Positions 1 to 64,000 of a stretch of 64,000 bases of DNA are shown here, in pieces. The stretch spans positions 126,480,001 to 126,544,000 of the forward strand of contig NC_058386.1 in assembly GCF_018350175.1 (NCBI RefSeq). Reading direction: 5' to 3'. The notes beneath the pieces are model-generated. The model was given only the letters and a program-made list of their open reading frames with translations. It was not told the origin of the DNA and searched no databases. Within the stretch, counting starts at the first letter, position 1. The number at the start of each line of letters is the position of its first letter. Made by a program: the position numbers and the translations under genes. This DNA comes from Felis catus (Eukaryota).

Positions 1-171
1 CCTTTTGTATAGGTAAGCGGGTAGAGCTCATCACGTGTTCTCAACATCCACCATAAGTAGACCTCAAGTAAGAGGACGTGACGCCACCAGGCCCCGCACA
101 TAGTCCATCCTGAATTTCCCTGGGAACTGGGGTGGCCGTGTGTATTAGGTCGTGGCTGTTTCAGACGGTGC

Positions 172-588
172 GTTTGTGTTCCCTCCCCCACATTAATATG
201 CTGAAGCCCTAAACCCCAGTGTGGCTGTATTCGGAGATGGGACCTTTGAGGAAGTAAGTTTAAATGAGGTCATAAGAATGGGGCTCTGGTCCAATAAGAG
301 TGGTGTCCTTATAAGAGAGACACCAGAGAGCACCCCCCCTCTTCCTCTCCCTCCCTCCCCGCCCCTACTCCCCCGCTCTCTCCTCACCTGCACTGAGGAG
401 AGGCCATGTGAGGACAGAGGAGAAGGTGGACCTCTACAAGCAAGGAAGCAAATTCTCACCAGAAGCTGAATTTGCTGGCACCTTGATCATGGACTTCTAG
501 CATCCAGAACTGTGAGAAAATAAATTTCTGCTGTGTAAGCCACCCAGTGTGAGGTACTTTGCTATAGCAGCTTGAGCAGACTAATACA
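172..588 (+). mobile_element. MaLR LTR (MLT1-type); mirror copy at ~20005-20421 (-)
   Basis: Typical MLT1 motifs: atgctgaagccctaaaccccag, aaatgaggtcataag, ggtgtccttataaga, aataaatttctgctg, and terminal gactaataca. Confidence 0.8.
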
Positions 589-829
589 ATTAATCGGCTT
601 TATCCAAGGAAAAAATAAGCTTTTTCATATCTTTATGACAGGAGCTAGTTTTGCAACTTGGAGCAAGGTGCCTACTGAAGTTAGGCTTCTACCCTCCCAC
701 AGAAACTGAAGATCGGGACACAATCTTGCTTGATGTTTACATTCCAAAGAGATGTTTCCCAGGTCCTTGAAGAACACATTCCTGGGCTATAAAGATGGCA
801 AGGGGCTCTTTTAGCCTTTTGTTCCTTAA

Positions 830-832
<3 letters not shown>

Positions 833-870
<38 letters not shown>

Positions 871-1058
871 TATTTATTCATTTATTTATTTATTTATTCA
901 GAGAAGGAGTGGGGGGGGCAGAGAGAAAGGGAGACATAGGATCTGAAGAGTGCTTTCTGCTGACAGCACGGAGCCCGATGCAGGGCTCAAAGTCATGAGC
1001 CATGAGATCATGACCTGAGCTCAAGTCGGATACTCAAGCACTGAGCCACCCAGGTGCC
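833..1058 (-). mobile_element. Carnivore tRNA-derived SINE (CanSINE) with (TTTC)n/(TTTA)n tail; mirror ~19531-19760
   Basis: Contains gagatcatgacctgagc...ctgagccacccaggtgcc. The microsatellite tail length differs between arms. Confidence 0.85.
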
Positions 1059-1633
1059 TCTACCCTTTAAAAATACTACCTGTTTTCAAAGAAACAAAGA
1101 AAGAACTTACAAGTCGTGTAAAGTAAATGCTTTAAGGAAGGGGAGGGGACCATCTCTTCCCATATTTTCAACAGGGAGAATGAAGCCTTTTACTTTATTC
1201 TTTTTTAATAAGCTGTATGGCCAATGTGGGGCTCTAACTCATGACCCCGAGATCAAAAGTCACATGTTCTATGGACTGAGCCAGCCAGGTGCCCCTAAGC
1301 CTCTTATTTTTAATGTGTACATGTTCTTAAAGCAGCTCTCTCTAAAATATGCTGAATCCTGAAAACTTGCTAAGGTCCCTGATTAGTTTGACAGCTCTTT
1401 TGTAGACGCCACTAGATTTTCTATATACGTAATCATGTCTGAGAATGAGGGGGGGTTTTCTTCTTTCTTGCCAATCTGGATGCCTGTTATTGCTTGATTT
1501 GTCTTCTCATCACGGGTTGGATCCTCCTGCTTCTCTGCATACCTGGTAATGTTGGGCTGGATGCCAGACAGTGTGATTTTTCCTTGGGTTCTGGATGGCT
1601 TTGTATTCCTGTTTTAAAGGTTAGAATTTTCTC

Positions 1634-1812
1634 TTTTTATTTTGGAGACAGAGAGAGCGGGGGAGAGGGGCAGAGGGTGAGAGAGAGAATCTTGAGCAGG
1701 CTCCACGCTCAGCACAGAACCCGACTCCGGGCTCGAACCCATGACCCTGGAGCCATGACCTGAGCCAAAATCGAGAGTCAGACGCTCAACCAACTGAGCC
1801 ACCCAGGTGTCC
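1634..1812 (-). mobile_element. CanSINE; mirror ~18779-18958
   Basis: Contains gagccatgacctgagcc...gacgctcaaccaactgagccacccaggtgtcc. Confidence 0.85.
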
Positions 1813-3189
1813 TTGGATGTCTTTGTATTCCTAAACATAGTCATGAGCTTTGCTCAGGGATGCTGGTAAGTGAGTGGGAAAAGATTGATCCTTTTGAGTC
1901 TTGGCTTTGAAGATTTGCTGCGTGGGACCAGAACAGCTCAGTGGAGGATTCGTTTTTCCCGCTACACTACTGAGGCAAGACCCTTCTGAGTGCCCTGCCC
2001 AAGGCCTCCAGAATTACGCGGTCTGTCCTCCCTGCCGGTGGGGATAGCCACCAGTCTCTGTCCTGCTTGAGGGGTCGGCACAATTACCTTTCCTCCTTTA
2101 AGATGGCTCTTTCTCTGGCTTCACATGGTTTGCTCACACACTTGTGCTGATCAGTGGTGTGCTGCACACTCCAGCAGGACCCTCTGTGTATACGTGGGCA
2201 TCTCACCAATCAGCACTTCCCTTCCCACTTAGAGCTGCGTTTTGTCTCTTAGAACCAAAGTACTCCAACTCATACAGATGAGAACGGTCAGTGGGTTTCA
2301 AGCAACAGACTCAGGAAATGCGGGGTGATTTGGGTGATCCGCAATGACTTACTGGGTGAAGCTGGGGGGAGGCCAACAGACTCCCATTCACATCGCAGGA
2401 CAGGGAAGCAGAGAACCCAACTGTCACCAGTGCGCAAGCTGGACCATGTGTTCTCCGAAGGCAAACTCTAGGTAGAGTTTGGGCACACGCTGCCGGGGGA
2501 AACCATTTTTAAAGGTGACCACGTGGTACACGGTCACGTCTGATGGTCTCGGGTAACCCAGAGCCTGGGAACCACTACTCCAATCTTGACATGATTGCGT
2601 CCAGACCCAGAAGGAACCTTCCGGCCTCTCTCTGACCTTGCTGGTGGGGTCCCTTAGCGCAGGCAGCCAAAGTGTGGAGACGTCAAGAAAAACCCACCTC
2701 AGAAAAGGTCCTGAGAGTTGTTTGTTACATTGCCATTGCAATGGTAGCTGGGTCTCCAACCTCCCCGCGTCTCTGTCCTTAATGCAAGAGCACCAAAGAG
2801 TGGCTTCCTCGCAGTTGTCGCGAGGATATCTGACATTGTTGGGCAGACTTGGAGAACCACAAATCCCTCTGAAATGTCACCCGGCTGACTGACACTTCTG
2901 TGAGCTTGCCTCCTGGCATTCCAGAAGAAACCAATTTCCTCTGCTTGGGAGAGAGTTTCTCTATGTCTCCTCTGTCCTTTTTCCTCTCTTCCTCCCTCCC
3001 TTCTCTTCTACTCACTCTCCCCTCCTCCTCCTCCTCCTCCTCCTCCTCCTTTTTCCTCTCCCCTCCTCTCTCTTTCCTCCCTTCACTCCCAATGTTCCAG
3101 ACCATGTCCTTCAGATCATTGCCCTAGACAGGCCATCCTGTACCACCCAACCTAAATTAGCTGGAACAACAAAAGTGCAAGATTAAACT

Positions 3190-3549
3190 GAAGGGGGGTT
3201 TAGAATTTGCTGAAGATGACATTTCACCTCAAGGGAGAAATACAGATTATTCGCTAAGTGGTTTGGGACACCTTGACTAAAACCTTTTGGAAAGAAAACA
3301 AACTTACATACCAATGTTCTTTCTCACGAAAATTACCTCCCAGGATGTTAAAGTTTTAAAGTACTAGAAGATGTTCTCAGTGAATATTTTTGTAATTTTA
3401 TACTGAGGAGGGCCCTTTCATAGGAAATGCAAACCGCAAATTATACTGAAACAATGGATCACATAAACAAAAAAATTTTAAGCCACTCTATACCAAAAGA
3501 CCAGGAGCACAGATAAAATGAAGAAATGGCAAGGAAAGGTATTTTCCAA
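3190..3549 (+). mobile_element. Old L1 fragment (mirror 17028-17400; a diverged related fragment lies at ~50620-51200)
   Basis: A-rich L1 ORF2-3' type sequence (gacatttca...agtactagaagatg...taattttata...), with the same motif order at 50620-50860. Confidence 0.55.
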
Positions 3550-4070
3550 TTATAACAAAACTTTGATATNNNNNNNNNNNNNNNNNNNNNNNNNNNNNNN
3601 NNNNNNNNNNNNNNNNNNNNNNNNNNNNNNNNNNNNNNNNNNNNNNNNNNNNNNNNNNNNNNNNNNNNNNNNNNNNNNNNNNNNNNNNNNNNNNNNNNNN
3701 NNNNNNNNNNNNNNNNNNNNNNNNNNNNNNNNNNNNNNNNNNNNNNNNNNNNNNNNNNNNNNNNNNNNNNNNNNNNNNNNNNNNNNNNNNNNNNNNNNNN
3801 NNNNNNNNNNNNNNNNNNNNNNNNNNNNNNNNNNNNNNNNNNNNNNNNNNNNNNNNNNNNNNNNNNNNNNNNNNNNNNNNNNNNNNNNNNNNNNNNNNNN
3901 NNNNNNNNNNNNNNNNNNNNNNNNNNNNNNNNNNNNNNNNNNNNNNNNNNNNNNNNNNNNNNNNNNNNNNNNNNNNNNNNNNNNNNNNNNNNNNNNNNNN
4001 NNNNNNNNNNNNNNNNNNNNNNNNNNNNNNNNNNNNNNNNNNNNNNNNNNNNNNNNNNNNNNNNNNNNNT
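3550..4070. other. Assembly gap (521 N); other gaps at 26309-26476, 47463-47594, 60536-60697
   Basis: Runs of n in the sequence. Confidence 1.
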
Positions 4071-4296
4071 TCATAGGTGAGAACTGATTGGCTACAGAAG
4101 GGACTGCTTGGTGGGAAAAAATCACAGGTCAGGAGGCATTACCAGTGGTCCGTGTGGACAGTTGCTCTGGGCATATCCGGAATTGCATTGTGGAGTAAAG
4201 GGGTGAAGCATTGTGAGAGAGCGCTTTGTCCTTCAGTGATGCCTTGAGAGGGTGGGCGGATTCAAAGTTGGGTCTCAGGTGGCTGGTGGAGGCCCC

Positions 4297-5461
4297 GTGA
4301 GGGCAGCAGACGAAGGCACGGGTGCCGTGGGCGTGGTGGTGGGCGCAGCAGGTGGTGGCCAGTGTGTGCCAGGTGGACCTCGTGGTGTCAGTGGCCCCAG
4401 AGTCCCTGGTGGTTCGGGTGGTGCCTGTGACCCTGGCCATCCCAGCAACCCCGGAGGCCTGAGCGATCCGGAAAGAACCAGCATTGTGGGAGAGGTAGGT
4501 GCCGCCGCTCTGGTGGCGCTCTCCAAATGGAGCGGGCGCCACCCTACACACCAGGTCCTGGTGGATGATGCCGCGCCTGGCGCTAGAGGTCCTGGAAACC
4601 GACTGCTTCAGTTGTATCCTATTCAAGGAGTCCCAGCGGGCTGGACGGCAGGGGGATGGGCTGGAGGTGGTCTGGCGCGCGGCGGGGTGGGGTGTGGGGG
4701 GGAGACTTGGGGAAGTGGAGTTGAAAGGGGAGCAGGAGGGAGCTCCGGGCACCTGGAGGGTATCGGCTAGGGTTTGGCCCGTGCTGACAGAGGATGGGGA
4801 GTGGGGTGGACCGCCTGATGGGGACTGAAGCGGTAGGGACAATGCTATCCGGGGTGGCCTGGCTGTATAGGGTGGGAGGTTGTGGACAGCCTGAGGGTCA
4901 GCCTGGGGTGGGGAAGGCAGGCCTCACTGAAGAGGAGGCCTGAGGCACAGGCAAAATTTAGTACTGTGGATGGTGCCTTAACCCAGTCTCCACCAGCACC
5001 CTCACTATACCTTTCCCCTCGGCCATGGATGCGGAGATTGCCCACAGGTTCCTGACTCCAAACGAGGAGCTCCAGGAGCCAGTTCGGGAGGAGCTCCATG
5101 TGAACGGCAGCATCCTGACTGTGTTAGTTCTAGAACGGTCCAGGGAGAGGGTGGTGGCAGGTGACCAGGGACAAGGTCAATTCCGGAGGAGCTGTAACGG
5201 AGACAAGGGAAACAGGAAAGGAGTGAGTCGAAGGAAGGAGTGTGGTGCTCTAGGATCGTTGCTGTGTGAAGGGGCGGAGCGGGGAATGTGCCCCACCGGC
5301 CCTCTAACTTGACTTATTTTTTCCTACCTCGTAGCCGCTTGACTGCCGATGACCCTGGCCAGCTCCAAATGTCCATCACCTCCTGTCTTGGCCAGCTTTC
5401 CCTAGTGATACGGGCCATGCAGATCATCATGCCCCCCTTTTTCACAAAGCCGCAGCAGTGA
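4297..5461 (+). CDS. CTAG1/CTAG2(NY-ESO-1/LAGE-1)-family gene A (Pcc1 domain); no in-frame ATG, GTG at homologous start; functional status uncertain
   Basis: Exons 4297-4613, 4997-5122, 5335-5461 splice to an open 189-aa frame. Exon 1 is Gly-rich and ends ARGPGNRLLQ(F). Exon 2 reads TLTIPFPSAMDAEIAHRFL...EELHVNGSILT. Exon 3 reads VRLTADDPGQLQMSITSCLGQLSLVIRAMQ. This resembles NY-ESO-1 ARGPESRLLEF...KEFTVSGNILTIRLTAADHRQLQLSISSCL. Both introns are phase 2. Confidence 0.7.
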
Positions 5462-6367
5462 AAAGGTGGCTGGACCCAACTCTGTGTCCCCCCCACATGA
5501 CAGTGATTCCTGCAGCAGCTGCCGTTTTCTTACTGAGGCCGCATCTTTTGCCTATACTGGCCCTTGGGTGCTTCAGATCCACATTTTTTTTTTTTTTTTT
5601 TTTTTTTTTTGGTGATCAAATGGTAACTGCTACTATTCTGTGTCTGGGTTTATTTTTAAAGCATCTACGCCTTCTCCTATTCTCGCCTTTGTTCTCAGGT
5701 AGGGGGAGAGATTCTGACATTCAGATACTCAAGTACTAGAAGGCAATTGAAGAAGACAAGTTAGGCGACGGGAGAAAAAAATTATGTCCTGTTATTCAGG
5801 ACATTAACTACTGTCAACATGTTAGAACTTTTGTTTTAGTTTTATACTAGCATGTACATAGTCATGTATAATACCTGCAGAGTAGGACTTTGTGGCTTCT
5901 CGGCCTTGATTCAGATCTGTGCAGAAGAGCGCTGGGACAGCTGGCTAGGTCGGCCCCACTGCCCATTCTATACTCCCGTGTCATCAGAGGCCTCATTCCC
6001 TGAGGTTCCGAACCCACAATTCTCAGAGCTCCTTGTGGTTGGCTCTCACTTGTATCATCCTTCCCCAAAGTGTTTTTCCAGTTTATTACGCTGCTGCTTG
6101 CTTCCCTGAAGTCCTGACAAGGGTCCTGGAGGAAAACAAAAAGGGGAAGAGGTCTCCCTGAGGTGGGGAGGGGACATGAAGTACATTACCCTTTGCCTTC
6201 CCCTCCAAGACTCTCTTATTTAGCACAACAGTGGGGCCACGTACAAGGCACCCGAGTGGCTGAGGAGGGGAATGGGCGACGCCCCGGTGCACGAGGTGAG
6301 TCTCTAAATCGGAGAGAGGAGGAACAGAGCCTTGCCTGAGGGAGAATTAGCAGTGTCAGCAGAGAGA

Positions 6368-6800
6368 GACTGAGCAGTGGAGAACGCCGTGACTCTATAG
6401 TTACGAATCTGTACCTGAGCGTCTCCAAATAGGTCCTCAGGACAAGTGAGGAAAGTAAAGGCACAGCTGCCTTGTCCTGGAGGCAGGTGTCACAGCAAGA
6501 AGGTGGCCAGTGTCTAGAGCGGCCTGTGGCTGGTGGAAGCATTTCAATGAGCAGTGTCACCAAAGAGCGCCTCAGCCTGAGCCTCGGACTGTCTCTGTCT
6601 GCCCTGTTCTTTGTCACTGCCTACGGGGCAGGCAGCTCTCATCTCCGGGCACGGGCAGGAGGAACCTGCAGCCGGAAAACAAGGATCTTTCAACACGTGC
6701 ACGTCTATAAACCCCGCCCTCGGCCGCCTCTCCAGCAGCTGCTGCCTCTCCAGCGGCTGCTCCCTCACCAATCGTCGCCACGCGCTGTGACGCGTGACCC
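6368..6800 (-). promoter_or_regulatory. Unidentified promoter-like element S (CCAAT, GC box, TATA-like); copies at 36840-37272 and 39790-40135
   Basis: On the mirror copy: ATTGG 36868-36872, GGGCGGGG 36921-36928 and TTTATA 36929-36934 in a CpG-rich setting. The third copy is truncated by L1. Confidence 0.4.
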
Positions 6801-7504
6801 CACTGCACCCACGCAAACCAGTCCCACCTCAGCTCCACCCCCTCCCCACACCCCTAGCCCCTCCCCAGACCTCGTGGGAGGCCGCCAGGCACCACGGCCT
6901 GTTGTCCAGAGGGCCCTGCCTCTTCCTTGGGCTCAGTGTCCCCAGCACGTGGGGCTCCACGACCTCGCAGCGGTTCGTGGAGGGAGATGGGCCACAGCCC
7001 AGACGGACACGGCCCCGCACCCCGTCCCCTTCCCCGGTACCGGTGGACACACCAAAGCGGCCTTTGGAGGGGGCGACTGAGCACAGGTGCGGATCAGATC
7101 GGCGGTCTGGGAAGGTCACGAAGGGGCTCCCGTCGGGGGGCAAGCCTGCCAGTAGCAGGCAAGGAGGAAAGGGATGGCGACTGGAGCTAAAGTAGTTAGT
7201 GGCCACGGAGAACAGGGATGCGGTCGCATAGGGAAAAACCACAGTGCAAAAGGGAAATCACTAAAATCCCAACTTAGGAAGCTACTGTATATGTGCACGG
7301 AAATCCTGCCACGGTAGCCTGAAGTGTAAACACCTCGTATGTCTGTGTGGTGGGATTGAGGGTGGTCCCCACTTCTTTTGTGTGCATTTCTCCCCCAAAA
7401 GGTTCAGAATGACTTTACATGACCTTTGGTGTTTTCAATTCTTTGACATCCTTGTGTGCGTGATCTCTACGCCCCACGTGGTGCGGCACTCACGACCCAG
7501 TGAG

Positions 7505-8610
7505 TGCTTCCACAAGTCAGGCTTGAGAGAGCAGATGATGCCATCCAGGGCGCCGGGCAGCAGCACTCCCCGCACCAACAGCACGACGAGGACCACGCAG
7601 GGGAAGGTAGCCGTGAAGTACACGATCTGGGGCGGGGGAGGGACGGGGGGGGTAACCTGCTCAGAAGGGGCCCTGCGGCCCCGCCTCCCCACTTAGGGGT
7701 CCCCAGCCTCAGCAGGGGGGCAGGCGGGCCACACTCCCCCCACTGTGGTACGGTCCACTCCGAGGTCAAGCGGGAGGCCAGCCTGCAGCCCCCCCTTCTA
7801 CTCCTCAGAGCCTGGGCTCCTCCCGAAGGAAGCGGGGTGCTCAGCTGGCCATCGGCTGCCCCCGCAAGGACAGGTCAGCTGTAGAGAGGGAGGGTGGAGG
7901 CAGGACCTTCCCCAGGTGGGGAGCAGGACATCGGCCTGGAGGCAGGTCCCATGCTTCCTGTGGTTCTCTGCACAGAGGCAGGGTCCTGGGCAGGACGGAG
8001 TGGACTGGGCCGGCCAGAGACAGAGGCGACAGCGAGGTGACCGCGAAGACCTCTGCCTCCGTCCCACCCTCAGCAGAGCAGGACAGGTAGGCAAAGGAGG
8101 GCCACGGGCCGGGTCCCCCCAGGCTGGCCGCAAAGCAGAGAGTGAGGAAGTAGTGAGTGAGGAAGAGAGGGAAACTGGGGCAGGGATGCCCGACACAGGC
8201 AAGTTCAGCTGGGGGTCGCCTGGGCCTGTCCCCTCAGGACGGAAGTCGGCTGGGCTGGAGTGTGGAGGTTGCGGAGCACTACCCAGGCACGCGTGGGAAA
8301 TCCACCGGGCTGGGTTCAAGGACCTGCCCCCGCCTCAGGCCCTGGCCCGGTCACCTCGCATGGCAGGGTCCACCTGCCCCCCCCTAGCGGAGACACCCCT
8401 TCTCCCCACCGGCCATGCTGCCCCCACCCCTGCCATCATCACCCACCCCGACCCGCCGGCCTCCAGCTGTACCTTTCCTGTTGACTTGACCCCCTTGCAG
8501 ACACAGAAGTAGGCCAGCACCCAGCAGGCCTGCAGACACAGGGTCACCTCCCAGTTGAGGGCCCCTGGCACGTCCAGCCCCCCCACCCCGAGAGCCGAAA
8601 GACTTTGTTC
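7505..8610 (-). pseudogene. SLC6A8: SLC6A8 (creatine transporter) fragment, exon 4 - intron 4 - most of exon 5
   Basis: Exon 4 at 8473-8610 ([36 protein letters not shown]) is 138 nt vs the canonical 133, so it is frameshifted. Exon 5 starts at 7626 ([31 protein letters not shown]) and breaks off before its donor. Confidence 0.93.
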
Positions 8611-9164
8611 CTGGGGGGAGGGGGGGACAGCCCGTCAGGGCTGCCGCAGCAGAGGGCAAAGCGACCGGGGAGCTGTCGCCGGGGCGGTGCTCCCCCGAGC
8701 CGCTGCCCTCAAGTCCAGGTGGGCCCCCCTGGGCCCCCGGCCCAAGCCCACAGCCATTGCAGTGGGAGGCAGGAGCCCGGGAGCCCCCGGCCGGAGGCCG
8801 GTCGCGCCCTCGGCGGTGTACCCTCCCCCAGGCTGGCAGGCACTAGGGGACTGACGGCGCCCGGGACCGACAAATGGTGAGGGAGCCAGGCCCATCCCTT
8901 CCAGCTCCCCTAGGGGCCGTGCGGGGTGTGCTCCCTGAGGACAGGCAGGGCCTGGGAGTGGCCCCTGCTCGGCATCCCGCGTAGGCCCCCCCCCCCGGCC
9001 CCCGGGTCGCAGGGCCCCCGGGACACGCAGACCCGAGCCGTACGGGGAGCCCACAGACAGGGACAGGCACGGTGCTGCCCAGAAGCGCCTGAGCGCGGCC
9101 CACGCCTCGATGCCCGGGACCGGGCGGGCGGCGGTCAGCTGGCTGCTGGCAAGTGCGCCCGGCT

Positions 9165-9398
9165 GGCGCCTGCGCAGACACAGGCTTGGGGGGAGGGGCG
9201 GGCCGGGCCGGAAACAGTCACGTGCCAGTGGCCTCACCAGAATGCTCTCGGGGACGTAGGAGCCCGACAGTGACGTCACGCGTCGGGGGGCGCAGCGTCC
9301 GGAACCAGCCTCCATCTCCTCGGGGTCAGCGTCGACCGGATCCAGGCTCTGCCGGCTCGGTGGCAACCAGCTCCGCGGGGTCTGTCTGCGCAGGCGCC
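9165..9398. promoter_or_regulatory. CpG-island promoter region of gene B (NRF1-like x2, GC box, E-box, full CRE); mirror 34238-34471
   Basis: GGCGCCTGCGCA 9165-9176, GTCACGTG 9217-9224, TGACGTCA 9271-9278, TGCGCAGGCGCC 9387-9398. Confidence 0.6.
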
Positions 9399-9524
9399 CT
9401 GGCCATCCCCGACAGCCTTGCGCGCCGAGGGGCCGGGCTTCGCGAGGCCTGCCAGGGGTCTCAGCGGTCGGCCGACAGTGGGCGCAGCGTAGCGGTGGGC
9501 TCTGAGGAGGCCGGTGCGGCGGCC

Positions 9525-10664
9525 ACGAGGGCCCCGGACGACGAAGCGGCCTCTCCGGCCCCGGACGACGGCGCGGAGGAAGTGGCGGTCACGCAGGCCC
9601 CTGACGATGACGGCGCGGACGGCGCGGCGGTCACGCGGGCTCCCGAGGGTGGCGCGGAGGACGCGGGGGCAGGCCCACAGGCCTCCGACGGAGGCACGGA
9701 CGGCCACGACCCCCAGCTTAGCCCCCGAGGTCCCGGTTGCCAGGGCAACTGCAGCCGCCACGATGGCGAGGGTGGCCCTGGCAGCAAGGGAGCAGTGGTC
9801 GAGGGGGCCTGCGCCCCTCCCCTGGCCGAACGGGCCCCGAGGGCCCTGGCCCCCGGTGGAGACGCAGCGCCGGCGGCGGCGGCGGTGACCTCCTCAGGAC
9901 TGCTGGAGTTGTATCCTTTCCGTGGAGCCTGTCTGGGCAGGGGCCGTGGCGGGGTGGCTGGGGAGCAGGGCGGCAGCCCGGGGACGGGACGGACGGGGGC
10001 GGGGGTGGGCAGCCTGGCGGGCCCCCAGGGTGGGGGAAGCGGCTCAGGGTGGGCAGAGGTGGCGGGAGGGAGCGCGAGTGTCCCGGGGGTAGAGGCGGGC
10101 CTCTGAGTGGTCAGGAGGCTTCAGGCCATGGGAACTCCAGGAGCCCGTTGTGCCTTAACCGGGTGCCTCCCAGCAGGCTCACTGTGTCTTTCCGGTCGCC
10201 CCTGGAGGCAGAGATGGCCCGCAGGGCCCTGACTACACACGTCCAACGCCACCGAGGGTTGGCTCAGAAGGAGCTTTGCGTGAGGGGCAGCGCCCTGGCC
10301 GTGTGAGTCCTCCAACAAGAGTATGCGCGGGACGGGTGGGCGGTGGCGGCGGGTGCCGTGGTCGCATCTCTGCCTTCCAGTGCCGTCGTGGAGGCCCCGA
10401 CGCACGCTGTTAGGTGGAAGGCGGGGGGGTGGGGGGTTGTGTGGGGGAAGGGGCTGGTGCCCTGCACCTCCACAGCAGGTCTCCCCTTTAACCGGATTTC
10501 CCTCTTCCCTCACTTCTAGGAGATGGACTACTGAAGACCCCATCTGCTTCCGAGTTTCCGTCAACTCCTTCTTGGACCGGCTTCCCCTGGTGATACGAAA
10601 CATTCGCGCCTTGGGGTCCCGGCCTCCGCGGCGCCTAGGTCCGGGAAAGGGGGCCGAGGCCTAA
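9525..10664 (+). CDS. LAGE3: LAGE3-like Pcc1-domain gene B; ACG at homologous start, no exon-1 ATG; functional status uncertain
   Basis: Exons 9525-9910, 10174-10302, 10520-10664 give an open 219-aa frame. Exons 2-3 read FRLTVSFRSPLEAEMARRAL...QKELCVRGSALAVRWTTEDPICFRVSVNSFLDRLPLVIRNI, resembling LAGE3 FTLSVPFPTPLEAEIAHGSL...VRWKAEDCRLLRISVINFLDQLSLVVRTM. It is convergent with a PLXNA3 3' end, as native LAGE3 is. Confidence 0.72.
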
Positions 10665-11955
10665 CCTGGTAGCCCTCACTGGGCAAGGCACGGGGCGTTG
10701 ACACTTGGCGTCCTCGCCACTTTACTATCGGGGGTCTAACGTTCTGCAGGTCCGGGCCTCGGTGGCTCTTGGCCCACTTCAGTTCCTTCCCTGCGCCCGG
10801 AGGGACGGGCGCTTACGTGTTTGTCACTGCACAACATGAAACTGAGCTACTCTTTTGTGTCCGAGTTTCTTCTCAGTTCCTGCGCCTCCACATTTTCTTA
10901 CCTTTGTTCTGGTGTTGGAAGGGAGGTTCTGGGAATCGTAGTCCAGCAGCCCAAGCTTATCGAAGACGACTCAGGGAGAGGAAAATCAGGTCCTATATTC
11001 AGCGGTAAATACTGCTGACGTTTTGGAATACGTTCCTAGTTGTATTTACCCGTTGAATGGATAGCAACGTATAACGTATCCATTTTCCAGTTTAGCGTTA
11101 ACTTTTCTCCGGATCCTTTTTGTTTCGTTTTGTTTTGTTTTTGTTTTTCCCCGTTGAACGTACTAGCTTTCCCACTCCCTAAAACCCTTCAAAAACTGTT
11201 ATCCAGGAGACACACAAATGTATTATTACATAATGTTGAGCAGTCGGGTCGTTCTCAGCTTTGCCCCTATTATGGGTCGTGTGAGTCAATGGGATTCTTG
11301 AACAGAAGTCTTTGCGCGAACAGTTACTTCCTTCAGATCGTTTCCAAGAGGTAGAATTCCCGCGTTCTATAGCTTCTCGGCACACAAGTGCTCTCCAGAA
11401 AAGGCGCCCCGCCGGCAGAAGTCTGGTCTCCCCGCATCACCAACCAGTAGGGTGGCTTCCTACCGAAGTAGAAGACTCCTTTTGTACCAGGGAAATAAGC
11501 ACGGAAACACTAGAATAGGAATTTTGGGGCTTACTGGCCTTGTTTCCGATGAGCAAGGGGGTGGTGCCACAAGTGGCTACGGGTTTGGGGGCGGGGTGGG
11601 GGGTGGTTAGCTCCCTCTGAGTAGCTTGTGTCTTGGAACCTCGCTAAACAGGAGTGCTAGCCTCACGAGGGTTCCCTCGGAGTTTCTACATGCATGGTCG
11701 TGATCTCTGCAAGCAAACACGGTTTTGGTTCCTTCCTTTCCGGCCTTGCCGGGGCTACGGGGGCGGGGGGAGGGAACAGGCTGACACTGGACAGATGGGA
11801 AGCAAGAGCAGGAAGGCACATGGCAGAGAACCAAATCCTGGATCCAGCCACGCCTGAAGACAGAACTATCCGCCCCCCGCCCCCGCCACAATCGTTCAGT
11901 TACACACATCCAGAAACTCTCCCTTTGGTTAAGCCAACATGAATCCTTTTTTTCT

Positions 11956-11995
<40 letters not shown>

Positions 11996-12019
11996 TCCCT
12001 TTCTCTTTTGTTTGAATGC

Positions 12020-12224
12020 TTTTATTTAGTGTTTGAGAGCAAGACAGAGACAGCGTGAGCGGGGAAGGGGCAGAGAGACAGAGAGGGAGACACAGAATCT
12101 GAGGCAGACTGCAGGCTCTGAGCTGTCGGCACAGAGCTCGACGCAGGGCTCAAACCCACGAACTGTGAGATCGTGACCTGAGCCGAAGTCAGACCCTCAA
12201 CCGACTGAGCCACCCAGGCACCCC
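12020..12224 (-). mobile_element. CanSINE (feliform type); mirror 31436-31640
   Basis: Contains gagatcgtgacctgagccgaagtcagaccctcaaccgactgagccacccaggcacc. Confidence 0.9.
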
Positions 12225-14481
12225 CGTCGTGAATACTTTTTTTTGCTTTTCTTTTTGTCTGTCTTCACTTGTAATAGAAAAGTCTTGTCCTTTATTGACT
12301 CGAGGAACCGTAGGTTTTCTTGTCACTTCACCTGAGAACGTGGCTCTCCCTTCTTTTAACGGAGAAACTGGGCTCTTTAAGTTTACAAAGGCATTGGCTC
12401 CTAGCTGGTAGGCCTTCAAGCCGTATGGTGGTAGAGTCTTCTGTGGGTAAGAGTCCAGAGAGGGAGGGGAGGGACTGCAAGGGGCAGCTGGAGGAAAGGG
12501 ACAAAGAGAAGGGGCACTGGGACCCACCCTTTCCGGATAGGGCTCCCAAGACTGGCCCGGAATTGTGGGGCCAGATCGTCAAGAGACCGGAACTTAGTGT
12601 GAGCCTCCCTCCCTCTCCCAGCAAAGCCCAGAGTTAGGCCACCGCCCTGGCCCCACAGACGGACTGCTGAAGGCGCCGGGCGGCCTTAACACGTCAGTCA
12701 GGTCACAAAACAAGTCGATTCCAACGCGTCCCCGGGCTCCCCTCCCAGAGACGAGCCAGAGCCCTGCCCCGCGGCCCGCCGCGTCAGATGTGATCCGGCC
12801 CGCATCTTCCACGGCCTCCTTCCCTCCCCTCTCCACCTTGCTCACTCTCGGATCCAGCCACACTGGCCTCCTCCCTTCTCTGAAACACACCAGGCCCAGG
12901 CCTGCCTCAGGACCCTTGCACTGCCTCTTCCCTGCCTGGACCTCTCGTCCCCCGGGGTTCCATCTGGCCCACTCAAATAGCATTCCTGGCCGCTCTCCTT
13001 AAGGTTGCGTCCCACGCTCTCCCCACCTGCATTACTTTCACAGGTGTCGGGGGGTAAGAAGCAGGTGGGCCCGTCAGCATGGAGGTGCACGTGCGGCAGT
13101 AAAGCGTCGTGGGACACGAAGGAGCTTGGGTGCTGTCGATGACCCTAGGGAGTCTTGAACGGAGCGGGACGGGATGCAGCTTACGTCTTATCAGGTTCCC
13201 GGTGCCTGCTGCGCTGGGAAGGGGACGAGGGCAGGCAGGACAGAAGTGGGGAGACTGGCACGCAGGCGAGAGACCCCCAGGCTGCGGCCAGTGGAGGTGG
13301 GGAGAAGGGAACGGGTTCCGACCGGATCTTGACGGGAGAGCCACCGGGGTTTGCTGGCACGGATCGGACGTGGCCCTGGACCTCCTCAGATGCGCGGGAC
13401 CCGTGCAACGGGTCACCCTTCCTCCCACAAAGGGAGCCCAGCTCCTCCAGAGTCCAACAGCCTCCCCACCTGCCTCCCTGCTCGCCGACCACCCACCTGC
13501 CACACACTGCCACCGTTTTCCCGACGTTTAATTCAGAAACAAGGTTCCAGGAACAACGACAAAGAAGCTCATGCCAAAACAGAGGGGACAGCTGGGTTTC
13601 CGGGACCACGCGCCGGGGCCAGATTCCTCGGAGGGGGAAGAGGGAACAGAGGGGTAAGGCACTGCCGCCTCGGCCACTCGGGGCGGGCGCAGGACAGGGC
13701 AGCGGGGGTGAGGGGTCCGGGCTGAGCGGGCACCACGCCGAGGAAGCTGGGCGCTCGGGCCTGGAGAAGGAGACTTCCAGAGCCCCCAGGCCCACGTGGG
13801 GCCCTGGCACGAACCCGCTCATAGCTCCCCAGGTGCTGGGGACAGGGCGCCCGAGAAAGGTACGGTCCGACCCCCGAGAAGTCCGGAGGGGATGCCGGGA
13901 CCCAGCCGCGGGGAGACCCCTGGGCGCAGCCACAGTCTGGGGACGGCTTCGCCGCATCACCCTGGGCGCCCCCCTCCTCGCCATCAAGTGCTGCTGGTGT
14001 CGGGGGCCCCTGCTCGGACCCGGCGGGGCCGGCCACGGCCAGGGGCAGGTGCCAGAGGCGAGGCCGAGGCTGACCGTGCCACCAGGGAGCCAGGACGACC
14101 CAAGGACAGAAGGGGCGTGAGGTTGTCCACATCCCAGAGAAGGGGCACGTGGTGACAGACGGACACGGTGAGGTGCAGATAAATTAAATAAATAGGTGGT
14201 TGGGGGTATAAACAGGAAGAGGGGGCAGGGGCTGGCACGACCCGGGGGCACGAGGGTGGGAGGGCGGGGATATTGCTGCTGCCAGGTCAGGACCCTTGGT
14301 CCCGTCACCATCGCCCCCACGCAGGGCCCAAAGAAAGGCACTAATGAAGGGGGCCCGGGTGTGCGCAGGGCACGAGAGTCCGGTGACCACCCCATCCCCG
14401 CCCCCGTGCCACCCGATCCAGGGCTCGGCCCCGAGGTCATCTCAGGCCTGGGACGCCCCCTCCTCACCGGTTCCGCCACCC

Positions 14482-14577
14482 TTAGCTGTTGCCGGACAAG
14501 AGGCTGATGGTCTGTTCCAGGTTTTGCCCCAACTTAGGCTTCCGACAGGAGGCGTCTCGGTCCAGAGCGGTGAGGAC
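14482..14577 (-). pseudogene. PLXNA3: PLXNA3 terminal coding exon, orphan duplicate (3'UTR-derived sequence continues to lower coordinates)
   Basis: Preceded by a pyrimidine-rich acceptor. VLTALDRDASCRKPKLGQNLEQTISLLSGNS* vs recalled human PLXNA3 C-terminus ILTALDRDASCRKHKLRQKLEQIISLVSSDS* (23/31 identical). No upstream PLXNA3 exon recognised. Confidence 0.85.
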
Positions 14578-14869
14578 CTGGGGGAGGAGGGCCCCCCCGG
14601 AGCCGGGCTGGCGAGGAGGGGCCGCTCCCTCCCTTGCCAAGCCGTCCTCCCCTGCCTGAGCTCTTTTGTCCCTCCTGCGTCCACGCACCCCGCTCTCTGC
14701 GGGTCCCCGGCACGTGGGAAGGGCTGCAGCCCCCCACCTCTGCACACGCTGCGACTTGGCCACCCCGAAGCCACCGCCTTCTCTGCTCGGCGGCCACAGT
14801 GCGGCCCTTCCCGGGAGTGGTTTGGACCCGCTGTCCCCAAACGCCCCGTCCCCTCCTGGCCCACACCCC

Positions 14870-16330
14870 ATCTCCCCATCCCCTCCTGAACCCCAAACCC
14901 GCACATGATCTCCCCGTCCCCTACTGACCCGGAATCTGGACCCAACCTCCAGGTCCCCCCCTGACCCCACCCCACACCCAATGTCGCTATCCCCTCCGGA
15001 CCCCATCTGCACCCCGCACCCGATCACCTTGTCCCATCCTGACCCCCACCCGACACCCAAATTTCCCAGCCCCTCCTGACCCCACCTTGCACCCAACATC
15101 CACGTACCCTGCTGACCCCCACCCCGCACCCCAAATCCCCATCCACTCCCGATCCGGAATCGGCACCCAACCTCCAGATCCCACCTGACCCCCACCCTCC
15201 ACCCAATCTCGCCATCCCCTCCTGACTCCCACTGACACCCCGCACCCGATCACCTGGTCCCTTCCTTAACCCCACCCGACACCCGAATTTCCCGGTCCGT
15301 CCTGACCCCACCCCGCACCCAAGCCCCATCCCCTCCTGAACCCCAACCCCACACCTGATCTCCCCATCTGCTACTGACCTGGAATCTGCACCCAACCTCT
15401 GCGTCCCCTCCTGACCCCCACTCCTGCCAAGCACCCGATCACTTCGTTCTCTCTTGTCCCCCACCGCCACCCTGCACCTGATTTCCCCGTCCCCTCCTGA
15501 CTCTTACCCTGAACCCGATCTCCCTCTCACCCCCTGACCCCCCCGCCACACCCCACCTCCCCATCCAATCCTGATCCCCACCCCTACCTGGCACCCGATC
15601 TCCATGACTCCTCACACCCACCCCTCCACTCACCTTGCTGGACACTCGTGATTCCCACTCCACACCTGATATTCCTGTGTCCTCCTGACCCCCACCCTAC
15701 CCCCCATCCAACCTCCGCCATCCTCTTGACCCCCACTGCCCACTCAACCTCCACGCCCCACCTGGCCCCCACCCCACACCCCAAATCCCCATCCACTCCC
15801 GATCCGGAATCTGCACCCAACCTCCAGTTCCCACCTGACCCCCACTCTGCACCCAACCTCCCATCCCCTCCTGACCCTCATCCCATACCCGACCTCCCTG
15901 TCCCGTCCTGACCCCTACTCCTCCCCTGACCTCCTCATCCACTCCTGACCCCCAACCCTACCGAGCACCCGATCTCCCTGACTCCTCCTGACCCCCACCC
16001 CCCACCCAACTTCCCGGTCCCTTCCCGACTGCCACCCCGCACCTGACATTCCTGTGTCCTCCTGACACACACCCCCACCCCGCACCCGAGTTCCTTATCC
16101 CCTCCAGACCTCCAGCCCGCACCCCTTGCCAAACCTTCCCGTCTCCTCCTGACCCCCACCCTGCACCCCGTACCCCATCTCCTCATCGCCTCCTGACTCC
16201 ACCTCGCACCTGGTCTCCCCGTCCCCTCCGGAACCACACCTCACATCCCATCTCCCTGCCCCCTCCCAACTCCCACCCTGCGCCTGACTTCCTCGACCCC
16301 TCCTGACCCTCACCCCACACCCGACCCTGT
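14870..16330. repeat. C-rich (G-rich on minus) degenerate minisatellite
   Basis: Dozens of variant units built on CCTCCTGACCCCCACCCCGCACCC(GATC/AA) and CCGGAATCTGCACCCAACCTCCAG modules. Confidence 0.92.
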
Positions 16331-17027
16331 CTTTGCAGGTCTCCAGGATCTCGCTGTCAAACACAGTGAGCAATCTAGGGCCTCATCGCTCTTGACCATC
16401 AGCAGCACCCCAGGGAGAGGATCATTCTCTCTTCCCTCCTGACCACCTCCTTCCTGCCCCCAGCGTGTGTGTGTGTGTGGGTGTGTGTGTGTGTGTGGGT
16501 GTGTGTGTGGGTGGGTAGGTGTGTGTGCGGGCGCACACGTCTGACTCCTGTTCCAGGAGGCCACCCTGCAGTCTTGGGGTCCCTCCCTCCCCTCCTCAGT
16601 CTCTGCCGCCGGCTCCCTCTCTGCTCTGCCACCTCGGAGTGTCCCAGGACCCCAGGGCTCGGTGCGTGGGCCACTTGTCCCCCTATACCGGCTCTCAGCT
16701 GCCCGTGGCGAGCTCGTGCAGGCTCGGGGCTCTCTGGGCCGTGTCCTGGGTCCCAGATTTGTATCTTCATCGCAGACATTGCCCACACTGCAGACTCCTG
16801 TATCCAGCTGCCAAGTAGACATCTCTATTCACATTTGAGTAAGATAACTCAAATTTAACACGCAAAAAATGATGTCCACTCTTGCACTCTTGTTATGTTT
16901 AACCATAACAATAATAGCACTGAGTGAAATAGCCTAAGAGAAGCTACAGAAACCTGTAAAGAAGACTTAAATATGCATTGGTCCACTGTTGTTAATAAAT
17001 ACTTGTTTTTTTTTAAACTTGTTTAGA

Positions 17028-19718
17028 ATATCAAAGTTTTGTTATAATTGGAAAATACCTTTCCTTGCCATTTCTTCATTTTATCTGTGCTCCTGGTCTT
17101 TTGGTATAGAGTGGCTTAAAATTTTTTTGTTTATGTGATCCATTGTTTCAGTATAATTTGCGGTTTGCATTTCCTATGAAAGGCCCTCCTCAGTATAAAA
17201 TTACAAAAATATTCACTGAGAACATCTTCTAGTACTTTAAAACTTTAACATCCTGGGAGGTAATTTTCGTGAGAAAGAACATTGGTATGTAAGTTTGTTT
17301 TCTTTCCAAAAGGTTTTAGTCAAGGTGTCCCAAACCACTTAGCGAATAATCTGTATTTCTCCCTTGAGGTGAAATGTCATCTTCAGCAAATTCTAAACCC
17401 CCCTTCAGTTTAATCTTGCACTTTTGTTGTTCCAGCTAATTTAGGTTGGGTGGTACAGGATGGCCTGTCTAGGGCAATGATCTGAAGGACATGGTCTGGA
17501 ACATTGGGAGTGAAGGGAGGAAAGAGAGAGGAGGGGAGAGGAAAAGGAGGAGGAGGAGGAGGAGGAGGAGGAGGGGGAGAGTGAGTAGAAGAGAAGGGAG
17601 GGAGGAAGAGAGGAAAAAGGACAGAGGAGACATAGAGAAACTCTCCCAAGCAGAGGAAATTGGTTTCTTCTGGAATGCCAGGAGGCAAGCTCACAGAAGT
17701 GTCAGTCAGCCGGGTGACATTTCAGAGGGATTTGTGGTTCTCCAAGTCTGCCCAACAATGTCAGATATCCTCGCGACAACTGCGAGGAAGCCACTCTTTG
17801 GTGCTCTTGCATTAAGGACAGAGACGCGGGGAGGTTGGAGACCCAGCTACCATTGCAATGGCAATGTAACAACAACTCTCAGGACCTTTTCTGAGGTGGG
17901 TTTTCTTGACGTCTCCACACTTTGGCTGCCTGCGCTAAGGGACCCCACCAGCAAGGTCAGAGAGAGGCCGGAAGGTTCCTTCTGGGTCTGGACGCAATCA
18001 TGTCAAGATTGGAGTAGTGGTTCCCAGGCTCTGGGTTACCCGAGACCATCAGACGTGACCGTGTACCACGTGGTCACCTTTAAAAATGGTTTCCCGGCAG
18101 CGTGTGCCCAAACTCTACCTAGAGTTTGCCTTCGGAGAACACATGGTCCAGCTTGCGCACTGGTGACAGTTGGGTTCTCTGCTTCCCTGTCCTGCGATGT
18201 GAATGGGAGTCTGTTGGCCTCCCCCAGCTTCACCCAGTAAGTCATTGCGGATCACCCAAATCACCCCGCATTTCCTGAGTCTGTTGCTTGAAACCCACTG
18301 ACCGTTCTCATCTGTATGAGTTGGAGTACTTTGGTTCTAAGAGACAAAACGCAGCTCTAAGTGGGAAGGGAAGTGCTGATTGGTGAGATGCCCACGTATA
18401 CACAGAGGGTCCTGCTGGAGTGTGCAGCACACCACTGATCAGCACAAGTGTGTGAGCAAACCATGTGAAGCCAGAGAAAGAGCCATCTTAAAGGAGGAAA
18501 GGTAATTGTGCCGACCCCTCAAGCAGGACAGAGACTGGTGGCTATCCCCACCGGCAGGGAGGACAGACCGCGTAATTCTGGAGGCCTTGGGCAGGGCACT
18601 CAGAAGGGTCTTGCCTCAGTAGTGTAGCGGGAAAAACGAATCCTCCACTGAGCTGTTCTGGTCCCACGCAGCAAATCTTCAAAGCCAAGACTCAAAAGGA
18701 TCAATCTTTTCCCACTCACTTACCAGCATCCCTGAGCAAAGCTCATGACTATGTTTAGGAATACAAAGACATCCAAGGACACCTGGGTGGCTCAGTTGGT
18801 TGAGCGTCTGACTCTCGATTTTGGCTCAGGTCATGGCTCCAGGGTCATGGGTTCGAGCCCGGAGTCGGGTTCTGTGCTGAGCGTGGAGCCTGCTCAAGAT
18901 TCTCTCTCTCACCCTCTGCCCCTCTCCCCCGCTCTCTCTGTCTCCAAAATAAAAAGAGAAAATTCTAACCTTTAAAACAGGAATACAAAGCCATCCAGAA
19001 CCCAAGGAAAAATCACACTGTCTGGCATCCAGCCCAACATTACCAGGTATGCAGAGAAGCAGGAGGATCCAACCCGTGATGAGAAGACAAATCAAGCAAT
19101 AACAGGCATCCAGATTGGCAAGAAAGAAGAAAACCCCCCCTCATTCTCAGACATGATTACGTATATAGAAAATCTAGTGGCGTCTACAAAAGAGCTGTCA
19201 AACTAATCAGGGACCTTAGCAAGTTTTCAGGATTCAGCATATTTTAGAGAGAGCTGCTTTAAGAACATGTACACATTAAAAATAAGAGGCTTAGGGGCAC
19301 CTGGCTGGCTCAGTCCATAGAACATGTGACTTTTGATCTCGGGGTCATGAGTTAGAGCCCCACATTGGCCATACAGCTTATTAAAAAAGAATAAAGTAAA
19401 AGGCTTCATTCTCCCTGTTGAAAATATGGGAAGAGATGGTCCCCTCCCCTTCCTTAAAGCATTTACTTTACACGACTTGTAAGTTCTTTCTTTGTTTCTT
19501 TGAAAACAGGTAGTATTTTTAAAGGGTAGAGGCACCTGGGTGGCTCAGTGCTTGAGTATCCGACTTGAGCTCAGGTCATGATCTCATGGCTCATGACTTT
19601 GAGCCCTGCATCGGGCTCCGTGCTGTCAGCAGAAAGCACTCTTCAGATCCTATGTCTCCCTTTCTCTCTGCCCCCCCCACTCCTTCTCTGAATAAATAAA
19701 TAAATAAATGAATAAATA

Positions 19719-19763
<45 letters not shown>

Positions 19764-20592
19764 TTAAGGAACAAAAGGCTAAAAGAGCCCCTTGCCATCT
19801 TTATAGCCCAGGAATGTGTTCTTCAAGGACCTGGGAAACATCTCTTTGGAATGTAAACATCAAGCAAGATTGTGTCCCGATCTTCAGTTTCTGTGGGAGG
19901 GTAGAAGCCTAACTTCAGTAGGCACCTTGCTCCAAGTTGCAAAACTAGCTCCTGTCATAAAGATATGAAAAAGCTTATTTTTTCCTTGGATAAAGCCGAT
20001 TAATTGTATTAGTCTGCTCAAGCTGCTATAGCAAAGTACCTCACACTGGGTGGCTTACACAGCAGAAATTTATTTTCTCACAGTTCTGGATGCTAGAAGT
20101 CCATGATCAAGGTGCCAGCAAATTCAGCTTCTGGTGAGAATTTGCTTCCTTGCTTGTAGAGGTCCACCTTCTCCTCTGTCCTCACATGGCCTCTCCTCAG
20201 TGCAGGTGAGGAGAGAGCGGGGGAGTAGGGGCGGGGAGGGAGGGAGAGGAAGAGGGGGGGTGCTCTCTGGTGTCTCTCTTATAAGGACACCACTCTTATT
20301 GGACCAGAGCCCCATTCTTATGACCTCATTTAAACTTACTTCCTCAAAGGTCCCATCTCCGAATACAGCCACACTGGGGTTTAGGGCTTCAGCATATTAA
20401 TGTGGGGGAGGGAACACAAACGCACCGTCTGAAACAGCCACGACCTAATACACACGGCCACCCCAGTTCCCAGGGAAATTCAGGATGGACTATGTGCGGG
20501 GCCTGGTGGCGTCACGTCCTCTTACTTGAGGTCTACTTATGGTGGATGTTGAGAACACGTGATGAGCTCTACCCGCTTACCTATACAAAAGG
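17028..20592. repeat. Inverted repeat 1, right arm
   Basis: Reverse complement of 1-3549. Differences seen are mainly microsatellite and homopolymer lengths. Confidence 0.97.
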
Positions 20593-20949
20593 GTGAAAGC
20601 TCCCTGTCTTTGGAATCTCTTAGCAGATTGCCTGTGGTGCGCATCACATTCTGGTGCAATGCCTACTCAATGAGAAAACTGTTTTGCTTCCACAATTGTG
20701 GAGACTTTTTCTGGGTTGGCAGATGATTTGGCTCTATTTTTTTCTCAGCTAGGAAAAATGCCTGAGAAGAGCCCTCTTCATAGTCGAGGGAAGAGGGCAG
20801 GGGGAAGAGGGAAACAGGTACCCCCATTGTGCCCTCCATTTCAAAGAGGGCCAAATGAAGATTTCAAGGTACAAAAGGACCTGGGAGCATAGAGAAGCCA
20901 CTGCAAAGCCAGGATTGGGATTCTTATCAACCTTATGTTCTCCTCAATT

Positions 20950-21185
20950 CTTTCTAATTTTTTTTAAATGTTTATTTATTTTTGAGAGAGAGAGACAGAG
21001 AGACAGAGAGACAGAGCGTGAGCAGGGGAGGGGCAGAGAGGCAGAGGGAGACATAGAATCTGAAGCAGGCTCCAGCCTCTGAGCTGTCAGCACAGAGCCC
21101 GACAAGGCGCTGGAACTCACTAACTGTGAGATCGTGACCTGAGCCAAAGTCAGCCGCTTAACAGACTGAGTCACCCAGGCGCCCC
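20950..21185 (-). mobile_element. CanSINE (feliform type)
   Basis: Contains gagatcgtgacctgagccaaagtcagccgcttaacagactgagtcacccaggcgcccc. Confidence 0.9.
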
Positions 21186-21549
21186 ATGTTCTCCTCAATT
21201 CTTACCTACTTTGCCTGCATTTGCCCATTTCTGCATTTTTCATTAGTCACATGGATGTTCCCTGGAGCCGTAAGAAGGAAAAACACTCTCCCAGTCTCCT
21301 GGTGGCTCCACTCAACCGTGCTGAGGTTGGAGGGATAGTGTGGCTAAGACAGTAGGTGCTTGAATCAAACAGACCCGGCCTCTGTCAGCCTCCATTCTTC
21401 ACCTAGAACCGGTGTAGAGACGACAGTACCCAGCTCACCAGGCTGTCCTGAGAATTACACATGGCGATGTGGGTCGGGAGCATAGCATAGCGCCTGCACA
21501 CAGAAGATTTTGATTTCATTCTATTTTCCCAGCGTGGTCACCACAATCA

Positions 21550-22195
21550 CAGCAGGCACCAGTGGCAGAATTCTGGCTACCAGAGTGGTTCGCCTAATTG
21601 GCAAGTGAGGAATTTCCACCTCAGTGTTGGAGCACGTGGAAGCGTCATGAAGAGTGAAAACTACGCTCTCTCGAGTTATGTCGAATGGCGTGACTATCCC
21701 CTGCCTGCTGTGGCCCACATCGACAACGTCCGCCAGCCAGAAGGCCTTGAAAGAGAAGAGGCCTTCCTGCAGCATCCTCTCCACTGATGAAAAAGCTGAA
21801 TCGTGCCACATTCAGCTCAACGAGAGCTTGGCTGAAACGAACAGGAGCACAAACAAGCAGAAGATGGTTGTAGGCACCACCATGTTCTCCATCAGCCACT
21901 GCTCTCGTTCTGATCTGGGAGAAGCACTGCGTGTACGGCCCCATCCCGCAACCTCTGAAGAGGAGTGGGTGGCCAAGCAGACCGAGAGGAGGCTCGACTT
22001 GGAAGGCCAGCCCAATCCACGGCTTCTCAGTCAAGCGGGACTACGACAAAAACGAGTGGAAGAAACAGTAGCCCGCCACCCGGCCATCTGAGCCTCGCCT
22101 TGTCCTGCAACCTCCACGCAGCTCGGTGTACTTGCTGGGAACTGTTGTGTCGCAGCACCGATGCTAACAGGTGAGCAGTTTACGTGACAAAAAAT
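21550..22195 (+). pseudogene. COX4I1: COX4I1 processed pseudogene
   Basis: Intronless and frameshifted. Fragments [58 protein letters not shown] and DYDKNEWKK match COX4I1. The start ATG is replaced by ATT at 21570. A 3'UTR remnant ends in a short A tract at ~22190. Confidence 0.92.
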
Positions 22196-22354
22196 ATTTC
22201 CCCCAAACTATGCTACACTGCCTCTCTCTCTGCCTCACTCACCCCGACCGACCAATTGTCCCAGCACTTGTCTTCTCTGATTTGAAACAGGCCAGGAAAG
22301 CACAACGTTCTTATTCTAGTGTTTCTAAGTTCTTTGCTCATGCAAATTGAGGTT

Positions 22355-22965
22355 TTTTTTTAATATATGAAATTTATTGTCAAATTGGTTTCCGTGCAAC
22401 ACCCAGTGCTCATCTCAAAAGATGCCCTCTTCGATACCCATCACCTACCCTCCCCTCCCTCCCACCCCCATCAACCCTCAGTTTGTTCTCAGTTTTGAAG
22501 AGTCTCTTATGCTTTGGCTCTCTCCCACCCTAACCTCTTTTTTTTTTCCTTCCCCTCCCCCATGGGTTTCTGTTAAGTTTCTCAGGATCCACCTAAGAGT
22601 GAAAACATACGGTATCTGTCTTCCTCTGTATGCCTTATTTCACTTAGCATCACACTCTCCAGTTCCATCCACGTTGCTACAAAGGGTCATATTTCATTCT
22701 TTCTCATTGCCACGTAGTACTCCATTGTGTATACAAACCACAATTTCTTTATCCATTCATCAGTTGATGGACATCTAGGCTCTTTCCATAATTTGGCTAT
22801 CGTTGAGAGTGCTGCCATAAACATTGGGGTACAAGGGCCCCTATGCATCAGTACTCCCCTATCCCTTGGGTAAATTCTTAGCAGTGCTACTGCTGGGTCA
22901 TAGGGTAGGTCTATTTTTAATTTTCTGAGGAACCTCCACACTGTTTTCCAGAGTGGCTGCACCCA
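22355..22965 (-). mobile_element. Carnivore L1 3' end
   Basis: Starts aatatatgaaatttattgtcaaattgg (reverse complement of the L1 3'UTR). The ORF2 C-terminal peptide KKLKIDLPYDPAVALL..YP...TPMF.AALSTIAKLWKEPRCPSTDEWIKK is read on the minus strand. Confidence 0.92.
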
Positions 22966-23744
22966 AACTGAGTTTCTTCTTGTGGCAGAAAACAGATCCA
23001 GCCACGACAGGGATGCGGGGAAACCACCATTCTGCTGGTGCCAGAATTCTGGCACATTTTCTGGAGAGCCACTCTGTATGCTAGATCTGCCTCTTGGAAT
23101 CCATCTTAAGAAAACAGCCATTCACGCAGAGACTTATACACAAGAATCCCACCGAAACATTATGTGTAATAGGAAAAAAGTTGCAAAGAACTGAAGTGCT
23201 GAACAAATGCATCATAATACATCTTGTACGTATCCATGCAATAAGATATTTTTGAAGAAGTTTTAGACAGAGGGAAAGCCCAAAAATGTTTCAGGAATTA
23301 AAACCTGATGCTAAACTTGAAAAAGCTTACTCCTTGCTATGATTGTTATACATTTAACGTATTCCTACAACCCTAAAGCTACGAGAGTATTCTGAAATCC
23401 TGACAGTAGTCAATGTTGAATGACAGGACCCAAGCAATCTTAATTTCCTTTCACTTCGTCAATTGTATCCGATCGCCTTGTACTAGAGTACTAGAACCAG
23501 AACCTCCCCTCCAACCTGAGGACACACGGAAGAAAATCTGGGTGCTGAAAAGAAACTCAGATACGGAACATTAACTCAGTTTTATTATCTGTATTCTTTA
23601 AGCAGCAACCAAAACAAGTGGGCACAGAGCACCCAAGGGCCAGTACAGGCAAATAACCAAGCCCCAGAAATAAAGTGGCAACTACTGCAAAGGTCATGCC
23701 CCTGGGGAAGGGCACATGGCCTTCCACTGGATACTGTCATGGAC

Positions 23745-24844
23745 TCAGCCCCCTTTTCCAGGCCGAGGCCTAGAAAAAATCGCGGGCACCAAGTGCTGCA
23801 TGGTCTGCACCACCATGAAAAGCTGGTTGAGCAAGGAGGCGGTGGAAATCTGCAGGAGGACAGGGTCTTCAGCAGTTAGTCGGCTAAAAGTAAGGGGAAA
23901 AGGAAATCACTTTAGATTTGAGAACTCCTGGCCCTCCTCACTCCAATCTCCCCCCTCAAGGTTACTCCTCCGTGTCTCCCTTAGAGCAACCCCTGAGGCT
24001 GCCACAGACCCGGGGCCCCATGTGCCTCCTTAGACCAAGCCCTTGGTGTCTGCACATCTCCAACCGAAGTGTCCGTCGGGCAGAGGTTACCTCAGCTCCC
24101 ACTGCCTCCCGCCAGCCCCTTCTAGAACTTACATAAACAAGTCACTGCCAATCACTGTGAGCTCCGTGTGAACCGCTTCGTGGTAGCATTCGGCACTCGA
24201 GGTCAGGTACTGGTAGGTCAGCTCCGCATCCACGTAACACAGGAAAGGCACCGTGAGGGCACTGGTGGACATTCGGTTAAGGCACATCTGGGTGGACCTC
24301 ATGGAGGAGGCTTCCTTGCCCATCGGAGGCCCGCCTTCCCCCAGACCGCCCTTAGGGCCACCCAAGACCACCTCGGCCGCCCCTTCAGGAAACGTGCATC
24401 ACGGCACCCCCAGCTGCTTCCTCCAGCCTCCCTCAGCCCCCCCCCACCACTTCCCTTCTGTGCCCCCGCAAGTCCCCGAAACCTCTCCCGCCCATCCAAC
24501 GGGGCCCCCACCTGCCTCCCCTCCCAGCCATTCCCCACTGCCCCCCCGACCTCGGGAGCTCCTTGGAAAGGATACAATTCCAACACTTGCTTTTCTGAGG
24601 CTTCCCCGGAGGCCGAGGCCGAGGCCGAAGCCTCTCCCCCCTGCCTTGGGGAGGGCGATGCCCCCTCGACCTGGGGAGCTTCCCCAGCCACGGTGCCCGA
24701 CGTCGCGGTGCCGTCCCGGCCTCCGGGATTTCCGGGGCCACTGGACGAGCCAGCACTACCCGTCGCACCACCGGCGCCGTCGTCCAGGATCTGCGCGCCG
24801 TCCGCGCCGTCCGCGCCGTCCGCACCGTCGCCCGGGGCCTGCAT
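23745..24844 (-). CDS. CTAG1/CTAG2-family gene C, intact, 178 aa
   Basis: ATG at 24844 (MQAPGDGADGADG...). Exons 24576-24844, 24133-24261, 23745-23883. Exons 2-3 read FALTVPFLCYVDAELTYQYL...TELTVIGSDLFIRLTAEDPVLLQISTASLLNQLFMVVQTMQ. AATAAA lies at 23581-23586 (minus) and an NRF1-like site at 24967-24978. Confidence 0.9.
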
Positions 24845-25811
24845 GGCCCCCACACCCGCCCGCTCAGAGGCCGCCGCCAAAACGCGCGCCCCACCGACCG
24901 CTGAGGCGCTGGGACTGCTTCACGAAGCTCCGCCCCTCCGTGCGCAAGGCTGCTGGGGATGCCCAGGGCGCCTGCGCAGACAGACCTCTGGTGAGGTTTC
25001 TGGCATGTGATTGGTTCCCGCCAAGCTGGCCCGGCTGCCCACGGGCCGCCAGGGAGACCCCGTCGGCAGCGCTGGAGAGCCAGGGCTCCCTGACGAAGCC
25101 CCGCCCCCAGTACGCGACGCAACTCAGTCTCCCTCGCGCGCCTGTGCAAACAGGCCCCTCTTATTCTGGACGGAGGGTTAGAGTAGGAGCGTGGGGTTGG
25201 CGGAAGGTGGAGTGACGCCAGACGAAGGGGGACAGACAAAGGGGCAAATGTGGCGCGGGTAATGCGGTCAAGACGTGGCTGCCTTAGCTTTGTGGGGACG
25301 CTGGCCACCATGGTTAGGACTTGGAGAAGTGTGCACTGAGGGAAAGAATCTGCCGGTATCCCTGTGGTCCCTCGGTGCGTCTCAATTGCCCCATCGATAC
25401 ATGGCGGGTGGAGGGTGGCAAGCTGAGGGAAGTTGGATCGTTTTACAAAGTGTCTGCCACTCTCAAACTTTCCCGTTTCTAAGAATAACGGCATTCCTCG
25501 CTTGCAAGAGCTATTGATATGTTCTGGATAGAAGTCCCTTATCAAACACATGATTTTAAAATACATTCGCCCATTTTATGGGTTGTCTTCTCACTTTCTT
25601 GATTGGTACTGTTTGCAGAACAAAACTTTTAAATTTTGACATAGTCGGTTATCGATGGTTTCTTTGTCACTTACGTTTTTGGCCCCCATTCTATAGGGAG
25701 AAAGGCAGATACTCTGTGCAATACACAGTCCCACTGGGCAGTCACCTGTGTCAAAGAGTGGTGACTATGTGCATGCTGAGGTCACGCTCCTAAAAGCGGC
25801 TCATTCACTGG

Positions 25812-26235
25812 GTTCGATGGCTAATTCTATGTATCAGCTTGCCTGGGCATAGGGTACCCTGACAGAACGTTATTTCTGGGTGTGTCTGCAAGGGTACTTC
25901 CGGATGGGATGAGCGTTTGAATCTGTGGACTCAGTAAAGTAGACCCCCAATGTTGAGCAGGCATCGTCCAATCCATTGAGAGCCCGAATGAAACAAAAAG
26001 TGGAGGAATGAAGGAGGAATTTGGTCTCTCCCCCAGGCCTTTCCTCTGCCTCACTGTTGAGCTGTGACATCACATCTCACCTTGTCCTGCCCCCTGGGAC
26101 TGGCATTTACACTGCTACCAGCTCCCTTGGTTCTCAGACCTTCAGACTCAGGCTGAATTACACCATCAGCTTTGCCGGGTCTCCCGCTCAGCTTGCAGGC
26201 AGCAGGTCATGGGACCACTCAGCTTCCATTCTCAT
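25812..26235 (+). mobile_element. ERVL LTR (MLT2-type)
   Basis: MLT2-like start gatggctaattctatgtatcagcttg, followed by gggtgtgtctg, caatccattgagagcc and cttggttctcagaccttcagactc. Followed by (TCTA)n. Confidence 0.8.
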
Positions 26236-26240
26236 CTATC

Positions 26241-26277
<37 letters not shown>

Positions 26278-26476
26278 ATCTATCTATCTATCATCTAATC
26301 TGAATGAANNNNNNNNNNNNNNNNNNNNNNNNNNNNNNNNNNNNNNNNNNNNNNNNNNNNNNNNNNNNNNNNNNNNNNNNNNNNNNNNNNNNNNNNNNNN
26401 NNNNNNNNNNNNNNNNNNNNNNNNNNNNNNNNNNNNNNNNNNNNNNNNNNNNNNNNNNNNNNNNNNNNNNNNNNNN

Positions 26477-27251
26477 CTGGTAGCAAAGAGAACACTGGTA
26501 GCCTATGACATAAGCTGATAGAGATATGCAAAATATATGCACTGGCTACTCCTAATCAACTACTTATAAGAAACAAGGAGCTGGGTGACTCTTCTATGAT
26601 ACTTTTGAACCTCTTTGGAAAACTAACAAATATAATGACATTGGTTGGTAGCTCCTAATGTGGTTTGGGAACGTGGTTAAATGGAAGGATGAGCTCAGAG
26701 ATTTGAATTCCCAGCTCAAACACCACATCACCGGCCTAGGGGCTTTTATGTGTGCCCTTTAAGAAATCCTAACGTTCTTTAGCCACAGAGCCAAAACTGC
26801 TGAAAATTCAAATGCAGAACCTAAGTGCAACTAACTGAACTATAATGCAAGTTGAACTCCCAGACTTGAAGTGTGCCCGCTGTGAAACTGAGGCCATGGA
26901 TTGGGAAACAATGGGATCCTCTAAGTTGAGATGGAGACTACATGTGGGAAGACACTGCTGAGGCTGGGGGCATTGAGCCCCTAAATTCTTTTTTTAAAAT
27001 GTTTATTTCGGGGCGCCTGGGTGGCGCAGTCGGTTAAGCGTCCGACGTCAGCCAGGTCACGATCTCGCGGTCCGTGAGTTCGAGCCCCGCGTCAGGCTCT
27101 GGGCTGATGGCTCAGAGCCTGGAGCCTGTTTCCGATTCTGTGTCTCCCTCTCTCTCTGCCCCTCCCCCGTTCATGCTCTGTCTTTCTCTGTCCCAAAAAT
27201 AAAATAAATGTTGAAAAAAATAAAAAATAAAAAAATAAAATGTTTGTTTGT

Positions 27252-27282
<31 letters not shown>

Positions 27283-28110
27283 TTTTTGGGAGAGAATGAC
27301 AGAGTGTGAGAGGGGGAGGGGCAGAGAGAGAGGGAGACAGAATCCAAAGCAGGCTCCAGGCCCTGAGCTGTCAGCACGGAGCCTGATGAGGGGCTCAAAC
27401 CCACGGACTGCGAGATCATGACCTGAGCTGAAGTCGGATGCTTAACCAACTGAGCCACCCAGGTGCCCCATTGAGCCCCTAAATTCTGATGAGTCTTCTT
27501 TACCAGTGGAAATGGCCTCCCCACCCCCAGAAGAAGTGGCCTATTTACCCCCAGTGGCAGCAGCCTCCTAGCTCACAGTGGTATGGGCCTCTGCACCCGC
27601 CTCTGAGGGGATTAACCACACATTGCCCAAGGAAACCATAATGGCCTCCCCGAGGCAGTTGCCATGCAAGATAATGCTGATTCTCTTCAGGACCTACCCC
27701 CACCACCCCTTTTTGCTTCTAGACCTATAAGTAGACTCAAGTCCCAGCAGGCCCCTACAGGCAAGTTACAAAGTGTGACACATGAGGAGGTATGTTCCAC
27801 TCCAAAAGAATGACTTGACTTTTCTAATTTATACAGACAGAAATCTGGGGAGCATGTGTGGGAATAGATACTGAGGGTGTGGGACGACGGTGGAAGGGAC
27901 ATAAAGTTGGATCGGGCCAAATTTATTGACGTGGGCTCGCTAAGCAGACATCCTTCATTTAATATTGCATCTCCAGGAATTAGAAAGGTCTCTAAAGGTT
28001 TGTTTGTTTGGCTGCAACATGGACCTAAAGGCGGCTCACCATGAACAGATTAGAAATGCTGGACCTACGTCATTTTGGTATAGAGGAAGGGATCAAAAGG
28101 CTCAAGGGAG
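26477..28110 (+). mobile_element. ERVL internal (gag) fragment, interrupted by nested SINEs and cut off at the palindrome arm
   Basis: Degenerate ERVL gag peptide KSGEHVWE.ILRVWDDGGRDIKLDRAKFIDVG around 27840-27950. Confidence 0.8.
27009..27240 (+). mobile_element. Young feline SINE (SINEC_Fc-type) inserted in the tail of an older minus-strand SINE (27245-27469)
   Basis: Starts ggggcgcctgggtggcgcagtcggttaagcgtccgac with CpGs intact and has an A tail. Inner TSD aaaatgttt; outer TSD attgagcccctaaattct. Confidence 0.93.
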
Positions 28111-28800
28111 GGCAAGGAGGTCTGGTGCGGGGTGGGTGTCAGGAGGGGATGGGGAAGTCGGGTGCAGGTTGGCGGTGGGGACACAAGGGGACAAAGTGAT
28201 CGGGTGCTTGGTAGGAACAGGGGTCAGGAGGGGAAGTGGAGGATGGGTGCAGATTCTGGGTCAGGAGTCAATGGGGAATTGGGGTGCAGGGTGGGGGTCA
28301 GGAGGGGATGGGAGGTTGGGTGTGGGGTGGTGTCAGGAGGGGCCGGGAAATTCGGGTTTCGGTTGGGTGGGAGTCAGGAGAAGACAAGGAGGTCTGGTGC
28401 GGGGTGGTTGTCAGGAAGGGATGGGGACATCGGGTGCGGTATGGGGTTGGGGTCAGGAGGGGACGAGGTGATCGGGTGTGGGGTGGCGGTTGGGGTCAGC
28501 AGGGAAAGATGAGGTTTGGTGTGGGGTGGGGGCCAGGTGGGGCGTGGAGGTTGAGTGGGCAGTGGGGGTCAAGAGGATGGCGGAGGTTGGATGTGGGGTA
28601 GGGTGGGGGTCAGGAAGACACAGGAATATCAGGTGTGGAGGTTGGGTCCAGATTCCGGATCAGGAGAGGATGGGGAATTGGGTGCGGGGTGGGGATCAGG
28701 AGGGGACCTGGAGGTTGGGTCCAGATTCCGGGTCAGTAGGGGACGGGGAGATCATGTGCGGGTTTGGGGTTCAGGAGGGGATGGGGAGATGGGGTGTGGG
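28110..28800. repeat. G-rich minisatellite, shorter mirror of 14870-16330
   Basis: GGGTG(G)GGGTCAGGAGGGG-type units. 28512-28632 is the reverse complement of ~15665-15785. Confidence 0.92.
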
Positions 28801-29082
28801 CCAGGAGGGGACGGGGCGTTTGGGGACAGCGGGTCCAAACCACTCCCGGGAAGGGCCGCACTGTGGCCGCCGAGCAGAGAAGGCGGTGGCTTCGGGGTGG
28901 CCAAGTCGCAGCGTGTGCAGAGGTGGGGGGCTGTAGCCCTTCCCACGTGCCGGGGACCCGCAGAGAGCGGGGTGCGTGGACGCAGGAGGGACAAAAGAGC
29001 TCAGGCAGGGGAGGACGGCTTGGCAAGGGAGGGAGCGGCCCCTCCTCGCCAGCCCGGCTCCGGGGGGGCCCTCCTCCCCCAG

Positions 29083-29178
29083 GTCCTCACCGCTCTGGAC
29101 CGAGACGCCTCCTGTCGGAAGCCTAAGTTGGGGCAAAACCTGGAACAGACCATCAGCCTCTTGTCCGGCAACAGCTAA
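29083..29178 (+). pseudogene. PLXNA3: PLXNA3 terminal coding exon, orphan duplicate (right arm); 3'UTR-derived sequence follows
   Basis: ctcctcccccag|GTC CTC ACC GCT CTG GAC CGA GAC...AGC TAA. An AU-rich TATTTATTTAATTTAT element lies at ~29468-29483 in the downstream UTR-like sequence. Confidence 0.85.
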
Positions 29179-32100
29179 GGGTGGCGGAACCGGTGAGGAG
29201 GGGGCGTCCCAGGCCTGAGATGACCTCGGGGCCGAGCCCTGGATCGGGTGGCACGGGGGCGGGGATGGGGTGGTCACCGGACTCTCGTGCCCTGCGCACA
29301 CCCGGGCCCCCTTCATTAGTGCCTTTCTTTGGGCCCTGCGTGGGGGCGATGGTGACGGGACCAAGGGTCCTGACCTGGCAGCAGCAATATCCCCGCCCTC
29401 CCACCCTCGTGCCCCCGGGTCGTGCCAGCCCCTGCCCCCTCTTCCTGTTTATACCCCCAACCACCTATTTATTTAATTTATCTGCACCTCACCGTGTCCG
29501 TCTGTCACCACGTGCCCCTTCTCTGGGATGTGGACAACCTCACGCCCCTTCTGTCCTTGGGTCGTCCTGGCTCCCTGGTGGCACGGTCAGCCTCGGCCTC
29601 GCCTCTGGCACCTGCCCCTGGCCGTGGCCGGCCCCGCCGGGTCCGAGCAGGGGCCCCCGACACCAGCAGCACTTGATGGCGAGGAGGGGGGCGCCCAGGG
29701 TGATGCGGCGAAGCCGTCCCCAGACTGTGGCTGCGCCCAGGGGTCTCCCCGCGGCTGGGTCCCGGCATCCCCTCCGGACTTCTCGGGGGTCGGACCGTAC
29801 CTTTCTCGGGCGCCCTGTCCCCAGCACCTGGGGAGCTATGAGCGGGTTCGTGCCAGGGCCCCACGTGGGCCTGGGGGCTCTGGAAGTCTCCTTCTCCAGG
29901 CCCGAGCGCCCAGCTTCCTCGGCGTGGTGCCCGCTCAGCCCGGACCCCTCACCCCCGCTGCCCTGTCCTGCGCCCGCCCCGAGTGGCCGAGGCGGCAGTG
30001 CCTTACCCCTCTGTTCCCTCTTCCCCCTCCGAGGAATCTGGCCCCGGCGCGTGGTCCCGGAAACCCAGCTGTCCCCTCTGTTTTGGCATGAGCTTCTTTG
30101 TCGTTGTTCCTGGAACCTTGTTTCTGAATTAAACGTCGGGAAAACGGTGGCAGTGTGTGGCAGGTGGGTGGTCGGCGAGCAGGGAGGCAGGTGGGGAGGC
30201 TGTTGGACTCTGGAGGAGCTGGGCTCCCTTTGTGGGAGGAAGGGTGACCCGTTGCACGGGTCCCGCGCATCTGAGGAGGTCCAGGGCCACGTCCGATCCG
30301 TGCCAGCAAACCCCGGTGGCTCTCCCGTCAAGATCCGGTCGGAACCCGTTCCCTTCTCCCCACCTCCACTGGCCGCAGCCTGGGGGTCTCTCGCCTGCGT
30401 GCCAGTCTCCCCACTTCTGTCCTGCCTGCCCTCGTCCCCTTCCCAGCGCAGCAGGCACCGGGAACCTGATAAGACGTAAGCTGCATCCCGTCCCGCTCCG
30501 TTCAAGACTCCCTAGGGTCATCGACAGCACCCAAGCTCCTTCGTGTCCCACGACGCTTTACTGCCGCACGTGCACCTCCATGCTGACGGGCCCACCTGCT
30601 TCTTACCCCCCGACACCTGTGAAAGTAATGCAGGTGGGGAGAGCGTGGGACGCAACCTTAAGGAGAGCGGCCAGGAATGCTATTTGAGTGGGCCAGATGG
30701 AACCCCGGGGGACGAGAGGTCCAGGCAGGGAAGAGGCAGTGCAAGGGTCCTGAGGCAGGCCTGGGCCTGGTGTGTTTCAGAGAAGGGAGGAGGCCAGTGT
30801 GGCTGGATCCGAGAGTGAGCAAGGTGGAGAGGGGAGGGAAGGAGGCCGTGGAAGATGCGGGCCGGATCACATCTGACGCGGCGGGCCGCGGGGCAGGGCT
30901 CTGGCTCGTCTCTGGGAGGGGAGCCCGGGGACGCGTTGGAATCGACTTGTTTTGTGACCTGACTGACGTGTTAAGGCCGCCCGGCGCCTTCAGCAGTCCG
31001 TCTGTGGGGCCAGGGCGGTGGCCTAACTCTGGGCTTTGCTGGGAGAGGGAGGGAGGCTCACACTAAGTTCCGGTCTCTTGACGATCTGGCCCCACAATTC
31101 CGGGCCAGTCTTGGGAGCCCTATCCGGAAAGGGTGGGTCCCAGTGCCCCTTCTCTTTGTCCCTTTCCTCCAGCTGCCCCTTGCAGTCCCTCCCCTCCCTC
31201 TCTGGACTCTTACCCACAGAAGACTCTACCACCATACGGCTTGAAGGCCTACCAGCTAGGAGCCAATGCCTTTGTAAACTTAAAGAGCCCAGTTTCTCCG
31301 TTAAAAGAAGGGAGAGCCACGTTCTCAGGTGAAGTGACAAGAAAACCTACGGTTCCTCGAGTCAATAAAGGACAAGACTTTTCTATTACAAGTGAAGACA
31401 GACAAAAAGAAAAGCAAAAAAAAGTATTCACGACGGGGGTGCCTGGGTGGCTCAGTCGGTTGAGGGTCTGACTTCGGCTCAGGTCACGATCTCACAGTTC
31501 GTGGGTTTGAGCCCTGCGTCGAGCTCTGTGCCGACAGCTCAGAGCCTGCAGTCTGCCTCAGATTCTGTGTCTCCCTCTCTGTCTCTCTGCCCCTTCCCCG
31601 CTCACGCTGTCTCTGTCTTGCTCTCAAACACTAAATAAAAGCATTCAAACAAAAGAGAAAGGGAAAGAAAGAAAGAAAGAAGAAAAAAAGGATTCATGTT
31701 GGCTTAACCAAAGGGAGAGTTTCTGGATGTGTGTAACTGAACGATCGTGGCGGGGGCGGGGGGCGGATAGTTCTGTCTTCAGGCGTGGCTGGATCCAGGA
31801 TTTGGTTCTCTGCCATGTGCCTTCTTGCTCTTGCTTCCCATCTGTCCAGTGTCAGCCTGTTCCCTCCCCCCGCCCCCGTAGCCCCGGCAAGGCCGGAAAG
31901 GAAGGAACCAAAACCGTGTTTGCTTGCAGAGATCACGACCATGCATGTAGAAACTCCGAGGGAACCCTCGTGAGGCTAGCACTCCTGTTTAGCGAGGTTC
32001 CAAGACACAAGCTACTCAGAGGGAGCTAACCACCCCCCACCCCGCCCCCAAACCCGTAGCCACTTGTGGCACCACCCCCTTGCTCATCGGAAACAAGGCC

Positions 32101-32971
32101 AGTAAGCCCCAAAATTCCTATTCTAGTGTTTCCGTGCTTATTTCCCTGGTACAAAAGGAGTCTTCTACTTCGGTAGGAAGCCACCCTACTGGTTGGTGAT
32201 GCGGGGAGACCAGACTTCTGGCGGCGGGGCGCCTTTTCTGGAGAGCACTTGTGTGCCGAGAAGCTATAGAACGCGGGAATTCTACCTCTTGGAAACGATC
32301 TGAAGGAAGTAACTGTTCGCGCAAAGACTTCTGTTCAAGAATCCCATTGACTCACACGACCCATAATAGGGGCAAAGCTGAGAACGACCCGACTGCTCAA
32401 CATTATGTAATAATACATTTGTGTGTCTCCTGGATAACAGTTTTTGAAGGGTTTTAGGGAGTGGGAAAGCTAGTACGTTCAACGGGGAAAAACAAAAACA
32501 AAACAAAACGAAACAAAAAGGATCCGGAGAAAAGTTAACGCTAAACTGGAAAATGGATACGTTATACGTTGCTATCCATTCAACGGGTAAATACAACTAG
32601 GAACGTATTCCAAAACGTCAGCAGTATTTACCGCTGAATATAGGACCTGATTTTCCTCTCCCTGAGTCGTCTTCGATAAGCTTGGGCTGCTGGACTACGA
32701 TTCCCAGAACCTCCCTTCCAACACCAGAACAAAGGTAAGAAAATGTGGAGGCGCAGGAACTGAGAAGAAACTCGGACACAAAAGAGTAGCTCAGTTTCAT
32801 GTTGTGCAGTGACAAACACGTAAGCGCCCGTCCCTCCGGGCGCAGGGAAGGAACTGAAGTGGGCCAAGAGCCACCGAGGCCCGGACCTGCAGAACGTTAG
32901 ACCCCCGATAGTAAAGTGGCGAGGACGCCAAGTGTCAACGCCCCGTGCCTTGCCCAGTGAGGGCTACCAGG

Positions 32972-34111
32972 TTAGGCCTCGGCCCCCTTTCCCGGACCTA
33001 GGCGCCGCGGAGGCCGGGACCCCAAGGCGCGAATGTTTCGTATCACCAGGGGAAGCCGGTCCAAGAAGGAGTTGACGGAAACTCGGAAGCAGATGGGGTC
33101 TTCAGTAGTCCATCTCCTAGAAGTGAGGGAAGAGGGAAATCCGGTTAAAGGGGAGACCTGCTGTGGAGGTGCAGGGCACCAGCCCCTTCCCCCACACAAC
33201 CCCCCACCCCCCCGCCTTCCACCTAACAGCGTGCGTCGGGGCCTCCACGACGGCACTGGAAGGCAGAGATGCGACCACGGCACCCGCCGCCACCGCCCAC
33301 CCGTCCCGCGCATACTCTTGTTGGAGGACTCACACGGCCAGGGCGCTGCCCCTCACGCAAAGCTCCTTCTGAGCCAACCCTCGGTGGCGTTGGACGTGTG
33401 TAGTCAGGGCCCTGCGGGCCATCTCTGCCTCCAGGGGCGACCGGAAAGACACAGTGAGCCTGCTGGGAGGCACCCGGTTAAGGCACAACGGGCTCCTGGA
33501 GTTCCCATGGCCTGAAGCCTCCTGACCACTCAGAGGCCCGCCTCTACCCCCGGGACACTCGCGCTCCCTCCCGCCACCTCTGCCCACCCTGAGCCGCTTC
33601 CCCCACCCTGGGGGCCCGCCAGGCTGCCCACCCCCGCCCCCGTCCATCCCGTCCCCGGGCTGCCGCCCTGCTCCCCAGCCACCCCGCCACGGCCCCTGCC
33701 CAGACAGGCTCCACGGAAAGGATACAACTCCAGCAGTCCTGAGGAGGTCACCGCCGCCGCCGCCGGCGCTGCGTCTCCACCGGGGGCCAGGGCCCTCGGG
33801 GCCCGTTCGGCCAGGGGAGGGGCGCAGGCCCCCTCGACCACTGCTCCCTTGCTGCCAGGGCCACCCTCGCCATCGTGGCGGCTGCAGTTGCCCTGGCAAC
33901 CGGGACCTCGGGGGCTAAGCTGGGGGTCGTGGCCGTCCGTGCCTCCGTCGGAGGCCTGTGGGCCTGCCCCCGCGTCCTCCGCGCCACCCTCGGGAGCCCG
34001 CGTGACCGCCGCGCCGTCCGCGCCGTCATCGTCAGGGGCCTGCGTGACCGCCACTTCCTCCGCGCCGTCGTCCGGGGCCGGAGAGGCCGCTTCGTCGTCC
34101 GGGGCCCTCGT
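32972..34111 (-). CDS. LAGE3: LAGE3-like gene B' (mirror of B); ACG at homologous start
   Basis: Exons 33726-34111, 33334-33462, 32972-33116 with the same spliced protein as B. It has a private ATG in intron 1 at 33647. Confidence 0.72.
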
Positions 34112-35027
34112 GGCCGCCGCACCGGCCTCCTCAGAGCCCACCGCTACGCTGCGCCCACTGTCGGCCGACCGCTGAGACCCCTGGCAGGCCTCGCGAAGCC
34201 CGGCCCCTCGGCGCGCAAGGCTGTCGGGGATGGCCAGGGCGCCTGCGCAGACAGACCCCGCGGAGCTGGTTCCCACCGAGCCGGCAGAGCCTGGATCCGG
34301 TCGACGCTGACCCCGAGGAGATGGAGGCTGGTTCCGGACGCTGCGCCCCCCGACGCGTGACGTCACTGTCGGGCTCCTACGTCCCCGAGAGCATTCTGGT
34401 GAGGCCACTGGCACGTGACTGTTTCCGGCCCGGCCCGCCCCTCCCCCCAAGCCTGTGTCTGCGCAGGCGCCAGCCGGGCGCACTTGCCAGCAGCCAGCTG
34501 ACCGCCGCCCGCCCGGTCCCGGGCATCGAGGCGTGGGCCGCGCTCAGGCGCTTCTGGGCAGCACCGTGCCTGTCCCTGTCTGTGGGCTCCCCGTACGGCT
34601 CGGGTCTGCGTGTCCCGGGGGCCCTGCGACCCGGGGGCCGGGGGGGGGGGGGCCTACGCGGGATGCCGAGCAGGGGCCACTCCCAGGCCCTGCCTGTCCT
34701 CAGGGAGCACACCCCGCACGGCCCCTAGGGGAGCTGGAAGGGATGGGCCTGGCTCCCTCACCATTTGTCGGTCCCGGGCGCCGTCAGTCCCCTAGTGCCT
34801 GCCAGCCTGGGGGAGGGTACACCGCCGAGGGCGCGACCGGCCTCCGGCCGGGGGCTCCCGGGCTCCTGCCTCCCACTGCAATGGCTGTGGGCTTGGGCCG
34901 GGGGCCCAGGGGGGCCCACCTGGACTTGAGGGCAGCGGCTCGGGGGAGCACCGCCCCGGCGACAGCTCCCCGGTCGCTTTGCCCTCTGCTGCGGCAGCCC
35001 TGACGGGCTGTCCCCCCCTCCCCCCAG

Positions 35028-36134
35028 GAACAAAGTCTTTCGGCTCTCGGGGTGGGGGGGCTGGACGTGCCAGGGGCCCTCAACTGGGAGGTGACCCTGT
35101 GTCTGCAGGCCTGCTGGGTGCTGGCCTACTTCTGTGTCTGCAAGGGGGTCAAGTCAACAGGAAAGGTACAGCTGGAGGCCGGCGGGTCGGGGTGGGTGAT
35201 GATGGCAGGGGTGGGGGCAGCATGGCCGGTGGGGAGAAGGGGTGTCTCCGCTAGGGGGGGGCAGGTGGACCCTGCCATGCGAGGTGACCGGGCCAGGGCC
35301 TGAGGCGGGGGCAGGTCCTTGAACCCAGCCCGGTGGATTTCCCACGCGTGCCTGGGTAGTGCTCCGCAACCTCCACACTCCAGCCCAGCCGACTTCCGTC
35401 CTGAGGGGACAGGCCCAGGCGACCCCCAGCTGAACTTGCCTGTGTCGGGCATCCCTGCCCCAGTTTCCCTCTCTTCCTCACTCACTACTTCCTCACTCTC
35501 TGCTTTGCGGCCAGCCTGGGGGGACCCGGCCCGTGGCCCTCCCTTGCCTACCTGTCCTGCTCTGCTGAGGGTGGGACGGAGGCAGAGGTCTTCGCGGTCA
35601 CCTCGCTGTCGCCTCTGTCTCCGGCCGGCCCAGTCCACTCTGTCCTGCCCAGGACCCTGCCTCTGTGCAGAGAACCACAGGAGGCATGGGACCTGCCTCC
35701 AGGCCGATGTCCTGCTCCCCACCCGGGGAAGGTCCTGCCTCCGCCCTCCCTCTCTACAGCTGACCTGTCCTTGCGGGGGCGGCCGGTGGCCAGCTGAGCA
35801 CCCCGCTTCCTTCGGGAGGAGCCCAGGCTCTGAGGAGTAGAAGGGGGGGCTGCAGGCTGGCCTCCCGCTTGACCTCGGAGCGGACCGTACCACAGTGGGG
35901 GGAGTGTGGCCCGCCTGCCCCCCTGCTGAGGCTGGGGACCCCTAAGTGGGGAGGCGGGGCCGCAGGGCCCCTTCTGAGCAGGTTACCCCCCCCCCGTCCC
36001 TCCCCCGCCCCAGATCGTGTACTTCACGGCTACCTTCCCCTGCGTGGTCCTCGTCGTGCTGTTGGTGCGGGGAGTGCTGCTGCCCGGCGCCCTGGATGGC
36101 ATCATCTGCTCTCTCAAGCCTGACTTGTGGAAGC
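35028..36134 (+). pseudogene. SLC6A8: SLC6A8 fragment, exon 4 to partial exon 5 (mirror of 7505-8610)
   Basis: Exon 4 at 35028-35165, exon 5 from 36014. Similarity is lost after ...ctcaagcctgacttgtggaagc. Confidence 0.93.
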
Positions 36135-38177
36135 ACTCACTGGGTCGTGAGTGCCGCACCACGTGGGGCGTAGAGATCACGCACACAAGGATGTCAAAGA
36201 ATTGAAAACACCAAAGGTCATGTAAAGTCATTCTGAACCTTTTGGGGGAGAAATGCACACAAAAGAAGTGGGGACCACCCTCAATCCCACCACACAGACA
36301 TACGAGGTGTTTACACTTCAGGCTACCGTGGCAGGATTTCCGTGCACATATACAGTAGCTTCCTAAGTTGGGATTTTAGTGATTTCCCTTTTGCACTGTG
36401 GTTTTTCCCTATGCGACCGCATCCCTGTTCTCCGTGGCCACTAACTACTTTAGCTCCAGTCGCCATCCCTTCCCTCCTTGCCTGCTACTGGCAGGCTTGC
36501 CCCCCGACGGGAGCCCCTTCGTGACCTTCCCAGACCGCCGATCTGATCCGCACCTGTGCTCAGTCGCCCCCTCCAAAGGCCGCTGTGGTGTGTCCACCGG
36601 TACCGGGGAAGGGGACGGGGTGCGGGGCCGTGTCCGTCTGGGCTGTGGCCCATCTCCCTCCACGAACCGCTGCGAGGTCGTGGAGCCCCACGTGCTGGGG
36701 ACACTGAGCCCAAGGAAGAGGCAGGGCCCTCTGGACAACAGGCCGTGGTGCCTGGCGGCCTCCCACGAGGTCTGGGGAGGGGCTAGGGGTGTGGGGAGGG
36801 GGTGGAGCTGAGGTGGGACTGGTTTGCGTGGGTGCAGTGGGGTCACGCGTCACAGCGCGTGGCGACGATTGGTGAGGGAGCAGCCGCTGGAGAGGCAGCA
36901 GCTGCTGGAGAGGCGGCCGAGGGCGGGGTTTATAGACGTGCACGTGTTGAAAGATCCTTGTTTTCCGGCTGCAGGTTCCTCCTGCCCGTGCCCGGAGATG
37001 AGAGCTGCCTGCCCCGTAGGCAGTGACAAAGAACAGGGCAGACAGAGACAGTCCGAGGCTCAGGCTGAGGCGCTCTTTGGTGACACTGCTCATTGAAATG
37101 CTTCCACCAGCCACAGGCCGCTCTAGACACTGGCCACCTTCTTGCTGTGACACCTGCCTCCAGGACAAGGCAGCTGTGCCTTTACTTTCCTCACTTGTCC
37201 TGAGGACCTATTTGGAGACGCTCAGGTACAGATTCGTAACTATAGAGTCACGGCGTTCTCCACTGCTCAGTCTCTCTCTGCTGACACTGCTAATTCTCCC
37301 TCAGGCAAGGCTCTGTTCCTCCTCTCTCCGATTTAGAGACTCACCTCGTGCACCGGGGCGTCGCCCATTCCCCTCCTCAGCCACTCGGGTGCCTTGTACG
37401 TGGCCCCACTGTTGTGCTAAATAAGAGAGTCTTGGAGGGGAAGGCAAAGGGTAATGTACTTCATGTCCCCTCCCCACCTCAGGGAGACCTCTTCCCCTTT
37501 TTGTTTTCCTCCAGGACCCTTGTCAGGACTTCAGGGAAGCAAGCAGCAGCGTAATAAACTGGAAAAACACTTTGGGGAAGGATGATACAAGTGAGAGCCA
37601 ACCACAAGGAGCTCTGAGAATTGTGGGTTCGGAACCTCAGGGAATGAGGCCTCTGATGACACGGGAGTATAGAATGGGCAGTGGGGCCGACCTAGCCAGC
37701 TGTCCCAGCGCTCTTCTGCACAGATCTGAATCAAGGCCGAGAAGCCACAAAGTCCTACTCTGCAGGTATTATACATGACTATGTATATGCTAGTATAAAA
37801 CTAAAACAAAAGTTCTAACATGTTGACAGTAGTTAATGTCCTGAATAACAGGACATAATTTTTTTCTCCCGTCGCCTAACTTGTCTTCTTCAATTGCCTT
37901 CTAGTACTTGAGTATCTGAATGTCAGAATCTCTCCCCCTACCTGAGAACAAAGGCGAGAATAGGAGAAGGCGTAGATGCTTTAAAAATAAACCCAGACAC
38001 AGAATAGTAGCAGTTACCATTTGATCACCAAAAAAAAAAAAAAAAAAAAAAAAAATGTGGATCTGAAGCACCCAAGGGCCAGTATAGGCAAAAGATGCGG
38101 CCTCAGTAAGAAAACGGCAGCTGCTGCAGGAATCACTGTCATGTGGGGGGGACACAGAGTTGGGTCCAGCCACCTTT

Positions 38178-39334
38178 TCACTGCTGCGGCTTTGTGAAAA
38201 AGGGGGGCATGATGATCTGCATGGCCCGTATCACTAGGGAAAGCTGGCCAAGACAGGAGGTGATGGACATTTGGAGCTGGCCAGGGTCATCGGCAGTCAA
38301 GCGGCTACGAGGTAGGAAAAAATAAGTCAAGTTAGAGGGCCGGTGGGGCACATTCCCCGCTCCGCCCCTTCACACAGCAACGATCCTAGAGCACCACACT
38401 CCTTCCTTCGACTCACTCCTTTCCTGTTTCCCTTGTCTCCGTTACAGCTCCTCCGGAATTGACCTTGTCCCTGGTCACCTGCCACCACCCTCTCCCTGGA
38501 CCGTTCTAGAACTAACACAGTCAGGATGCTGCCGTTCACATGGAGCTCCTCCCGAACTGGCTCCTGGAGCTCCTCGTTTGGAGTCAGGAACCTGTGGGCA
38601 ATCTCCGCATCCATGGCCGAGGGGAAAGGTATAGTGAGGGTGCTGGTGGAGACTGGGTTAAGGCACCATCCACAGTACTAATTTTGCCTGTGCCTCAGGC
38701 CTCCTCTTCAGTGAGGCCTGCCTTCCCCACCCCAGGCTGACCCTCAGGCTGTCCACAACCTCCCACCCTATACAGCCAGGCCACCCCGGATAGCATTGTC
38801 CCTACCGCTTCAGTCCCATCAGGCGGTCCACCCCACTCCCCATCCTCTGTCAGCACGGGCCAAACCCTAGCCGATACCCTCCAGGTGCCCGGAGCTCCCT
38901 CCTGCTCCCCTTTCAACTCCACTTCCCCAAGTCTCCCCCCCACACCCCACCCCGCCGCGCGCCAGACCACCTCCAGCCCATCCCCCTGCCGTCCAGCCCG
39001 CTGGGACTCCTTGAATAGGATACAACTGAAGCAGTCGGTTACCAGGACCTCTAGCGCCAGGCGCGGCATCTCCACCAGGACCTGGTGTGTAGGGTGCCCG
39101 CTCCATTTGGAGAGCGCCACCAGAGGCGGCACCTACCTCTCCCACAATGCTGGTTCTTTCCGGATCGCTCAGGCCTCCGGGGTTGCTGGGATGGCCAGGG
39201 TCACAGGCACCACCCGAACCACCAGGGACTCTGGGGCCACTGACACCACGAGGTCCACCTGGCACACACTGGCCACCACCTGCTGCGCCCACCACCACGC
39301 CCACGGCACCCGTGCCTTCGTCTGCTGCCCTCAC
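38178..39334 (-). CDS. CTAG-family gene A' (mirror of A); GTG at homologous start plus an in-frame internal ATG at 39106
   Basis: Exons 39024-39334, 38517-38642, 38178-38304. Gives 187 aa from GTG, or 111 aa from ATG 39106 (MERAPYTPGPGGDAAPGARGPGNRLLQF...). Confidence 0.75.
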
Positions 39335-40135
39335 GGGGCCTCCACCAGCCACCTGAGACCCAACTTTGAATCCGCCCACCCTCTCAAGGCATCACTGAAG
39401 GACAAAGCGCTCTCTCACAATGCTTCACCCCTTTACTCCACAATGCAATTCCGGATGCCCAGAGCAACTGTCCACACGGACCACTGGTAATGCCTCCTGA
39501 CCTGTGATTGGTTCCCACCAAGCAGTCCCTTCTGTAGCCAATCAGTTCTCACCTATGAAGCTCCACCCCTTAGAGTGCCACGACACCCTAGGGCGTCTGC
39601 CCAAATGGGCACCCGCGTCGATGCGTCTGCCTGAACCAGCCGTGCCACGAGCCTTCGACGGCCCGCCAGCTGCGATATCCAGGAAGCCTCTGCCTGACAC
39701 TACTCCCCACACGGTGGTGCGGCTCATGGTCCCCACTGTCCATGCCCAAACAGACTGCCATGGCCCAACTCCTAAAGCCTCTGAGCACGTGACTGAGCTG
39801 TGTAGAACTCCGTGACTCTATAGTCACGAATCTGTACCTGAGCGTCTCCGAATAGGTCCTCAGGACAAGTGAGGAAAGTAAAGGCACAGCTGCCTTGTCC
39901 TGGAGGCAGGTGTCACAGCAAGAAGGTGGCCAGTGTCTAGAGCGGCCTGTGGCTGGTGGAAGCATTTCAATGAGCAGTGTCACCAAAGAGCGCCTCAGCC
40001 TGAGCCTCGGACTGTCTCTGTCTGCCCTGTTCTTTGTCACTGTCTACGGGGCAGGCAGCTCTCATCTCCGGGCACGGGCAGGAGGAACCTGCAGCCGGAA
40101 AACAAGGATCTTTCAACACATGCGTGTCTATAAAC

Positions 40136-40365
40136 GAAGCACCGCATCGTTAGAATGAAAGATAAAAACCATATGATCATCTCCCTAGGTGCAGAAAACG
40201 CGTTTGACAAAATAGAACATATTTCCATGATAAAAATCCTCCACGAATGGGGGCAGAGAAAAGTTGTATAGCTCAATACCACAAAGCCCACATACGACAA
40301 AACCCACAGCTGACATCATACGCAACAGTGAGAGGTTGAAAGCTTTCCCTCTAGAATCAAGAACA
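40136..40365 (+). mobile_element. L1 ORF2 fragment
   Basis: atgaaagataaaaaccatatgatcatctcc...gcgtttgacaaaat...gacaaaacccacagctgacatcata (KNHMIIS.DAEKAFDKI / KPTANII region). Confidence 0.85.
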
Positions 40366-40569
40366 AGGCAAGGCTGGTCAGAGACGTACCGGGTTAAATT
40401 TCAATCCTTGACGTTGAAATGTGTTGAGAATTGGTCCGTGGCTCAGAAAATGCTTTATCTTGGCGAACATACTTGTACTTGAAAACAATGTGTAGTGGAC
40501 ACACATGTGAAATTCAGATCTCCTGTTTAGTGTTCTAAAGACATCGGTCAAGGTAGGTGATACCACTGA

Positions 40570-42328
40570 TCGTATGTTCTATGTCAGGGGACAACAAACT
40601 TTTCACATAAAAGAGGCCCCGGGCTGGATTTGGCCAGGAGGCGGTAGTTTGCCAATCCCTGCTCTATTTCTTTTAACAGAGTGTGTTGTCTCTCTCTCTC
40701 GCTTGCTGAGAGAGGATGTTAAAAACTCCAACCGTGATTTTGGACTTGTCCCTTTCACCTATTAATCTCAAAAATTCTTGCATCGCGCGTGTGTCTGCGT
40801 GCGTGCGTGTGTGTGTGTGTGCGTGTGTGTTAAGTTTATTTATTTTGAGAGAGGGGGAGAGAGAGAGCCAGTGGGGGAGGGGCAGAGACAGAGGGGGACA
40901 GAGGATCCAAAGCAGGCTCGGTGCCGACGGGCAGAGAGCCCGACGCTGGGCTGGAACTCACCAACGGTGACATCATGACCTGAGCCGAAGTCAGACGCTT
41001 ACCGACTGAGTCACCCAGGCGCCCCGTGCATTTTGAAGGTGTGTCATTAGGCACAGACATATTTATGATCATTTTCTCTTCCAGATGGATTCATTGCTGC
41101 TGTTACTAGTATGAAACGCATCCCTTCATCTTTGGTAACACAGTTTTCCTCGAAGTCTGATTTCTCTAATATCGATATAACCACATCAGGCTTCTTTGCT
41201 CACTATTTATTCGTAAGTCCTTTTCCATCCTCTTACTTGTAACCTATTGGTGTCTTTGTATCTTGAATGTGGCTCACGTAGACAGCGTGTAGTTTGGTCA
41301 CTTAAAGAAAGCACCCTTCTAACGATGTCTGCTTTTAAATTGGACTGCTTGGCAAATTCACATTTAATACGATTACCGATATGGTCGGATGTAAGTCTGC
41401 CATTTTGCTATTCAGTTTTTGTTTGTCCCCTCTCTTTTTTTGTTTTTGCTCAGCTTATTTGAGGCAAAATGCACGTATGGGAAGTTGCACACATTTAAGC
41501 GTACGGTTTCATGAGTTACGACAAAGGTGTCCACAGCCAAAGCCGAGATACAGAACATTCCCATCGCTCTCACAGTCGCCCTTGTGCCTCCGTGCAGACA
41601 ATGTCCTCCTCTACAGTCTGCCCCCACACAGCAAATTCAGCTTAGATTTTGCCTTTTCTGGAATTTCCAGGAATCACACAGTATGTCCATCCTTCTTTGT
41701 TGCTGACCGGTATTCCATTGCGTGGATGTACCGTAACTTAGGCTTAACCACTCACCTGCTATTGGACGTTTGGCTTGTTTCCAAACTGCGGTTATCGTTA
41801 ATCAAGTTGATACGAAGATTCACGTACAAGTCTTTGCACACACATATATTTTTAATTCCCTTGTGTAACTAGCAGAAGTGGGATTTCTGGGTCACATGGT
41901 AAGCGTAAGTGTGACTGTATAAGAAACGGAAGCACTGTTTTCCGATGTGATCATACCAATTTACAGTCCCACCAGTGACATGTGAACTTTCCATTGTGTC
42001 TGTATCCTCTTTTAGTCATCCTGTGTCTCCCGACTTTATTCCTCTTTTGCAAGTTCGAGCTGCCTATTCCAGGTTCTTTGCATTTGGATATACACTTTGG
42101 AATCAGCTTGTCCATTTCTGCGTTATCACGATTTTTACTGGGTTTGCAATGAATTTCTAGAATGGTGTGGTGGGAGTGTACATCTTAAGAATACAGGGCC
42201 TTGGGGCACCTGGGTGGCTCAGTCGATTAAGCGTCTGACTCTTGATTACGGCTCAGGTCATGATCTCACGGTTTGTGAGACCGGGCCCAGAGTCGGGGTG
42301 TGCACTGACAGCTCCGAGCCTGCTTGGG

Positions 42329-42364
<36 letters not shown>

Positions 42365-45250
42365 CCTCCCTCCCTCTCTCGCTCCCTCTCTCTCTCTCTG
42401 CCCCTCCCCTGCTCATGCTCTCTCTGTCTCTTCCAAAATAAATAAATAAACGCTAAAAGAAAAAAGAATACAGGATCTTCCGCTCCACGCATAGGATGCG
42501 TTTCTCCATTTTTGTAAGCTTTCTTTCACTTATCAATAGGTTTTAGTGTTCACCGTAAAGGTTTTGCACATATGTTATTACATGTGTCCCCAAATACTTC
42601 ATGTTTGGGGATGCTATTATAAATGGTAGTGATTTTTTAAAATGTCACTCTTCTTTTTTTTGTACATCACTTAGGGGTTTCTACGTAAACAAGCATGTCA
42701 TCTCTGAATAAAGATAATCCCTTTTCTTTTTTTGCAATCTGTGTCACTACTTTTATTCCTCTTTCTTGCCTAGTGCACTGCCTAGGATTTCCAGGACAGT
42801 GTTGAATGGAAGTGGTGAACATCCATACCTTGTTTCTCAAACTTTGCGGGCGAGGGAGCGGGGGCGGTGATTCTATCTTTCACCATTAAGTATCATGTTA
42901 GCTGTAGGATTTTTGTAGGTTCCCTTTATCAGATTAAGAACGTTTCCCTCTAGTCCTAGTTTTCCGAGAGTTTTTGTCACGAGTGGTTGTTGGATATTGT
43001 CTGATGCTTTTTTTCTGTGTCTGTTGAAATGATCACATGTTTTTTCTCCTTTATTTTCTTAATATGACAGATGACACTGATTGACTTTTTTGTTTTTAAT
43101 GAAAACCAATTCTTGGGATAAACCCCACTTGGCCATGATGGTATCATCCTCTTTGTATGTTGCTGGGTTGAATTTGCTAATATCGAATCAAGTTCTTTTG
43201 TGTGTGTGACTTCCTGAAGGATATTGCCCTGTGGTTTTCTTTTCTTGCAATGTCTTCATCTGGTTTTGGGGTTGTGTAATGCTGGCCTCATAAGATGATT
43301 TGGGAAATGTTTCTCCTCCTTTGCTTCCTGAAAGCATTTGCGTAGGATTGGTGATAGTTCTCCTTTAAGTATTTGGAGGTAGCCACTAGTAAAGCCACGG
43401 GGGCCTGGAGTTTTCGGCTCCATTGCTTTCATAGATATTCGGGTCTTCTATTTCTTCTTGAGTCAGTTTTGGTAAGTTGTGTCATTCAAGGAATTTGTCC
43501 ATTTCATCTAAATTGGGAAACTTACCCACAAATATTGTTCCTAATATTCCCTGGTTACACTTTATTTTTCAAAATCAGCTTTATTGGTATTTTTAGAAAA
43601 ACATTTTTTTAACATGTATTTATTTTTGCGACAGAGAGAGACAGAGCATGAATGAACGGGGGAGGGTCAGAGAGAGGGAGACACAGAATCTGAAACAGGA
43701 TCCAGGCTCTGAGCTGTCAGCACAGAGCCCGACGCGGGGCTCGAACTCACGGACCGCGAGATCATGACCTGAGCCGAAGTCGGTCGCTCAACCGACTGAG
43801 CCACCCAGGCGCCCCTGGTATGTTTTTTGTTTGTTTGTTTGTTTGTTTGTTTGTTTTAAAGAAGCTTTCAGGGACACCTGGGTGGCTCAGTCGGTTGAGC
43901 GTCCGACTTTGGCTCAGGTCACGATCTGGCAGTTGGTGAGTTCAGGCCCCACATGGGGCTCGCTGCTGTCAGCGCAGTTCACTTCAGATCCTCTGTCCCC
44001 CTCTCCCTGCCCCTCCCCACATGCACTCTCTCAAAAATGAATAAAACCTTTAAAAAGTGGGGGAGAGGGCGCCTGAGTGGCTCAGTCGGTTAAAGGTCTG
44101 ACTTCGGCTCAGGTCATGATCTCACGGTCCGTCCGTCGGTTCGAGCCCCGCATCGGACTCTGTGCTGCCGGCTCAGAGCCTGGAGCCTGGAGCCTGTTGC
44201 GGATTCTGTGTCCCCCCTCTCTCTTTGCTCCTCCCCCACTCGCTCCCTGTCTCTCTCTGTGTCAAAAATAAACATTAAAACAGAAAAGAAAGAAAGGAAA
44301 AAAAGGCTTTCCGCTTCATGGATTTTCCTCTATTGTTTGTCCATTTAACGTTTTATTCATATCTCCTCTTAGCTTCATTATTTCTTTCCTACTGTGTATT
44401 TAGGTTTTGATTTTATGTCTTCTTCACAAAGTGACCCCTCTATCGTTAGCAAACGTCCTCCACCCCATCGTATTCCTTGTCCTGAAGTCTGTTCTGCCTG
44501 CTCTTAATATAGCTACTCAAACTTTCTTATTAGAAGACTTGCATGGTGTATCTTTGCCCATCTTTTTACTTTTACCGTATCTGTGTCTTCATAGAGCACA
44601 TTTCTTACGCGTAGCATATAGTTTTGCTTTGCCTTTTTATCCAGTCTGGCAATCTCCGTGTTTTAGTTGCCACGTTTAGACCATTTAGAATAAATGTAAC
44701 GAGGGGTATCGTTGAGTTTCCATCTACCATCCTGCTATTTATTTTCTGTTTGCCCCATGTGTTCTGCGTTCCCCTCTCTGTCTTTTCGCGACTCCTTTCA
44801 GATTGAGTAATTTCTAGAAATTCACTTTATCTCCGCCAGAGAAGTGTACATATTAACCCTAGGGTTCTAGGGATCCTAATATGTGTTTTACCTCATTATA
44901 GACCACCTTCAAGTAATTTCAAATCACTTCGCACGTAACGTAAGAACATTACAGCAGTACCCTTCCAACCACCCACTGGTGTCCTTTGTGCTGTTGTTGT
45001 CATACCTTTTATTTCTATAGCAGTTACACACCCCACGCCGTGTTGTCAATAATTTTGCTTTAGATGGTTTGCGACGATTGAGAGACATTTTGAAGGGAGA
45101 AAAAAATGTTTACATTTACCCACATACTTTCCAGTTCTGGAACCCGCTTCATTACTTCATGTAGGTCCAAGTTCCCACGTGCTATCATCCTTGCTTGTGG
45201 AGAACAGCCTTTAACATTTGTTGTAGTGCAGGTTTTCCGCTGACAACGAG
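40570..45250 (-). mobile_element. Fragmented old L1 (L1M) with multiple CanSINE insertions (~40832-41025, 42203-42460, 43605-43815, 43872-44050, 44065-44295)
   Basis: T-rich antisense L1 motifs (ttcaccattaagtatcatgttagctgtaggattttt; tgttgctgggttgaatttgctaata) plus SINE consensus motifs. Confidence 0.8.
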
Positions 45251-46145
45251 TTAATCTCAGCTTTTATATGTCTGAAAAAGTCTTTATTTTGCTTCCTTTT
45301 TTCATGGAGGTAAAATCGAGATAACATAAAATAAACCATCTGAGAGTGAACAGTCGAGTGGCATTTAGCACATTCCCATGTAAAAGGGTTGCCGAGCAGG
45401 GCTGGCACAATGAAGAGAGCAGCTGGGGAAATCGGACAAGCTAGCCTTGGATAGGAGGGCAGGGCTCTCTTCCACCGAGGCAGGGGATAGGCAAGGGCGT
45501 TTGCTGCTGTGGGCCAGTCCGAAGATGTGATATGGGGCACGGAGCTGACAGACTTCTTGCCCGATGGTCAGAGAGGAGAGGAGAGGAGAGGAGAGGAGAG
45601 GAGAGGAGAGGAGGGAGAGCGTATCACAGAGGGCCTGGTAGGTCGCCGGGGGGACTTTGGCTTTGACGCTGAGTGAGATGGGAGGCACTGAAAGGTTCAG
45701 AGCGGGAGGAGGAGGGACCTGACTAGTGTCCTATCACTGCTCCTGAGTTGGGGCTCTGCTGGGTTGGTGAGGGTGAAATAAGGGGACCACTGCAGGTAAT
45801 TACGAGGTCTAGGGTCCTTATTCAGGTAGAAGCTTCTGAGGGACCGACTTTGATATCCTTGCAGGAGGTGCATGCACCGTGGCTTCAAGGTCTGTGCACC
45901 TTGTCTTGGTGTGGGGTTACCGATTCCATTCTACTGGCCTCGACCTTACCGCTGGCCTCCTGAACCTAGCCTCACTCCCCCAATTCTGAGTCTTATTTTC
46001 TTAAGCTTGAAACCTGTCTCTTTTTCTTGTTGTTGTTGTTGTCTCTGGACCTTCCCTCACCCCTGCTGCCTTGTGCAAATTGGAACTCCACACTTGGATC
46101 CTCATCTGACTCTGAGTTGGACTCTACAGGTGCAGGTTTCTGCGC

Positions 46146-47079
46146 ATGGTTCCGGGCAGCTGGGGAATGAGACCCGAGTGTCGCTGTTCCTTCTGGAAGG
46201 GCTGGCCGACGCAGAGGAGTTGAGGCCCTTGCTCTTTGTGATCTTTCTGCTGGTCCACAGCGTGGCTGGGCATTGCCAGCCTTACTGTGATGGACTCCCG
46301 ACTCCACACTCCCATGTACGACTTCTTAGTCAACCTCTCACTGCTGGACACTGCCTATATCTCCAGCACGGGGCCTCAGGTGCTGGAACACCTGCTGGCA
46401 GCAGTGCGGACCGTGCCCTATCGTGCTTGTCTTCCCCAGATCTTCTTTCTCCACTTCCTGGCTCCCTGGGAGTGCTTCCTGCTCACAGCCATGGCCTGTG
46501 ACCGCTATGCAGCCATCGGCCGGCCACCGCACCACCTAGTCCTCTTGGGCCGTCGGACGGACCCGGGCAGGAATGGCTTCCACCTCCCGCCTGCTTGCCT
46601 TGGCCGATGCGTTCGCCCACACCGTCCTTGCAGCTCCACTGAGGTTCTGCGGGCCTCGCCTCATCACCCACTTCTCCTGTGGCCTCCCTCCACTGACCAG
46701 ACTCTCTTGCTCAAGCACGTGGGCCAGCGAGCTTGCCCTGTTCGTCTTCAGTTTCGTGGTGGCTCTTGCACCCCGTGCCCCGGTTGCGATCTCCTGTGTA
46801 CGTGTTGTGGCTGCGATTCTCAGGATTCACTCCGCTGACGGCCGAAGAAAAGCCTTTTCCACCTGTGGTGCTCACACCACCGTGGTCTGCATTTTCTACA
46901 TCGCTCCAGTCCTCTGCTACATCCTCCCCAGCTCTGCGTGCTCTGGCTTGCGGGACCGGGCGCTCCCTGTGCTGTACGTGGTCCTCACCCCCATGCTCAA
47001 CCCCGTCATCTACAGCATGCGAAACAAGGAGGTGAAGAGGGCTTTGTTCAAGGCCCTCGGGAAAGAAAGTGCCTCCTAG
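46146..47079 (+). pseudogene. Olfactory receptor pseudogene (possibly related to human Xq28 OR3B1P by synteny)
   Basis: Motifs GNETRVSLFLLEGL, LHTPMY, LLTAMACDRYAAI, KAFSTCGAH and [16 protein letters not shown] are split across three or more frames. Confidence 0.93.
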
Positions 47080-47096
47080 GCACTGGTCACATCAAA

Positions 47097-47678
47097 TCAA
47101 CGAGGAGTGTCCCCGGCTCAGGAGTTTCTCACATCCGAATGTGCTCCCAGTGCTAGGTGCCTGTCAGTCTCCACCTGCTCCACACCCCACCCTCGTCGCA
47201 CACTGGATGCCATATGGATCCCTCCCTGTACAATGTATTACACGAAGGCACCAATTTTGCTGTGGACCAGAGCCAGGCTGTGACGTTTGCATTGGACATG
47301 GCAAGGGGCATGGCCCTCGTACACACTCTAGAGCCCCTCATCCCACGACACGCGCTCAGCAGCCGTAGTGTAATGATTGATGAGGACATGACTGCCCGAA
47401 CCAGCACGGCCGACGTCAGGTTCTCCTTCCAATGCCCTGGGCGCAGGTATGCACCTGCCTGGNNNNNNNNNNNNNNNNNNNNNNNNNNNNNNNNNNNNNN
47501 NNNNNNNNNNNNNNNNNNNNNNNNNNNNNNNNNNNNNNNNNNNNNNNNNNNNNNNNNNNNNNNNNNNNNNNNNNNNNNNNNNNNNNNNNNNNNNATTGGA
47601 ATGAAGGTGGCACTGGAAGGCCTTCGGCCTACCATCCCACCAGGCATTTCCCCCCATGTGTGTAAGCTCATGAAGATC
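47097..47678 (+). pseudogene. ILK: ILK processed pseudogene fragment (pseudokinase domain)
   Basis: Intronless [30 protein letters not shown]...[26 protein letters not shown]...[28 protein letters not shown], with a 4-nt frameshift near 47220 and a gap inside. Confidence 0.95.
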
Positions 47679-48042
47679 TTCTCCAGGGTGGGGCTGGCAC
47701 ATGCCAGTGCTTTGGGGGTGAATCCAATCACACAGGAGTTTGAAATGTCATGCACGTGATCCATTTGGTGAATCCTATTTTGGGTGCCAGGTTTCCCCCC
47801 ATTTTCAGCAACGATCAAATATTTCTGTTGCTCTTTTTTTCCCCCCCCTCTTTCTAAAACACTGCTTTCTATTTATGGAAGTAAAACATGGTCATTGCAT
47901 AGGTTGTGCAGTTACAGAAACTTACAAAGTGACCAAAAAAGAAAAAAATGCCCTCTATAACCTCACCACCGCGAGAGAACCTCACTGTAAACATTTTGAT
48001 GGTTTATTTCAGGTTTCTTCTTGCACTACAAATGTATGTGCA

Positions 48043-48265
48043 CGGGCGCCTGGGTGGCTCAGCCGGTTGAGCGTCCGACTTCGGCTCAGGTCCTGATCTT
48101 GCGGTTCGTGAGTTCGGGTCCCACGTCGGGCTCTGGTGCTGACAGCTCAGAGCCTGGAGCCTTGCTTTGGATTCTGTGTCCCCCTCTCTCTCCGCCCCAC
48201 CCCTGCTGTGCTCTGTCTCTCTGTCTCTCTGTCTCTCTGTCTCTCTCTGTCTTTCAAAAAAAATG
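48043..48265 (+). mobile_element. Feline SINE
   Basis: Starts gggcgcctgggtggctcagccggttgagcgtccgacttcggctcagg and has a (CT)n/A tail. Confidence 0.9.
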
Positions 48266-48691
48266 AATATACTTAAAAAATTTTTAAAAAACCAAATGTA
48301 CGTGCATACACATATAAAGTAGGCAAGCAAAACTGGAATCATAGTGCACTTACAGCTCCGAACGCTTAGATATTTAAATTTTTTTCCACTATAATGTATG
48401 CGTGTTATAAAATCATTCATGCCTTACACAAAGGTGTGTTGTTAGAAAGTAAACATTTCCCATAAACTCAGTGTCTGCAGTAACCATTATGACCAGTTTT
48501 ACGTGCGTCCTCCCAGACTTTTTCCTAGGATATATTCATCTGCGTTTATAACGGTTTTTCTTTTGCTTGTTTGCATACATAGGATCATACCGATCAAGTA
48601 GGCAGTTGGTTAGACATGAGCCAGAGGCAAAGGCGGTGTTAAATAGGTGACACGTTAGAAGCCTGAGGGCACAATGTCCTGACTTTGTGGC

Positions 48692-49220
48692 TGTTAACAT
48701 CCTGGTCCTATGGCTTCCAACACCCCCAGGTTGACAGACCAAGGGCCACAGGTGCAGAACAGGGGCTCTCCTCTTCAACCTTGGTTGGCCTCAGGGTAAC
48801 CTACAGCTTCATTATACTAGATTTACCTCGTTTTGTTTTCAACTCTCCCCGCCCAAGGGAAGATGGCCATGGACTCTTCTGGCCAGAACCTTGTGGGCGG
48901 GGCCAGAAAAACTCCCCCTCCCAACCGGTAGGAGGAGTTGCCCACATGATGGGAAGCACCCTCAGTGGGAGACCCCCCTAGCTGTGACCCATCCGGAACC
49001 TATGCAAACATACAGAGAAAAGGCACCCCAAACCCCAGACACCTCTGGGCCTGTCCGCTCTGCCACCTGGAGAGTGCACTGTCCTTAATAAACTGCTTTG
49101 TGCTTGCTACTTTCCTTCTGGCTGTCCTTATTTGAGCGCAGATCCTCATGGAAACGTTCCGTGGGGGATCCAAGAGTGGAGGCTTCCATTCACGCTATGT
49201 AGACGCTCCCACTGGTAAAC
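48692..49220 (+). mobile_element. Probable solo LTR (ERV1-like)
   Basis: TG...CA ends and an AATAAA at ~49087 followed by a U5-like segment. No TSD confirmed. Confidence 0.45.
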
Positions 49221-50009
49221 AATACCCTGTACCAAATTGGCTGTTTATAATCCTTATTCCAGGAATCCCATGGTCCTGTCATTTGTACAATCTTCTACTG
49301 GGCTGTTTGTGTCTTTTATGGATTTATTTGCTAAGGGTCACTTGTGTTTTGAAGATACTCACTTTAGTTTGCCCTTTGGGTTACTAATGTCTTCCTAACT
49401 TGTCTTTCCATTTTGTTTATGATGTTTTCTTCCCTAACAGAGCTTAACACCTTTGTGTAATTAGACACTGGTGTTGGTTTATTTGTGGTTGTGGCTGTTT
49501 GCTTCTGGATTTCGCACCCTGCTTTGTTTACTGTTTGACTTAGGAATAAGGTCAAGACCGGCTTTCTTTTTCTTCTGACTCGAGTAACCCAAATAATTTC
49601 ACCATTGCTCTTTACGTACTCTTTCAAGTTGGGTTTGACTCTGGCTTCTGGCTCTTCATTTTACATCTCTTTCTCCAGGCACAGCTCTGGCTTGGTCCCT
49701 TAGAACACTGCTTGTGTCCTGGCTGAGAAACCTTACCCTCCCATGAGGACATGGGACTTGTGCTCGACTTTGGACATCAACTTTGCAGCCACCCATCTGG
49801 GCCTTTCTCCCCATATCCTTCACTCTCCTACATAGTAGAATAATGCTCCCTCAGCCGCTAACCAGGTAATATGCCGTAATTACAGAAACCTGGATCAGTA
49901 GGTCATGGGGGAATGTACAGTTCCTACAAGATCGTGAACTCAATAACCTGAAAACTCCATCACCACTGAAACTAGGGTTGTGTGTATTTAAACATATATA
50001 GAAATATAT

Positions 50010-50078
50010 TTCAATTTCTTTTATTTCTTTTGAGAGAGCGCGCACACATGCACGTGAGCGGGGGTTGGGGAAGCAGAA

Positions 50079-50115
<37 letters not shown>

Positions 50116-50243
50116 GAATCTCAAGATGGCTCCATGCTCAGCACAGGGCCCTATGCAGGGCTCGATGCCAAGAACTGTGAGATCATGACCTGAGCCAAAA
50201 TCAAGAGTCAGACGCTTCACCAACTGAGCCACCCAGGTGCCCC
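50010..50243 (-). mobile_element. CanSINE
   Basis: Contains gagatcatgacctgagcc...caactgagccacccaggtgcccc with (GA)n. Confidence 0.88.
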
Positions 50244-50889
50244 TGTACAATCTTTTTAAACAAAATATTCATGGTAGTATTATTTATAATAGGTTTTTCT
50301 TAACGAAAGAAGAAAACCCCAAATGCTCCGGTATCCCCAGTGCAACAGTCCTCTAATGCACTGATGCCCTAGCCTCTCTCTCTTTCATCTCGTTCTTGTC
50401 CTCATGTTTCTCCCTGCGCCCTTCGAAGGGCAATCCAAGCTGAGCCAATCAAATCTCTCTGTCGGTCGGTCTGTCTGTCCTCCTCTGTCTCTGTCTGTCC
50501 CTTCTCCCACACCAATCCCAACTTTCTCTACTGTAACCTTCGGGCCGTTTCCTCAGAGAGGCCATCCCAGATCACCTAGCCCAAATTTGCTGGAGAAACA
50601 AATGTGCAAGAAGAAATGAAGATGCAGGTTTAGACCCTGGTGAAGGCGACATTTCAATTCAGCGGAGACATATGGATTAGTCAATAAATGACATTGAGAC
50701 ACCTGAGGAACCTTGGGGGGAAGGGGACAAAATTAGACCAATGTCATCTTTCACACCACAATAAATTCCTTGTGTGTTAACATTTCAAAGTACTAGAAGA
50801 TGGCACGAGGGACAAATTTTATAATTTTACAGTGGGGATGGCTTTCCCTTGGACATAAACTACAAAGATCATAATGACAAAAATGTACC

Positions 50890-51085
50890 ACTTGCATACA
50901 TTAAAAAAAAAAAAAAGAGGTTAGAGAGGGAGGGAGCCAAAACATAAGAGATTCTTAAAAACTGAGAACAAACTGAGGGTTGATGGGGGGGAGGGTGGGT
51001 GATGGGTATTGAGGAGGGCCCCTGTCGGGATGAGCACTGGGTGTTGTATGGAAACCAATTTGACAATAAACTTCATATTTAAATA
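50890..51085 (+). mobile_element. Carnivore L1 extreme 3' end
   Basis: Contains aaaactgagaacaaactgagggttgatgggg...aaccaatttgacaataaa. Confidence 0.85.
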
Positions 51086-51265
51086 CAAGAAAAAGTTAAA
51101 AACCCTCCAGTACAGAATAGAACTATAAACAAGAATTCAGTGAAGCAATGAGGAAGGAAAGTATTTTCAATTACTTTGGCCAAGATTTGGTATCTTTGTA
51201 TATAAAGAGCATTCACCAATCAATAAGTAAAATATGACTATTCCAATTGAAAAATTAATCAACGA

Positions 51266-51418
51266 GGGCCGCCTGGGTGGCTCAGTCAGGTAAGCACCTG
51301 AGTCGGTTTCGGCTCAGGTCATGATCTCACGGTTGGTGGGTTCAAGCACTGCGTCGGGCTCTGCACTCACAGCGCAGGAACTGCTTGGGTTCTCTCTCTC
51401 TCTCTGCCTTCTCCCCTT
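51266..51418 (+). mobile_element. CanSINE, 3'-truncated, abutting the 3' end of gene D
   Basis: Starts gggccgcctgggtggctcagtcagg...ggctcaggtcatgatctcac and has no A tail. Confidence 0.85.
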
Positions 51419-51611
51419 GCTCTGACACTGTAGCTGAAAATACACTCAGATGCGGAAAAATAGTTTTATTTTCTGCTGTAAGAACGCCCCTCCTCCAGCA
51501 ATGGGGAAAAACAAGGCCCAAAGTCCAATACGAACAATTAGACCCCCGTAATAAAGCGGCAACCAGCATCGGAATGGACGCCCTAGGGAAGGAAGGGACG
51601 CTAGGTTACAA

Positions 51612-52726
51612 TTAGCCCCTTTTGCCTGGCTCCGGCAATGTGAAAAACGGGGGCACGAAGCGCTGCATGGTCCAAACCAACAGGGAAAGCTGGTCAAGAC
51701 AGGAGGCGATGGAAACCTGGAGTTGGCCAGGGTCTTCGGCAGTCAGTCGGCTAAAAGTGAGGGAAAAAGAAAATCCAAATGAAATGTCATCACTCTTGCC
51801 CCTATCTCTCTGCCCCCCCTCAGGTGGCCGCAGGCTCAGGGTGCCACACCTACCTCTTTGGACCTAACCTTTGGTGTCTCCAATTCACTATTAGAACGGC
51901 CCTCAGGAGATAGGCCCTAGCGACCTGACACCACCCCCCACGAGGGACCCGTTTGGAACTAACATAATTAGGACGTTGCCGAGTACCGTGAACTCCTTCC
52001 GAACTGCCCCGACCTGGGGCTGGCCCTGTGTTGCCAGACACTGGTGGGCCACCTGTGCCTCCGTGGGTGACGGGAAAGGCATGGTGACGTAGCTGGTAGC
52101 CATTCGGTTAAGGCATCATCGAAAACCGATCGCGTCGGTGCCTCAGGCGTCCTGACCACTCCGAGGCCTGCTTTCCCCACGGCCACTCTCCCCCCTCTCC
52201 ATCCTCTCCGGTCCGCTCCCCTCCTTGCTGGTCCATCAGGCCGCCTCTCCCCGCCACCCCTCCCGGCCACCCCTGGCCCATCCGCCCCCCGGGCCGGTCC
52301 CTCCGGTGCCCCGGTCCCCCCCTCCCCTCCTTGCCCTGGACCCCCAGGCTGAACCCCCTCCCCTCCGCTCCCCGCCCCGTCGCCTCCTCTAGGCCCATCG
52401 CCCCGGCCACCCGCCACTCGGCCAAGAGGATACAACTGCAGCGGCTGGCTCCCCGGCCCTCCGGCTGTGGGCCCGCTGTGCCCACGGGGTCCCGGCAAAG
52501 GGTGTCCGCCAAGCCCTGGCACGGCAGCTGCGCCCGGGACGGGAGCACATGGCGCCTGCGCGACCCGCGGGGCCGCACCGGCCGCGGCACACTCCTCTCC
52601 CTCACCACCTCCACCGCCGGGGCCCTCGTGGCCTCCGGGGCCATCTGGGACACCGGGGTCTCCCGGGCCACGCTGACCCTCGGGACCGCCGGCCCCACCG
52701 CCTGCGCCTCGATCTGTGGCCTCCAT
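51612..52726 (-). CDS. CTAG1B: CTAG1 (NY-ESO-1)-like gene D, intact, 186 aa
   Basis: Strong Kozak ggaaccATGG at 52726. Exons 52434-52726, 51964-52092, 51612-51750. Reads MEATDRGAGG...PGDPGVPDGPGG; FYVTMPFPSPTEAQVAHQCL...RKEFTVLGNVLIIRLTAEDPGQLQVSIASCLDQLSLLVWTMQRFVP, the closest match here to NY-ESO-1. AATAAA lies at 51465-51470 (minus). Confidence 0.93.
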
Positions 52727-52762
52727 GGTTCCCCGGCCTGGACTTCGGCTGAACCGCCGAGG

Positions 52763-52960
52763 GAACGAACGAACGAACGAACGAACGCACGAACTAACGA
52801 GGCTCCCTCGGGAAGCGGGTGACGTCACCTGCGCTCCCCGCGCACCTGCGCAAACCGGCCGGAGGCTAATGCCCAGAATCCCCTCCTGTAGGCCACTGGC
52901 ACGTGACTGTTTCCGGCCCGGCCCGCCCCTCCCCCCAAGCGTGTGTCTGCGCAGGCGCCA
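52763..52960. promoter_or_regulatory. Promoter/5'UTR of gene D: (GAAC)6 repeat, full CRE, E-box, GC box, NRF1-like site
   Basis: (GAAC)n 52763-52786, TGACGTCA 52820-52827, CACGTGAC 52900-52907, TGCGCAGGCGCC 52948-52959. Confidence 0.6.
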
Positions 52961-53524
52961 GCCGGGCGCACGTGCCAGCAGCCAGCTGACCGCCGCCCGC
53001 CGGGTCCCGGGCATCGAGGCGTGGGCCGTGCTCAGGCGCTTCTGGACAGCACCGTGCCTGTCCCTGTCTGTGGGCTCCCCGTACGGCTCGGGTCTGCGTG
53101 TGCCTGGACCCGTCCCCGGGGGCCGGGGGGGAGGGGGCGACGCGGGATGCCGAGCAGGGGCCACTCCCAGGCCCTGCCTGTCCTCAGGGAGCACGCCCCG
53201 CACGGCCCCTAGGGGAGCTGGAAGGGACGGGCCTGGCTCCCTCACCATTTGTAGGTCCCAGGCGCCGTCAGTCCCCTAGTGCCTGCCAGCCTGGGGGAGG
53301 GTACACCGCCGAGGGCGCGACCGGCCTCCGGCCGGGGGCTCCCGGGCTCCCGCCTCCCACACCGCAATGGCTGCGGGCTTGGGCCGGGGGCCCGGGGGCC
53401 CAGGGGCCCAGGGGGACCCAGCTGGACCCGAGGGCAGCGGCACGGGGGAGTACCGCCCCGGCGACAGCTCCCCGGTCGCTTTGCCCTCTGCTGTGGCAGC
53501 CCTGACGGGCTGTCCCTCCCCCAG

Positions 53525-56642
<3,118 letters not shown>

Positions 56643-57559
56643 GTCAGTCCCCTGCACCCCCTCTTCCCTGCACGACTCCCTCCTTCCCTCCCTCCCTCCC
56701 TCCCTCTCACCCACCGGATCAAGGCGTTTCCTCCCAAGTGCCCCTTCTCCCACCCACTACTAGGATGTAGCATCAAGCTAGGAGTCTCTGGGCCAGAAGT
56801 CTCTGGGCCGGCCCACAGGGGGGTGGATGGAAGGAACGCTGAGCCTCCAGGTCTCGAGGTCACGGCAGGGGGAGGAGAGAGAGGTCTGTCCCTAGCCCCT
56901 GCCCCGTTTCCCTAGGACAGAGTGTGGGGTGTGGTCAGTGCCTGTGGGAGGGGCCCCGGACCCCCACCCGTGGCAGGTGGTGGGAAAACTCCAAACTCCT
57001 GCGCAGCCGACTTCAGTCCTGAGGGGACACGCCCAGGTGGCAGCCAGCTGCCCCTTGCCTGTGTCGGGCATCCCTGCCCCAGTTTCTCTTCTAGCAGGGT
57101 ACAGAGACACCTGTGAGAACACTCGTGCAGGGCAAGGTGGCTCACTAGAGGAAGGTTGGAATAGAGGACGTGGAGTCAAGCTGCAGAATCCAGCACAGAT
57201 CTTCCCCATGGCTACTTGGCACCAAAAACACTCGTCTCGTAAGACGTCACAGTAGCTCACGCTTCCTGTGTTCCAGGCTCTCTCTCAAGTGCTTTGTATA
57301 CGTCAACCCGGTATGTCAGTTTTCCCGCAAGCATGATAGCAGCCACGGTCTCCTCCTGCCGTGTTGCCACTGTCCTTCAAAGCGTGAGCGCATGCTCTCT
57401 CTCCACGGCTGCAGAGACTCAAAGCCTGTCCATCTCTGGATGGTGCTAATTGCATCTTTACTCCATCCGTAAAATCGTGTGGATAGCCTGTAATCCGTGG
57501 GCTAAATTATTAAATTCACCTCCACCAATTTAGCTGGAATAAAATAGTAGAGGGAACAT

Positions 57560-59130
57560 GGGGCAAGGAGGAAATTAGCTAGTCCAAATGAAAAGATGGG
57601 TAAAGTGACAAAGAAATCAAGCAGGCCTAAGGGTTACAGTCCTCACTTCTACATTAGACGTGAGGCTCGCATAGGCACTTTTCGTTTCTTTTATCTGCCG
57701 TCCTTTCCCTCCCCGTTCCCTTTGCCCTCAGCCAACATCCCAGCTCATGAGGATGGGGTGACCCAAGCCTTCTTTCCCAAGGGGGCTGAGCCCTTGCTGG
57801 GCCATAAGGACTCACTGCCATCTTCCGCTGAATTTTACCTTCCCACGTAGCGGTACCAGGAGATGCCCCCGCCCCCCAAATTCTGTGGGTCTCCAGCACA
57901 CTTCTCCCCAACCCCAATGTAGGGCAGCGGCTCTCTCTCCTCTGGATCACCAGGATACCTCTCCCCAGCCAATGCAATAACCCCTCTGGCTTGTTGGTGC
58001 AAGAGCACAAGGAGCCCCAAATGGCCAGGGAAATGCTGCAAAGTCAGTTTAGTGCAGCCTTTTTGTGGAGACCGTGACGGTGAATGAGACTTTGGTATGT
58101 CCAGGGACAGCATTGCCGGCAAAACCATGTCAGCAGGGAGGGCAGGTACGTATGTAGACAGACTATTCCAGGAAGGAAAACTTGTTGCCCCCTGCATGAG
58201 GGAGGGGGTCCGATGTAGTCAACATTTCAGCAGATCGCCTGGGTGATCTCTCTCAAGAATGACACCATTATGTGGGCCTCTGTTTTTGGTAGATGGGGCA
58301 TGGAGCAGTAATAATACCCAGATCAGTCTTGCCGAGGTGAAGGCCGTGTTGTTCAGCCCGTGAATAACGGCCATTTCTGTCCCCATGGCCCCTTTTATCA
58401 TGAGCCCACTGAGTCGGAATCGGGGCAACGGGGGGAGGGAGTGCCCGGTTGGCTCAGTCGGTTAAGCGGCCATCTCTTGATTTCAGCTCGGGTCATGATC
58501 TCACAGTGCGGTTCGTGGGTCCAAGCTGCACGTCGGGCTCTGTGCTCACTGCATGGAGGCGGCTTCAGATCCTCTGTCTCCCTCTTTCTGACCCTCTCCC
58601 GCTCGCACACTGTCTCTCAAAAATAAATAAGCGTTAAAAAAGAGAACCGGGGTCCCTGGGGAAAGAGGCTGACTGCCATGCACAGAAGGGGTCGTCTTAT
58701 CTACCTGATTACCAAAAGCCCCCTCTGTACTGGGTACACCTTGGTGAACATGCACAAGGAATGAATGTTTCCTCACGATGTGGACCCATTCTTGGAAGTC
58801 CATTCATATAGTTCTTCCCCAGCCTGCCTTGCTATCAATCCTCCATCAAATGCTTCCAGGTCTGAAACACACCCCCTGGAAGGGACAGGGCTGAGGTACA
58901 ATGGCGGCCAGCTGGGAGGGTTGTGGGGGTGGTACAACGGCTTTCTGACAATCAGTTATTCACCTTCGTCGTTAAACAAGTCATCCTTTCCCTACTGATC
59001 TTCAACATCAACTTCACTATGTAATTATTGCCCATATGTGTTGGAGACATTTTCTAGACTTTCTCTCAAGCCCATTGTTGTGTCTGAATATGCCCATACC
59101 TGCACCACACTCCCCTTTGAAAAGAATATG
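57560..59130 (-). mobile_element. ERVL internal (pol/integrase) fragment with SINE insertion at 58437-58640
   Basis: Minus-strand degenerate integrase zinc-binding and core region (ERVL-type H..SGHGG...QQHG...DL......P) around 58200-58420. Confidence 0.75.
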
Positions 59131-59133
59131 ACA

Positions 59134-59350
59134 GGGGAACCTGGGTGGTTCGATGAGTTAAGCGTCTGAGTTGGTTCCGGCTCAGGTCGTGATCTCACAG
59201 TTCGTGAGATCGAGCCCTGAGTTGGGCTCTGCGCTGACAGTGCAGAGCCTGCTTAGGATTCTCTCTCCCTCTCTCTGCCTCTCCTCTGCTCACTCGCTCT
59301 CTCGCTCTTTCTCTCTCTCTCTCTCAAAATAAATAAGACTTAAAAAAAGA
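59134..59350 (+). mobile_element. CanSINE
   Basis: Contains ggctcaggtcgtgatctcacagttcgtgagatcgagccc with a (CT)n and A tail. Confidence 0.88.
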
Positions 59351-60099
59351 AAAAGAATATTTACAGGAAAAAAATTCATGAATGTCAATTGTAGGATTGT
59401 AACAGAACAATGTTTACTTTATTGAGCCTACATCAAATGCACCTGAACCAGAGCTCCTGCCATCCCAAGACCAACAAGAACCTCCTGTACCTTTCCAGGC
59501 CAGTCAGTGTCACCCCCTACCCCCCCCACACACACACACTGTGCCAGGCAAGCTTAGTAACTGCTTAAAGTGCCACAAAAGGACGAGACTATGTAAAGGC
59601 ACATAGAGTAGGGTGTTGCGTATACAAGAAGAGCATAAACATTAAAAGCAAATCCTCTGGTGTCTTGAATTTCCTTTTTTTTTTTTTTTTTACTTTAAAA
59701 GTTATGAGATTGGTAATGGGGGGTTAACTGCCTTAGAGACAAAAAAAATCGCTATTAAAACCAACCTTTTCAACAAAATAACCATTATTGCCATCCTTGA
59801 CTCCTTGTCCTTTCCTTTATCATCTTCGTCTTCTTTCTGTTCCTCTTTTTCTCACTTTTTCAGCCTTTACAGCCCCATTTTCTTTTCTTACCTCAGGTCT
59901 CTGTTAGCCACATACCCCAGAATATCCATTCTGTATTTTTCTCCATCTGAACAACCTTATCATCTACTCATTTCTCCCCGTTTCTTTGTGGCATCTCCCG
60001 TGGAAAGGGTGGGATATTCCCCTTGAGTAGAATGCGATGCTCAGAACAAAATAAGGAAATGGACAAAGGGCTGCTGGATGAATTTAGATCCTTAGGTGG

Positions 60100-60423
60100 T
60101 TTTCTATTTAGGGGGAAATGAGCTGTGTCTGCCTCTGCCATGTCTTGCCCTTCGCAGAGCGTTTGGAGTAGGAGGCGCAAGCATATAGATGAAGCTCCTG
60201 ATGCTCCTCCCGGCACCATGTGGACTCTCAGTTTTATTCCTTTGGTCTATATGTGTCCCCATATGCCAATACCACACTGCTTTGATTGCCGTTGCTTTGT
60301 AATAAGTTTTGGAATCAGCAAGTGTGTGTCCTCCCATTTTATTCCTTTTTTTCAAAATTGTTTTGATTGATCATGTCCCTTTGCAATTCCACGTGAATGC
60401 AAAGATCGACATTTCTCTTTCTG

Positions 60424-60454
<31 letters not shown>

Positions 60455-61760
60455 AAAGAAGAAAGAAAGAGAAAGAAAGAAAGAAAGCCGTTGCAATTTT
60501 TATAGGTACTGCCTTGCATCTTTAGATCACTTTCGNNNNNNNNNNNNNNNNNNNNNNNNNNNNNNNNNNNNNNNNNNNNNNNNNNNNNNNNNNNNNNNNN
60601 NNNNNNNNNNNNNNNNNNNNNNNNNNNNNNNNNNNNNNNNNNNNNNNNNNNNNNNNNNNNNNNNNNNNNNNNNNNNNNNNNNNNNNNNNNNNNNNNNATG
60701 TCTTTCATTTATTTAGGTCTTCTTTAATTTCTTTCAGCAATGTTTTATAGTTTTCACGTATGATCCTTACTTACCCTTCCTTGGTTAAATTTATTTCTAA
60801 GTATTTTATCCCTTTTGATACTATTGTCGGGGGGATTATTTTCCTATTTTCATCTTCAGATTGTTCATTGCTGGTGTACCAAAAAACAACTGATCTCTGC
60901 GTGTTGCTCTTGTAACCTGAAACTTTCCATAATTCATTTATTAGCTCTAGCAGTTTTTTGTGGATTCCTTGAGGTTTTCTATATATAAGATCGGGCCCTC
61001 TGCACATAGAGATAGTTTTACTTTTTTGATGCCTTTTATCTCTTTTTCTTGCCTGACTGCTCTGGATGGAACTTGTAGTACAACGTTGAAAATCACTGTT
61101 GAAAGTCGGCATCCTTTCTTGTACCTGATCTTAGAGTAAAAGCTTTCAGTCTTTCACCACTGAGTATGATGTTAGCTGTGGGTTTTTCATAAATCCCCTT
61201 TATCATGTCTTGGAAGTTCCCTTATATTCTTAGGGTTTTTTTTTTTGTTTTGTTTTGTTTTTTGTAAATGTCTTCATTATGAAACGTTGTTAGATTTTGT
61301 CAAAAACTTTGTCTACGCCAATTAAGATGATTGGGATTTTTTCCCCTTTGTTTTATTGATTCCCTGGTAGATTTCACATATGGAACCACCCTTGCATTCC
61401 TAGAACAAATCTTACTTGGTGATTCTGTCTGTGTAATTCTTTTAATATGTTGCTGGATTCAGTTTGCTAGTATTGTGCTGAGGGTTTTTGCATCTGTATT
61501 CATAAGGGATACTGACTTGTAGTTTGTTTGTTTGTTTTCGTGGTGTCTCTACTTAGCTTTGGTATCAGGGTAATGTCAGCCTCATAGAATGAGTTAAGAG
61601 CCGTTCCCTCCTCTTCTGTTTTTTGAGTTTGAGGAGGATCAATGTTCATTATTCTTTAAGTGTTTGGTAGAATTCTCCAGTGAGGCTACCTGGTCACGTA
61701 TTTTTATTTGATGGGTATTTTTTTTATTATTGGTTCAATCTCTTATTATAGGTCTGTTCA
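60100..61760 (-). mobile_element. L1 ORF2 fragment
   Basis: Minus-strand peptides LADSKTYYKATAIKAVWYW....HIDQRNK and KLLELINE..KVSGYK.NTQRSV...IKYLEINLTKE. Confidence 0.88.
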
Positions 61761-64000
61761 TATTATCTTACCCACATTTCCATGAGGTTTGCTCCTTCAC
61801 TTCTTTCAAGTCTTTGCTCAAGTGTCTACTCCTCAACAAGGATGTTCCTGGCTACTGTCACTAAAATGAACCCCCACCCCTATCTCCTGTCTCTCTTCCA
61901 TGCTCCTTTTCCCTTAGTAATCATTGCCATCTAACATACTATTTATTCACCCTATGTATTGTCTGCTGCTTTTGCAGGACTGTAAGCTCCATGGGGCGGA
62001 AATTTCTGCCTGGATTGTTCACCACTGCAGGCCTAGTGCTTAGCAATAGTGGACATTCGGTTAATATTTGTGGAATAAATGCATGAATAAATCAGGATAG
62101 CTGGAGCTCAGTGAGAGAACAGTTCCTAGATGAGAAAGAGGTGGGCCACAGTAATGAATATGGATTTTAGCTTCAAGTGCAATGGAAGGCACAGGAAGGC
62201 ATCAAGAAAGGCAGTAAAATTATCTAATTTATGTTTTAAGATCAATCTGGAAACTGTATTTGAGGGGGACTGTGGTGAATTCAGAAACCAGTAACTTTAG
62301 TGTCAATAGCTTTCAGGAGAGAGATGATGATGGCTTGAACTAGTATTTCAGCAGTGGAAAAGGGGAAAAGTTGATGAATTCAAGAAATACTTAGAATGTA
62401 AGTGAGACAGTGCTGGTAAATGGAAGTGTGTGACCACACCCACGCTTGCGCTGTGTTTTTCTGTATTATACCAATTGCTTATAAGGAGAAAGCATTTGTG
62501 TATTATACACACAATAAGATGAATAAGAAATAGCAGAAGAAAGTTTAGATGAGCTTTATATGCTTTCTGAATGGGGAAGACTTCTCTAAGCCTACCAACA
62601 ATGGAATAATAATAACAGCCACAATTATTGGGTGATTAGTCTGTGTTCTAAGCATGAAATATGAATGAGCTCATCTCATTCTGAAAGATACCAACATTTT
62701 CATTGTGGTTGTTTTTAGTACGTGAAATGATTGATTGTTACTTTCTTCTCCAAACTTGCCCATATTTTCTTTATTTTCTACAGTGAGCATGGATTACCTT
62801 GGTAAGCAGAACACAAATTAAGAAAGTTACTCAGTAATTGTTCTTCAGCAAAACTTCTAATTAGTTCCCAAGTGAACTACTTTGTTGAAGTTTTAGTAGT
62901 TTTGTTCAATTCTTTGGAGGCCAATCTTTCCTTTGAAAGTGCTTCTAATTGGCACCTTTTCTTGATGCAATTAGGAGGGTTGTGATGAAGTCCCTGAAGT
63001 CACCAGATCTCAGGCCCAGGCTAACCACCTCGGGGCCAGTGCACACAGACTTTGAGCCATTCCAAAAAGCATCCTTTGTAAATTGCACACATAATGCTCA
63101 TCCTACCTGGAAAGTTATTCTCCAGGGCACAAGTGATAGCTTGGTTCATCAGCATTTAATCAATATTACATGAAGAAATATGTTGCTTTTCTACCTCTTC
63201 CAGGCACTCCCATATACAATCCCATATGTCTGTGAATACAAAAACCATGCATGCACAGCCAGATACTCAGGAGGGCTCAGCACTTCACAGCCCTCTTCTC
63301 TCTAGTGCCGGTGCTGGCCTGGCCACCTCTGCTGTGTAGTAGTCACAGCATTCATGTTTCTGAATCATAGAAGACTTGCTTGGAATGTAGTAAATATATT
63401 TAAAAAGACAGTAGGCACAATCTGTGATGACTATGGGTAAGAGGTGGCAGGGCCAGGGCGTACACATTCAAAGAAAGTGGTGATTAAATCAACATTGATC
63501 TCTTTGCCAGTTGCCAGATACTCAACATTTTTCTTGAATTCCTGAGCTTCAAGTCAGTATAGCCACATAAACTAGGCACATAAACTCCTGTAGGTGCCTG
63601 TAACCCAACTAACCTCCAACCAACCTCACTATATTTCCGCTGCTCTCCAAAGTCTTCTGTCTCCTTTTCCTGTCTTGATGACAGGTGTTCCCACAGCCAC
63701 TCATGCTCTCATCTTATGCCCTCCCATCAATCCCTGTAAGTGTATCATAGCCACCCTTCCCAGGCCACCTTAGGCCAAGTGTGCATTGTCTCTCACCATA
63801 CAGATTCCATGGCTCCTTCCCTCTGGGAACACCACCACCCCCCAGACCACTGAGGTGCGTAGGGTCATTTTGCCCCTGACCACTCCCTGCCCCACACCCT
63901 GTGGTCTCAGATGTGTCCCTCCTCCCTAGGATACTGTGTGCTGCCTGGAGTGGTGGGACTTCTTGTCTTTGCCCCTCTGCCTCCAGGCTGCATGTGCGTG

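What the first reader, a model, noticed from the sequence alone, without database searches (positions are those of the whole stretch)
4071..39558. ~11 kb near-perfect palindrome carrying two CTAG/LAGE genes per arm
Seen: arms 4071-~14960 and ~28700-39558 are reverse complements with only scattered differences. The ~12-13 kb spacer contains intact gene C. Established: mammalian X palindromes are enriched for testis genes, homogenised by arm-to-arm gene conversion, and human CTAG1A/CTAG1B lie in an Xq28 inverted repeat. Here the arm content (no IKBKG exons seen) differs from the human repeat. Inference: an independently derived palindrome at a similar locus, with spacer inversion polymorphism expected.
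Basis: partly seen in the sequence, partly recalled or inferred. Interest (0 to 1): 0.7.

Follow-up and report, generated by a model that had tools for sequence, protein, structure and literature searches.

The report
Cat X-chromosome cancer-testis gene palindrome
This is a real mirror-image duplication of cancer-testis (CTAG/LAGE) genes on the cat X chromosome, at the same place as a known human palindrome; its arms are likely about 34 kb rather than 11 kb, because the window's left arm stops at a likely assembly gap, and they are likely kept near-identical by gene conversion.

Summary
The inverted repeat is real (4070-15523 vs 39559-28116, 99.7% outside the tandem repeat), but its outer end is not the arm end. 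The left copy starts at a 500-N run. DNA left of the run is the reverse complement of window 17028-62424, and an unplaced contig carries the left arm at least 7 kb further. Most likely one palindrome: ~34.3-kb arms, 12.6-kb spacer, assembled with the spacer in both orientations; a true four-arm array is not excluded. Each full arm holds three ancient CTAG/LAGE paralogs (A, B, E), an olfactory pseudogene and PLXNA3/SLC6A8 fragments, no IKBKG. A second, 99.7%-similar cluster lies 100 kb distal. Copies differ by 0-1 residues within felid species and 6-11 between, as concerted evolution predicts. B's start codon reads ACG in all seven assembled copies but Met in big cats and Geoffroy's cat. The region is already catalogued as ampliconic in cat, human and mouse; my searches found no description of its inner anatomy. 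Independent origin versus shared ancestry with human P25 is unresolved.

The parts
1..3569 (-). End of the left contig: reverse-complement copy of spacer 17028-20592; probably the same physical spacer assembled twice
   Evidence: 0 substitutions, 9 small indel events vs 17028-20592; 8 of the 9 are absent from C56
3570..4069 (.). 500-N run, most likely a scaffolding gap (inferred; cannot be told from a mask directly)
   Evidence: Both flanks break in mid-repeat, both carry clustered private indels, and C56 runs through both break positions without a break
4070..15523 (+). Left-type inner arm, truncated at the N run
   Evidence: 18 of its 21 substitutions against the right arm are reproduced exactly in C56; 3 substitutions and 6 indels within 890 bp of the N run are not
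4297..5461 (+). Gene A, left copy (exons to 4613, 4997-5122, 5335-5461); apparent frameshifts are likely consensus errors
   Evidence: the C56 left-type copy has the same 111-aa frame as the right copy
6741..7498 (+). Duplicated piece of the DNA upstream of LAGE3 (95%)
7506..9234 (-). SLC6A8 genomic fragment (exons plus introns) with a 107-bp piece of E's upstream region, head-to-head with B
9525..10664 (+). Gene B, left copy; ACG at the ancestral start, frame otherwise open (218 codons)
13202..15156 (-). Copy of the 3' end of the gene proximal to LAGE3 (PLXNA3, named by gene order and a recalled C-terminus)
   Evidence: no Pfam hit for the 29-aa piece
14836..16330 (.). Tandem repeat at the left arm/spacer junction (long form), homologous to a repeat in the PLXNA3 locus
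15524..28115 (.). Spacer, 12.6 kb
23745..24844 (-). Gene C, intact 178-aa CTAG/LAGE paralog (exons 24844-24576, 24261-24133, 23883-23745)
   Evidence: orthologues in cheetah, lynx, leopard, dog, pig, camel, bats; Pcc1 in the cheetah orthologue
28116..62424 (-). Complete right arm, 34.3 kb; its mirror image lies at G000:C47 about 126,438,188-126,472,481
28521..30458 (+). PLXNA3 3' fragment incl. short tandem repeat; 99.0% to the parent over 28830-30458
32972..34111 (-). Gene B, right copy; ACG start site (exons to 33726, 33462-33334, 33116-32972)
34402..36134 (+). SLC6A8 fragment, about 11% diverged from the parent, 4.5% from the copy beside E
36142..36899 (-). LAGE3-upstream piece (95%)
38178..39334 (-). 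Gene A, right copy; GTG at the likely ancestral start (39334), first ATG at 39106 gives 111 aa
46140..47079 (+). Frameshifted olfactory-receptor pseudogene
   Evidence: 7tm_4, E 4e-22
51612..52726 (-). Gene E, intact 186 aa, best candidate CTAG1 orthologue (exons 52726-52434, 52092-51964, 51750-51612)
52997..56986 (+). SLC6A8 genomic pseudogene fragment, 93% to the parent about 0.8 Mb away, head-to-head with E
   Evidence: (SNF, E 1e-13)

Best explanation
The window shows part of a real X-linked inverted duplication of CTAG/LAGE (Pcc1-domain) genes between IKBKG and GAB3, most likely a single palindrome with ~34.3-kb arms and a 12.6-kb spacer whose arms are likely homogenised by gene conversion. 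Shown: the inverted repeat, its extension to 62424 and to 41.8 kb left of the window, two distinguishable inner-arm types joined to opposite spacer ends, the gene content, and a second cluster 100 kb distal. Inferred: the 500-N run is a scaffold gap; the contig left of it slipped from the left arm into the right arm inside a ~4-kb stretch with no seen difference (43894-48167) and entered the spacer backwards, so about 23 kb appears twice. Mechanism (inferred): the arms pair intrachromosomally in the male germ line; non-crossover repair copies patches from arm to arm and, less often, between clusters and from the parent PLXNA3 and SLC6A8 loci; crossover would flip the spacer with gene C without changing copy number. 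The arms are a mosaic of an ancient placental cluster of paralogs (A, B, C, E) plus carnivore-age fragments; intact E and C are the likely targets of selection. Testis-biased expression is expected by analogy and from one published transcript, but was not shown here.
For: Two arm types: 18 of 18 inner left/right substitutions are reproduced in an independently assembled contig, and the tandem repeats at the two junctions differ. Left/right divergence is similar along the whole arm: 36 substitutions in 18,041 bp for inner plus middle arm, 19 in about 14.8 kb of outer arm. In contrast the three assembled copies of spacer plus right inner/middle arm have 0 substitutions over 17028-48167, as expected of one molecule assembled three times. 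Private indels cluster on both sides of the N run. In 47595-56393, C56 has 1 private substitution (in an error-rich stretch) against 11 and 4 for the other two copies, so it looks like a mixed consensus rather than a third arm. Patchy homogenisation: 9 of 36 differences fall in 400 bp; 0 of 20,000 random placements match that. E proteins differ by 0-1 residues among copies within a species (3 of 3 within-species pairs differ by 1; others share one record) and by 6-11 from the cat protein in 11 of 11 non-cat records. Tiger has four identical B accessions on one chromosome, the number this model predicts. Arm DNA has 2.2-2.6 times the word depth of single-locus contigs in 2 of 2 other animals. 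Palindrome P25 at the orthologous locus was missing from 3 of 4 primate assemblies listed (PMC8327919 supplement).
Against: No read spans the gap. The depth ratio is rough: sex unknown, reference contigs hand-picked and SINE-bearing, and the tool states it is no copy number; it fits 4 to 6 copies in a male and cannot separate the models. Other felid assemblies list 4-5 E and up to 4 C copies, more than the 3 and 2 of this model, so more units can exist. The longest identical left/right stretch (2,977 bp) is not significant on its own (1,117 of 20,000). No DNA from other felids was available, so concerted evolution rests on proteins from annotated assemblies that may share the same assembly faults. 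No RNA support for B: depth at most 0.22 over its exons in 2 of 2 RNA runs (1-2% of each read, tissue unknown). E as CTAG1 orthologue has 89/81 support only, and A-type is not rejected (p-AU 0.061).
Confidence: 0.62

Rival explanations
1. A real four-arm (nested) array: arm, inverted spacer, arm, hidden centre, arm, spacer, arm. The N run hides tens of kb and C56 is part of it.
For: The assembly shows the spacer in both orientations. Other felids list 4-5 E copies and up to 4 C copies on one contig. Macaque P25 has 103-kb arms with 4 CTAG1 copies. Depth of 2.2-2.6 lies between 4 and 6 male copies.
Against: It needs two physical copies with 0 substitutions over 31 kb next to outer parts that differ by about 0.15%, while left and right arm types differ by 0.2%. 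C56's outer part matches neither flank copy. Tiger has 4 B copies, not 6.
Confidence: 0.25
2. The junction at the N run is a real rearrangement (duplication-inverted triplication type) or a real spacer-inversion haplotype mixed into the assembly.
For: Inverted repeats in Xq28 give such products and recurrent inversions in humans (PMC7263195 passages; PMC8327919 discussion).
Against: C56 runs through both break positions without a break; private indel errors flank the run on both sides.
Confidence: 0.08
3. The whole inverted repeat is a false duplication of one arm (two alleles or an assembly echo).
For: The left copy sits at a contig end beside an N run, and a redundant unplaced contig exists.
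Against: Each arm type has its own junction to an opposite end of the spacer in two contigs; 18 of 18 differences replicate; both outer ends run into different unique flanks; multi-copy depth in two other animals; multi-copy annotation across felids.
Confidence: 0.03
4. On origin (independent of the assembly question): the inverted pair is inherited from the common ancestor with primates, with CTAG1/E as the constant core and arm boundaries turning over, rather than arising anew in carnivores.
For: E, the best CTAG1 orthologue, is in both arms; same IKBKG-GAB3 interval; region 12 is ampliconic in human, cat and mouse; P25 arm content already differs between human and macaque (35 vs 103 kb).
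Against: No shared non-coding arm sequence was tested (no human DNA available). Cat arms lack IKBKG and carry 88-99%-identical PLXNA3/SLC6A8/LAGE3 pieces, so much of the present structure is young. Pig has no ampliconic entry for region 12. E lies 23 kb from the spacer; human CTAG1 about 4.5 kb (coordinates).
Confidence: 0.35

Closest known systems
Human X palindrome P25 (CTAG1A/CTAG1B, IKBKG/IKBKGP; PMC8327919)
   Same: Orthologous interval next to IKBKG; arms of similar size (35.4 kb vs 34.3 kb); >99% arm identity; a CTAG1-type gene in each arm; hard to assemble.
   Different: Cat arms have no IKBKG exons, carry two more ancient paralogs (A, B), an olfactory pseudogene and PLXNA3/SLC6A8 fragments; the spacer (12.6 vs 21.8 kb) has its own CTAG/LAGE gene; a second near-identical cluster lies 100 kb away.
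Cat ampliconic region 12 (X v9.1 128.89-129.30 Mb; PMC8327908 Tables S3, S4, S7, S12, S14)
   Same: Same locus; already listed as ampliconic, with an SLC6A8-like duplicate, an olfactory-like and a CTAG1-like transcript.
   Different: The main text has 0 occurrences of CTAG, LAGE, IKBKG, palindrom, inverted or SLC6A8; no arm/spacer anatomy, paralog classes or start-codon change are given in the parts I saw.
FLNA-EMD inverted repeats (P24; Caceres 2007, known to me only as cited in PMC8327919)
   Same: Inverted repeats at one Xq28 locus across mammals with arm sequence that is not orthologous, leaving common versus independent origin open.
   Different: There the genes lie in the spacer; here multi-copy genes lie in the arms.
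LAGE3/Pcc1 subunit of the KEOPS/EKC t6A complex (PMC3418287 passages)
   Same: Pcc1 domain, three exons with the same intron phases.
   Different: A, B, C, E are only about 35-55% identical to LAGE3 per exon and form separate clades; the true LAGE3 lies 135 kb proximal. KEOPS activity was not tested.

Membership tests
Large mammalian X palindrome (criteria of PMC8327919) | Inverted repeat with arms longer than 8 kb | tested here: met
   11.5 kb in the window, at least 18.8 kb in C56, 34.3 kb against the left contig
Large mammalian X palindrome (criteria of PMC8327919) | More than 99% arm-to-arm identity | tested here: met
   36 substitutions in 18,041 bp, 0.20%; 98% only if the junction tandem repeat is counted
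Large mammalian X palindrome (criteria of PMC8327919) | Structure verified by single molecules spanning arm-spacer-arm | not testable with these tools
   Only short-read contigs were offered for DNA; C56 spans inner arm-spacer-inner arm as an assembly, not a read
Large mammalian X palindrome (criteria of PMC8327919) | Arm-to-arm divergence below between-species divergence | tested here: inconclusive
   Met at protein level (0-1 vs 6-11 residues for E); no DNA of other felids available
Large mammalian X palindrome (criteria of PMC8327919) | Testis-biased genes (typical, not required) | tested here: inconclusive
   No B reads in 2 RNA runs of unknown tissue; published CTAG1-like cat transcript 135.9 and 16.2 FPKM in testes vs 3.9-27.4 elsewhere, paralog unknown
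Orthologue of human palindrome P25 | Same interval (IKBKG-GAB3) | tested here: met
   (motifs recalled)
Orthologue of human palindrome P25 | CTAG1 orthologue in both arms | tested here: inconclusive
   E groups with orangutan and macaque CTAG1 at 89/81; B-type rejected (p 0.002), C-type marginally (0.042), A-type not (0.061)
Orthologue of human palindrome P25 | IKBKG exons in the arms | tested here: not met
   2 of 2 IKBKG exons tested occur once, outside the arms
Orthologue of human palindrome P25 | Alignable non-coding arm and flank sequence | not testable with these tools
   No human or other mammalian DNA could be fetched
CTAG/LAGE (Pcc1, PF09341) family | Pcc1 domain above the curated cut-off | tested here: met
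   E 59.3 bits, cheetah C 39.7, tiger B 55.3 (cut-off 20.9); A exon 2 35.4 bits, but no hit for the same exon alone
CTAG/LAGE (Pcc1, PF09341) family | Three exons with LAGE3 intron positions and phases | tested here: met
   All 23 modelled copies share the donor motif and phases; these are predictions, no spliced reads seen
KEOPS subunit LAGE3 (function) | Binds OSGEP and supports t6A synthesis | not tested
   No claim of binding is made; no complex job was run

The most novel reading that the evidence does not exclude
The cat palindrome is the ~90-million-year-old counterpart of human P25: an inverted CTAG1 pair beside IKBKG has persisted since the primate-carnivore split while arm boundaries and passengers turned over. 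In the cat lineage gene conversion has carried a start-codon loss (ATG to ACG) into every copy of paralog B across both clusters, either silencing a gene that is intact in big cats and Geoffroy's cat or switching it to non-AUG initiation.
Probability: 0.3. Interest if true: 0.65.

Novelty: new member of a known kind. Interest (0 to 1): 0.4.

Why it matters
It gives a concrete non-primate, non-rodent case for the open question of how old X palindromes are and whether they recur or persist at one locus. It shows a placental-wide set of at least four CTAG/LAGE paralog classes, of which the sampled primate proteins represent one. It offers a datable example of a damaging-looking change (B start codon) shared by all copies of an amplicon. 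It also flags a likely 23-kb false duplication plus a redundant contig in this assembly, which inflates annotated gene counts. The kind of structure and the ampliconic status of the locus are already known, which caps the interest.

Tried and rejected
1) A supposed expressed 'gene D' at the inner arm end: no Pfam hit in 5 of 5 long frames; it is a 99% copy of the PLXNA3 3' end, so the RNA reads at 29870-30281 are most simply from the parent gene and were not counted as expression. 2) A second IKBKG copy on contig C16: no DNA likeness to the X locus beyond repeats; probably optineurin (inference); dropped. 3) Third Pcc1 hit at C47:78.38 Mb: intronless with a stop and a frameshift, a processed LAGE3 pseudogene. 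4) Using published cat X v9.1 coordinates to decide between two and four arms: that assembly is about 100 kb shorter between IKBKG and GAB3, so it does not decide. 5) Using the extra PLXNA3 copy as a per-copy depth unit: gave values at odds with the autosomal reference; not used. 6) tblastx of the IKBKG region against the window gave only chained low-identity or SINE pieces. 7) Read evidence at the 39559 boundary and over the spacer was not obtained, so the copy-number question stays open. 8) Earlier notes of this scan: nothing in 3 of 3 look-ups. 9) The 159-row tree is a quick tree on 92 columns; 48 of 207 rows were dropped for covering under 78% of the domain or as duplicates; the 34-row careful tree used rows chosen after seeing the first tree, so its groups are not independent. 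10) PMC7204298 passages had nothing on CTAG. No structure or complex prediction was run, as neither bears on the claim.
Full report
1. Observation. A self-comparison gives one large inverted repeat, 4070-15523 against 39559-28116, 98.05% over 11,495 columns. Over 4070-14860 there are 21 substitutions (15 transitions) and 10 indel events; the rest lies in a tandem repeat at the inner ends.

2. Larger structure. Gene B DNA occurs 7 times in G000: 5 on the window's chromosome and 2 on unplaced contig C56. With 100 kb proximal and 200 kb distal fetched, the 45 kb left of the N run is the reverse complement of 17028-62424. C56 reads right arm, spacer, left arm without a break, and carries the left-type arm 7.3 kb past the position equivalent to 4070. 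The outer ends run into different unique flanks at 62424 and -41812 in window coordinates. So the arm is about 34.3 kb and the spacer 12.6 kb. A second cluster at 165562-216463 holds another spacer, B twice, A, E and a young LAGE3 duplicate (F); it differs from the window by 73 substitutions in 24 kb and 34 in the spacer. IKBKG ends about 33 kb proximal of the left arm and GAB3 ends just distal of the second cluster (flanking genes located with recalled motifs).

3. What is physical and what is assembly. Two inner-arm types are real: 18 of the 21 substitutions of the window's left arm are reproduced exactly in C56, and the other 3 plus 6 indels lie within 890 bp of the N run and only in the window copy. 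On the other side, 8 of 9 indel events in 1-3569 are absent from C56. This is the pattern of contig ends, so I read the run as a scaffold gap (inference; an exact 500 is a common scaffolder gap size, recalled). Left and right arm types differ by about 0.2% in the inner and middle arm and by 19 substitutions in the outer 14.8 kb, whereas the three assembled copies of spacer plus right inner and middle arm have 0 substitutions over 17028-48167. The simplest reading is one physical palindrome assembled from both sides. C56's outer part has 1 private substitution against 11 and 4 in the other copies, which fits a mixed consensus. A four-arm array remains possible. Depth does not decide: contigs of 2 other animals from 2 studies give word depth 16.3-18.7 and 80.3-89 over the inner arm, against medians of 7.2 (11 values) and 35.9 (14 values) for SINE-bearing single-locus contigs that I picked from the same output, a ratio of 2.2-2.6. 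Sex is unknown and the tool says this is no copy number. It does exclude single copy. I laid 4 of the 24 runs listed, on 28840-35000 only.

4. Arm content. Four CTAG/LAGE paralogs share LAGE3's three-exon layout: C in the spacer (178 aa, intact), and A, B and E in each arm. E (186 aa) is identical to proteins labelled Felis catus cancer/testis antigen 1-like. The arm also holds a frameshifted olfactory receptor, two SLC6A8 genomic fragments (88% and 93% to the parent 0.8 Mb away), a LAGE3-upstream piece (95%) and the 3' end of the gene proximal to LAGE3, 99.0% over 1.6 kb, which gene order identifies as PLXNA3; in PMC8327908 Table S4 the cat PLXNA3 annotation stretches 207 kb into the amplicon. 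The junction tandem repeat is homologous to a repeat at that locus. Two IKBKG exons tested are single-copy.

5. Paralog history. A profile search returned 377 relatives, the best 150 listed. On the Pcc1 domain (92 columns) A, B, C and E fall in separate groups with horse, deer and armadillo (A), sloth, rhinoceros, squirrel, jerboa, meerkat and hyena (B), dog, pig, camel, squirrel and bats (C), and orangutan, macaque, camel, warthog and fruit bat (E). The classes therefore likely predate the placental radiation. Support is strong for B (99/96) and C (100/99), weak for A (82/75) and E (82/88); E with primate CTAG1 has 89/81. Forcing primate CTAG1 with B is rejected (p-AU 0.002), with C marginally (0.042), with A not (0.061).

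6. Concerted evolution. Differences between arms are patchy: 9 of 36 lie within 400 bp (0 of 20,000 random placements). In one 1.7-kb segment left and right arms share alleles absent from the distal cluster. E is annotated 2-5 times in tiger, clouded leopard, Geoffroy's cat, leopard cat and fishing cat (the tool lists at most 4 accessions a record), with 0-1 residue differences within species and 6-11 against the cat. Tiger has four identical B accessions. Intron divergence of the long SLC6A8 fragment from its parent falls from 15.5% at its 5' end to 1.2% at its 3' end, which suggests later conversion or re-duplication from the parent (inference).

7. Start codons. B reads ACG at the site homologous to C's ATG in 7 of 7 assembled copies; A reads GTG in 6 of 6. 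B orthologues have Met there in jaguar, tiger, leopard, clouded leopard and Geoffroy's cat; 6 of 7 members of the unnamed cat-like cluster have Thr, and the contigs of both other animals show no other letter at the site. B's frame is otherwise intact, with 10 differences from big-cat B in about 210 residues, against 7 in 170 for C and 6 in 185 for E. Silencing and non-AUG initiation both fit. Two RNA runs of unknown tissue (1-2% read) show no B reads to speak of.

8. How it likely works. By the mechanism established for primate X palindromes (PMC8327919: passages, section 4, first part of the discussion and supplement hits seen; PMC11890787 passages), the arms pair within one chromatid, conversion keeps them alike, and crossover inverts the spacer without copy change; human inversions between inverted repeats are mostly recurrent (PMC7263195 passages). 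Applied to the cat locus these steps are inferred. The proteins are Pcc1-domain relatives of the KEOPS subunit LAGE3; human LAGE1/LAGE2 are testis and tumour antigens (PMC3418287 passages). Their function in cat is untested.

9. What is known. Human P25 has 35.4-kb arms with CTAG1 and IKBKG, chimpanzee 35.4 kb, macaque 103 kb with 4 CTAG1 copies. PMC8327908 (abstract and outline, a term search of the main text, supplement hits and one supplement part seen; supplementary file 1 could not be searched and may hold figures of this region) lists the cat region as ampliconic and shared with human and mouse, with an SLC6A8-like duplicate and a CTAG1-like transcript. Eight paper searches (listings only, apart from the papers named) found no account of the cat palindrome's anatomy; subscription papers, including work on recent felid assemblies, are outside the library. 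Aradhya 2001 and Caceres 2007 were not read. The strand of human CTAG1A/B, the PLXNA3 C-terminus and the ILK name are recalled.

10. Verdict. Real feature, wrong boundaries, known kind. New member of the X-palindrome class at a locus already known to be ampliconic. Interest 0.4; the deep-ancestry plus shared start-codon-loss reading has probability 0.3 and would merit 0.65.

Noticed in passing
G000:C47:126,645,562-126,696,463 (L027-L032): Second CTAG/LAGE cluster about 100 kb distal, about 99.7% identical by substitutions, with its own outward-facing inverted repeat (about 10-kb arms) and copies of C, B (two), A, E.
   Followed up: partly
G000:C47:126,667,634-126,668,745: Gene F: young genomic duplicate of LAGE3 (92% DNA over 4 kb), intact 175 aa, branch 0.31 vs 0.03 for LAGE3; fast change after duplication.
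   Followed up: partly
window 13202-15156 and 28521-30458; parent G000:C47:126,338,810-126,340,419: PLXNA3 3' copies are 99% identical to the parent and some are inverted to it about 130-155 kb away; they could serve as substrates to invert the LAGE3-UBL4A-FAM3A-G6PD-IKBKG block (inference).
   Followed up: partly
window 52997-56986: Intron divergence of the SLC6A8 pseudogene fragment from its parent drops from 15.5% to 1.2% along 4 kb, suggesting long-range conversion or stepwise duplication.
   Followed up: partly
window 34111, 9525, 39334, 4297: Both inner-arm genes have near-cognate codons (ACG in B, GTG in A) at the likely ancestral start in every copy, while C, E, F and LAGE3 have ATG.
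   Followed up: partly
G000:C56:1-59649 (L011-L016): Unplaced contig wholly redundant with the palindrome core; many insertion errors near its start; adds annotated gene copies.
   Followed up: yes
window about 47270-47640: Short intronless kinase-like fragment resembling ILK (name recalled, not tested), present in each full arm.
   Followed up: no
G000:C47 about 126,546,600-126,547,800 and 126,607,000-126,608,000: Long olfactory-receptor-like open frames between the two clusters (named by eye).
   Followed up: no
window 39791-40135 vs 36928-37272 and 6368-6712: 345-bp internal inverted duplicate (97%) flanking gene A inside each arm.
   Followed up: no
window 62424 and its mirror 41.8 kb left of the window: The outer arm end falls inside an L2-like element that seems to continue on the IKBKG side, which would make the left arm the older site (pattern recalled).
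   Followed up: no
L043:4238-4559: Processed LAGE3 pseudogene elsewhere on the chromosome.
   Followed up: yes
PMC8327908 Table S3 (cat X v9.1 128.97-129.02 Mb): That study places CTAG1-like and olfactory-like transcripts proximal of PLXNA3, where G000 searches show no such copy; either a patching fault or a different arrangement.
   Followed up: no

Follow-up and report, generated by a model that had tools for sequence, protein, structure and literature searches.

NY-ESO-1 and its relatives are in use as tumour-vaccine and T-cell targets, and we know of no established function for them. A 64-kb stretch of the cat X chromosome (the window) carries six loci of this family, which raises the question of whether they arose within cats or descend from older mammalian paralogues. 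The window probably represents an X-linked, palindromic, multi-copy LAGE3/CTAG array with four old lineages, in which only the near-identical copies are recent. A literature search found no study of the LAGE3/CTAG family in carnivores. CTAG1 and CTAG2 are Pcc1-family paralogues with expression in testis and tumours (PMC9889334, PMC3418287).

Gene organization and splice signals

The six three-exon loci (A1, B1, D, B2, A2 and C) represent four gene types. The initial annotation had assigned all six a common plan with two phase-2 introns, and exon models at the corresponding places bear this out. The interval that it delimited starts at 4297, the first codon of the A1 open frame, and ends at 52726, the ATG of C. 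In the assembly, two loci lie on the forward strand: A1 (4297-5461; exons 4297-4613, 4997-5122 and 5335-5461), from a CTAG1-like sister lineage, and B1 (9525-10664; exons 9525-9910, 10174-10302 and 10520-10664), from a "LAGE3-like" lineage. The reverse strand carries D (23745-24844; exons 24844-24576, 24261-24133 and 23883-23745), the most diverged type; B2 (32972-34111; exons 34111-33726, 33462-33334 and 33116-32972) and A2 (38178-39334; exons 39334-39024, 38642-38517 and 38304-38178), mirror copies of B1 and A1, respectively; and C (51612-52726; exons 52726-52434, 52092-51964 and 51750-51612), which belongs to the NY-ESO-1/CTAG1 orthologue group. Assembly gaps at 3570-4069 (ending 228 bp before A1), 26309-26476 (between D and B2) and 47463-47594 (between A2 and C) fall outside every exon and intron of all six gene models.

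Exon 1 has a length of 2 mod 3 at all six loci and exon 2 measures 126 or 129 nt, which places both introns in phase 2. Gly, Ala and Pro together make up 49-65% of exon 1, and the Pcc1 domain is divided between exons 2 and 3. The same plan, with a 129-nt exon 2 and an exon 1 of 2 mod 3, occurs in badger D, dog B, meerkat B and bear LAGE3. Splice signals had been described as invariant, which holds for intron 1: the donor TT/GTATCC is present at all six loci, as is the 9-mer GCCTTAACC about 20 nt 5' of the exon-2 acceptor, which occurs exactly six times in the window and only at these loci. It does not extend to intron 2, since the second donors differ among loci (GTTAGT, GTGAGT and GTAAGT). 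Between types, 15-19 of 44 exon-2 residues are identical, in line with the 14 of 43 first counted for C and D.

Family membership and the Pcc1 fold

Pfam matches, the predicted fold of D and RefSeq models of corresponding genes in leopard cat, domestic cat, Geoffroy's cat and cheetah uphold the proposed membership in the LAGE3/CTAG family of Pcc1-domain genes. The genes fall into four strongly diverged types and lie on the X chromosome close to LAGE3, whose own locus is ~136 kb upstream of the window. Scored exon by exon against the Pfam Pcc1 profile (PF09341; cut-off 20.9 bits), exons 2 and 3 give 35.3 and 16.9 bits for A, 16.9 and 22.3 for B, and 25.1 and 22.7 for C. Exon 2 of D alone gives no match and its exon 3 scores 16.2 bits. 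Full-length orthologues reach 58.7 bits (C-type P0001) and 74.5 bits (rhino P0003, of the wider B clade), and PF09341 is present in the precomputed annotation of D-type proteins. Homologues were collected by exhaustive profile search, as word-based protein searches returned few matches; a family profile matches human LAGE3 (6gwj_B) with E=1.5e-36.

Fold prediction was limited to D as the most diverged type. An AlphaFold2 model of a D domain identical in sequence to that of the window has a pLDDT of 80.5 and a strand-helix-strand-strand-helix order (E2-9, H13-30, E34-41, E44-51, H54-77). The top 21 Foldseek matches of this model are all Pcc1, LAGE3 or Pcc2, the best being human LAGE3 6gwj_B (TM 0.79/0.86, rmsd 1.6 A). 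In addition, the window gene models recover the RefSeq junctions of P0001/P0002 (C), P0015 (B) and P0185 (D). The window genes are thus members of the known LAGE3/NY-ESO-1 family, and most are already annotated in other cats or carnivores.

Palindromic arrangement and copy number

Four of the loci lie within a palindrome, whose left arm (4070-15523) carries A1 and B1 and whose right arm (28116-39559), an inverted copy, carries B2 and A2. The arms are ~99.8% identical for most of their length, with 20 mismatches over 4070-14569 followed by 139 in the last 1 kb. Identity of the B coding sequence between arms was considered as a sign of constraint and rejected, because nearly all arm differences lie in that last 1 kb. 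The amplified unit also contains an SLC6A8-like exon and an olfactory-receptor remnant. The segment 8532-8577 has repeat copies near 35.06-35.10 kb and near 53.5-53.6 kb. Among 18 other long ORFs of the window, Pfam recognizes only an SNF exon and olfactory-receptor pieces.

The window assembly contains six A, seven B, four C and four D copies with 99-100% coding identity, a count that rests on a gapped assembly and an unplaced contig. Within that uncertainty, these numbers agree with the usual definition of an X ampliconic family, two or more X-linked copies of at least 97% identity. The 10-kb flanks of D in cheetah, bobcat and leopard contain no detectable A, B or C.

The count of six could be partly inflated if one arm and its spacer were placed twice, or if alternative orientations of the palindrome were joined across gaps. 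Positions 1-3569 match 17028-20592 in inverted orientation at 99.6% identity. Counting the D copy that immediately precedes the window, the order of elements is D-segment, arm, inverted D-segment and inverted arm, with interruptions at the gaps 3570-4069 and 26309-26476. An unplaced contig (C56) forms a clean palindrome of C, A, B, D, B' and A' with the same spacings, and D copies are 99.6-100% identical. However, the arms differ by 159 mismatches and 80 gap columns, including insertions private to A1. The trio-style leopard cat assembly likewise contains C in triplicate, with one pair arranged head to head, and human CTAG1A/CTAG1B also lie in a duplicated X region (bioRxiv 10.1101/228841). 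Inflation by assembly is conceivable but, on balance, the less probable account of these copies.

Start codons and promoter features

Type A lacks the ancestral ATG of the family in both cats examined, the window cat and Geoffroy's cat. A GTG at 4297 had been proposed as the A start; the ancestral site, which is ATG in deer and panda, lies 30 nt further upstream and reads GTT in these cats, with a stop codon beyond it. Three insertions in exon 1 of A1 (+2, +3 and +1), absent from A2, introduce a TGA 13 codons past the internal ATG used by the Geoffroy's cat annotation and break the corresponding 111-aa ORF. In A2, this internal in-frame ATG opens a 111-aa ORF that includes the entire Pcc1 domain, and type A matches the 111-aa gene annotated by NCBI in Geoffroy's cat.

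Type B has ACG at the start position in 7/7 copies of the window genome and ATG in the Geoffroy's cat orthologue. No in-frame ATG was found in B1 between the stop at 9090 and residue 143, and in the window genome neither A nor B offers a canonical AUG upstream of the full domain. The exon-2 acceptor of B1 is a tandem CAG/CAG. B2 is identical to B1 in coding sequence, and one intronic difference gives it an ATG at 33647-33645 that reads in frame into exon 2.

D starts with ATG and encodes 178 aa, with a Pcc1 domain identical to that of cheetah RefSeq P0185; in bobcat D, CTG replaces the ATG. C also starts with ATG and encodes 186 aa; it shares 96% identity with the leopard cat "cancer/testis antigen 1-like" protein, and a domestic cat isoform agrees with it at 96-100% in every piece. 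Start-codon loss thus affects several genes of the family: A in cats, B in the window genome and D in bobcat.

A full cAMP-response element, TGACGTCA, occurs at 9271-9278, 247 bp before the B1 start position, with its mirror at 34358-34365 on the B2 side, and again at 52820-52827, 94 bp before the ATG of C. The 5' end of A has a CpG o/e of 0.5, compared with 0.9 in each of B, C and D; A has lost its CpG-island character, whereas B, C and D keep theirs. These islands and elements bear only indirectly on germline- and tumour-restricted expression under promoter methylation, the hallmark of cancer/testis antigen genes. RNA-labelled runs matching a 6.4-kb stretch contain 50-84% of sampled words, but they include introns and spacers, resemble DNA carry-over and were rejected as evidence of expression.

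Selective constraint and possible decay

Domain dN/dS across Carnivora is 0.32-0.55 for B and 0.50 for both D and LAGE3, and within cats it is 0.5-0.9 with few changes. Within cats, D has accumulated 16 or more non-synonymous changes and 6 synonymous ones (~0.9), which also fits neutral drift. Diversifying selection, raised as a possibility by the initial annotation, is not demonstrated by these data, in which the Carnivora values (~0.3-0.55) equal that of LAGE3. The ratios from these alignments indicate weak constraint. Together with the loss of start codons, this weak constraint raises the possibility that some copies are decaying.

A stronger form of this idea holds that most copies are passengers: A and B would be pseudogenes that have lost their starts, C and D would drift nearly neutrally, and the survival of open frames would reflect nothing more than recent losses and the rarity of stop codons in GC-rich sequence. 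The missing A and B starts, the broken 111-aa ORF of A1, the CpG-poor 5' region of A, the bobcat CTG and the felid D changes are all consistent with it, as are the pooled felid domain changes (16 non-synonymous versus 6 synonymous). Yet exons 2-3 are free of stops and frameshifts in 21/21 copies and in five felid D genes, and all exon-1 indels in D are multiples of three. The retained CpG islands of B, C and D, the promoter-proximal cAMP-response elements of B and C, the domain constraint across Carnivora and the ATG-initiated ORF of A2-type copies also argue against wholesale decay. The A1 insertions sum to +6 and keep the long frame, an outcome expected by chance alone in one of three cases. 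General decay thus seems rather unlikely, though it deserves serious consideration.

Age of the four types

The four types had been proposed as a felid-lineage expansion. In the tree (89 alignment columns), each instead groups with non-felid mammals, and the felid genes do not form one clade that excludes other mammals. Type A belongs to a clade of 8 rows (100/95) that includes armadillo, horse and deer; the deer A-type protein aligns with cat A over its full length (51%, 179 bits) and scores 133 bits against C. Type B clusters with Geoffroy's cat, hyena, meerkat and dog (100/99 with hyena and meerkat); its wider clade also takes in rhino, sloth and kangaroo rat. C lies beside primate, camel and warthog CTAG1. 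D pairs with badger (100/90) inside a 17-row clade that holds peccary, squirrels, bats and loris; named D-type proteins come from ferret, fox, dog, seal, walrus and pig. Dog carries both B (P0019) and D (P0178). A tree constrained to unite all felid sequences is worse by 189 log-likelihood units (AU p=0.00024). For a felid-only pairing of A and C, rejection is only borderline (p=0.051).

The tree indicates that A-D are old mammalian lineages whose separation predates the divergence of carnivores and probably also that of the placental orders. The strong divergence between types reflects age, combined with about double the rate of change at both kinds of site, rather than a cat-specific adaptive burst. 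Only the near-identical copies are recent, through duplication and arm-to-arm homogenisation. That felid duplication and diversifying selection produced four new paralogues serving as germline KEOPS variants or decoys is highly improbable: the types do differ strongly in exon 2, the window genome holds many near-identical copies, and within-cat domain dN/dS approaches or exceeds 1 in C and D (just 5 changes each), but the relatives of each type outside cats are closer than those inside the window genome, a felid origin of the types is already contradicted by the rejected single clade, and constraint across Carnivora matches that of LAGE3.

Proposed role

Under the preferred reading, an old LAGE3/CTAG array, the genes would occupy the region equivalent to human Xq28, with A as the sister of the CTAG1 group, B as one "LAGE3-like" lineage, C as the NY-ESO-1/CTAG1 orthologue and D as a second "LAGE3-like" lineage. 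All keep the LAGE3 gene plan, exon 1 encoding a predicted disordered Gly/Ala/Pro-rich tail and exons 2-3 the Pcc1 fold. LAGE3 helices bind OSGEP, and the N-terminus of LAGE3 is disordered (PMC6722078). By analogy, the two domain helices could dock on OSGEP, and the edge formed by strand 1 and helix 2 could contact GON7 or a further Pcc1-like protein. In that case the products might stand in for LAGE3, or compete with it, in the germline alone.

A more far-reaching proposal is that the placental ancestor had at least four X-linked Pcc1 paralogues beside LAGE3, of which cats keep four in a palindromic amplicon. A and B would still be translated, from an internal Met or a near-cognate ACG, and the proteins would be putative OSGEP/GON7 partners or competitors in spermatogenic cells, giving germline-specific control of tRNA t6A synthesis. 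This full scenario is speculative, and we consider it improbable as a whole. Even so, up to four old lineages with an intact Pcc1 fold in non-primate mammals offer comparative material and possible animal models for asking whether such proteins contact KEOPS.

Comparison with known systems

The closest counterpart is human LAGE3 (6GWJ chain B), which resembles the window genes in fold (from the D model), Pfam family, chromosome neighbourhood and the possession of a disordered N-terminal extension (PMC6722078). The three-exon, phase-2/phase-2 plan is also common to carnivore LAGE3. However, the window genes are just 35-42% identical to cat LAGE3 in the domain, they are multi-copy and their role in KEOPS is putative. 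Their C-termini end in PGKGG or PGKRG (KPQQ in A), whereas LAGE3 ends in GPPVSR.

Human CTAG1A/CTAG1B and CTAG2 are likewise X-linked, lie in an inverted duplication and combine a Gly-rich N-terminus with a Pcc1 domain. The clade of orangutan CTAG1 includes C and, less tightly, A, and RefSeq names the cat genes "cancer/testis antigen 1-like". Cats also keep the further old lineages B and D, which contain no labelled primate CTAG protein, although a loris protein falls within the D clade.

Archaeal Pcc1/Pcc2 provides a precedent for Pcc1 paralogues that pair through the dimer edge and alter KEOPS stoichiometry (PMC9889334), and the D model matches the structure 7a67. That duplication is independent and belongs to another domain of life, and pairing in the window family is putative.

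X-linked ampliconic and palindromic cancer-testis families share with the window near-identical arms, an inverted layout and a testis-type gene family (bioRxiv 10.1101/228841; PMC8327919). Their copy number varies between related species, as it does in the window family. The window unit differs in its content: rather than one amplified gene, it places several old paralogues side by side, together with pieces of other genes.

The LAGE3/CTAG cluster and its gene models

The cluster comprises six Pcc1-domain loci of four paralogue types, A to D: A1 (4297-5461) and B1 (9525-10664) on the forward strand, and D (23745-24844), B2 (32972-34111), A2 (38178-39334) and C (51612-52726) on the reverse strand. 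When the whole genome was scanned in all six frames with the Pfam Pcc1 model, matches in the window fell at ~5.0, 10.5, 33.0, 38.5 and 51.7-52.0 kb. B exon 2, A exon 3 and the sixth locus, at 23.7-24.4 kb, were picked up by local phmmer searches with exon peptides; in a per-exon scan, D exon 2 alone did not reach the Pfam Pcc1 model.

All six models follow one plan: three exons, both introns in phase 2, and a stop codon in exon 3. Exon 1, in which Gly, Ala and Pro make up 49-65% of residues, terminates at ...TT/GTATCC in every gene, and six of the seven occurrences of the donor 8-mer in the window lie at the loci. Exon 2 is 126 or 129 nt long and starts after a CAG ~20 nt past the 9-mer GCCTTAACC, a likely branch site that occurs six times in the window, each time at one of the six loci. 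Between types, 15-19 of 44 exon 2 residues and 30-43 of ~89 domain residues are identical. LAGE3 proper lies outside the window, ~136 kb upstream.

Proteins from other species support these models. C is 96% identical to a leopard cat "cancer/testis antigen 1-like" RefSeq protein (P0001), with exon junctions exactly as modelled, and the pieces of a domestic cat RefSeq isoform all align to the window at 96-100%. The B junctions are confirmed by a Geoffroy's cat protein (P0015), down to the choice of the first AG in the CAG/CAG acceptor. Cheetah, bobcat and leopard proteins confirm the D model, and the cheetah D domain is identical to that of the window. Together with the domestic cat isoform, this places the window on a cat X chromosome, most likely that of Felis catus. 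At the place of A, Geoffroy's cat has an NCBI-called 111-aa Pcc1 gene that equals the A model from its internal Met. Splice-exact mapping shows the three-exon, phase-2 plan to be common to badger D, dog B, meerkat B and bear LAGE3. RefSeq labels the predicted cat genes "cancer/testis antigen 1-like", "cancer/testis antigen 2-like", "LAGE3-like" and "collagen alpha-1(I) chain-like"; the last is wrong for a gene of this family.

The initial annotation had described six such loci with a Gly/Ala-rich exon 1 and a Pcc1 domain in exons 2-3, and the DNA reading and the models bear this out. Its assignment to LAGE3/CTAG also holds, given the Pcc1 HMM matches and a predicted LAGE3-like fold for D. The gene cluster is real, correctly assigned and ordinary in kind. 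The X-linked family formed by LAGE3, CTAG1 and CTAG2 has already been described (PMC3418287, PMC9889334), and CTAG1A sits in a human X ampliconic region (bioRxiv 10.1101/228841). A literature search on the LAGE3/CTAG family in carnivores found no paper.

Age of the four types

A profile built from the exons and first matches was searched against 1.84 billion representatives, yielding 613 relatives, of which 30 were named, and a careful maximum-likelihood tree was computed from 143 domains over 89 columns. In this tree, A falls in an 8-row clade with armadillo, horse and deer (100/95), while B groups with Geoffroy's cat, hyena and meerkat (100/99), then with dog, inside a wider group of rhinos, sloth and kangaroo rat. 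D pairs with badger (100/90) inside a 17-row clade (100/90) that includes peccary, ground squirrels, three bats and a loris. C belongs to a 33-row clade (99/80) with orangutan CTAG1, camel, warthog and fruit bat, and A also lies inside this clade.

These groupings refute the earlier reading of the cluster as a felid-lineage expansion: each type groups with non-felid mammals, and a constraint uniting all felid rows is rejected (delta lnL 189, AU p=0.00024). Holding A with felid C only is borderline (p=0.051). The deer A-type protein aligns to cat A over its full length and panda has A-like exons 1 and 2, so A is no younger than Carnivora. An additional search turned up named D-type proteins in ferret, fox, dog, seal, walrus and pig; dog, whose B is in the tree, therefore has both B and D. 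The paralogue types are old and only the copies are young.

Two dead relatives lie elsewhere in the genome: an intronless LAGE3-like copy with a stop codon (L008 1510-1739; contig C47, X, 78.38 Mb), and, on another chromosome, an A/C-like copy interrupted by several stops (L032; contig C2, 18.67 Mb).

Palindrome and copy number

Self-comparison places A and B on inverted palindrome arms (4070-15523 versus 28116-39559), with a further inverted repeat at 1-3569 versus 17028-20592. Only 20 arm mismatches fall within 4070-14569; the remaining 139 are confined to the final 1 kb. None of the four N runs in the window lies inside a gene model; among them are gaps at 3570-4069, ending 228 bp before A1, at 26309-26476, 1.46 kb beyond the D start, and at 47463-47594, 4.0 kb beyond the C stop.

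Assembly-wide there are 6 A, 7 B, 4 C and 4 D copies, including those of an unplaced contig; order, orientation and copy number are provisional across the gaps. The unplaced contig reads C-A-B-D-B'-A', a clean palindrome, and since it carries the cluster's genes, part of the copy count may be assembly redundancy. Multi-copy status is nevertheless real in cats, because the leopard cat X holds three C genes.

A and B stand in tandem in both window arms (4297-10664 for the left arm), unlike in Geoffroy's cat (L033 6338-12302), where they are head to head with A on the opposite strand and 3.6 kb between starts. Either the A segment was inverted between cat lineages, or the assemblies differ.

Start codons and promoters

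In deer and panda, A starts ~10 codons upstream of 4297, reading M(E/G)SEA..., and the GTG at 4297 is not the ancestral A start. The ancestral A start codon is GTT in both the window cat and Geoffroy's cat, with a stop further upstream. An internal ATG, kept by every A copy except A1, gives 111 aa including the whole domain; A1 carries insertions of +2, +3 and +1, so that its internal-ATG ORF ends after 13 codons.

The B start site is ACG in all seven copies versus ATG in Geoffroy's cat, hyena and dog, and no in-frame ATG was found in B before residue 143. Only B2 carries an ATG in intron 1 that shares the reading frame of exon 2, at 33645-33647 (reverse strand), where the B1 counterpart is ACG, a single arm-specific difference. 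This ATG opens a 105-codon frame from intron 1 into exon 2, and would matter only if transcripts retain, or begin in, intron 1. Bobcat D has CTG at the start codon.

CpG islands cover the B, C and D starts (observed/expected ~0.9), and the A start lies outside an island (0.5). The full cAMP-response element TGACGTCA occurs three times in the window versus 0.34 expected, and all three sites are directly ahead of B1, B2 and C.

Flanking sequence

A 1.75-kb segment of 73% GC lies directly upstream of B (7506-9234 and 34402-36134) and C (52890-54633), with 94% identity between B and C and the same orientation relative to each gene. The B and C coding regions have only ~36% of residues in common, and the contrast suggests a transferred or converted 5' flank.

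Beside C, an ORF at 56301-56912 (forward strand) strongly matches the C-terminal end of the sodium:neurotransmitter symporter family (SNF; 68 bits) and probably arose by duplication of part of SLC6A8. In dog, an SNF gene fragment of 169 aa (L038 8914-10002, reverse strand) lies head to head with a B-type gene, so the SNF-family association is older than the divergence of cat-like from dog-like carnivores.

What looks like a receptor gene with a frameshift lies at 46287-47076 (forward strand), ~4.5 kb downstream of C and adjoining the gap at 47463-47594: two ORFs that overlap in different frames correspond to the beginning and the end of an olfactory receptor (7tm_4; 52.6 and 79.9 bits). Beside each of the three C copies in leopard cat, a receptor gene of 262 aa occupies the equivalent position.

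A fifth, younger member, a LAGE3-like copy with an intron and 74-83% identity to cat LAGE3, was found outside the window (L014 1100-1605, at C47:126668208-126668713; L034 5363-5864). It adjoins another C copy in the cat genome and C in leopard cat; none was found beside the window's own C.

Selection

Nei-Gojobori counts on codon alignments gave whole-gene dN/dS of 0.52-0.59 for cat versus Geoffroy's cat (A, B, D) and cat versus leopard cat (C), with 10-13 changes each. For domains, dN/dS was 0.32-0.55 among cat, dog and meerkat B pairs, 0.50 for D in cat versus badger, and 0.50 for LAGE3 in cat versus bear. For B and D, dN as well as dS was ~2 times the LAGE3 value, or higher. Among the D genes of five felids, non-synonymous changes number at least 16 and synonymous changes 6, for a ratio of ~0.9. 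Diversifying selection, raised earlier as a possibility, thus finds no gene-wide support. By these counts, constraint on the family genes is weak, and possibly near-neutral in cats.

Predicted fold and relation to KEOPS

The D domain is predicted to fold as strand-helix-strand-strand-helix (pLDDT 80.5). This model matches human LAGE3 from the OSGEP/LAGE3/GON7 crystal best, ahead of Pcc1 from yeast, archaea and plants, and the family profile matches 6gwj_B (E=1.5e-36). In LAGE3, two helices bundle together with those at the OSGEP N-terminus and GON7 binds on the opposite side, and ~60 residues at the N-terminus of LAGE3 are disordered (PMC6722078). By analogy with LAGE3, the cat family proteins might replace it on OSGEP, or might use the dimer edge for pairing, for which the Pcc1/Pcc2 pair of archaea (PMC9889334) provides a precedent.

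What the first reader, a model, noticed from the sequence alone, without database searches (positions are those of the whole stretch)
4614..52433. Intron 1 of every CTAG/LAGE copy is a U12-type (minor spliceosome) GT-AG intron with invariant geometry
Seen: donors are GTATCCTATT (A, 4614), GTATCCTTTC (B, 9911; C, 24575 minus) and GTATCCTCTT (D, 52433 minus). Each has a GCCTTAAC branch box (4975-4982, 10152-10159, 24276-24283, 52107-52114) followed by exactly 12 nt and then AG, with no polypyrimidine tract. Intron 2 is ordinary U2 in all copies. Established: RTATCCT and CCTTAAC close to the 3' site define U12 introns, which splice slowly and are often retained. Inference: perfect retention in the ATG-less A and B, despite massive coding divergence, argues that they are or recently were spliced under selection. 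The whole family may be gated by minor-spliceosome activity.
Basis: partly seen in the sequence, partly recalled or inferred. Interest (0 to 1): 0.8.

Follow-up and report, generated by a model that had tools for sequence, protein, structure and literature searches.

The report
Known U12 intron in CTAG/LAGE3 genes
The first intron of every CTAG/LAGE3-type gene copy in this window does carry textbook minor-spliceosome (U12-type) signals, but the same intron is already catalogued as a minor intron in human and mouse LAGE3, CTAG1A/B and CTAG2, so this is an inherited, known feature.

Summary
GTATCCT donors and a GCCTTAAC box sit 12 nt before AG, with no pyrimidine tract, and intron 2 is ordinary U2-type. 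The window holds six Pcc1-domain genes: A, B, C and D, plus palindrome mirrors A' (donor 39023) and B' (donor 33725). None touches an N gap.

Genome-wide, 21 loci of the four types keep the same signals. The true LAGE3 orthologue and its duplicate have 13 nt, not 12. The 17 signal positions are invariant across five paralogue types, while the intron interior is about 50% identical and coding dN/dS is 0.6-1.2. Two processed pseudogenes lack intron 1 exactly at the predicted junctions.

This is not new. The Minor Intron Database tables (Olthof 2019) list human LAGE3, CTAG1A, CTAG1B and CTAG2, and mouse Lage3, Ctag2, Gm6880 and Gm6890, as minor-intron genes. Identical 12-mers there score 93-98 (5' site) and 83 (branch site).

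"ATG-less" holds for B-type copies but not for A-type, where 5 of 6 copies have an in-frame ATG. Gating of the family by the minor spliceosome remains untested.

The parts
4240..4613 (+). Copy A exon 1: open frame ending TT| (phase 2). This copy has no in-frame ATG.
4614..4996 (+). Copy A intron 1, U12-type GT-AG, 383 nt. Donor GTATCCTAT; GCCTTAAC at 4975-4982, then 12 nt, then AG.
4997..5461 (+). Copy A exon 2 (4997-5122), U2-type intron 2 (5123-5334, GTTAGT...TCGTAG) and exon 3 coding part (5335-5461). Encodes the Pcc1 domain.
9093..9910 (+). Copy B exon 1 open frame, LAGE3-like. No in-frame ATG in any of the seven B-type copies in the genome.
9911..10173 (+). Copy B intron 1, U12-type GT-AG, 263 nt. 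Donor GTATCCTTT; GCCTTAAC at 10152-10159, then 12 nt, then AG. A second in-frame AG lies 3 nt further on.
10174..10664 (+). Copy B exon 2 (10174-10302), U2-type intron 2 (10303-10519, GTGAGT) and exon 3 coding part (10520-10664). Encodes the Pcc1 domain.
24262..24575 (-). Copy C intron 1, U12-type GT-AG, 314 nt. Donor ATT|GTATCCTTT at 24575; GCCTTAAC at 24283-24276, then 12 nt, then AG.
23745..24844 (-). Copy C gene. ATG at 24844; exon 1 runs to 24576; exon 2 24261-24133; U2-type intron 2 24132-23884 (GTAAGT); exon 3 coding part 23883-23745.
52093..52433 (-). Copy D intron 1, U12-type GT-AG, 341 nt. Donor GTT|GTATCCTCT at 52433; GCCTTAAC at 52114-52107, then 12 nt, then AG.
51612..52726 (-). 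Copy D gene, CTAG/NY-ESO-like. ATG at 52726; exon 1 runs to 52434; exon 2 52092-51964; U2-type intron 2 51963-51751 (GTTAGT); exon 3 coding part 51750-51612.
38643..39023 (-). Its exon 1 has an in-frame ATG at 39106.
33463..33725 (-).

Best explanation
Intron 1 of all six Pcc1-domain (LAGE3/CTAG family) genes in the window is a U12-type GT-AG intron. It was inherited from the ancestral LAGE3 gene. Every duplication carried it along into an X-linked, palindromic, multi-copy cancer/testis-type cluster.

Proposed mechanism (inferred): the donor /GTATCCT is recognised by U11 and U6atac, and the box CCTTAAC pairs with U12 snRNA with one A bulged as branch point. The AG 14-15 nt downstream is used without a pyrimidine tract. 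The splice joins TT| to the first base of exon 2 to make the Phe codon that opens the Pcc1 domain.

The major spliceosome has no usable donor or pyrimidine tract here. Any copy that must express its Pcc1 domain therefore depends on these about 17 nucleotides. That dependence explains why they stay invariant while the rest of the intron and the coding sequence drift.

Shown: the signals, their conservation, their identity to catalogued minor introns, and past precise splicing. Inferred: dependence on the minor spliceosome in this species, and present-day splicing of A and B.
For: Signals and geometry are present in all six copies. They are also present in all 21 A-, B-, C- and D-type loci in the genome and, with 13-nt spacing, in the LAGE3 orthologue L009 and its duplicate L010.

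Pfam Pcc1 (PF09341) matches all four types, E = 1e-10 to 9e-19.

Olthof 2019 (PMC6717393), Tables S1 and S2, lists human LAGE3, CTAG1A, CTAG1B and CTAG2, and mouse Lage3, Ctag2, Gm6880 and Gm6890, as minor-intron genes. Identical 12-mers are scored there:
- GTTGTATCCTTT (same as B): 93.6.
- GTTGTATCCTCT (same as D): 93.6.
- ATTGTATCCTTT (same as C): 96.6 and 98.3.
- Branch-site 12-mer TGTGCCTTAACC (same as B and C): 82.7.
The thresholds are above 50 for the 5' site and above 65 for the branch site.

Across five paralogue types, 17 of 17 signal columns are invariant. In the interior, 30 of 164 ungapped columns are invariant, mean pairwise identity is 0.50, and the longest invariant run is 3. 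Chance expectation is 0.005 against 6 observed.

Processed pseudogenes L011 (LAGE3-type) and L031 (CTAG A-like) join exon 1 to exon 2 exactly at the predicted junction.

Mouse Lage3 is named as a minor-intron gene downregulated in the Rnu11 knockout (bioRxiv 10.1101/2021.03.05.434172).

Small 'organism A' runs (111-137 million letters) hold 0.56-0.57 of the words of the D gene stretch. That is about its exon share, which fits spliced mRNA. This is an inference.
Against: There is no perturbation of the minor spliceosome.

The published scoring matrices were not run directly. Scores are carried over from identical or near-identical 12-mers. A's 5' 12-mer and the branch-site 12-mers of A and D are not in the table.

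The branch box has G rather than the consensus T before CCTTAAC.

Copies within a type are 99-100% identical, so only about five lineages are independent.

Coding dN/dS near 1, together with the missing ATG in B, leaves open that some copies are now pseudogenes whose signals are relics.
Confidence: 0.9

Rival explanations
1. In A and B the signals are relics. These copies are silent or unprocessed pseudogenes. Their U12 motifs persist only because too little time has passed, or because of copying between paralogues, not because they are spliced under selection.
For: B-type copies have no in-frame ATG in any of seven copies. dN/dS of B against every other type is 0.77-1.17 and never significantly below 1. 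Copies within a type are 99-100% identical, which indicates recent amplification. No RNA evidence was obtained for A or B.
Against: The intron interior of B is only 47-59% identical to the other types, yet all 17 signal positions are intact. Gene conversion would homogenise whole tracts, not islands of 7-8 nt.

Exons 2-3 remain open in all types. Five of six A-type copies have an ATG. An A-like retrocopy shows that this lineage was spliced in the germline.
Confidence: 0.3
2. The introns look like U12-type but are removed by the major spliceosome. They would be 'minor-like' or hybrid introns.
For: They are GT-AG, not AT-AC. The branch box is 7 of 8 to consensus. In human CTAG1A/B the donor has decayed to GTATTCT, 5' score 64.7. 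This shows that the family can tolerate weaker U12 donors.
Against: The donors match the U2 consensus CAG|GTRAGT only at GTA. There is no pyrimidine tract, 53-55% against 70-78% in intron 2. Identical 12-mers were classed as minor under criteria that require the U12 score to exceed the U2 score. Mouse Lage3 falls when U11 is removed.
Confidence: 0.05
3. The repeated motif pair is a by-product of assembly duplication of one gene, so 'every copy' is one observation.
For: A/A' and B/B' are 99-100% identical palindrome arms. An unplaced contig, C56, repeats the whole set. Gaps interrupt the region.
Against: A, B, C, D and E are deeply diverged: synonymous divergence (dS) is 0.38-0.73, and protein and intron sequences differ strongly. 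At least five independent lineages therefore carry the signals, whatever the true copy number.
Confidence: 0.03

Closest known systems
Minor (U12-type) intron 1 of human LAGE3 and mouse Lage3, as listed in the Minor Intron Database (Olthof et al. 2019, PMC6717393, Tables S1 and S2)
   Same: Same gene family (Pcc1 domain) and GT-AG subtype. The donor is ATT|GTATCCT. The human branch-site 12-mer GGCACCTTAACC compares with GGTACCTTAACC in the orthologue here (L009). Intron length is 316 nt in human and 322 nt in mouse, against about 313 nt here.
   Different: The window itself does not contain the orthologue, which lies about 136 kb upstream on the same contig. The window's LAGE3-like B copies have GCCTTAAC, 12-nt spacing, a tandem acceptor and no ATG.
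Minor introns of human CTAG2, CTAG1A and CTAG1B (NY-ESO-1/LAGE-1) and mouse Ctag2, Gm6880 and Gm6890, in the same database
   Same: Same intron and the same signals. Human CTAG2 has GTT|GTATCCTGT with GGCACCTTAACT. CTAG1A/B has GATGCCTTAACT. Mouse Gm6880 has GTTGTATCCTTT with GGTGCCTTAACA. The genes are X-linked, duplicated and testis-restricted in expression (Table S3).
   Different: Human CTAG1A/B has a decayed donor, GTATTCT, scoring 64.7. Every copy here keeps GTATCCT. Copy number here is much higher: at least 21 loci of four types, plus two LAGE3-type loci. The introns are shorter, 263-383 nt against 615-676 nt in the human CTAG genes.
U12-type GT-AG introns in general (/RTATCCTTT donor, TCCTTAAC branch site close to the 3' site, no pyrimidine tract)
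   Same: All the defining sequence features are met (see the membership test).
   Different: Nothing structural differs. The interior is unusually G-rich: 45-52% G and 19-22 G-runs per intron.

Membership tests
U12-type (minor spliceosome) GT-AG intron | 5' splice site /RTATCCT(T) directly at the exon boundary | tested here: met
   GTATCCT is present in all six window copies and in all 23 genomic loci examined. The 12-mers of B, C and D are identical to catalogued minor introns that score 93.6-98.3. A's 12-mer differs from those only at +8, a position at which identical scores are printed for different bases.
U12-type (minor spliceosome) GT-AG intron | Branch-site box TCCTTAAC-like (score above 65 in the Olthof/Sheth scheme) | tested here: met
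   GCCTTAAC is present in all window copies. TGTGCCTTAACC (B and C) is printed with 82.7. The near-identical GGTGCCTTAACA scores 80.3 and GATGCCTTAACT scores 83.7. The exact 12-mers of A and D are not in the table.
U12-type (minor spliceosome) GT-AG intron | Branch site close to the 3' splice site (optimum quoted as 11-13 nt; searched within 40 nt) | tested here: met
   There are 12 nt between the box and AG, so the second A lies 15 nt before the last intron base. The LAGE3 orthologue has 13 nt. The range is quoted from PMC6717393. The spacing is slightly longer than the quoted optimum.
U12-type (minor spliceosome) GT-AG intron | No polypyrimidine tract; poor match to the U2-type donor | tested here: met
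   The last 40 nt are 53-55% pyrimidine, against 70-78% in intron 2 of the same genes. The donor shares only GTA with GTRAGT.
U12-type (minor spliceosome) GT-AG intron | The intron is actually removed at these sites | tested here: met
   This is met historically. Processed pseudogenes L011 and L031 join the exons exactly at the predicted junction. Present-day RNA reads were not obtained. The word shares of the runs fit spliced D mRNA, but that is only an inference.
U12-type (minor spliceosome) GT-AG intron | Splicing depends on U11/U12/U4atac/U6atac | not testable with these tools
   The only evidence is by homology. Mouse Lage3 is named as a minor-intron gene downregulated in the Rnu11 conditional knockout.
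Pcc1/LAGE3/CTAG protein family (PF09341) | Pcc1 domain above Pfam's gathering score | tested here: met
   Exons 2+3 of A, B, C and D score 42-68 bits against a cut-off of 20.9 and cover the whole 75-position profile.

The most novel reading that the evidence does not exclude
In this species a whole multi-copy X-linked cancer/testis family (at least 21 loci of four diverged types, plus two LAGE3-type loci) has kept a perfect U12 donor and branch site while its coding sequence evolves at dN/dS of about 1. In three of the four types (A, B, C), retention of the short intron meets a stop inside the intron; in D it shifts the frame. In each case the Pcc1 domain is lost. Minor-spliceosome activity, for example U6atac level in germ cells, could therefore act as a common post-transcriptional switch for the family. 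The start-codon-less B copies might then work as spliced RNAs or from non-AUG starts.
Probability: 0.15. Interest if true: 0.5.

Novelty: already known. Interest (0 to 1): 0.2.

Why it matters
As a discovery it matters little. The LAGE3/CTAG minor intron is already listed for human and mouse, and duplicates inheriting it is expected.

Two modest points remain:
- The cluster is a natural experiment. Five diverged lineages have near-neutral coding change but 17 of 17 invariant U12 signal positions. This argues that expression of these genes still requires this one splice.
- Gene annotation of such clusters must allow U12-type introns, or exon 1 will be mis-joined.

The idea that minor-spliceosome activity gates cancer/testis antigens is testable but unsupported so far.

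Tried and rejected
After that call no letters of 8532-8577 were sent to any search tool.

2. Full-text searches for LAGE3, CTAG2 or CTAG1B together with U12 or minor intron found no paper that discusses the family. One preprint names Lage3 as a minor-intron gene. The evidence sits in supplementary tables. The 2026 U11 spermatogenesis paper does not mention Ctag2 or Lage3 in its main text.

3. My first dN/dS run used a wrong intron-2 acceptor for the LAGE3-type copies. It was redone.

4. I did not run the published U12/U2 matrices, which are not on the closed machine. I relied on printed scores of identical 12-mers.

5. I did not look up the spliced proteins in the protein collections. They have no single DNA reference, and typing them was ruled out.

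6. L012 (contig C46) matched only the G-rich intron interior and has no family coding sequence, so it was dropped.

7. The scan's own notes held nothing on U12.
Full report
**1. What is in the sequence**

Reading the four places and scanning both strands confirms every coordinate in the finding.

- Copy A: the exon ends ...CAGTT and the intron starts GTATCCTATT at 4614. GCCTTAAC is at 4975-4982, followed by CCAGTCTCCACC and then AG, so the intron ends at 4996.
- Copy B: GTATCCTTTC at 9911, box at 10152-10159, intron ends at 10173.
- Copy C (minus strand): GTATCCTTTC at 24575, box at 24283-24276, intron ends at 24262.
- Copy D (minus strand): GTATCCTCTT at 52433, box at 52114-52107, intron ends at 52093.

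The spliced reading frame joins TT| to the first base of exon 2, giving Phe, and continues into an open exon 2 and exon 3 in every copy. Exons 2+3 of each type match Pfam Pcc1 (PF09341) over the whole profile, with E from 1e-10 to 9e-19.

Intron 2 has GTTAGT, GTGAGT or GTAAGT donors. Its last 40 nt are 70-78% pyrimidine, against 53-55% for intron 1.

**2.

The same scan finds two more copies.

- A' has its donor at 39023 and its box at 38664-38657.
- B' has its donor at 33725 and its box at 33484-33477.

They are the mirror arm of a palindrome, with arms at about 4175-15003 and 28657-39456 and 99-100% identity. The window therefore holds six genes of four types.

The N runs are at 3570-4069, 26309-26476, 47463-47594 and 60536-60697. 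None lies in an exon or intron of any copy. The two gaps flagged by the scan's program fall between genes, so continuity across them does not bear on the claim. They were not filled or looked up.

**3. More than chance**

In 200 first-order Markov simulations of the window, the combination of an RTATCCT donor, a CCTTAAC box within 60-1000 nt, and AG exactly 12 nt later occurred 0.005 times on average. The observed count is 6, from four independent paralogue types.

**4. The family in the whole genome**

BLAST of each type against the window's own assembly and a motif scan of the loci give these counts.

| Type | Loci | Donor | Box and spacing |
|---|---|---|---|
| A | 6 | GTATCCT | GCCTTAAC + 12 nt + AG |
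| B | 7 | GTATCCT | GCCTTAAC + 12 nt + AG |
| C | 4 | GTATCCT | GCCTTAAC + 12 nt + AG |
| D | 4 | GTATCCT | GCCTTAAC + 12 nt + AG |
| E (L009, L010) | 2 | ATT\|GTATCCTAG | ACCTTAAC + 13 nt + AG |

- The loci lie at about 126.45-126.69 Mb of contig C47 and on the unplaced contig C56.
- The fifth type, E, is L009 at C47:126.34 Mb and its duplicate L010.
- L009 is the true LAGE3 orthologue. Its exon 3 reads RWRAENSRLLRISIINFLDQLSLVIRTMQRFGPPVSR.
- The intron is therefore family-wide, but the "exactly 12 nt" geometry is not.

**5. Conservation pattern**

I aligned intron 1 of A, B, C, D, E and E2, the L010 duplicate of E, and counted conservation over A-E, leaving E2 out as too close to E. The 7 donor positions, the 8 positions of CCTTAACC and the terminal AG are all invariant, 17 of 17.

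In the interior, mean pairwise identity is 0.50. Only 30 of 164 ungapped columns are invariant, and no invariant run exceeds 3.

The coding exons evolve fast. Nei-Gojobori dN/dS between types is 0.59-1.17 and is not significantly below 1 in any pair.

The splice signals are therefore the best-conserved part of these genes. This is what is expected if each lineage was expressed through this one splice for most of its history. Gene conversion cannot produce islands of 7-8 nt.

**6. Fossil proof of splicing**

Two processed pseudogenes were found.

- L011 (C47:78.38 Mb) is LAGE3-type.
- L031 (contig C2:18.67 Mb) is CTAG-type and closest to A in exons 1-2. Exon 2 is interrupted by a purine-rich microsatellite.

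Both lack both introns. At intron 1 the join is exact:

- L011 reads ...ACACATTT/ACCCTCTGCATGCC, against E's ...ACATATT|CGCCCTCGGCGTGCC.
- L031 reads ...CTGCTCCAATC/CACCCTCATCATGCC, against A's ...CTGCTTCAGTT|CACCCTCACTATACC.

The predicted GT...AG sites were therefore used in the germline in both the LAGE3 and the CTAG branches.

**7. Comparison with what is known**

Olthof et al. 2019 (PMC6717393) classify introns with the SpliceRack matrices. One of their alternative criteria is a U12 GT-AG 5' score above 50 that exceeds the other 5' matrices by at least 10, together with a branch-site score above 65.

Their Table S1 (minor intron coordinates) and Table S2 (orthologues) list human LAGE3, CTAG1A, CTAG1B and CTAG2, and mouse Lage3, Ctag2, Gm6880 and Gm6890, as minor-intron genes.

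Printed 12-mers identical to those here carry these scores.

| 12-mer | Same as | Score |
|---|---|---|
| GTTGTATCCTTT | B 5' site | 93.6 |
| GTTGTATCCTCT | D 5' site | 93.6 |
| ATTGTATCCTTT | C 5' site | 96.6 / 98.3 |
| TGTGCCTTAACC | B and C branch site | 82.7 |

- A's 5' 12-mer GTTGTATCCTAT differs from these only at +8, where the printed scores do not change.
- The branch-site 12-mers of A and D differ by one flanking base from entries scoring 80.3 and 83.7.
- A preprint names mouse Lage3 as a minor-intron gene that is downregulated when U11 is deleted (10.1101/2021.03.05.434172).

No open paper discusses the family as such, but the feature itself is catalogued. I rate it as already known.

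**8. The inference about A and B**

B-type copies have no in-frame ATG in any of seven copies, and their dN/dS against all other types is about 1. B may be a pseudogene, or it may use a non-AUG start, as another note of the scan suggests.

"ATG-less A" is true only of the window's copy A. A' and four other A-type copies have an in-frame ATG 83 nt before the donor, reading MERAPYTPG.... The cause is three small deletions relative to A, at 4506-4507, 4537-4539 and 4566. The A-like retrocopy L031 follows A's frame in this stretch.

Past selection on splicing is well supported (sections 5 and 6). Present splicing of A and B is not shown.

**9. RNA evidence**

The look-up of sequencing runs on the D gene (51400-52900) listed several runs of the same organism that hold 0.56-0.61 of the sampled words. 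Three of them have only 111-137 million letters.

Such small runs cannot cover a single locus as genomic DNA. The share is close to the exon share of the stretch, which I estimate at about 0.54. This fits spliced D mRNA. One run at 0.77 would fit exons plus intron 1. All of this is inference only.

**10. Mechanism and the 'gating' idea**

Retention of intron 1 runs into a stop inside the intron in A, B and C. In D it shifts the frame through exon 2. This follows from the open frames 4252-4770, 9153-10106, 24880-24299 and 53248-51968, and in each case the Pcc1 domain is lost.

Olthof et al. report that retained minor introns are shorter than non-retained ones, and these introns are short, at 263-383 nt.

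A dependence of the family's output on minor-spliceosome activity is therefore plausible. It is also the generic expectation for any minor-intron gene, and it was not tested here.

**Verdict**

The U12 interpretation is supported, and the feature is inherited and already catalogued in human and mouse. Interest is low.

Noticed in passing
window 1-40135: There are two overlapping palindromes. Arms at about 4175-15003 and 28657-39456 (99-100% identical) are centred near 21818. Arms at 1-3417 and 17179-20592 (98-100%) are centred near 10296, inside gene B. Copy C lies between arms.
   Followed up: partly
G000 contig C47 126.34-126.69 Mb and unplaced contig C56 (loci L001-L030): The family is multi-copy: A-type 6 loci, B-type 7, C-type 4, D-type 4 and LAGE3-type 2. 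Identity within a type is 98-100%. C56 repeats the whole set and may be an alternative assembly of the same region.
   Followed up: partly
L011 (C47:78.38 Mb) and L031 (C2:18.67 Mb): These are two processed pseudogenes of the family with stops. L031 carries a purine-rich (GGA/GAA) microsatellite of about 430 nt inserted in exon 2.
   Followed up: yes
window 4506-4566 versus 39130-39070: Copy A differs from A' and from four other A-type copies by three small indels (2, 3 and 1 nt). These shift about 60 nt of the exon 1 frame, and only the majority form has an in-frame ATG (39106 in A'). The old retrocopy L031 follows A's frame. This may be a real variant or a polishing error.
   Followed up: partly
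window 10169-10176 and 33467-33460: B and B' have a tandem acceptor, CCCAG|CAG. Both AGs keep the frame, so products may differ by one codon.
   Followed up: no
window 7630-8384 versus 53757-54510: About 750 nt upstream of B and upstream of D are 93-97% identical, in inverted orientation. B and D therefore share upstream flank, or a common repeat, although their genes are far more diverged.
   Followed up: no
window 3570-4069: A 500-N run ends 170 nt before A's open frame, so the promoter and 5' end of copy A cannot be read. It was not filled from other copies.
   Followed up: no
intron 1 of all copies (e.g. 4614-4996, 52093-52433): The intron interiors are 45-52% G on the sense strand, with 19-22 runs of three or more Gs each. 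In D the exon 1 frame stays open through the whole intron (ORF 53248-51968).
   Followed up: no
I worked beside it afterwards and sent none of its letters to any search tool.
   Followed up: no

Follow-up and report, generated by a model that had tools for sequence, protein, structure and literature searches.

The ~11-kb block that is repeated in this part of the cat-family X chromosome is a patchwork, in which the last exon of PLXNA3, a gene of LAGE3-like type and a fragment of an SLC6A8 pseudogene lie next to one another. The block is an ordinary segmental-duplication product of an ampliconic X and not a fresh gene conversion of a housekeeping gene. Judged from its placement in phylogenetic trees, the LAGE3-like gene (gene B, or B' in the right arm) is the felid orthologue of an old LAGE3-like paralogue and not a recent copy of native LAGE3. 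A literature search found no published description of this mosaic block. Throughout, the window means the whole 64,000-nucleotide stretch of DNA that was analysed.

Structure of the repeated block

The repeat map placed two inverted arms at 4070-15523 and 39559-28116. Within them, 4070-14958 and 39559-28702 are nearly identical (10.9 kb with 29 differences, i.e. about 99.7% identity in the assembly). This near-identity stops within a 36/73-bp minisatellite, which has a G-rich mirror at 28100-28830 in the right arm, and at the inner ends each arm is joined to different unique DNA. The order of pieces that the earlier note had described for the arm (PLXNA3 exon, 3.8-kb spacer, gene B, SLC6A8 exons 4-5) was found in both arms, with the left arm (7505-14577) carrying the same pieces as the right in mirror order. 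The features of the two arms are:

7506-9234, minus strand: SLC6A8-pseudogene cassette, left arm (intron-3-derived DNA, exon 4 at 8473-8610, intron 4, and exon 5 for the greater part, at 7507-7626)
9525-10664, plus strand: gene B (LAGE3-like, Pcc1 family), left arm; exons 9525-9910, 10174-10302 and 10520-10664 (stop included)
10665-14481: spacer of 3.8 kb from the stop of B to the stop of the PLXNA3 relic, GC-rich; right-arm counterpart 29179-32970
14482-14577, minus strand: orphan PLXNA3 last exon, left arm, with the same translation as the right-arm copy
14877-16326: C-rich 36/73-bp minisatellite, inner end of the left arm
29083-29178, plus strand: orphan PLXNA3 last exon, right arm, preceded by a ...ccccag (AG) acceptor and identified by a solved-structure match
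32972-34111, minus strand: gene B', right arm; exon 1 at 33726-34111, exon 2 at 33334-33462, exon 3 at 32972-33116
34402-36133, plus strand: SLC6A8-pseudogene cassette, right arm; exons 4-5 at 35028-35165 and 36014-36133

Pfam and solved-structure matches gave the identities of the pieces, and these bear out the reading of the arm as a mosaic whose parts stem from different genes of Xq28. The block is a DNA-level duplicate and not a retrocopy, as introns and splice sites have been kept (the PLXNA3 acceptor, the SLC6A8 exon 4-5 intron and the two introns in B). Each arm also holds a CTAG-like gene, A. A Pfam scan of the long ORFs of the segment called element S in the earlier note returned no domain.

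Gene B belongs to an old LAGE3-like lineage

Gene B' consists of three exons with consensus splice sites and lies tail-to-tail with the PLXNA3 exon; in the repeat map, gene B (9525-10664) is 100% identical between the arms. The exons were placed by tblastn of the jaguar protein P0002 and the Geoffroy's cat protein P0005, and were scanned and placed singly, unspliced, with the orthologues P0001 (lynx), P0002 and P0005 serving as full-length proxies for B. In the Pfam scan, exon 2 matched positions 4-46 of the Pcc1 profile (PF09341) with 18 bits and exon 3 matched positions 47-74 with 22.3 bits (cut-off 20.9). PF09341 is also present in the database orthologues P0001 and P0002, and the top solved-structure match of the lynx orthologue is human LAGE3 (6gwj_B; residues 80-139, E 1.5e-8). 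B is 91-100% identical to its orthologues in lynx, jaguar and Geoffroy's cat.

A word-based protein search gave only 1 and 3 relatives, and the relatives were taken from the full HMMER search. Together with the source names, this search showed LAGE3-like genes annotated in hyenas, meerkat, dog, sea lion, hedgehog, rodents, colugo, rhino, lemur and sloth, and orthologues of the LAGE3-like lineage span at least eight placental orders. The members of the LAGE3 proper clade come from bears, deer, manatee and tarsier. In trees built on 45-99 columns, the branching around B follows the species tree, i.e. cats, then hyenas and meerkat (96% support), then dog (88%). The exon-3 tree placed B inside a 49-row branch with 99% support; genes A, C and D fell with 'cancer/testis antigen 1-like' proteins (95% support), and B was not among them. 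Support is no higher than 70% at the deep node that parts LAGE3 proper from the LAGE3-like and CTAG-like genes.

Constraining the B genes of carnivores to group with bear LAGE3 cost 72 lnL units (p-AU 0.004, for a clade named only after inspection of the tree), and on these alignments the AU test rejects a carnivore-specific origin of B from LAGE3. The earlier note had predicted that B would group with LAGE3 in a tree; both the full-length proxies of B and exon 3 of B land instead in the LAGE3-like clade. Its picture of a housekeeping gene caught in mid-conversion is not supported either, as this clade contains several placental orders and stands apart from LAGE3 proper. Over exons 2 and 3, B is identical to bear LAGE3 at 36/80 positions (45%), to dog LAGE3-like at 60/90 and to sloth LAGE3-like at 53/90. 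Compared with LAGE3 proper, the surroundings of B retain only the last PLXNA3 exon, in diverged form, and an SLC6A8 relic lies 290 bp upstream in the place of UBL4A.

The SLC6A8 cassette was probably copied from a neighbouring pseudogene

The SLC6A8 exons 4-5 of the arms match positions 169-244 of the Pfam SNF profile. Of the solved structures, 9kr7, the creatine transporter of human, clearly matches them best (residues 223-262 and 261-299, E 5e-17 and 2e-13) and is ahead of the next SLC6 paralogues (~1e-9 to 1e-10) by 7 and 3 orders of magnitude. The left-arm cassette encodes the same peptides as the right-arm one, with SNF motifs at 8556, 8487 and 7620 on the minus strand. Both breakpoints of the cassette are sharp: in the right arm it meets the 5' flank of B' between 34401 and 34402 (junction J2) and ends between 36133 and 36134 (junction J3), inside exon 5 and 14 nt short of the donor. 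Two further features of the window bear on where the cassette came from:

51615-52726, minus strand: CTAG1-like gene C, placed head-to-head to the truncated SLC6A8 copy
52890-56650, plus strand: 5'-truncated SLC6A8 pseudogene, the probable source copy (635 bp of upstream DNA, then exons 4 to 12 in order)

The right cassette (34402-36134) is 93.6% identical to 52890-54633, and the left cassette is 93.4% identical to 54633-52890; substitutions between cassette and pseudogene amount to 80/1719 (4.65%). An exon-4 insertion of +2 mod 3 is common to the cassette and the long copy, and the long copy has an additional frameshift in exon 10. Only the copy at 52890, which sits 18 kb from the arm cassette, runs on through exons 6-12. 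The cassette thus appears to be a 1.73-kb secondary copy of the 5' end of the pseudogene in the window, as its 93.6% identity and the shared class of exon-4 frameshift indicate, and not, as the earlier note had it, a piece from a separate, more proximal native locus. Gene C has its ATG at 52726, which leaves 164 bp to the cassette boundary (52890). The gene model of the Geoffroy's cat protein P0005 leads from the cassette into B: its residues 15-116 align with the cassette in antisense, and B is covered by residues 130-404.

A reading of the stretch 52890-57000 as native SLC6A8 was rejected. Exons 4 and 10 each contain a frameshift, exons 4-5 show many replacements, and a motif search found exons 1-3 absent throughout the window. 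On its sequence, this copy is best classed as a pseudogene, nearest to SLC6A8 among the SLC6 members and disabled.

The PLXNA3 exon is an orphan relic

The translation of the PLXNA3 exon is VLTALDRDASCRKPKLGQNLEQTISLLSGNS, ending in a stop. Among solved structures it matches mouse Plxna3 best, at the C-terminal end (3ig3, residues 596-626 of 627, E 2e-6, 22/31 identical), so that 9 of 31 residues have changed in an otherwise conserved C-terminus (71% identity). There was no sign of upstream plexin exons and no plexin-like ORF among the listed ORFs; the exon is an orphan. The possibility that the window holds native PLXNA3 was ruled out, as the exon is diverged and what lies upstream of it is the minisatellite and SINE-rich, AT-richer DNA.

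The human gene order is PLXNA3, LAGE3, UBL4A ... IKBKG ... CTAG1B, CTAG1A (PMC11846235), and the tail-to-tail placement of the PLXNA3 exon and the LAGE3-family gene copies this native PLXNA3-LAGE3 adjacency, as had been proposed. The 3.8-kb spacer between them may be former PLXNA3 3'UTR or intergenic DNA. Its long ORFs contain no Pfam domains, and a carnivore-type SINE of a family that is multicopy in the window lies inside it at 11945-12262.

Under neutral drift, the divergence of the relic would put it at roughly 30-75 million years old, with a wide error as it comes from 31 codons only. The relic is perhaps younger than the LAGE3-like clade, and the exon and B may therefore not share one founding duplication.

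Gene B has lost its start codon

Exon 1 of B lacks an in-frame ATG in both arms. The start position, which is ATG in jaguar and Geoffroy's cat, is ACG here (34111-34109 and 9525-9527). Because of this ACG in both arms, B is most likely decaying or translated only from the exon-2 Met, as in the 77-residue lynx model. In one oligo-dT RNA run of unspecified tissue, of which 2% was sampled, no read fell on the B exons, and the metatranscriptome contigs retain introns. In this genome B is probably decaying, and not newly recruited.

Alternative explanations

It is quite unlikely that the mosaic joins or the second arm arose from misassembly or a duplicated haplotype, although several features of the assembly point that way. 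A 500-N gap (3570-4069) adjoins the left arm, and the sequence beyond it (1-3569) repeats 17028-20592 in inverted orientation at 99.6% identity. The k-mer depth of the arm-type junction relative to the gene C-type junction was 1.2-1.3 in three runs, where two arms would predict 2, which means that one of the arms is spurious or that C has itself been duplicated. The assembly arms differ at 5 sites within 31700-34431, whereas each of three other individuals has a single sequence there, with the left-arm base at 33646 in one of the three and at 31825 in all three. However, the mosaic as such is genuine: at least 98% of the sampled words of 32700-35020 occur in at least 17 DNA-like runs of this organism (20 runs from 13 studies contain any part of the stretch), contigs of three independent runs (X1, X9 and X15) cross J2, and the Geoffroy's cat gene model spans the cassette and B. 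The junctions of the arms with different unique DNA at their inner ends also argue against an artefact, and X palindromes bearing CTAG genes are known in human (PMC11890787).

The reading in which a recent cat-lineage duplicate of PLXNA3-LAGE3 was fused to a piece of native SLC6A8, i.e. a KEOPS gene becoming a cancer-testis gene, would explain why the PLXNA3 exon and a Pcc1-family gene lie tail-to-tail as at the native locus and why B is more LAGE3-like in sequence than A, C or D. We nevertheless regard it as very improbable, given the orthologues of B in many placental orders, the low identity to bear LAGE3, the outcome of the AU test, the derivation of the SLC6A8 piece from the neighbouring pseudogene and the loss of the ATG from B. 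Alternatively, a PLXNA3-LAGE3 duplication or conversion tract could have arrived later, in carnivores or feliforms, and flanked or overwritten an ancient LAGE3-like gene, contributing the exon and downstream DNA and no new coding sequence. The age of the relic would fit such a secondary joining, as it would be younger than a clade that includes sloth and hedgehog, but the estimate comes from 31 codons. We consider this reading rather unlikely.

Proposed history

We favour, as a reasonably probable account, a multi-step mosaic segmental duplication within a felid X-linked CTAG/LAGE3-like cluster (7505-14577, mirror 29083-36133). In the first step, which we infer, the PLXNA3 3' end and the tail-to-tail LAGE3 would have been duplicated, and this duplicate either founded the old LAGE3-like lineage or was later joined to it; the PLXNA3 exon would then have drifted as non-coding DNA. 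The second step can be read from the window itself, where a 5'-truncated copy of SLC6A8, with exon 4 as its first exon, lies head-to-head with gene C and has decayed to a pseudogene. The first 1.73 kb of this pseudogene would then have been copied to a position 290 bp upstream of the B start codon, a step recorded in its junctions and in the 4.65% divergence. Which way this copying went is presumed, and so is its date, put at roughly 10-20 million years ago and earlier than the split of the cat lineages. The whole block and the CTAG-like gene A would subsequently have come to form two inverted arms, about 99.7% identical, as they are seen in the assembly only. The last step is visible in the sequence, where the start codon of B reads ACG in both arms. 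To account for all of this, it would be enough to invoke non-allelic recombination, gene conversion and replication-based template switching acting within an ampliconic region.

A bolder proposal is that the orphan PLXNA3 exon is a fossil of the duplication that founded the eutherian CTAG/LAGE3-like (NY-ESO-1) family, with B as the founder and A, C and D as derivatives; we regard it as possible but doubtful. A PLXNA3 relic found next to LAGE3-like genes in several orders would locate and date the origin of the NY-ESO-1/CTAG family, a major family of tumour antigens. The main value of the analysis at present is that it corrects an earlier reading, as the LAGE3-like gene has a long history and many mammals already have it in their annotation. 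The block also provides a worked example of an ampliconic X assembling genes from scraps, in which a relic exon records the source of a gene family and the 5' end of one pseudogene has been re-used upstream of two different family members.

Comparison with known systems

B is an orthologue of the LAGE3-like genes of Panthera onca (isoform X1, P0002), Lynx canadensis (P0001) and Canis (XP_038445285), with the same three-exon structure; exon by exon, its identity to the cat models is 92-100%, and it clusters with these at 96% support. It differs from them in its ACG start, and the PLXNA3 and SLC6A8 relics are in no annotation that we examined. LAGE3 proper, which in human is the orthologue of Pcc1 and a subunit of KEOPS (6gwj_B), belongs to the same Pcc1 fold family and its native gene is also tail-to-tail with PLXNA3, whereas B has only ~45% identity to bear LAGE3 over exons 2-3, lies outside the LAGE3 clade and is without an ATG.

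The human 16p11.2 SLC6A10P is a segmental, intron-containing duplicate of SLC6A8 that has turned into a pseudogene. The cat copy resembles SLC6A10P (named in PMC8070484 and PMC2966418) in being segmental, in having introns and in having become a pseudogene of the creatine transporter gene. It differs in that it has stayed on the X, inside the CTAG cluster, that exons 1-3 are missing and that its 5' end was copied once more to a place upstream of another gene.

The arms of human CTAG1A/CTAG1B carry IKBKG-derived sequence. CTAG1A/CTAG1B (NY-ESO-1) in distal Xq28, a palindromic, low-diversity paralogue group on the X (PMC11890787), are, like those of the cat assembly, Pcc1-family cancer-testis genes in near-identical inverted X arms near PLXNA3-LAGE3-G6PD-IKBKG. 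In contrast to the human pair, each cat arm comprises the CTAG-like gene A, the LAGE3-like gene B and the PLXNA3 and SLC6A8 relics, and the cat block has two arms in the assembly with a read depth that is not 2:1.

Composition of the arms

A large inverted repeat lies in the window. Its near-identical part (4070-14958 and 39559-28702) carries 29 differences in a base-by-base alignment (∼99.7% identity), and the remainder of the match is a 36/73-bp minisatellite common to the inner ends of the arms and nothing more. We analyzed the segment 7505-14577, the inner two-thirds of the left arm, mainly through its mirror copy in the right arm (primed names), as had been done in the earlier note. The features used are as follows.

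4070-15523 versus 39559-28116, inverted: large inverted repeat, from the repeat map of the window
29083-29178, + strand: PLXNA3 last exon, with a polypyrimidine-AG acceptor before it and a stop at its end
33726-34111, 33334-33462 and 32972-33116, - strand: exons of the LAGE3-like gene B', with GTATCC and GTGAGT donors and AG acceptors
35028-35165 and 36014-36133, + strand: SLC6A8 exons 4 and 5, SNF-family exons by Pfam
51615-52726, - strand: gene C, CTAG1-like
23748-24880, - strand: gene D, a three-exon Pcc1-family gene in the spacer, with an in-frame ATG (MQAPGDG…) and a CTAG1-like exon 3

The PLXNA3 exon, B and SLC6A8 exons 4-5 proved to be as the note had stated: structure and Pfam matches agree with them, and the left-arm pieces translate identically to those of the right arm. 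B' exons 2 and 3 cover positions 4-46 and 47-74 of the Pfam Pcc1 profile, and human creatine transporter 9kr7 (residues 223-262 and 261-299) is by a wide margin the top solved-structure match for the SLC6A8 exons. Six Pcc1-family genes lie in the window: both arms carry a copy of A and a copy of B, the spacer carries D, and the sixth is C.

A 345-bp piece of element S, the arm DNA between the SLC6A8 exons and A' (36928-37272, 6368-6712), recurs with 97% identity just beyond the right arm at 39791-40135, inverted relative to that arm. The left arm borders on a 500-N gap (3570-4069), and on the far side of the gap 1-3569 repeats 17028-20592 in inverted orientation (99.6%). This second inverted duplication is interleaved with the large repeat: its copy at 1-3569 mirrors a segment of the palindrome spacer, not the DNA past the right arm. 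The arrangement is either a true, complex nesting of repeats or a fault of scaffolding.

The SLC6A8 cassette

The SLC6A8 piece had been read as a direct fusion to a piece of the distant native gene. A third copy, lying 18 kb rightward in the same orientation, speaks against this: 34402-36134 of the arm matches 52890-54633 with 93.6% identity. The third copy runs on through exons 6, 7, 8, 9, 10, 11 and 12 in order on the + strand, and six-frame motif scans of the whole window gave no trace of exons 1-3. An insertion in a G-run puts its exon 4 out of frame by +2 (mod 3), and 5 nt are inserted in its exon 10; these frameshifts and the absence of exons 1-3 identify it as a 5'-truncated pseudogene, and rule it out as native SLC6A8. 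The G-run in the arm copy of exon 4 differs in sequence but produces the same +2 shift, so both copies probably descend from one disabled ancestor.

The homology starts sharply at 34402/52890, which in the long copy is 164 bp upstream of the ATG of gene C, and ends at 36133/54632 within exon 5, 14 nt short of the donor. Homology, shared frameshift and boundaries together indicate that the arm piece is a secondary copy of the 5' end of the neighboring pseudogene. The two differ by 80 substitutions in 1719 positions (4.65%), which at mammalian neutral rates would correspond to ∼10-20 million years.

The arms differ by 17 single-base changes, and nine of these, all transitions, fall within 340 bp of the cassette (7757-8095 / 35543-35881). 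At six of the nine the base of the pseudogene copy 52890-54633 is found in the right arm, and at three in the left. A 104-bp intron-4 stretch of the cassette (35368-35470) recurs at 56986-57089 (86.5%), past pseudogene exon 12. Exon 13 was not found in 56700-57300.

Support from independent reads

Of the sampled 31-mers of 32700-35020, at least 98% are present in each of 17 or more DNA-like runs from the same organism, and 20 runs, from 13 studies, contain some part of this stretch. In three runs (X1, X9 and X15) single contigs extend from 31700, 31842 and 32524, respectively, to 34431, exactly 30 nt past the junction between the B' 5' flank and the cassette (34401|34402), which is where a k=31 assembly should fork on entering the repeated cassette; a second contig leads from the gene C-type flank into these 30 nt. 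These contigs show that the junction is real.

Depths of arm-type and C-type contigs in the three runs (31700-34452) were 38.7:30.5, 28.5:23.8 and 70.9:60, a ratio of 1.2-1.3 where two arms and one other copy should give 2. The X may not always carry two arms, or gene C may itself have a second copy; the mosaic itself is unaffected by this question. The assembly arms differ at five sites in 31700-34431, and each of the three individuals shows one sequence with no within-individual variants, the left-arm base being found in one individual at 33646 and in all three at 31825.

Gene B is an old paralogue

Word searches found B orthologues in Lynx canadensis (P0001) and Panthera onca (P0002), and a full HMMER search, which returned 103 family members (source names for 30), found one in Leopardus geoffroyi (P0005). 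Each exon of B is 91-100% identical to these orthologues. The tree of the C-terminal domain has two sides. One holds LAGE3 proper of bears, deer, manatee and tarsier, with a nested seven-row clade of putative non-mammalian LAGE3. The other is made up of a 'LAGE3-like' clade of 47 rows (93% support) and of 'cancer/testis antigen 1-like' proteins, among them those of camels and warthog. Within the LAGE3-like clade the proxies for B follow the species tree (cats, then hyenas and meerkat at 96%, then dog at 88%); sea lion, hedgehog, jerboa, vole, a mouse relative, squirrel, kangaroo rat, colugo, rhino, mouse lemur and sloth lie farther out. Placement of the window exons, singly rather than as a joined model, agreed with this tree: exon 3 of B falls on a LAGE3-like branch (99%), and exon 3 of A, C and D with CTAG1-like proteins (95%).

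B exons 2 and 3 match polar bear LAGE3 at 36/80 residues, dog LAGE3-like at 60/90 and sloth LAGE3-like at 53/90. An AU test rejected one clade of carnivore B genes and bear LAGE3 (lnL difference 72, p = 0.004), a group chosen after the tree was inspected. Trees, identities and AU test argue against a recent duplicate of the housekeeping gene: B is the orthologue, in cats, of a long-standing paralogue for which many mammals already have an annotation. B had been expected to group with LAGE3 and to give a snapshot of a housekeeping gene under conversion; its place in an old clade apart from LAGE3 proper speaks against both.

The jaguar and Geoffroy's cat proteins start or continue M-R-A-P-D-D, where both arms of the window have ACG-AGG-GCC-CCG-GAC-GAC (at 34111). 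There is no other in-frame ATG for exon 1 as far up as 34483, and the lynx model is a 77-residue protein starting at a Met within exon 2. From these codons B appears to be either decaying or cut down to a truncated product. In the 2% read of an oligo-dT RNA run of unknown tissue, no reads fell on B exons. In Geoffroy's cat the gene model, which bears the name 'collagen alpha-1(I) chain-like', is antisense to the cassette at residues 15-116 and corresponds to B at residues 130-404; the cassette-B junction is therefore common to cats.

The 5' end of D (24820-24986) is 76% identical to that of B (34087-34257). In gene A, A' exon 2 (38516-38644) shares 74% identity with a 'LAGE3-like' protein of giant panda that the tree places on the LAGE3 side, and exon 3 (38181-38303) groups with CTAG1-like proteins; these different nearest relatives suggest exon-scale gene conversion within the family.

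The PLXNA3 exon

The 31 residues of the exon match residues 596-626 of the 627 of mouse Plxna3 (3ig3; E 2e-6, 22/31 identical), after which the match list holds only designed repeat and miniproteins. The Plxna3 C-terminus is conserved, and nine replacements there mark the exon as a drifting relic. No plexin-like sequence was seen among the ORFs listed upstream, where the DNA is minisatellite- and SINE-rich. If neutral, 9/31 changed residues would correspond to ∼0.14 substitutions per site, i.e. tens of millions of years with a wide error. The relic would then be older than the cat radiation and possibly younger than the LAGE3-like clade, which makes later, secondary capture of the exon, rather than its arrival with B, a live rival.

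Other features of the window

A stop-free ORF in the palindrome spacer (21654-22088, + strand) matches COX4 (Pfam E 5e-11, profile positions 24-122 of 138) and resembles a processed pseudogene of cytochrome c oxidase subunit IV. By eye, 45872-47079 (+ strand) has overlapping ORFs in different frames with olfactory-receptor-like motifs (…MACDRYAAI… and a 16-residue stretch), and is probably a frameshifted olfactory receptor pseudogene. Integrin-linked kinase-like ORFs with no visible introns (stretches of 21 and 24 residues) at 47069-47760 (+ strand), interrupted by an N run (47463-47594), are likely a processed ILK pseudogene.

Proposed history and known systems

We propose that a duplication covering the PLXNA3 3' end and LAGE3, tied to the LAGE3-like lineage, came first; on the rival account of later capture, the exon would have joined B secondarily. 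A truncated SLC6A8 copy then arrived beside gene C, where it now lies, and the first 1.73 kb of this pseudogene would have been copied again, into a site 290 bp upstream of B, before cats diverged. For this step the junctions and the divergence are observed; we infer the timings of all steps. The block would next have been inverted and duplicated and its copies kept alike, as seen in the assembly alone, and the ATG of B, now ACG, was lost in this lineage.

The earlier interpretation is partly supported. A segmental duplicate of SLC6A8 is known in human, SLC6A10P. Human PLXNA3, LAGE3, UBL4A, SLC10A3, FAM3A, G6PD, IKBKG, CTAG1B and CTAG1A lie in one 246-kb interval (PMC11846235), so the 'distant' Xq28 loci from which the pieces were said to come are close neighbors, and the description holds for SLC6A8 but not for PLXNA3, LAGE3 and CTAG. 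CTAG1 and CTAG2 are recognized Pcc1-family paralogues of LAGE3 (PMC9889334), and in human CTAG1A and CTAG1B form a palindromic pair of paralogues with low diversity (PMC11890787). The block belongs to a known type of structure, the mosaic duplicon within an amplicon of X-linked cancer-testis genes.

Follow-up and report, generated by a model that had tools for sequence, protein, structure and literature searches.

In the domestic cat, a LAGE3-like gene carries ACG at the very position where nine other feliform species have a methionine codon. This gene, termed here gene B, is a multi-copy, fast-evolving, X-linked gene made of three exons, in which an acidic N-terminal tail is followed by a Pcc1 domain. 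Comparison of the available sequences shows that the cat has undergone a young, lineage-specific loss of the start codon, a situation quite distinct from a triple non-AUG start arising by design. We consider it probable that this cat-specific event has turned gene B and its palindrome partner, B', into a young pseudogene or a strong hypomorph.

Organization of gene B

The window, by which we mean the whole stretch of 64,000 nucleotides that was analysed, contains a cluster of three-exon Pcc1-domain genes, A, B, C and D. The parts of gene B are as follows.

9525..9527, + strand: ACG at the ancestral start-codon position, Thr in cat and Met in nine other feliform species
9525..9910, + strand: coding part of exon 1, as delimited by the orthologues, with an acidic low-complexity tail and the donor TT/gtatcc
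10174..10302, + strand: exon 2, matching Pcc1 profile positions 4-44, with a tandem cagcag acceptor (alternative at 10177)
10520..10664, + strand: exon 3, matching Pcc1 profile positions 47-74, with a GKGAEA tail and a TAA stop

Both introns (9911-10173 and 10303-10519) are of the GT-AG type, the spliced frame is intact, and the exon boundaries agree with those of paralogues A, C and D as well as with the RefSeq models. Gene B was searched exon by exon, the exons being concatenated for translation, alignment and trees only, and two adjoining parts of the Pcc1 profile (PF09341) were recovered, at 16.9 bits in exon 2 and at 22.3 bits in exon 3, for a cut-off of 20.9. Two database proteins, P0035 and P0012, were used as full-length stand-ins; full-length scores are 47.5 bits for the cat RefSeq model, the exons of which are identical to those of B', and 51.6 bits for the Prionailurus orthologue. 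Domain score and three-exon layout, exons 2 and 3 sharing the domain between them, make gene B a member of the Pcc1 family. The original prediction had described the frame, both introns and the Pcc1 domain as intact, and so they are. It had also remarked that the exon-1 frame is devoid of ATG: indeed, that frame is open from 9093, just after a TGA at 9090, down to the exon-1 donor, with no in-frame ATG at all. At the other end of the first intron, the tandem acceptor (cagcag, 10170-10179) explains the paired RefSeq isoforms found in several felids, which read either ..LLEFRLTV.. or ..LLELLTV...

An ancient repeat in the N-terminal tail

The ACG belongs to a repeated motif, which has a counterpart at the start of gene C.

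9519..9539, + strand: unit 1 of the repeat (gcggccACGAGGGCCCCGGAC), homologous to the region in which gene C starts
9585..9605, + strand: unit 2 of the repeat, whose ACG, at 9591, encodes an internal Thr throughout the felids (VTQAPD)
9627..9647, + strand: unit 3 of the repeat, whose ACG, at 9633, likewise encodes an internal Thr throughout the felids (VTRAPE)
24842..24844, - strand: ATG of paralogue C, positional homologue of ACG 9525

The three strings previously singled out, gcggccACGagg at 9525, gcggtcACGcag at 9591 and gcggtcACGcgg at 9633, were found exactly there, in a single shared frame, each of the three ACGs being preceded by G at -3. Tandem Repeats Finder reports an array of period 42 at 9567-9666 (2.5 copies, 77% matches, score 112). 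The homology proposed between these units and the start of gene C was recovered in two ways, as a gapless alignment of the three units with the gene C start (mean column identity 78%) and as a blastn match of 9379-9549 to 24986-24820 in gene C (76% identity). At the protein level the repeat is kept in the orthologues of the hyena (MQAPSEG / LLAPVDG / TQAPDDG) and of the meerkat (MQAPDDG / SQAPNEDG / KQTPIDDG), so that it cannot be a chance pattern and must predate the felids. Units 2 and 3 carry an internal Thr in all nine felid species, cat included. From these alignments, a start codon only ever resided in unit 1, and what looked like start cassettes is an old in-frame repeat of the tail.

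The proposal of three tandem weak starts finds no support in this comparison. In units 2 and 3 the ACG is a conserved Thr codon like any other, and that of unit 1 is not conserved outside cat; furthermore, ribosomes that went past ACG 9525 and ACG 9591 would meet a strong out-of-frame ATG, at 9607, before they reached unit 3.

The start codon in other feliforms and the timing of its loss

Methionine is aligned to the cat Thr in Prionailurus, Herpailurus, Leopardus, Neofelis, Panthera onca, P. tigris, P. pardus, the striped hyena and the meerkat, as read from annotated proteins and from ORF calls on genomic contigs. Annotated orthologues of 216-222 residues start with Met at this site in Prionailurus viverrinus, P. 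bengalensis, Herpailurus yagouaroundi and Leopardus geoffroyi, and the same is true of those of Neofelis nebulosa, Panthera onca and P. tigris, also 216-222 residues long. In leopard, Leopardus and tiger, longer models and genomic ORF calls have Met there too. Around the site the alignment reads ..EEAGAAA[M/T]RAPDD.., the flanks of leopard being identical to those of cat and those of Leopardus and tiger near-identical. Conservation of ACG in related cats had been put forward as a point worth checking, and the answer is negative, all other felids examined having Met at the site.

ATG is therefore the ancestral codon, present in the outgroups and lost in cat, as is the rule for start-loss pseudogenes. 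By parsimony, a single T>C transition would have changed ATG into ACG on the Felis branch, after its split from Prionailurus, which took place some 6 million years ago. The earlier suggestion of a start loss that preceded expansion of the repeat is half right: the loss stands and the order does not, for the repeat occurs with a Met-started unit 1 in nine other feliform species, and the start loss must postdate it.

Over 219 codons, the cat branch has acquired nothing but M1T and an additional Ala, in a GCG run, a pattern that fits a recent loss as well as continued constraint. Apart from the start loss, B, B' and the remaining cat copies carry no disabling mutation, be it stop or frameshift, nor any sign of the relaxed constraint that a pseudogene may show, in a comparison with too little power to tell recent loss from constraint. 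As a rough estimate, neutrality would produce about one disabling event in roughly 660 nt over 6-10 million years; with so few events expected, the intact frame is uninformative as to loss versus constraint.

The palindrome and the catalogued cat copies

Gene B is located in one arm of a large inverted repeat, of which the relevant elements are the following.

4070..15523: palindrome arm with genes A and B; partner arm 28116-39559, 98.1% identical over 11.5 kb and 99.9% across gene B
32972..34111, - strand: gene B', with exons 34111-33726, 33462-33334 and 33116-32972, and its ACG at 34111-34109
33645..33647, - strand: ATG present only in B', within intron 1 and in the frame of exon 2, where B reads ACG (9989-9991)
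about 4.2-5.46 kb, + strand: gene A, a three-exon Pcc1-domain gene
start ATG at 52726, - strand: gene D, a three-exon Pcc1-domain gene
8874..8925, + strand: upstream exon with ATG in a cat RefSeq model of 364 residues, spliced to 9139 at an acceptor without a pyrimidine tract

B and B' differ at 2 of the 1901 positions across 9000-10900, and B' carries the identical three ACGs in the second palindrome arm. With near-identical copies in inverted arms, and with multiple copies in relatives (several accessions stand for a single protein in cat, tiger, Neofelis and Prionailurus), gene B has the copy arrangement of an ampliconic gene of X palindromes.

A protein search with the whole open frame 9093-10082 returned RefSeq and Ensembl models of Felis catus. 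Among these, P0012 (XP_044906338 and others) matches the B' exons exactly and P0027 has the variant of B at 9364. Every cat model has Thr at the site, in seven RefSeq accessions, five Ensembl/UniProt entries and one older MetaClust entry, and so do cat-like ORFs on 27 Logan/ENA/NCBI contigs (P0011, P0021-24, P0026); among all cat-like sequences found, models and contig ORFs alike, none has Met. The ACG can hardly be an assembly error since both arms, all cat models and 27 independent contigs agree. It could still be argued that the region, which is 76% GC and lies inside a near-identical palindrome, is hard to assemble, or that the sequenced animal carried a rare allele; against Thr in both arms, in at least two annotation pipelines, in an older database entry and in 27 independently assembled contigs, an error or rare allele is hardly credible.

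The annotation of the cat gene is remarkably unsettled upstream of the ACG. The RefSeq model just listed uses the ATG at 8874, other cat models begin at 6272 or 7539, and the Ensembl model P0034 begins, without Met, just past the stop at 9090. P0012, P0027, P0032, P0014, P0034 and P0041 have been labelled collagen alpha-1(I) chain-like, collagen alpha-2(I) chain-like or spidroin-2-like, with products of 363-451 residues that differ in their N-termini. These divergent N-termini and names look like annotation artefacts of the missing ATG, disagreement among pipelines on the start being the expected product of such a loss.

Several features of this neighbourhood deserve mention in their own right. 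The ATG in intron 1 of B' results from an arm-specific C>T change and opens a stretch of 62 codons within the intron, in frame into exon 2, so that a B' transcript retaining this intron, or initiated in it, would encode a complete Pcc1 domain; both intron-1 alleles occur in independent assemblies, with P0011 on 8 contigs and P0021 on 13. Gene A (4240-5461, with a partner copy in the other arm) also has an exon 1 without in-frame ATG, its frame being open from 4240, and P0105, a protein of the canonical clade, shows Met opposite a GTT of gene A located at about 4264; this alignment suggests that the ancestral start of gene A may have been there. Beside the main arm, a second inverted repeat, 1-3569 versus 17028-20592, is 99.6% identical, with an N gap at 3570-4069, which suggests either that the palindrome is nested or compound, or that the assembly was joined at the gap. 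Upstream of gene B, 1.7 kb of DNA (7506-9234) is duplicated 5' of the CTAG-type gene D (52890-54633) with 93.7% identity, the final 135 bp (9100-9234) being 97.8% identical and divergence setting in 3' of 9234. As this duplication runs up to 9234, B and D share a promoter-proximal block; beyond that point, the gene B leader resembles the gene C leader (76%). Twenty long ORFs, on both strands of the gene B flanks (5600-16000), gave no Pfam family match.

Leader, near-cognate codons and translation

What ribosomes would find on a gene B transcript can be read from the leader and from the first codons that follow.

9093..9524, + strand: gene B leader, open in the coding frame and without ATG in that frame, with near-cognates CTG 9399 (ggcgccCTGg) and GTG 9495
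9219..9278, + strand: putative promoter elements in a CpG island, with an E-box CACGTG at 9219 and a CRE TGACGTCA at 9271, the function of which is presumed
9242..9259, + strand: five-codon upstream ORF (MLSGT, then stop) in cat; leopard has Gln at the stop position and reads on
9607..9888, + strand: first ATG 3' of 9243, out of frame (+1), with A at -3, opening a 93-codon ORF that ends inside exon 1

The CpG island (9000-10000) has 75.7% GC and an observed/expected CpG ratio of 0.85, and the promoter region of paralogue D carries an E-box and a CRE as gene B does. ATG is absent from all three frames between 9243 and 9606. The in-frame near-cognate codons met before 9607 are CTG 9399, GTG 9495, ACG 9525, GTG 9582 and ACG 9591. 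The context of ACG 9525, gcggccACGa, has G at -3 and A at +4 and makes a fair Kozak sequence; a favourable context, without in-frame ATG from 9093 onwards, is what a gene with a non-AUG start would display. A second out-of-frame ATG, at 9763, also has A at -3, the ORF shared by 9607 and 9763 ending at about 9886-9888. The 92 nt at 9519-9610 are predicted to fold at -34.9 kcal/mol for a shuffled mean of -40.7 (z = +1.63), and a special hairpin downstream of the ACG was rejected since this is no better than shuffled sequence.

Near-cognate codons are used with a few per cent of the efficiency of AUG. Some in-frame initiation at such codons of gene B is biochemically to be expected, and use of ACG 9525 in cat is possible; the overall outcome to be expected is a strong reduction or a loss of the gene B protein, with ribosomes diverted to the ORF at 9607.

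Pseudogene, weak gene or annotation problem

Our preferred reading, a start loss that left gene B and B' as young pseudogenes or strong hypomorphs, would begin with the T>C transition on the Felis branch, after the Prionailurus split. The ACG would then have been homogenised into all catalogued cat copies, and gene conversion from arm to arm and from copy to copy, perhaps GC-biased, is probably what spread it. GC-biased gene conversion has been documented for primate X palindromes (PMC8981503). T>C being a change from weak to strong, a biased process of this kind could have helped the ACG to spread even if it was mildly harmful. As a consequence, the normal protein of 219 residues would no longer be made at its normal level, the first AUG for scanning ribosomes being that of the out-of-frame 9607, and residual output, at most a few per cent, would come from ACG 9525 or from the upstream in-frame CTG and GTG. 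The intact frame and introns, together with the 47.5-bit Pcc1 domain, count against a pseudogene and would also fit continued use of the gene. A rival reading is that gene B still functions, translation starting at ACG 9525 and/or at the in-frame CTG 9399, GTG 9495, GTG 9582 or ACG 9591, so that a Pcc1-domain protein, either normal or a little extended, would be made in reduced but selected amounts. That the ORF is unbroken in either arm and throughout the catalogued cat copies is in line with this, as is the lack of any cat-specific amino-acid change besides M1T and the extra Ala, yet neutrality, too, would be expected to leave an ORF open for a few million years or less. ACG 9525 has its G at -3, CTG 9399 sits in ggcgccCTGg, and there is no ATG from 9243 to 9525; however, the 92-nt stretch around the ACG has no folding advantage over shuffled sequence and provides no special downstream hairpin, and the strong out-of-frame ATG at 9607 would capture the ribosomes that scan past. 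The N-terminal tail may be dispensable, human LAGE3 having been studied both as the annotated isoform and as isoforms truncated at the N-terminus (PMC12718117), in which case a complete Pcc1 domain would result from any in-frame start located 5' of exon 2. On the other side, the near-cognate codon is not conserved among relatives, every other species examined having ATG, and we regard a functional gene B as rather unlikely. An extreme form of this idea would make virtue of the ACG: KEOPS makes t6A on initiator tRNA and, in yeast, loss of t6A doubles non-AUG initiation, ACG included (PMC4717488), so that cat copies translated only from ACG and neighbouring near-cognates would see their output rise as t6A falls, and act as a self-correcting sensor. 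If this were true, one T>C substitution in the Felis lineage would have created a sensor of KEOPS activity; we see it as very improbable.

There is also the solution adopted by RefSeq, an N-terminally extended protein of 364 residues initiated at the upstream ATG 8874, with an intron at 8926-9138. From 9093 onwards the frame is open, 8925 and 9139 can be linked in frame by a GT..AG pair, RefSeq gives such a model for several cat loci, and the start of Ensembl P0034 after 9090 hints at a transcript model that reaches that far 5'. Nevertheless, the acceptor at 9138 lies in G-rich sequence and lacks a pyrimidine tract, and the E-box and CRE common to paralogue D sit downstream of 8874. RefSeq, Ensembl and the older MetaClust entry each pick a different upstream solution, and their collagen-like and spidroin-like names are typical of low-complexity artefacts. 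The species that have ATG mostly have annotated proteins of 216-222 residues, a few longer leopard and Leopardus models being the exceptions. We find the extended protein quite improbable, and retain the start loss, with its pseudogene or hypomorph outcome, as the probable explanation.

A LAGE3-like lineage apart from canonical LAGE3

The Prionailurus orthologue matches human LAGE3 (PDB 6GWJ, chain B) with E = 1.2e-19, by way of RW.AED and NFLDQLSLV-type motifs. An all-against-library search retrieved 182 relatives. The nearest named ones outside felids are LAGE3-like proteins of meerkat, hyenas, sea lion, dog, colugo, deer, rhino, kangaroo rat and sloth, and those of squirrel and peccary are named L antigen family member 3. 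In a careful tree, built on a reduced set of 47 rows, B-type sequences form a clade of their own (100/99, bootstrap/SH-aLRT) beside the short-branched canonical LAGE3 rows; a CTAG-type clade (96/93) takes in genes A, C and D, and gene B groups with the canonical rows, not with the CTAG type (81/84). A quick tree of 137 rows agrees, and the Atlas has separate LAGE3, LAGE3-like and CTAG1-like clusters. The C-terminus of gene B reads ..LPLVIRNIRALGSRPPRRLGPGKGAEA, the canonical end ..LSLVxRTMQRFGPPVxR being absent. That gene B might be the canonical LAGE3 orthologue was considered and rejected, on account of this non-canonical C-terminus and of the separate 100/99 clade. The trees place gene B, rather, in a third lineage, LAGE3-like, placental-wide and evolving fast, which is distinct from housekeeping LAGE3. 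As canonical LAGE3 is a separate lineage, loss of gene B need not harm KEOPS, and may have been tolerated for this reason. A search with the Pcc1 part of P0035 did not return a canonical cat LAGE3, a word-limited method being uninformative on absence. The neighbours of canonical LAGE3 are PLXNA3 (tail-to-tail) and UBL4A; a plexin C-terminal motif was looked for and not found.

Significance

The missing ATG accounts for cat annotations that are both inconsistent and misnamed, collagen-like or spidroin-like. Beyond this practical matter, we have here a clean loss of a start codon by a single nucleotide change, dated to the Felis branch, and the presence of the same weak-to-strong change in all catalogued palindrome-borne copies fits the conversion, possibly GC-biased, of a probably harmful mutation. 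Domestic cat, with ACG, and leopard cat, with ATG in an otherwise almost identical gene, make up a natural comparison of ACG and AUG in vivo. These two species are routinely hybridised, and hybrid males are sterile; the ACG/ATG pair is then a candidate X-linked testis-gene difference between the parents of sterile hybrid males. Unless translation from the ACG is shown, the finding remains a modest one. A literature search found no article combining LAGE3 with Felis catus, and none combining three of the terms LAGE3, CTAG2, palindrome and X chromosome.

Comparison with known systems

The closest known systems are the genes listed in other felids as EKC/KEOPS complex subunit LAGE3-like, for example Prionailurus XP_043426221, Leopardus XP_045326519 and Panthera onca XP_060483495, which are the same three-exon gene as B, with a tail 94-98% identical and a Pcc1 part 95-99% identical. 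They share with it the N-terminal repeat, the Thr of units 2 and 3, and multiple copies on the X. They differ in having an ATG start and annotated products of 216-222 residues, whereas the cat has ACG, invented upstream starts and collagen alpha-1(I) chain-like names. Canonical LAGE3, the human KEOPS subunit, has the Pcc1 fold family in common with gene B, but gene B belongs to a longer-branched clade and a GKGAEA tail replaces ..RTMQRFGPPVxR. The CTAG1/CTAG2 (NY-ESO-1)-type genes A, C and D have the same exon structure, the same unusual gtatcc donor and an MQAP-type start region as in B, and they are located, as it is, in or beside the large X-linked palindrome; they differ by their Pcc1 part, only 38-40% identical to that of B, and C and D keep their ATG.

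Finally, gene B may be set beside genes with a genuine non-AUG start, such as yeast ALA1, which, as cited in PMC4717488, begins with tandem ACG ACG. Gene B and these genes have in common an ACG with a purine at -3 and no upstream in-frame AUG. The genuine cases keep their near-cognate codon across species, whereas the ACG of gene B belongs to one lineage, where it replaces an ancestral AUG.
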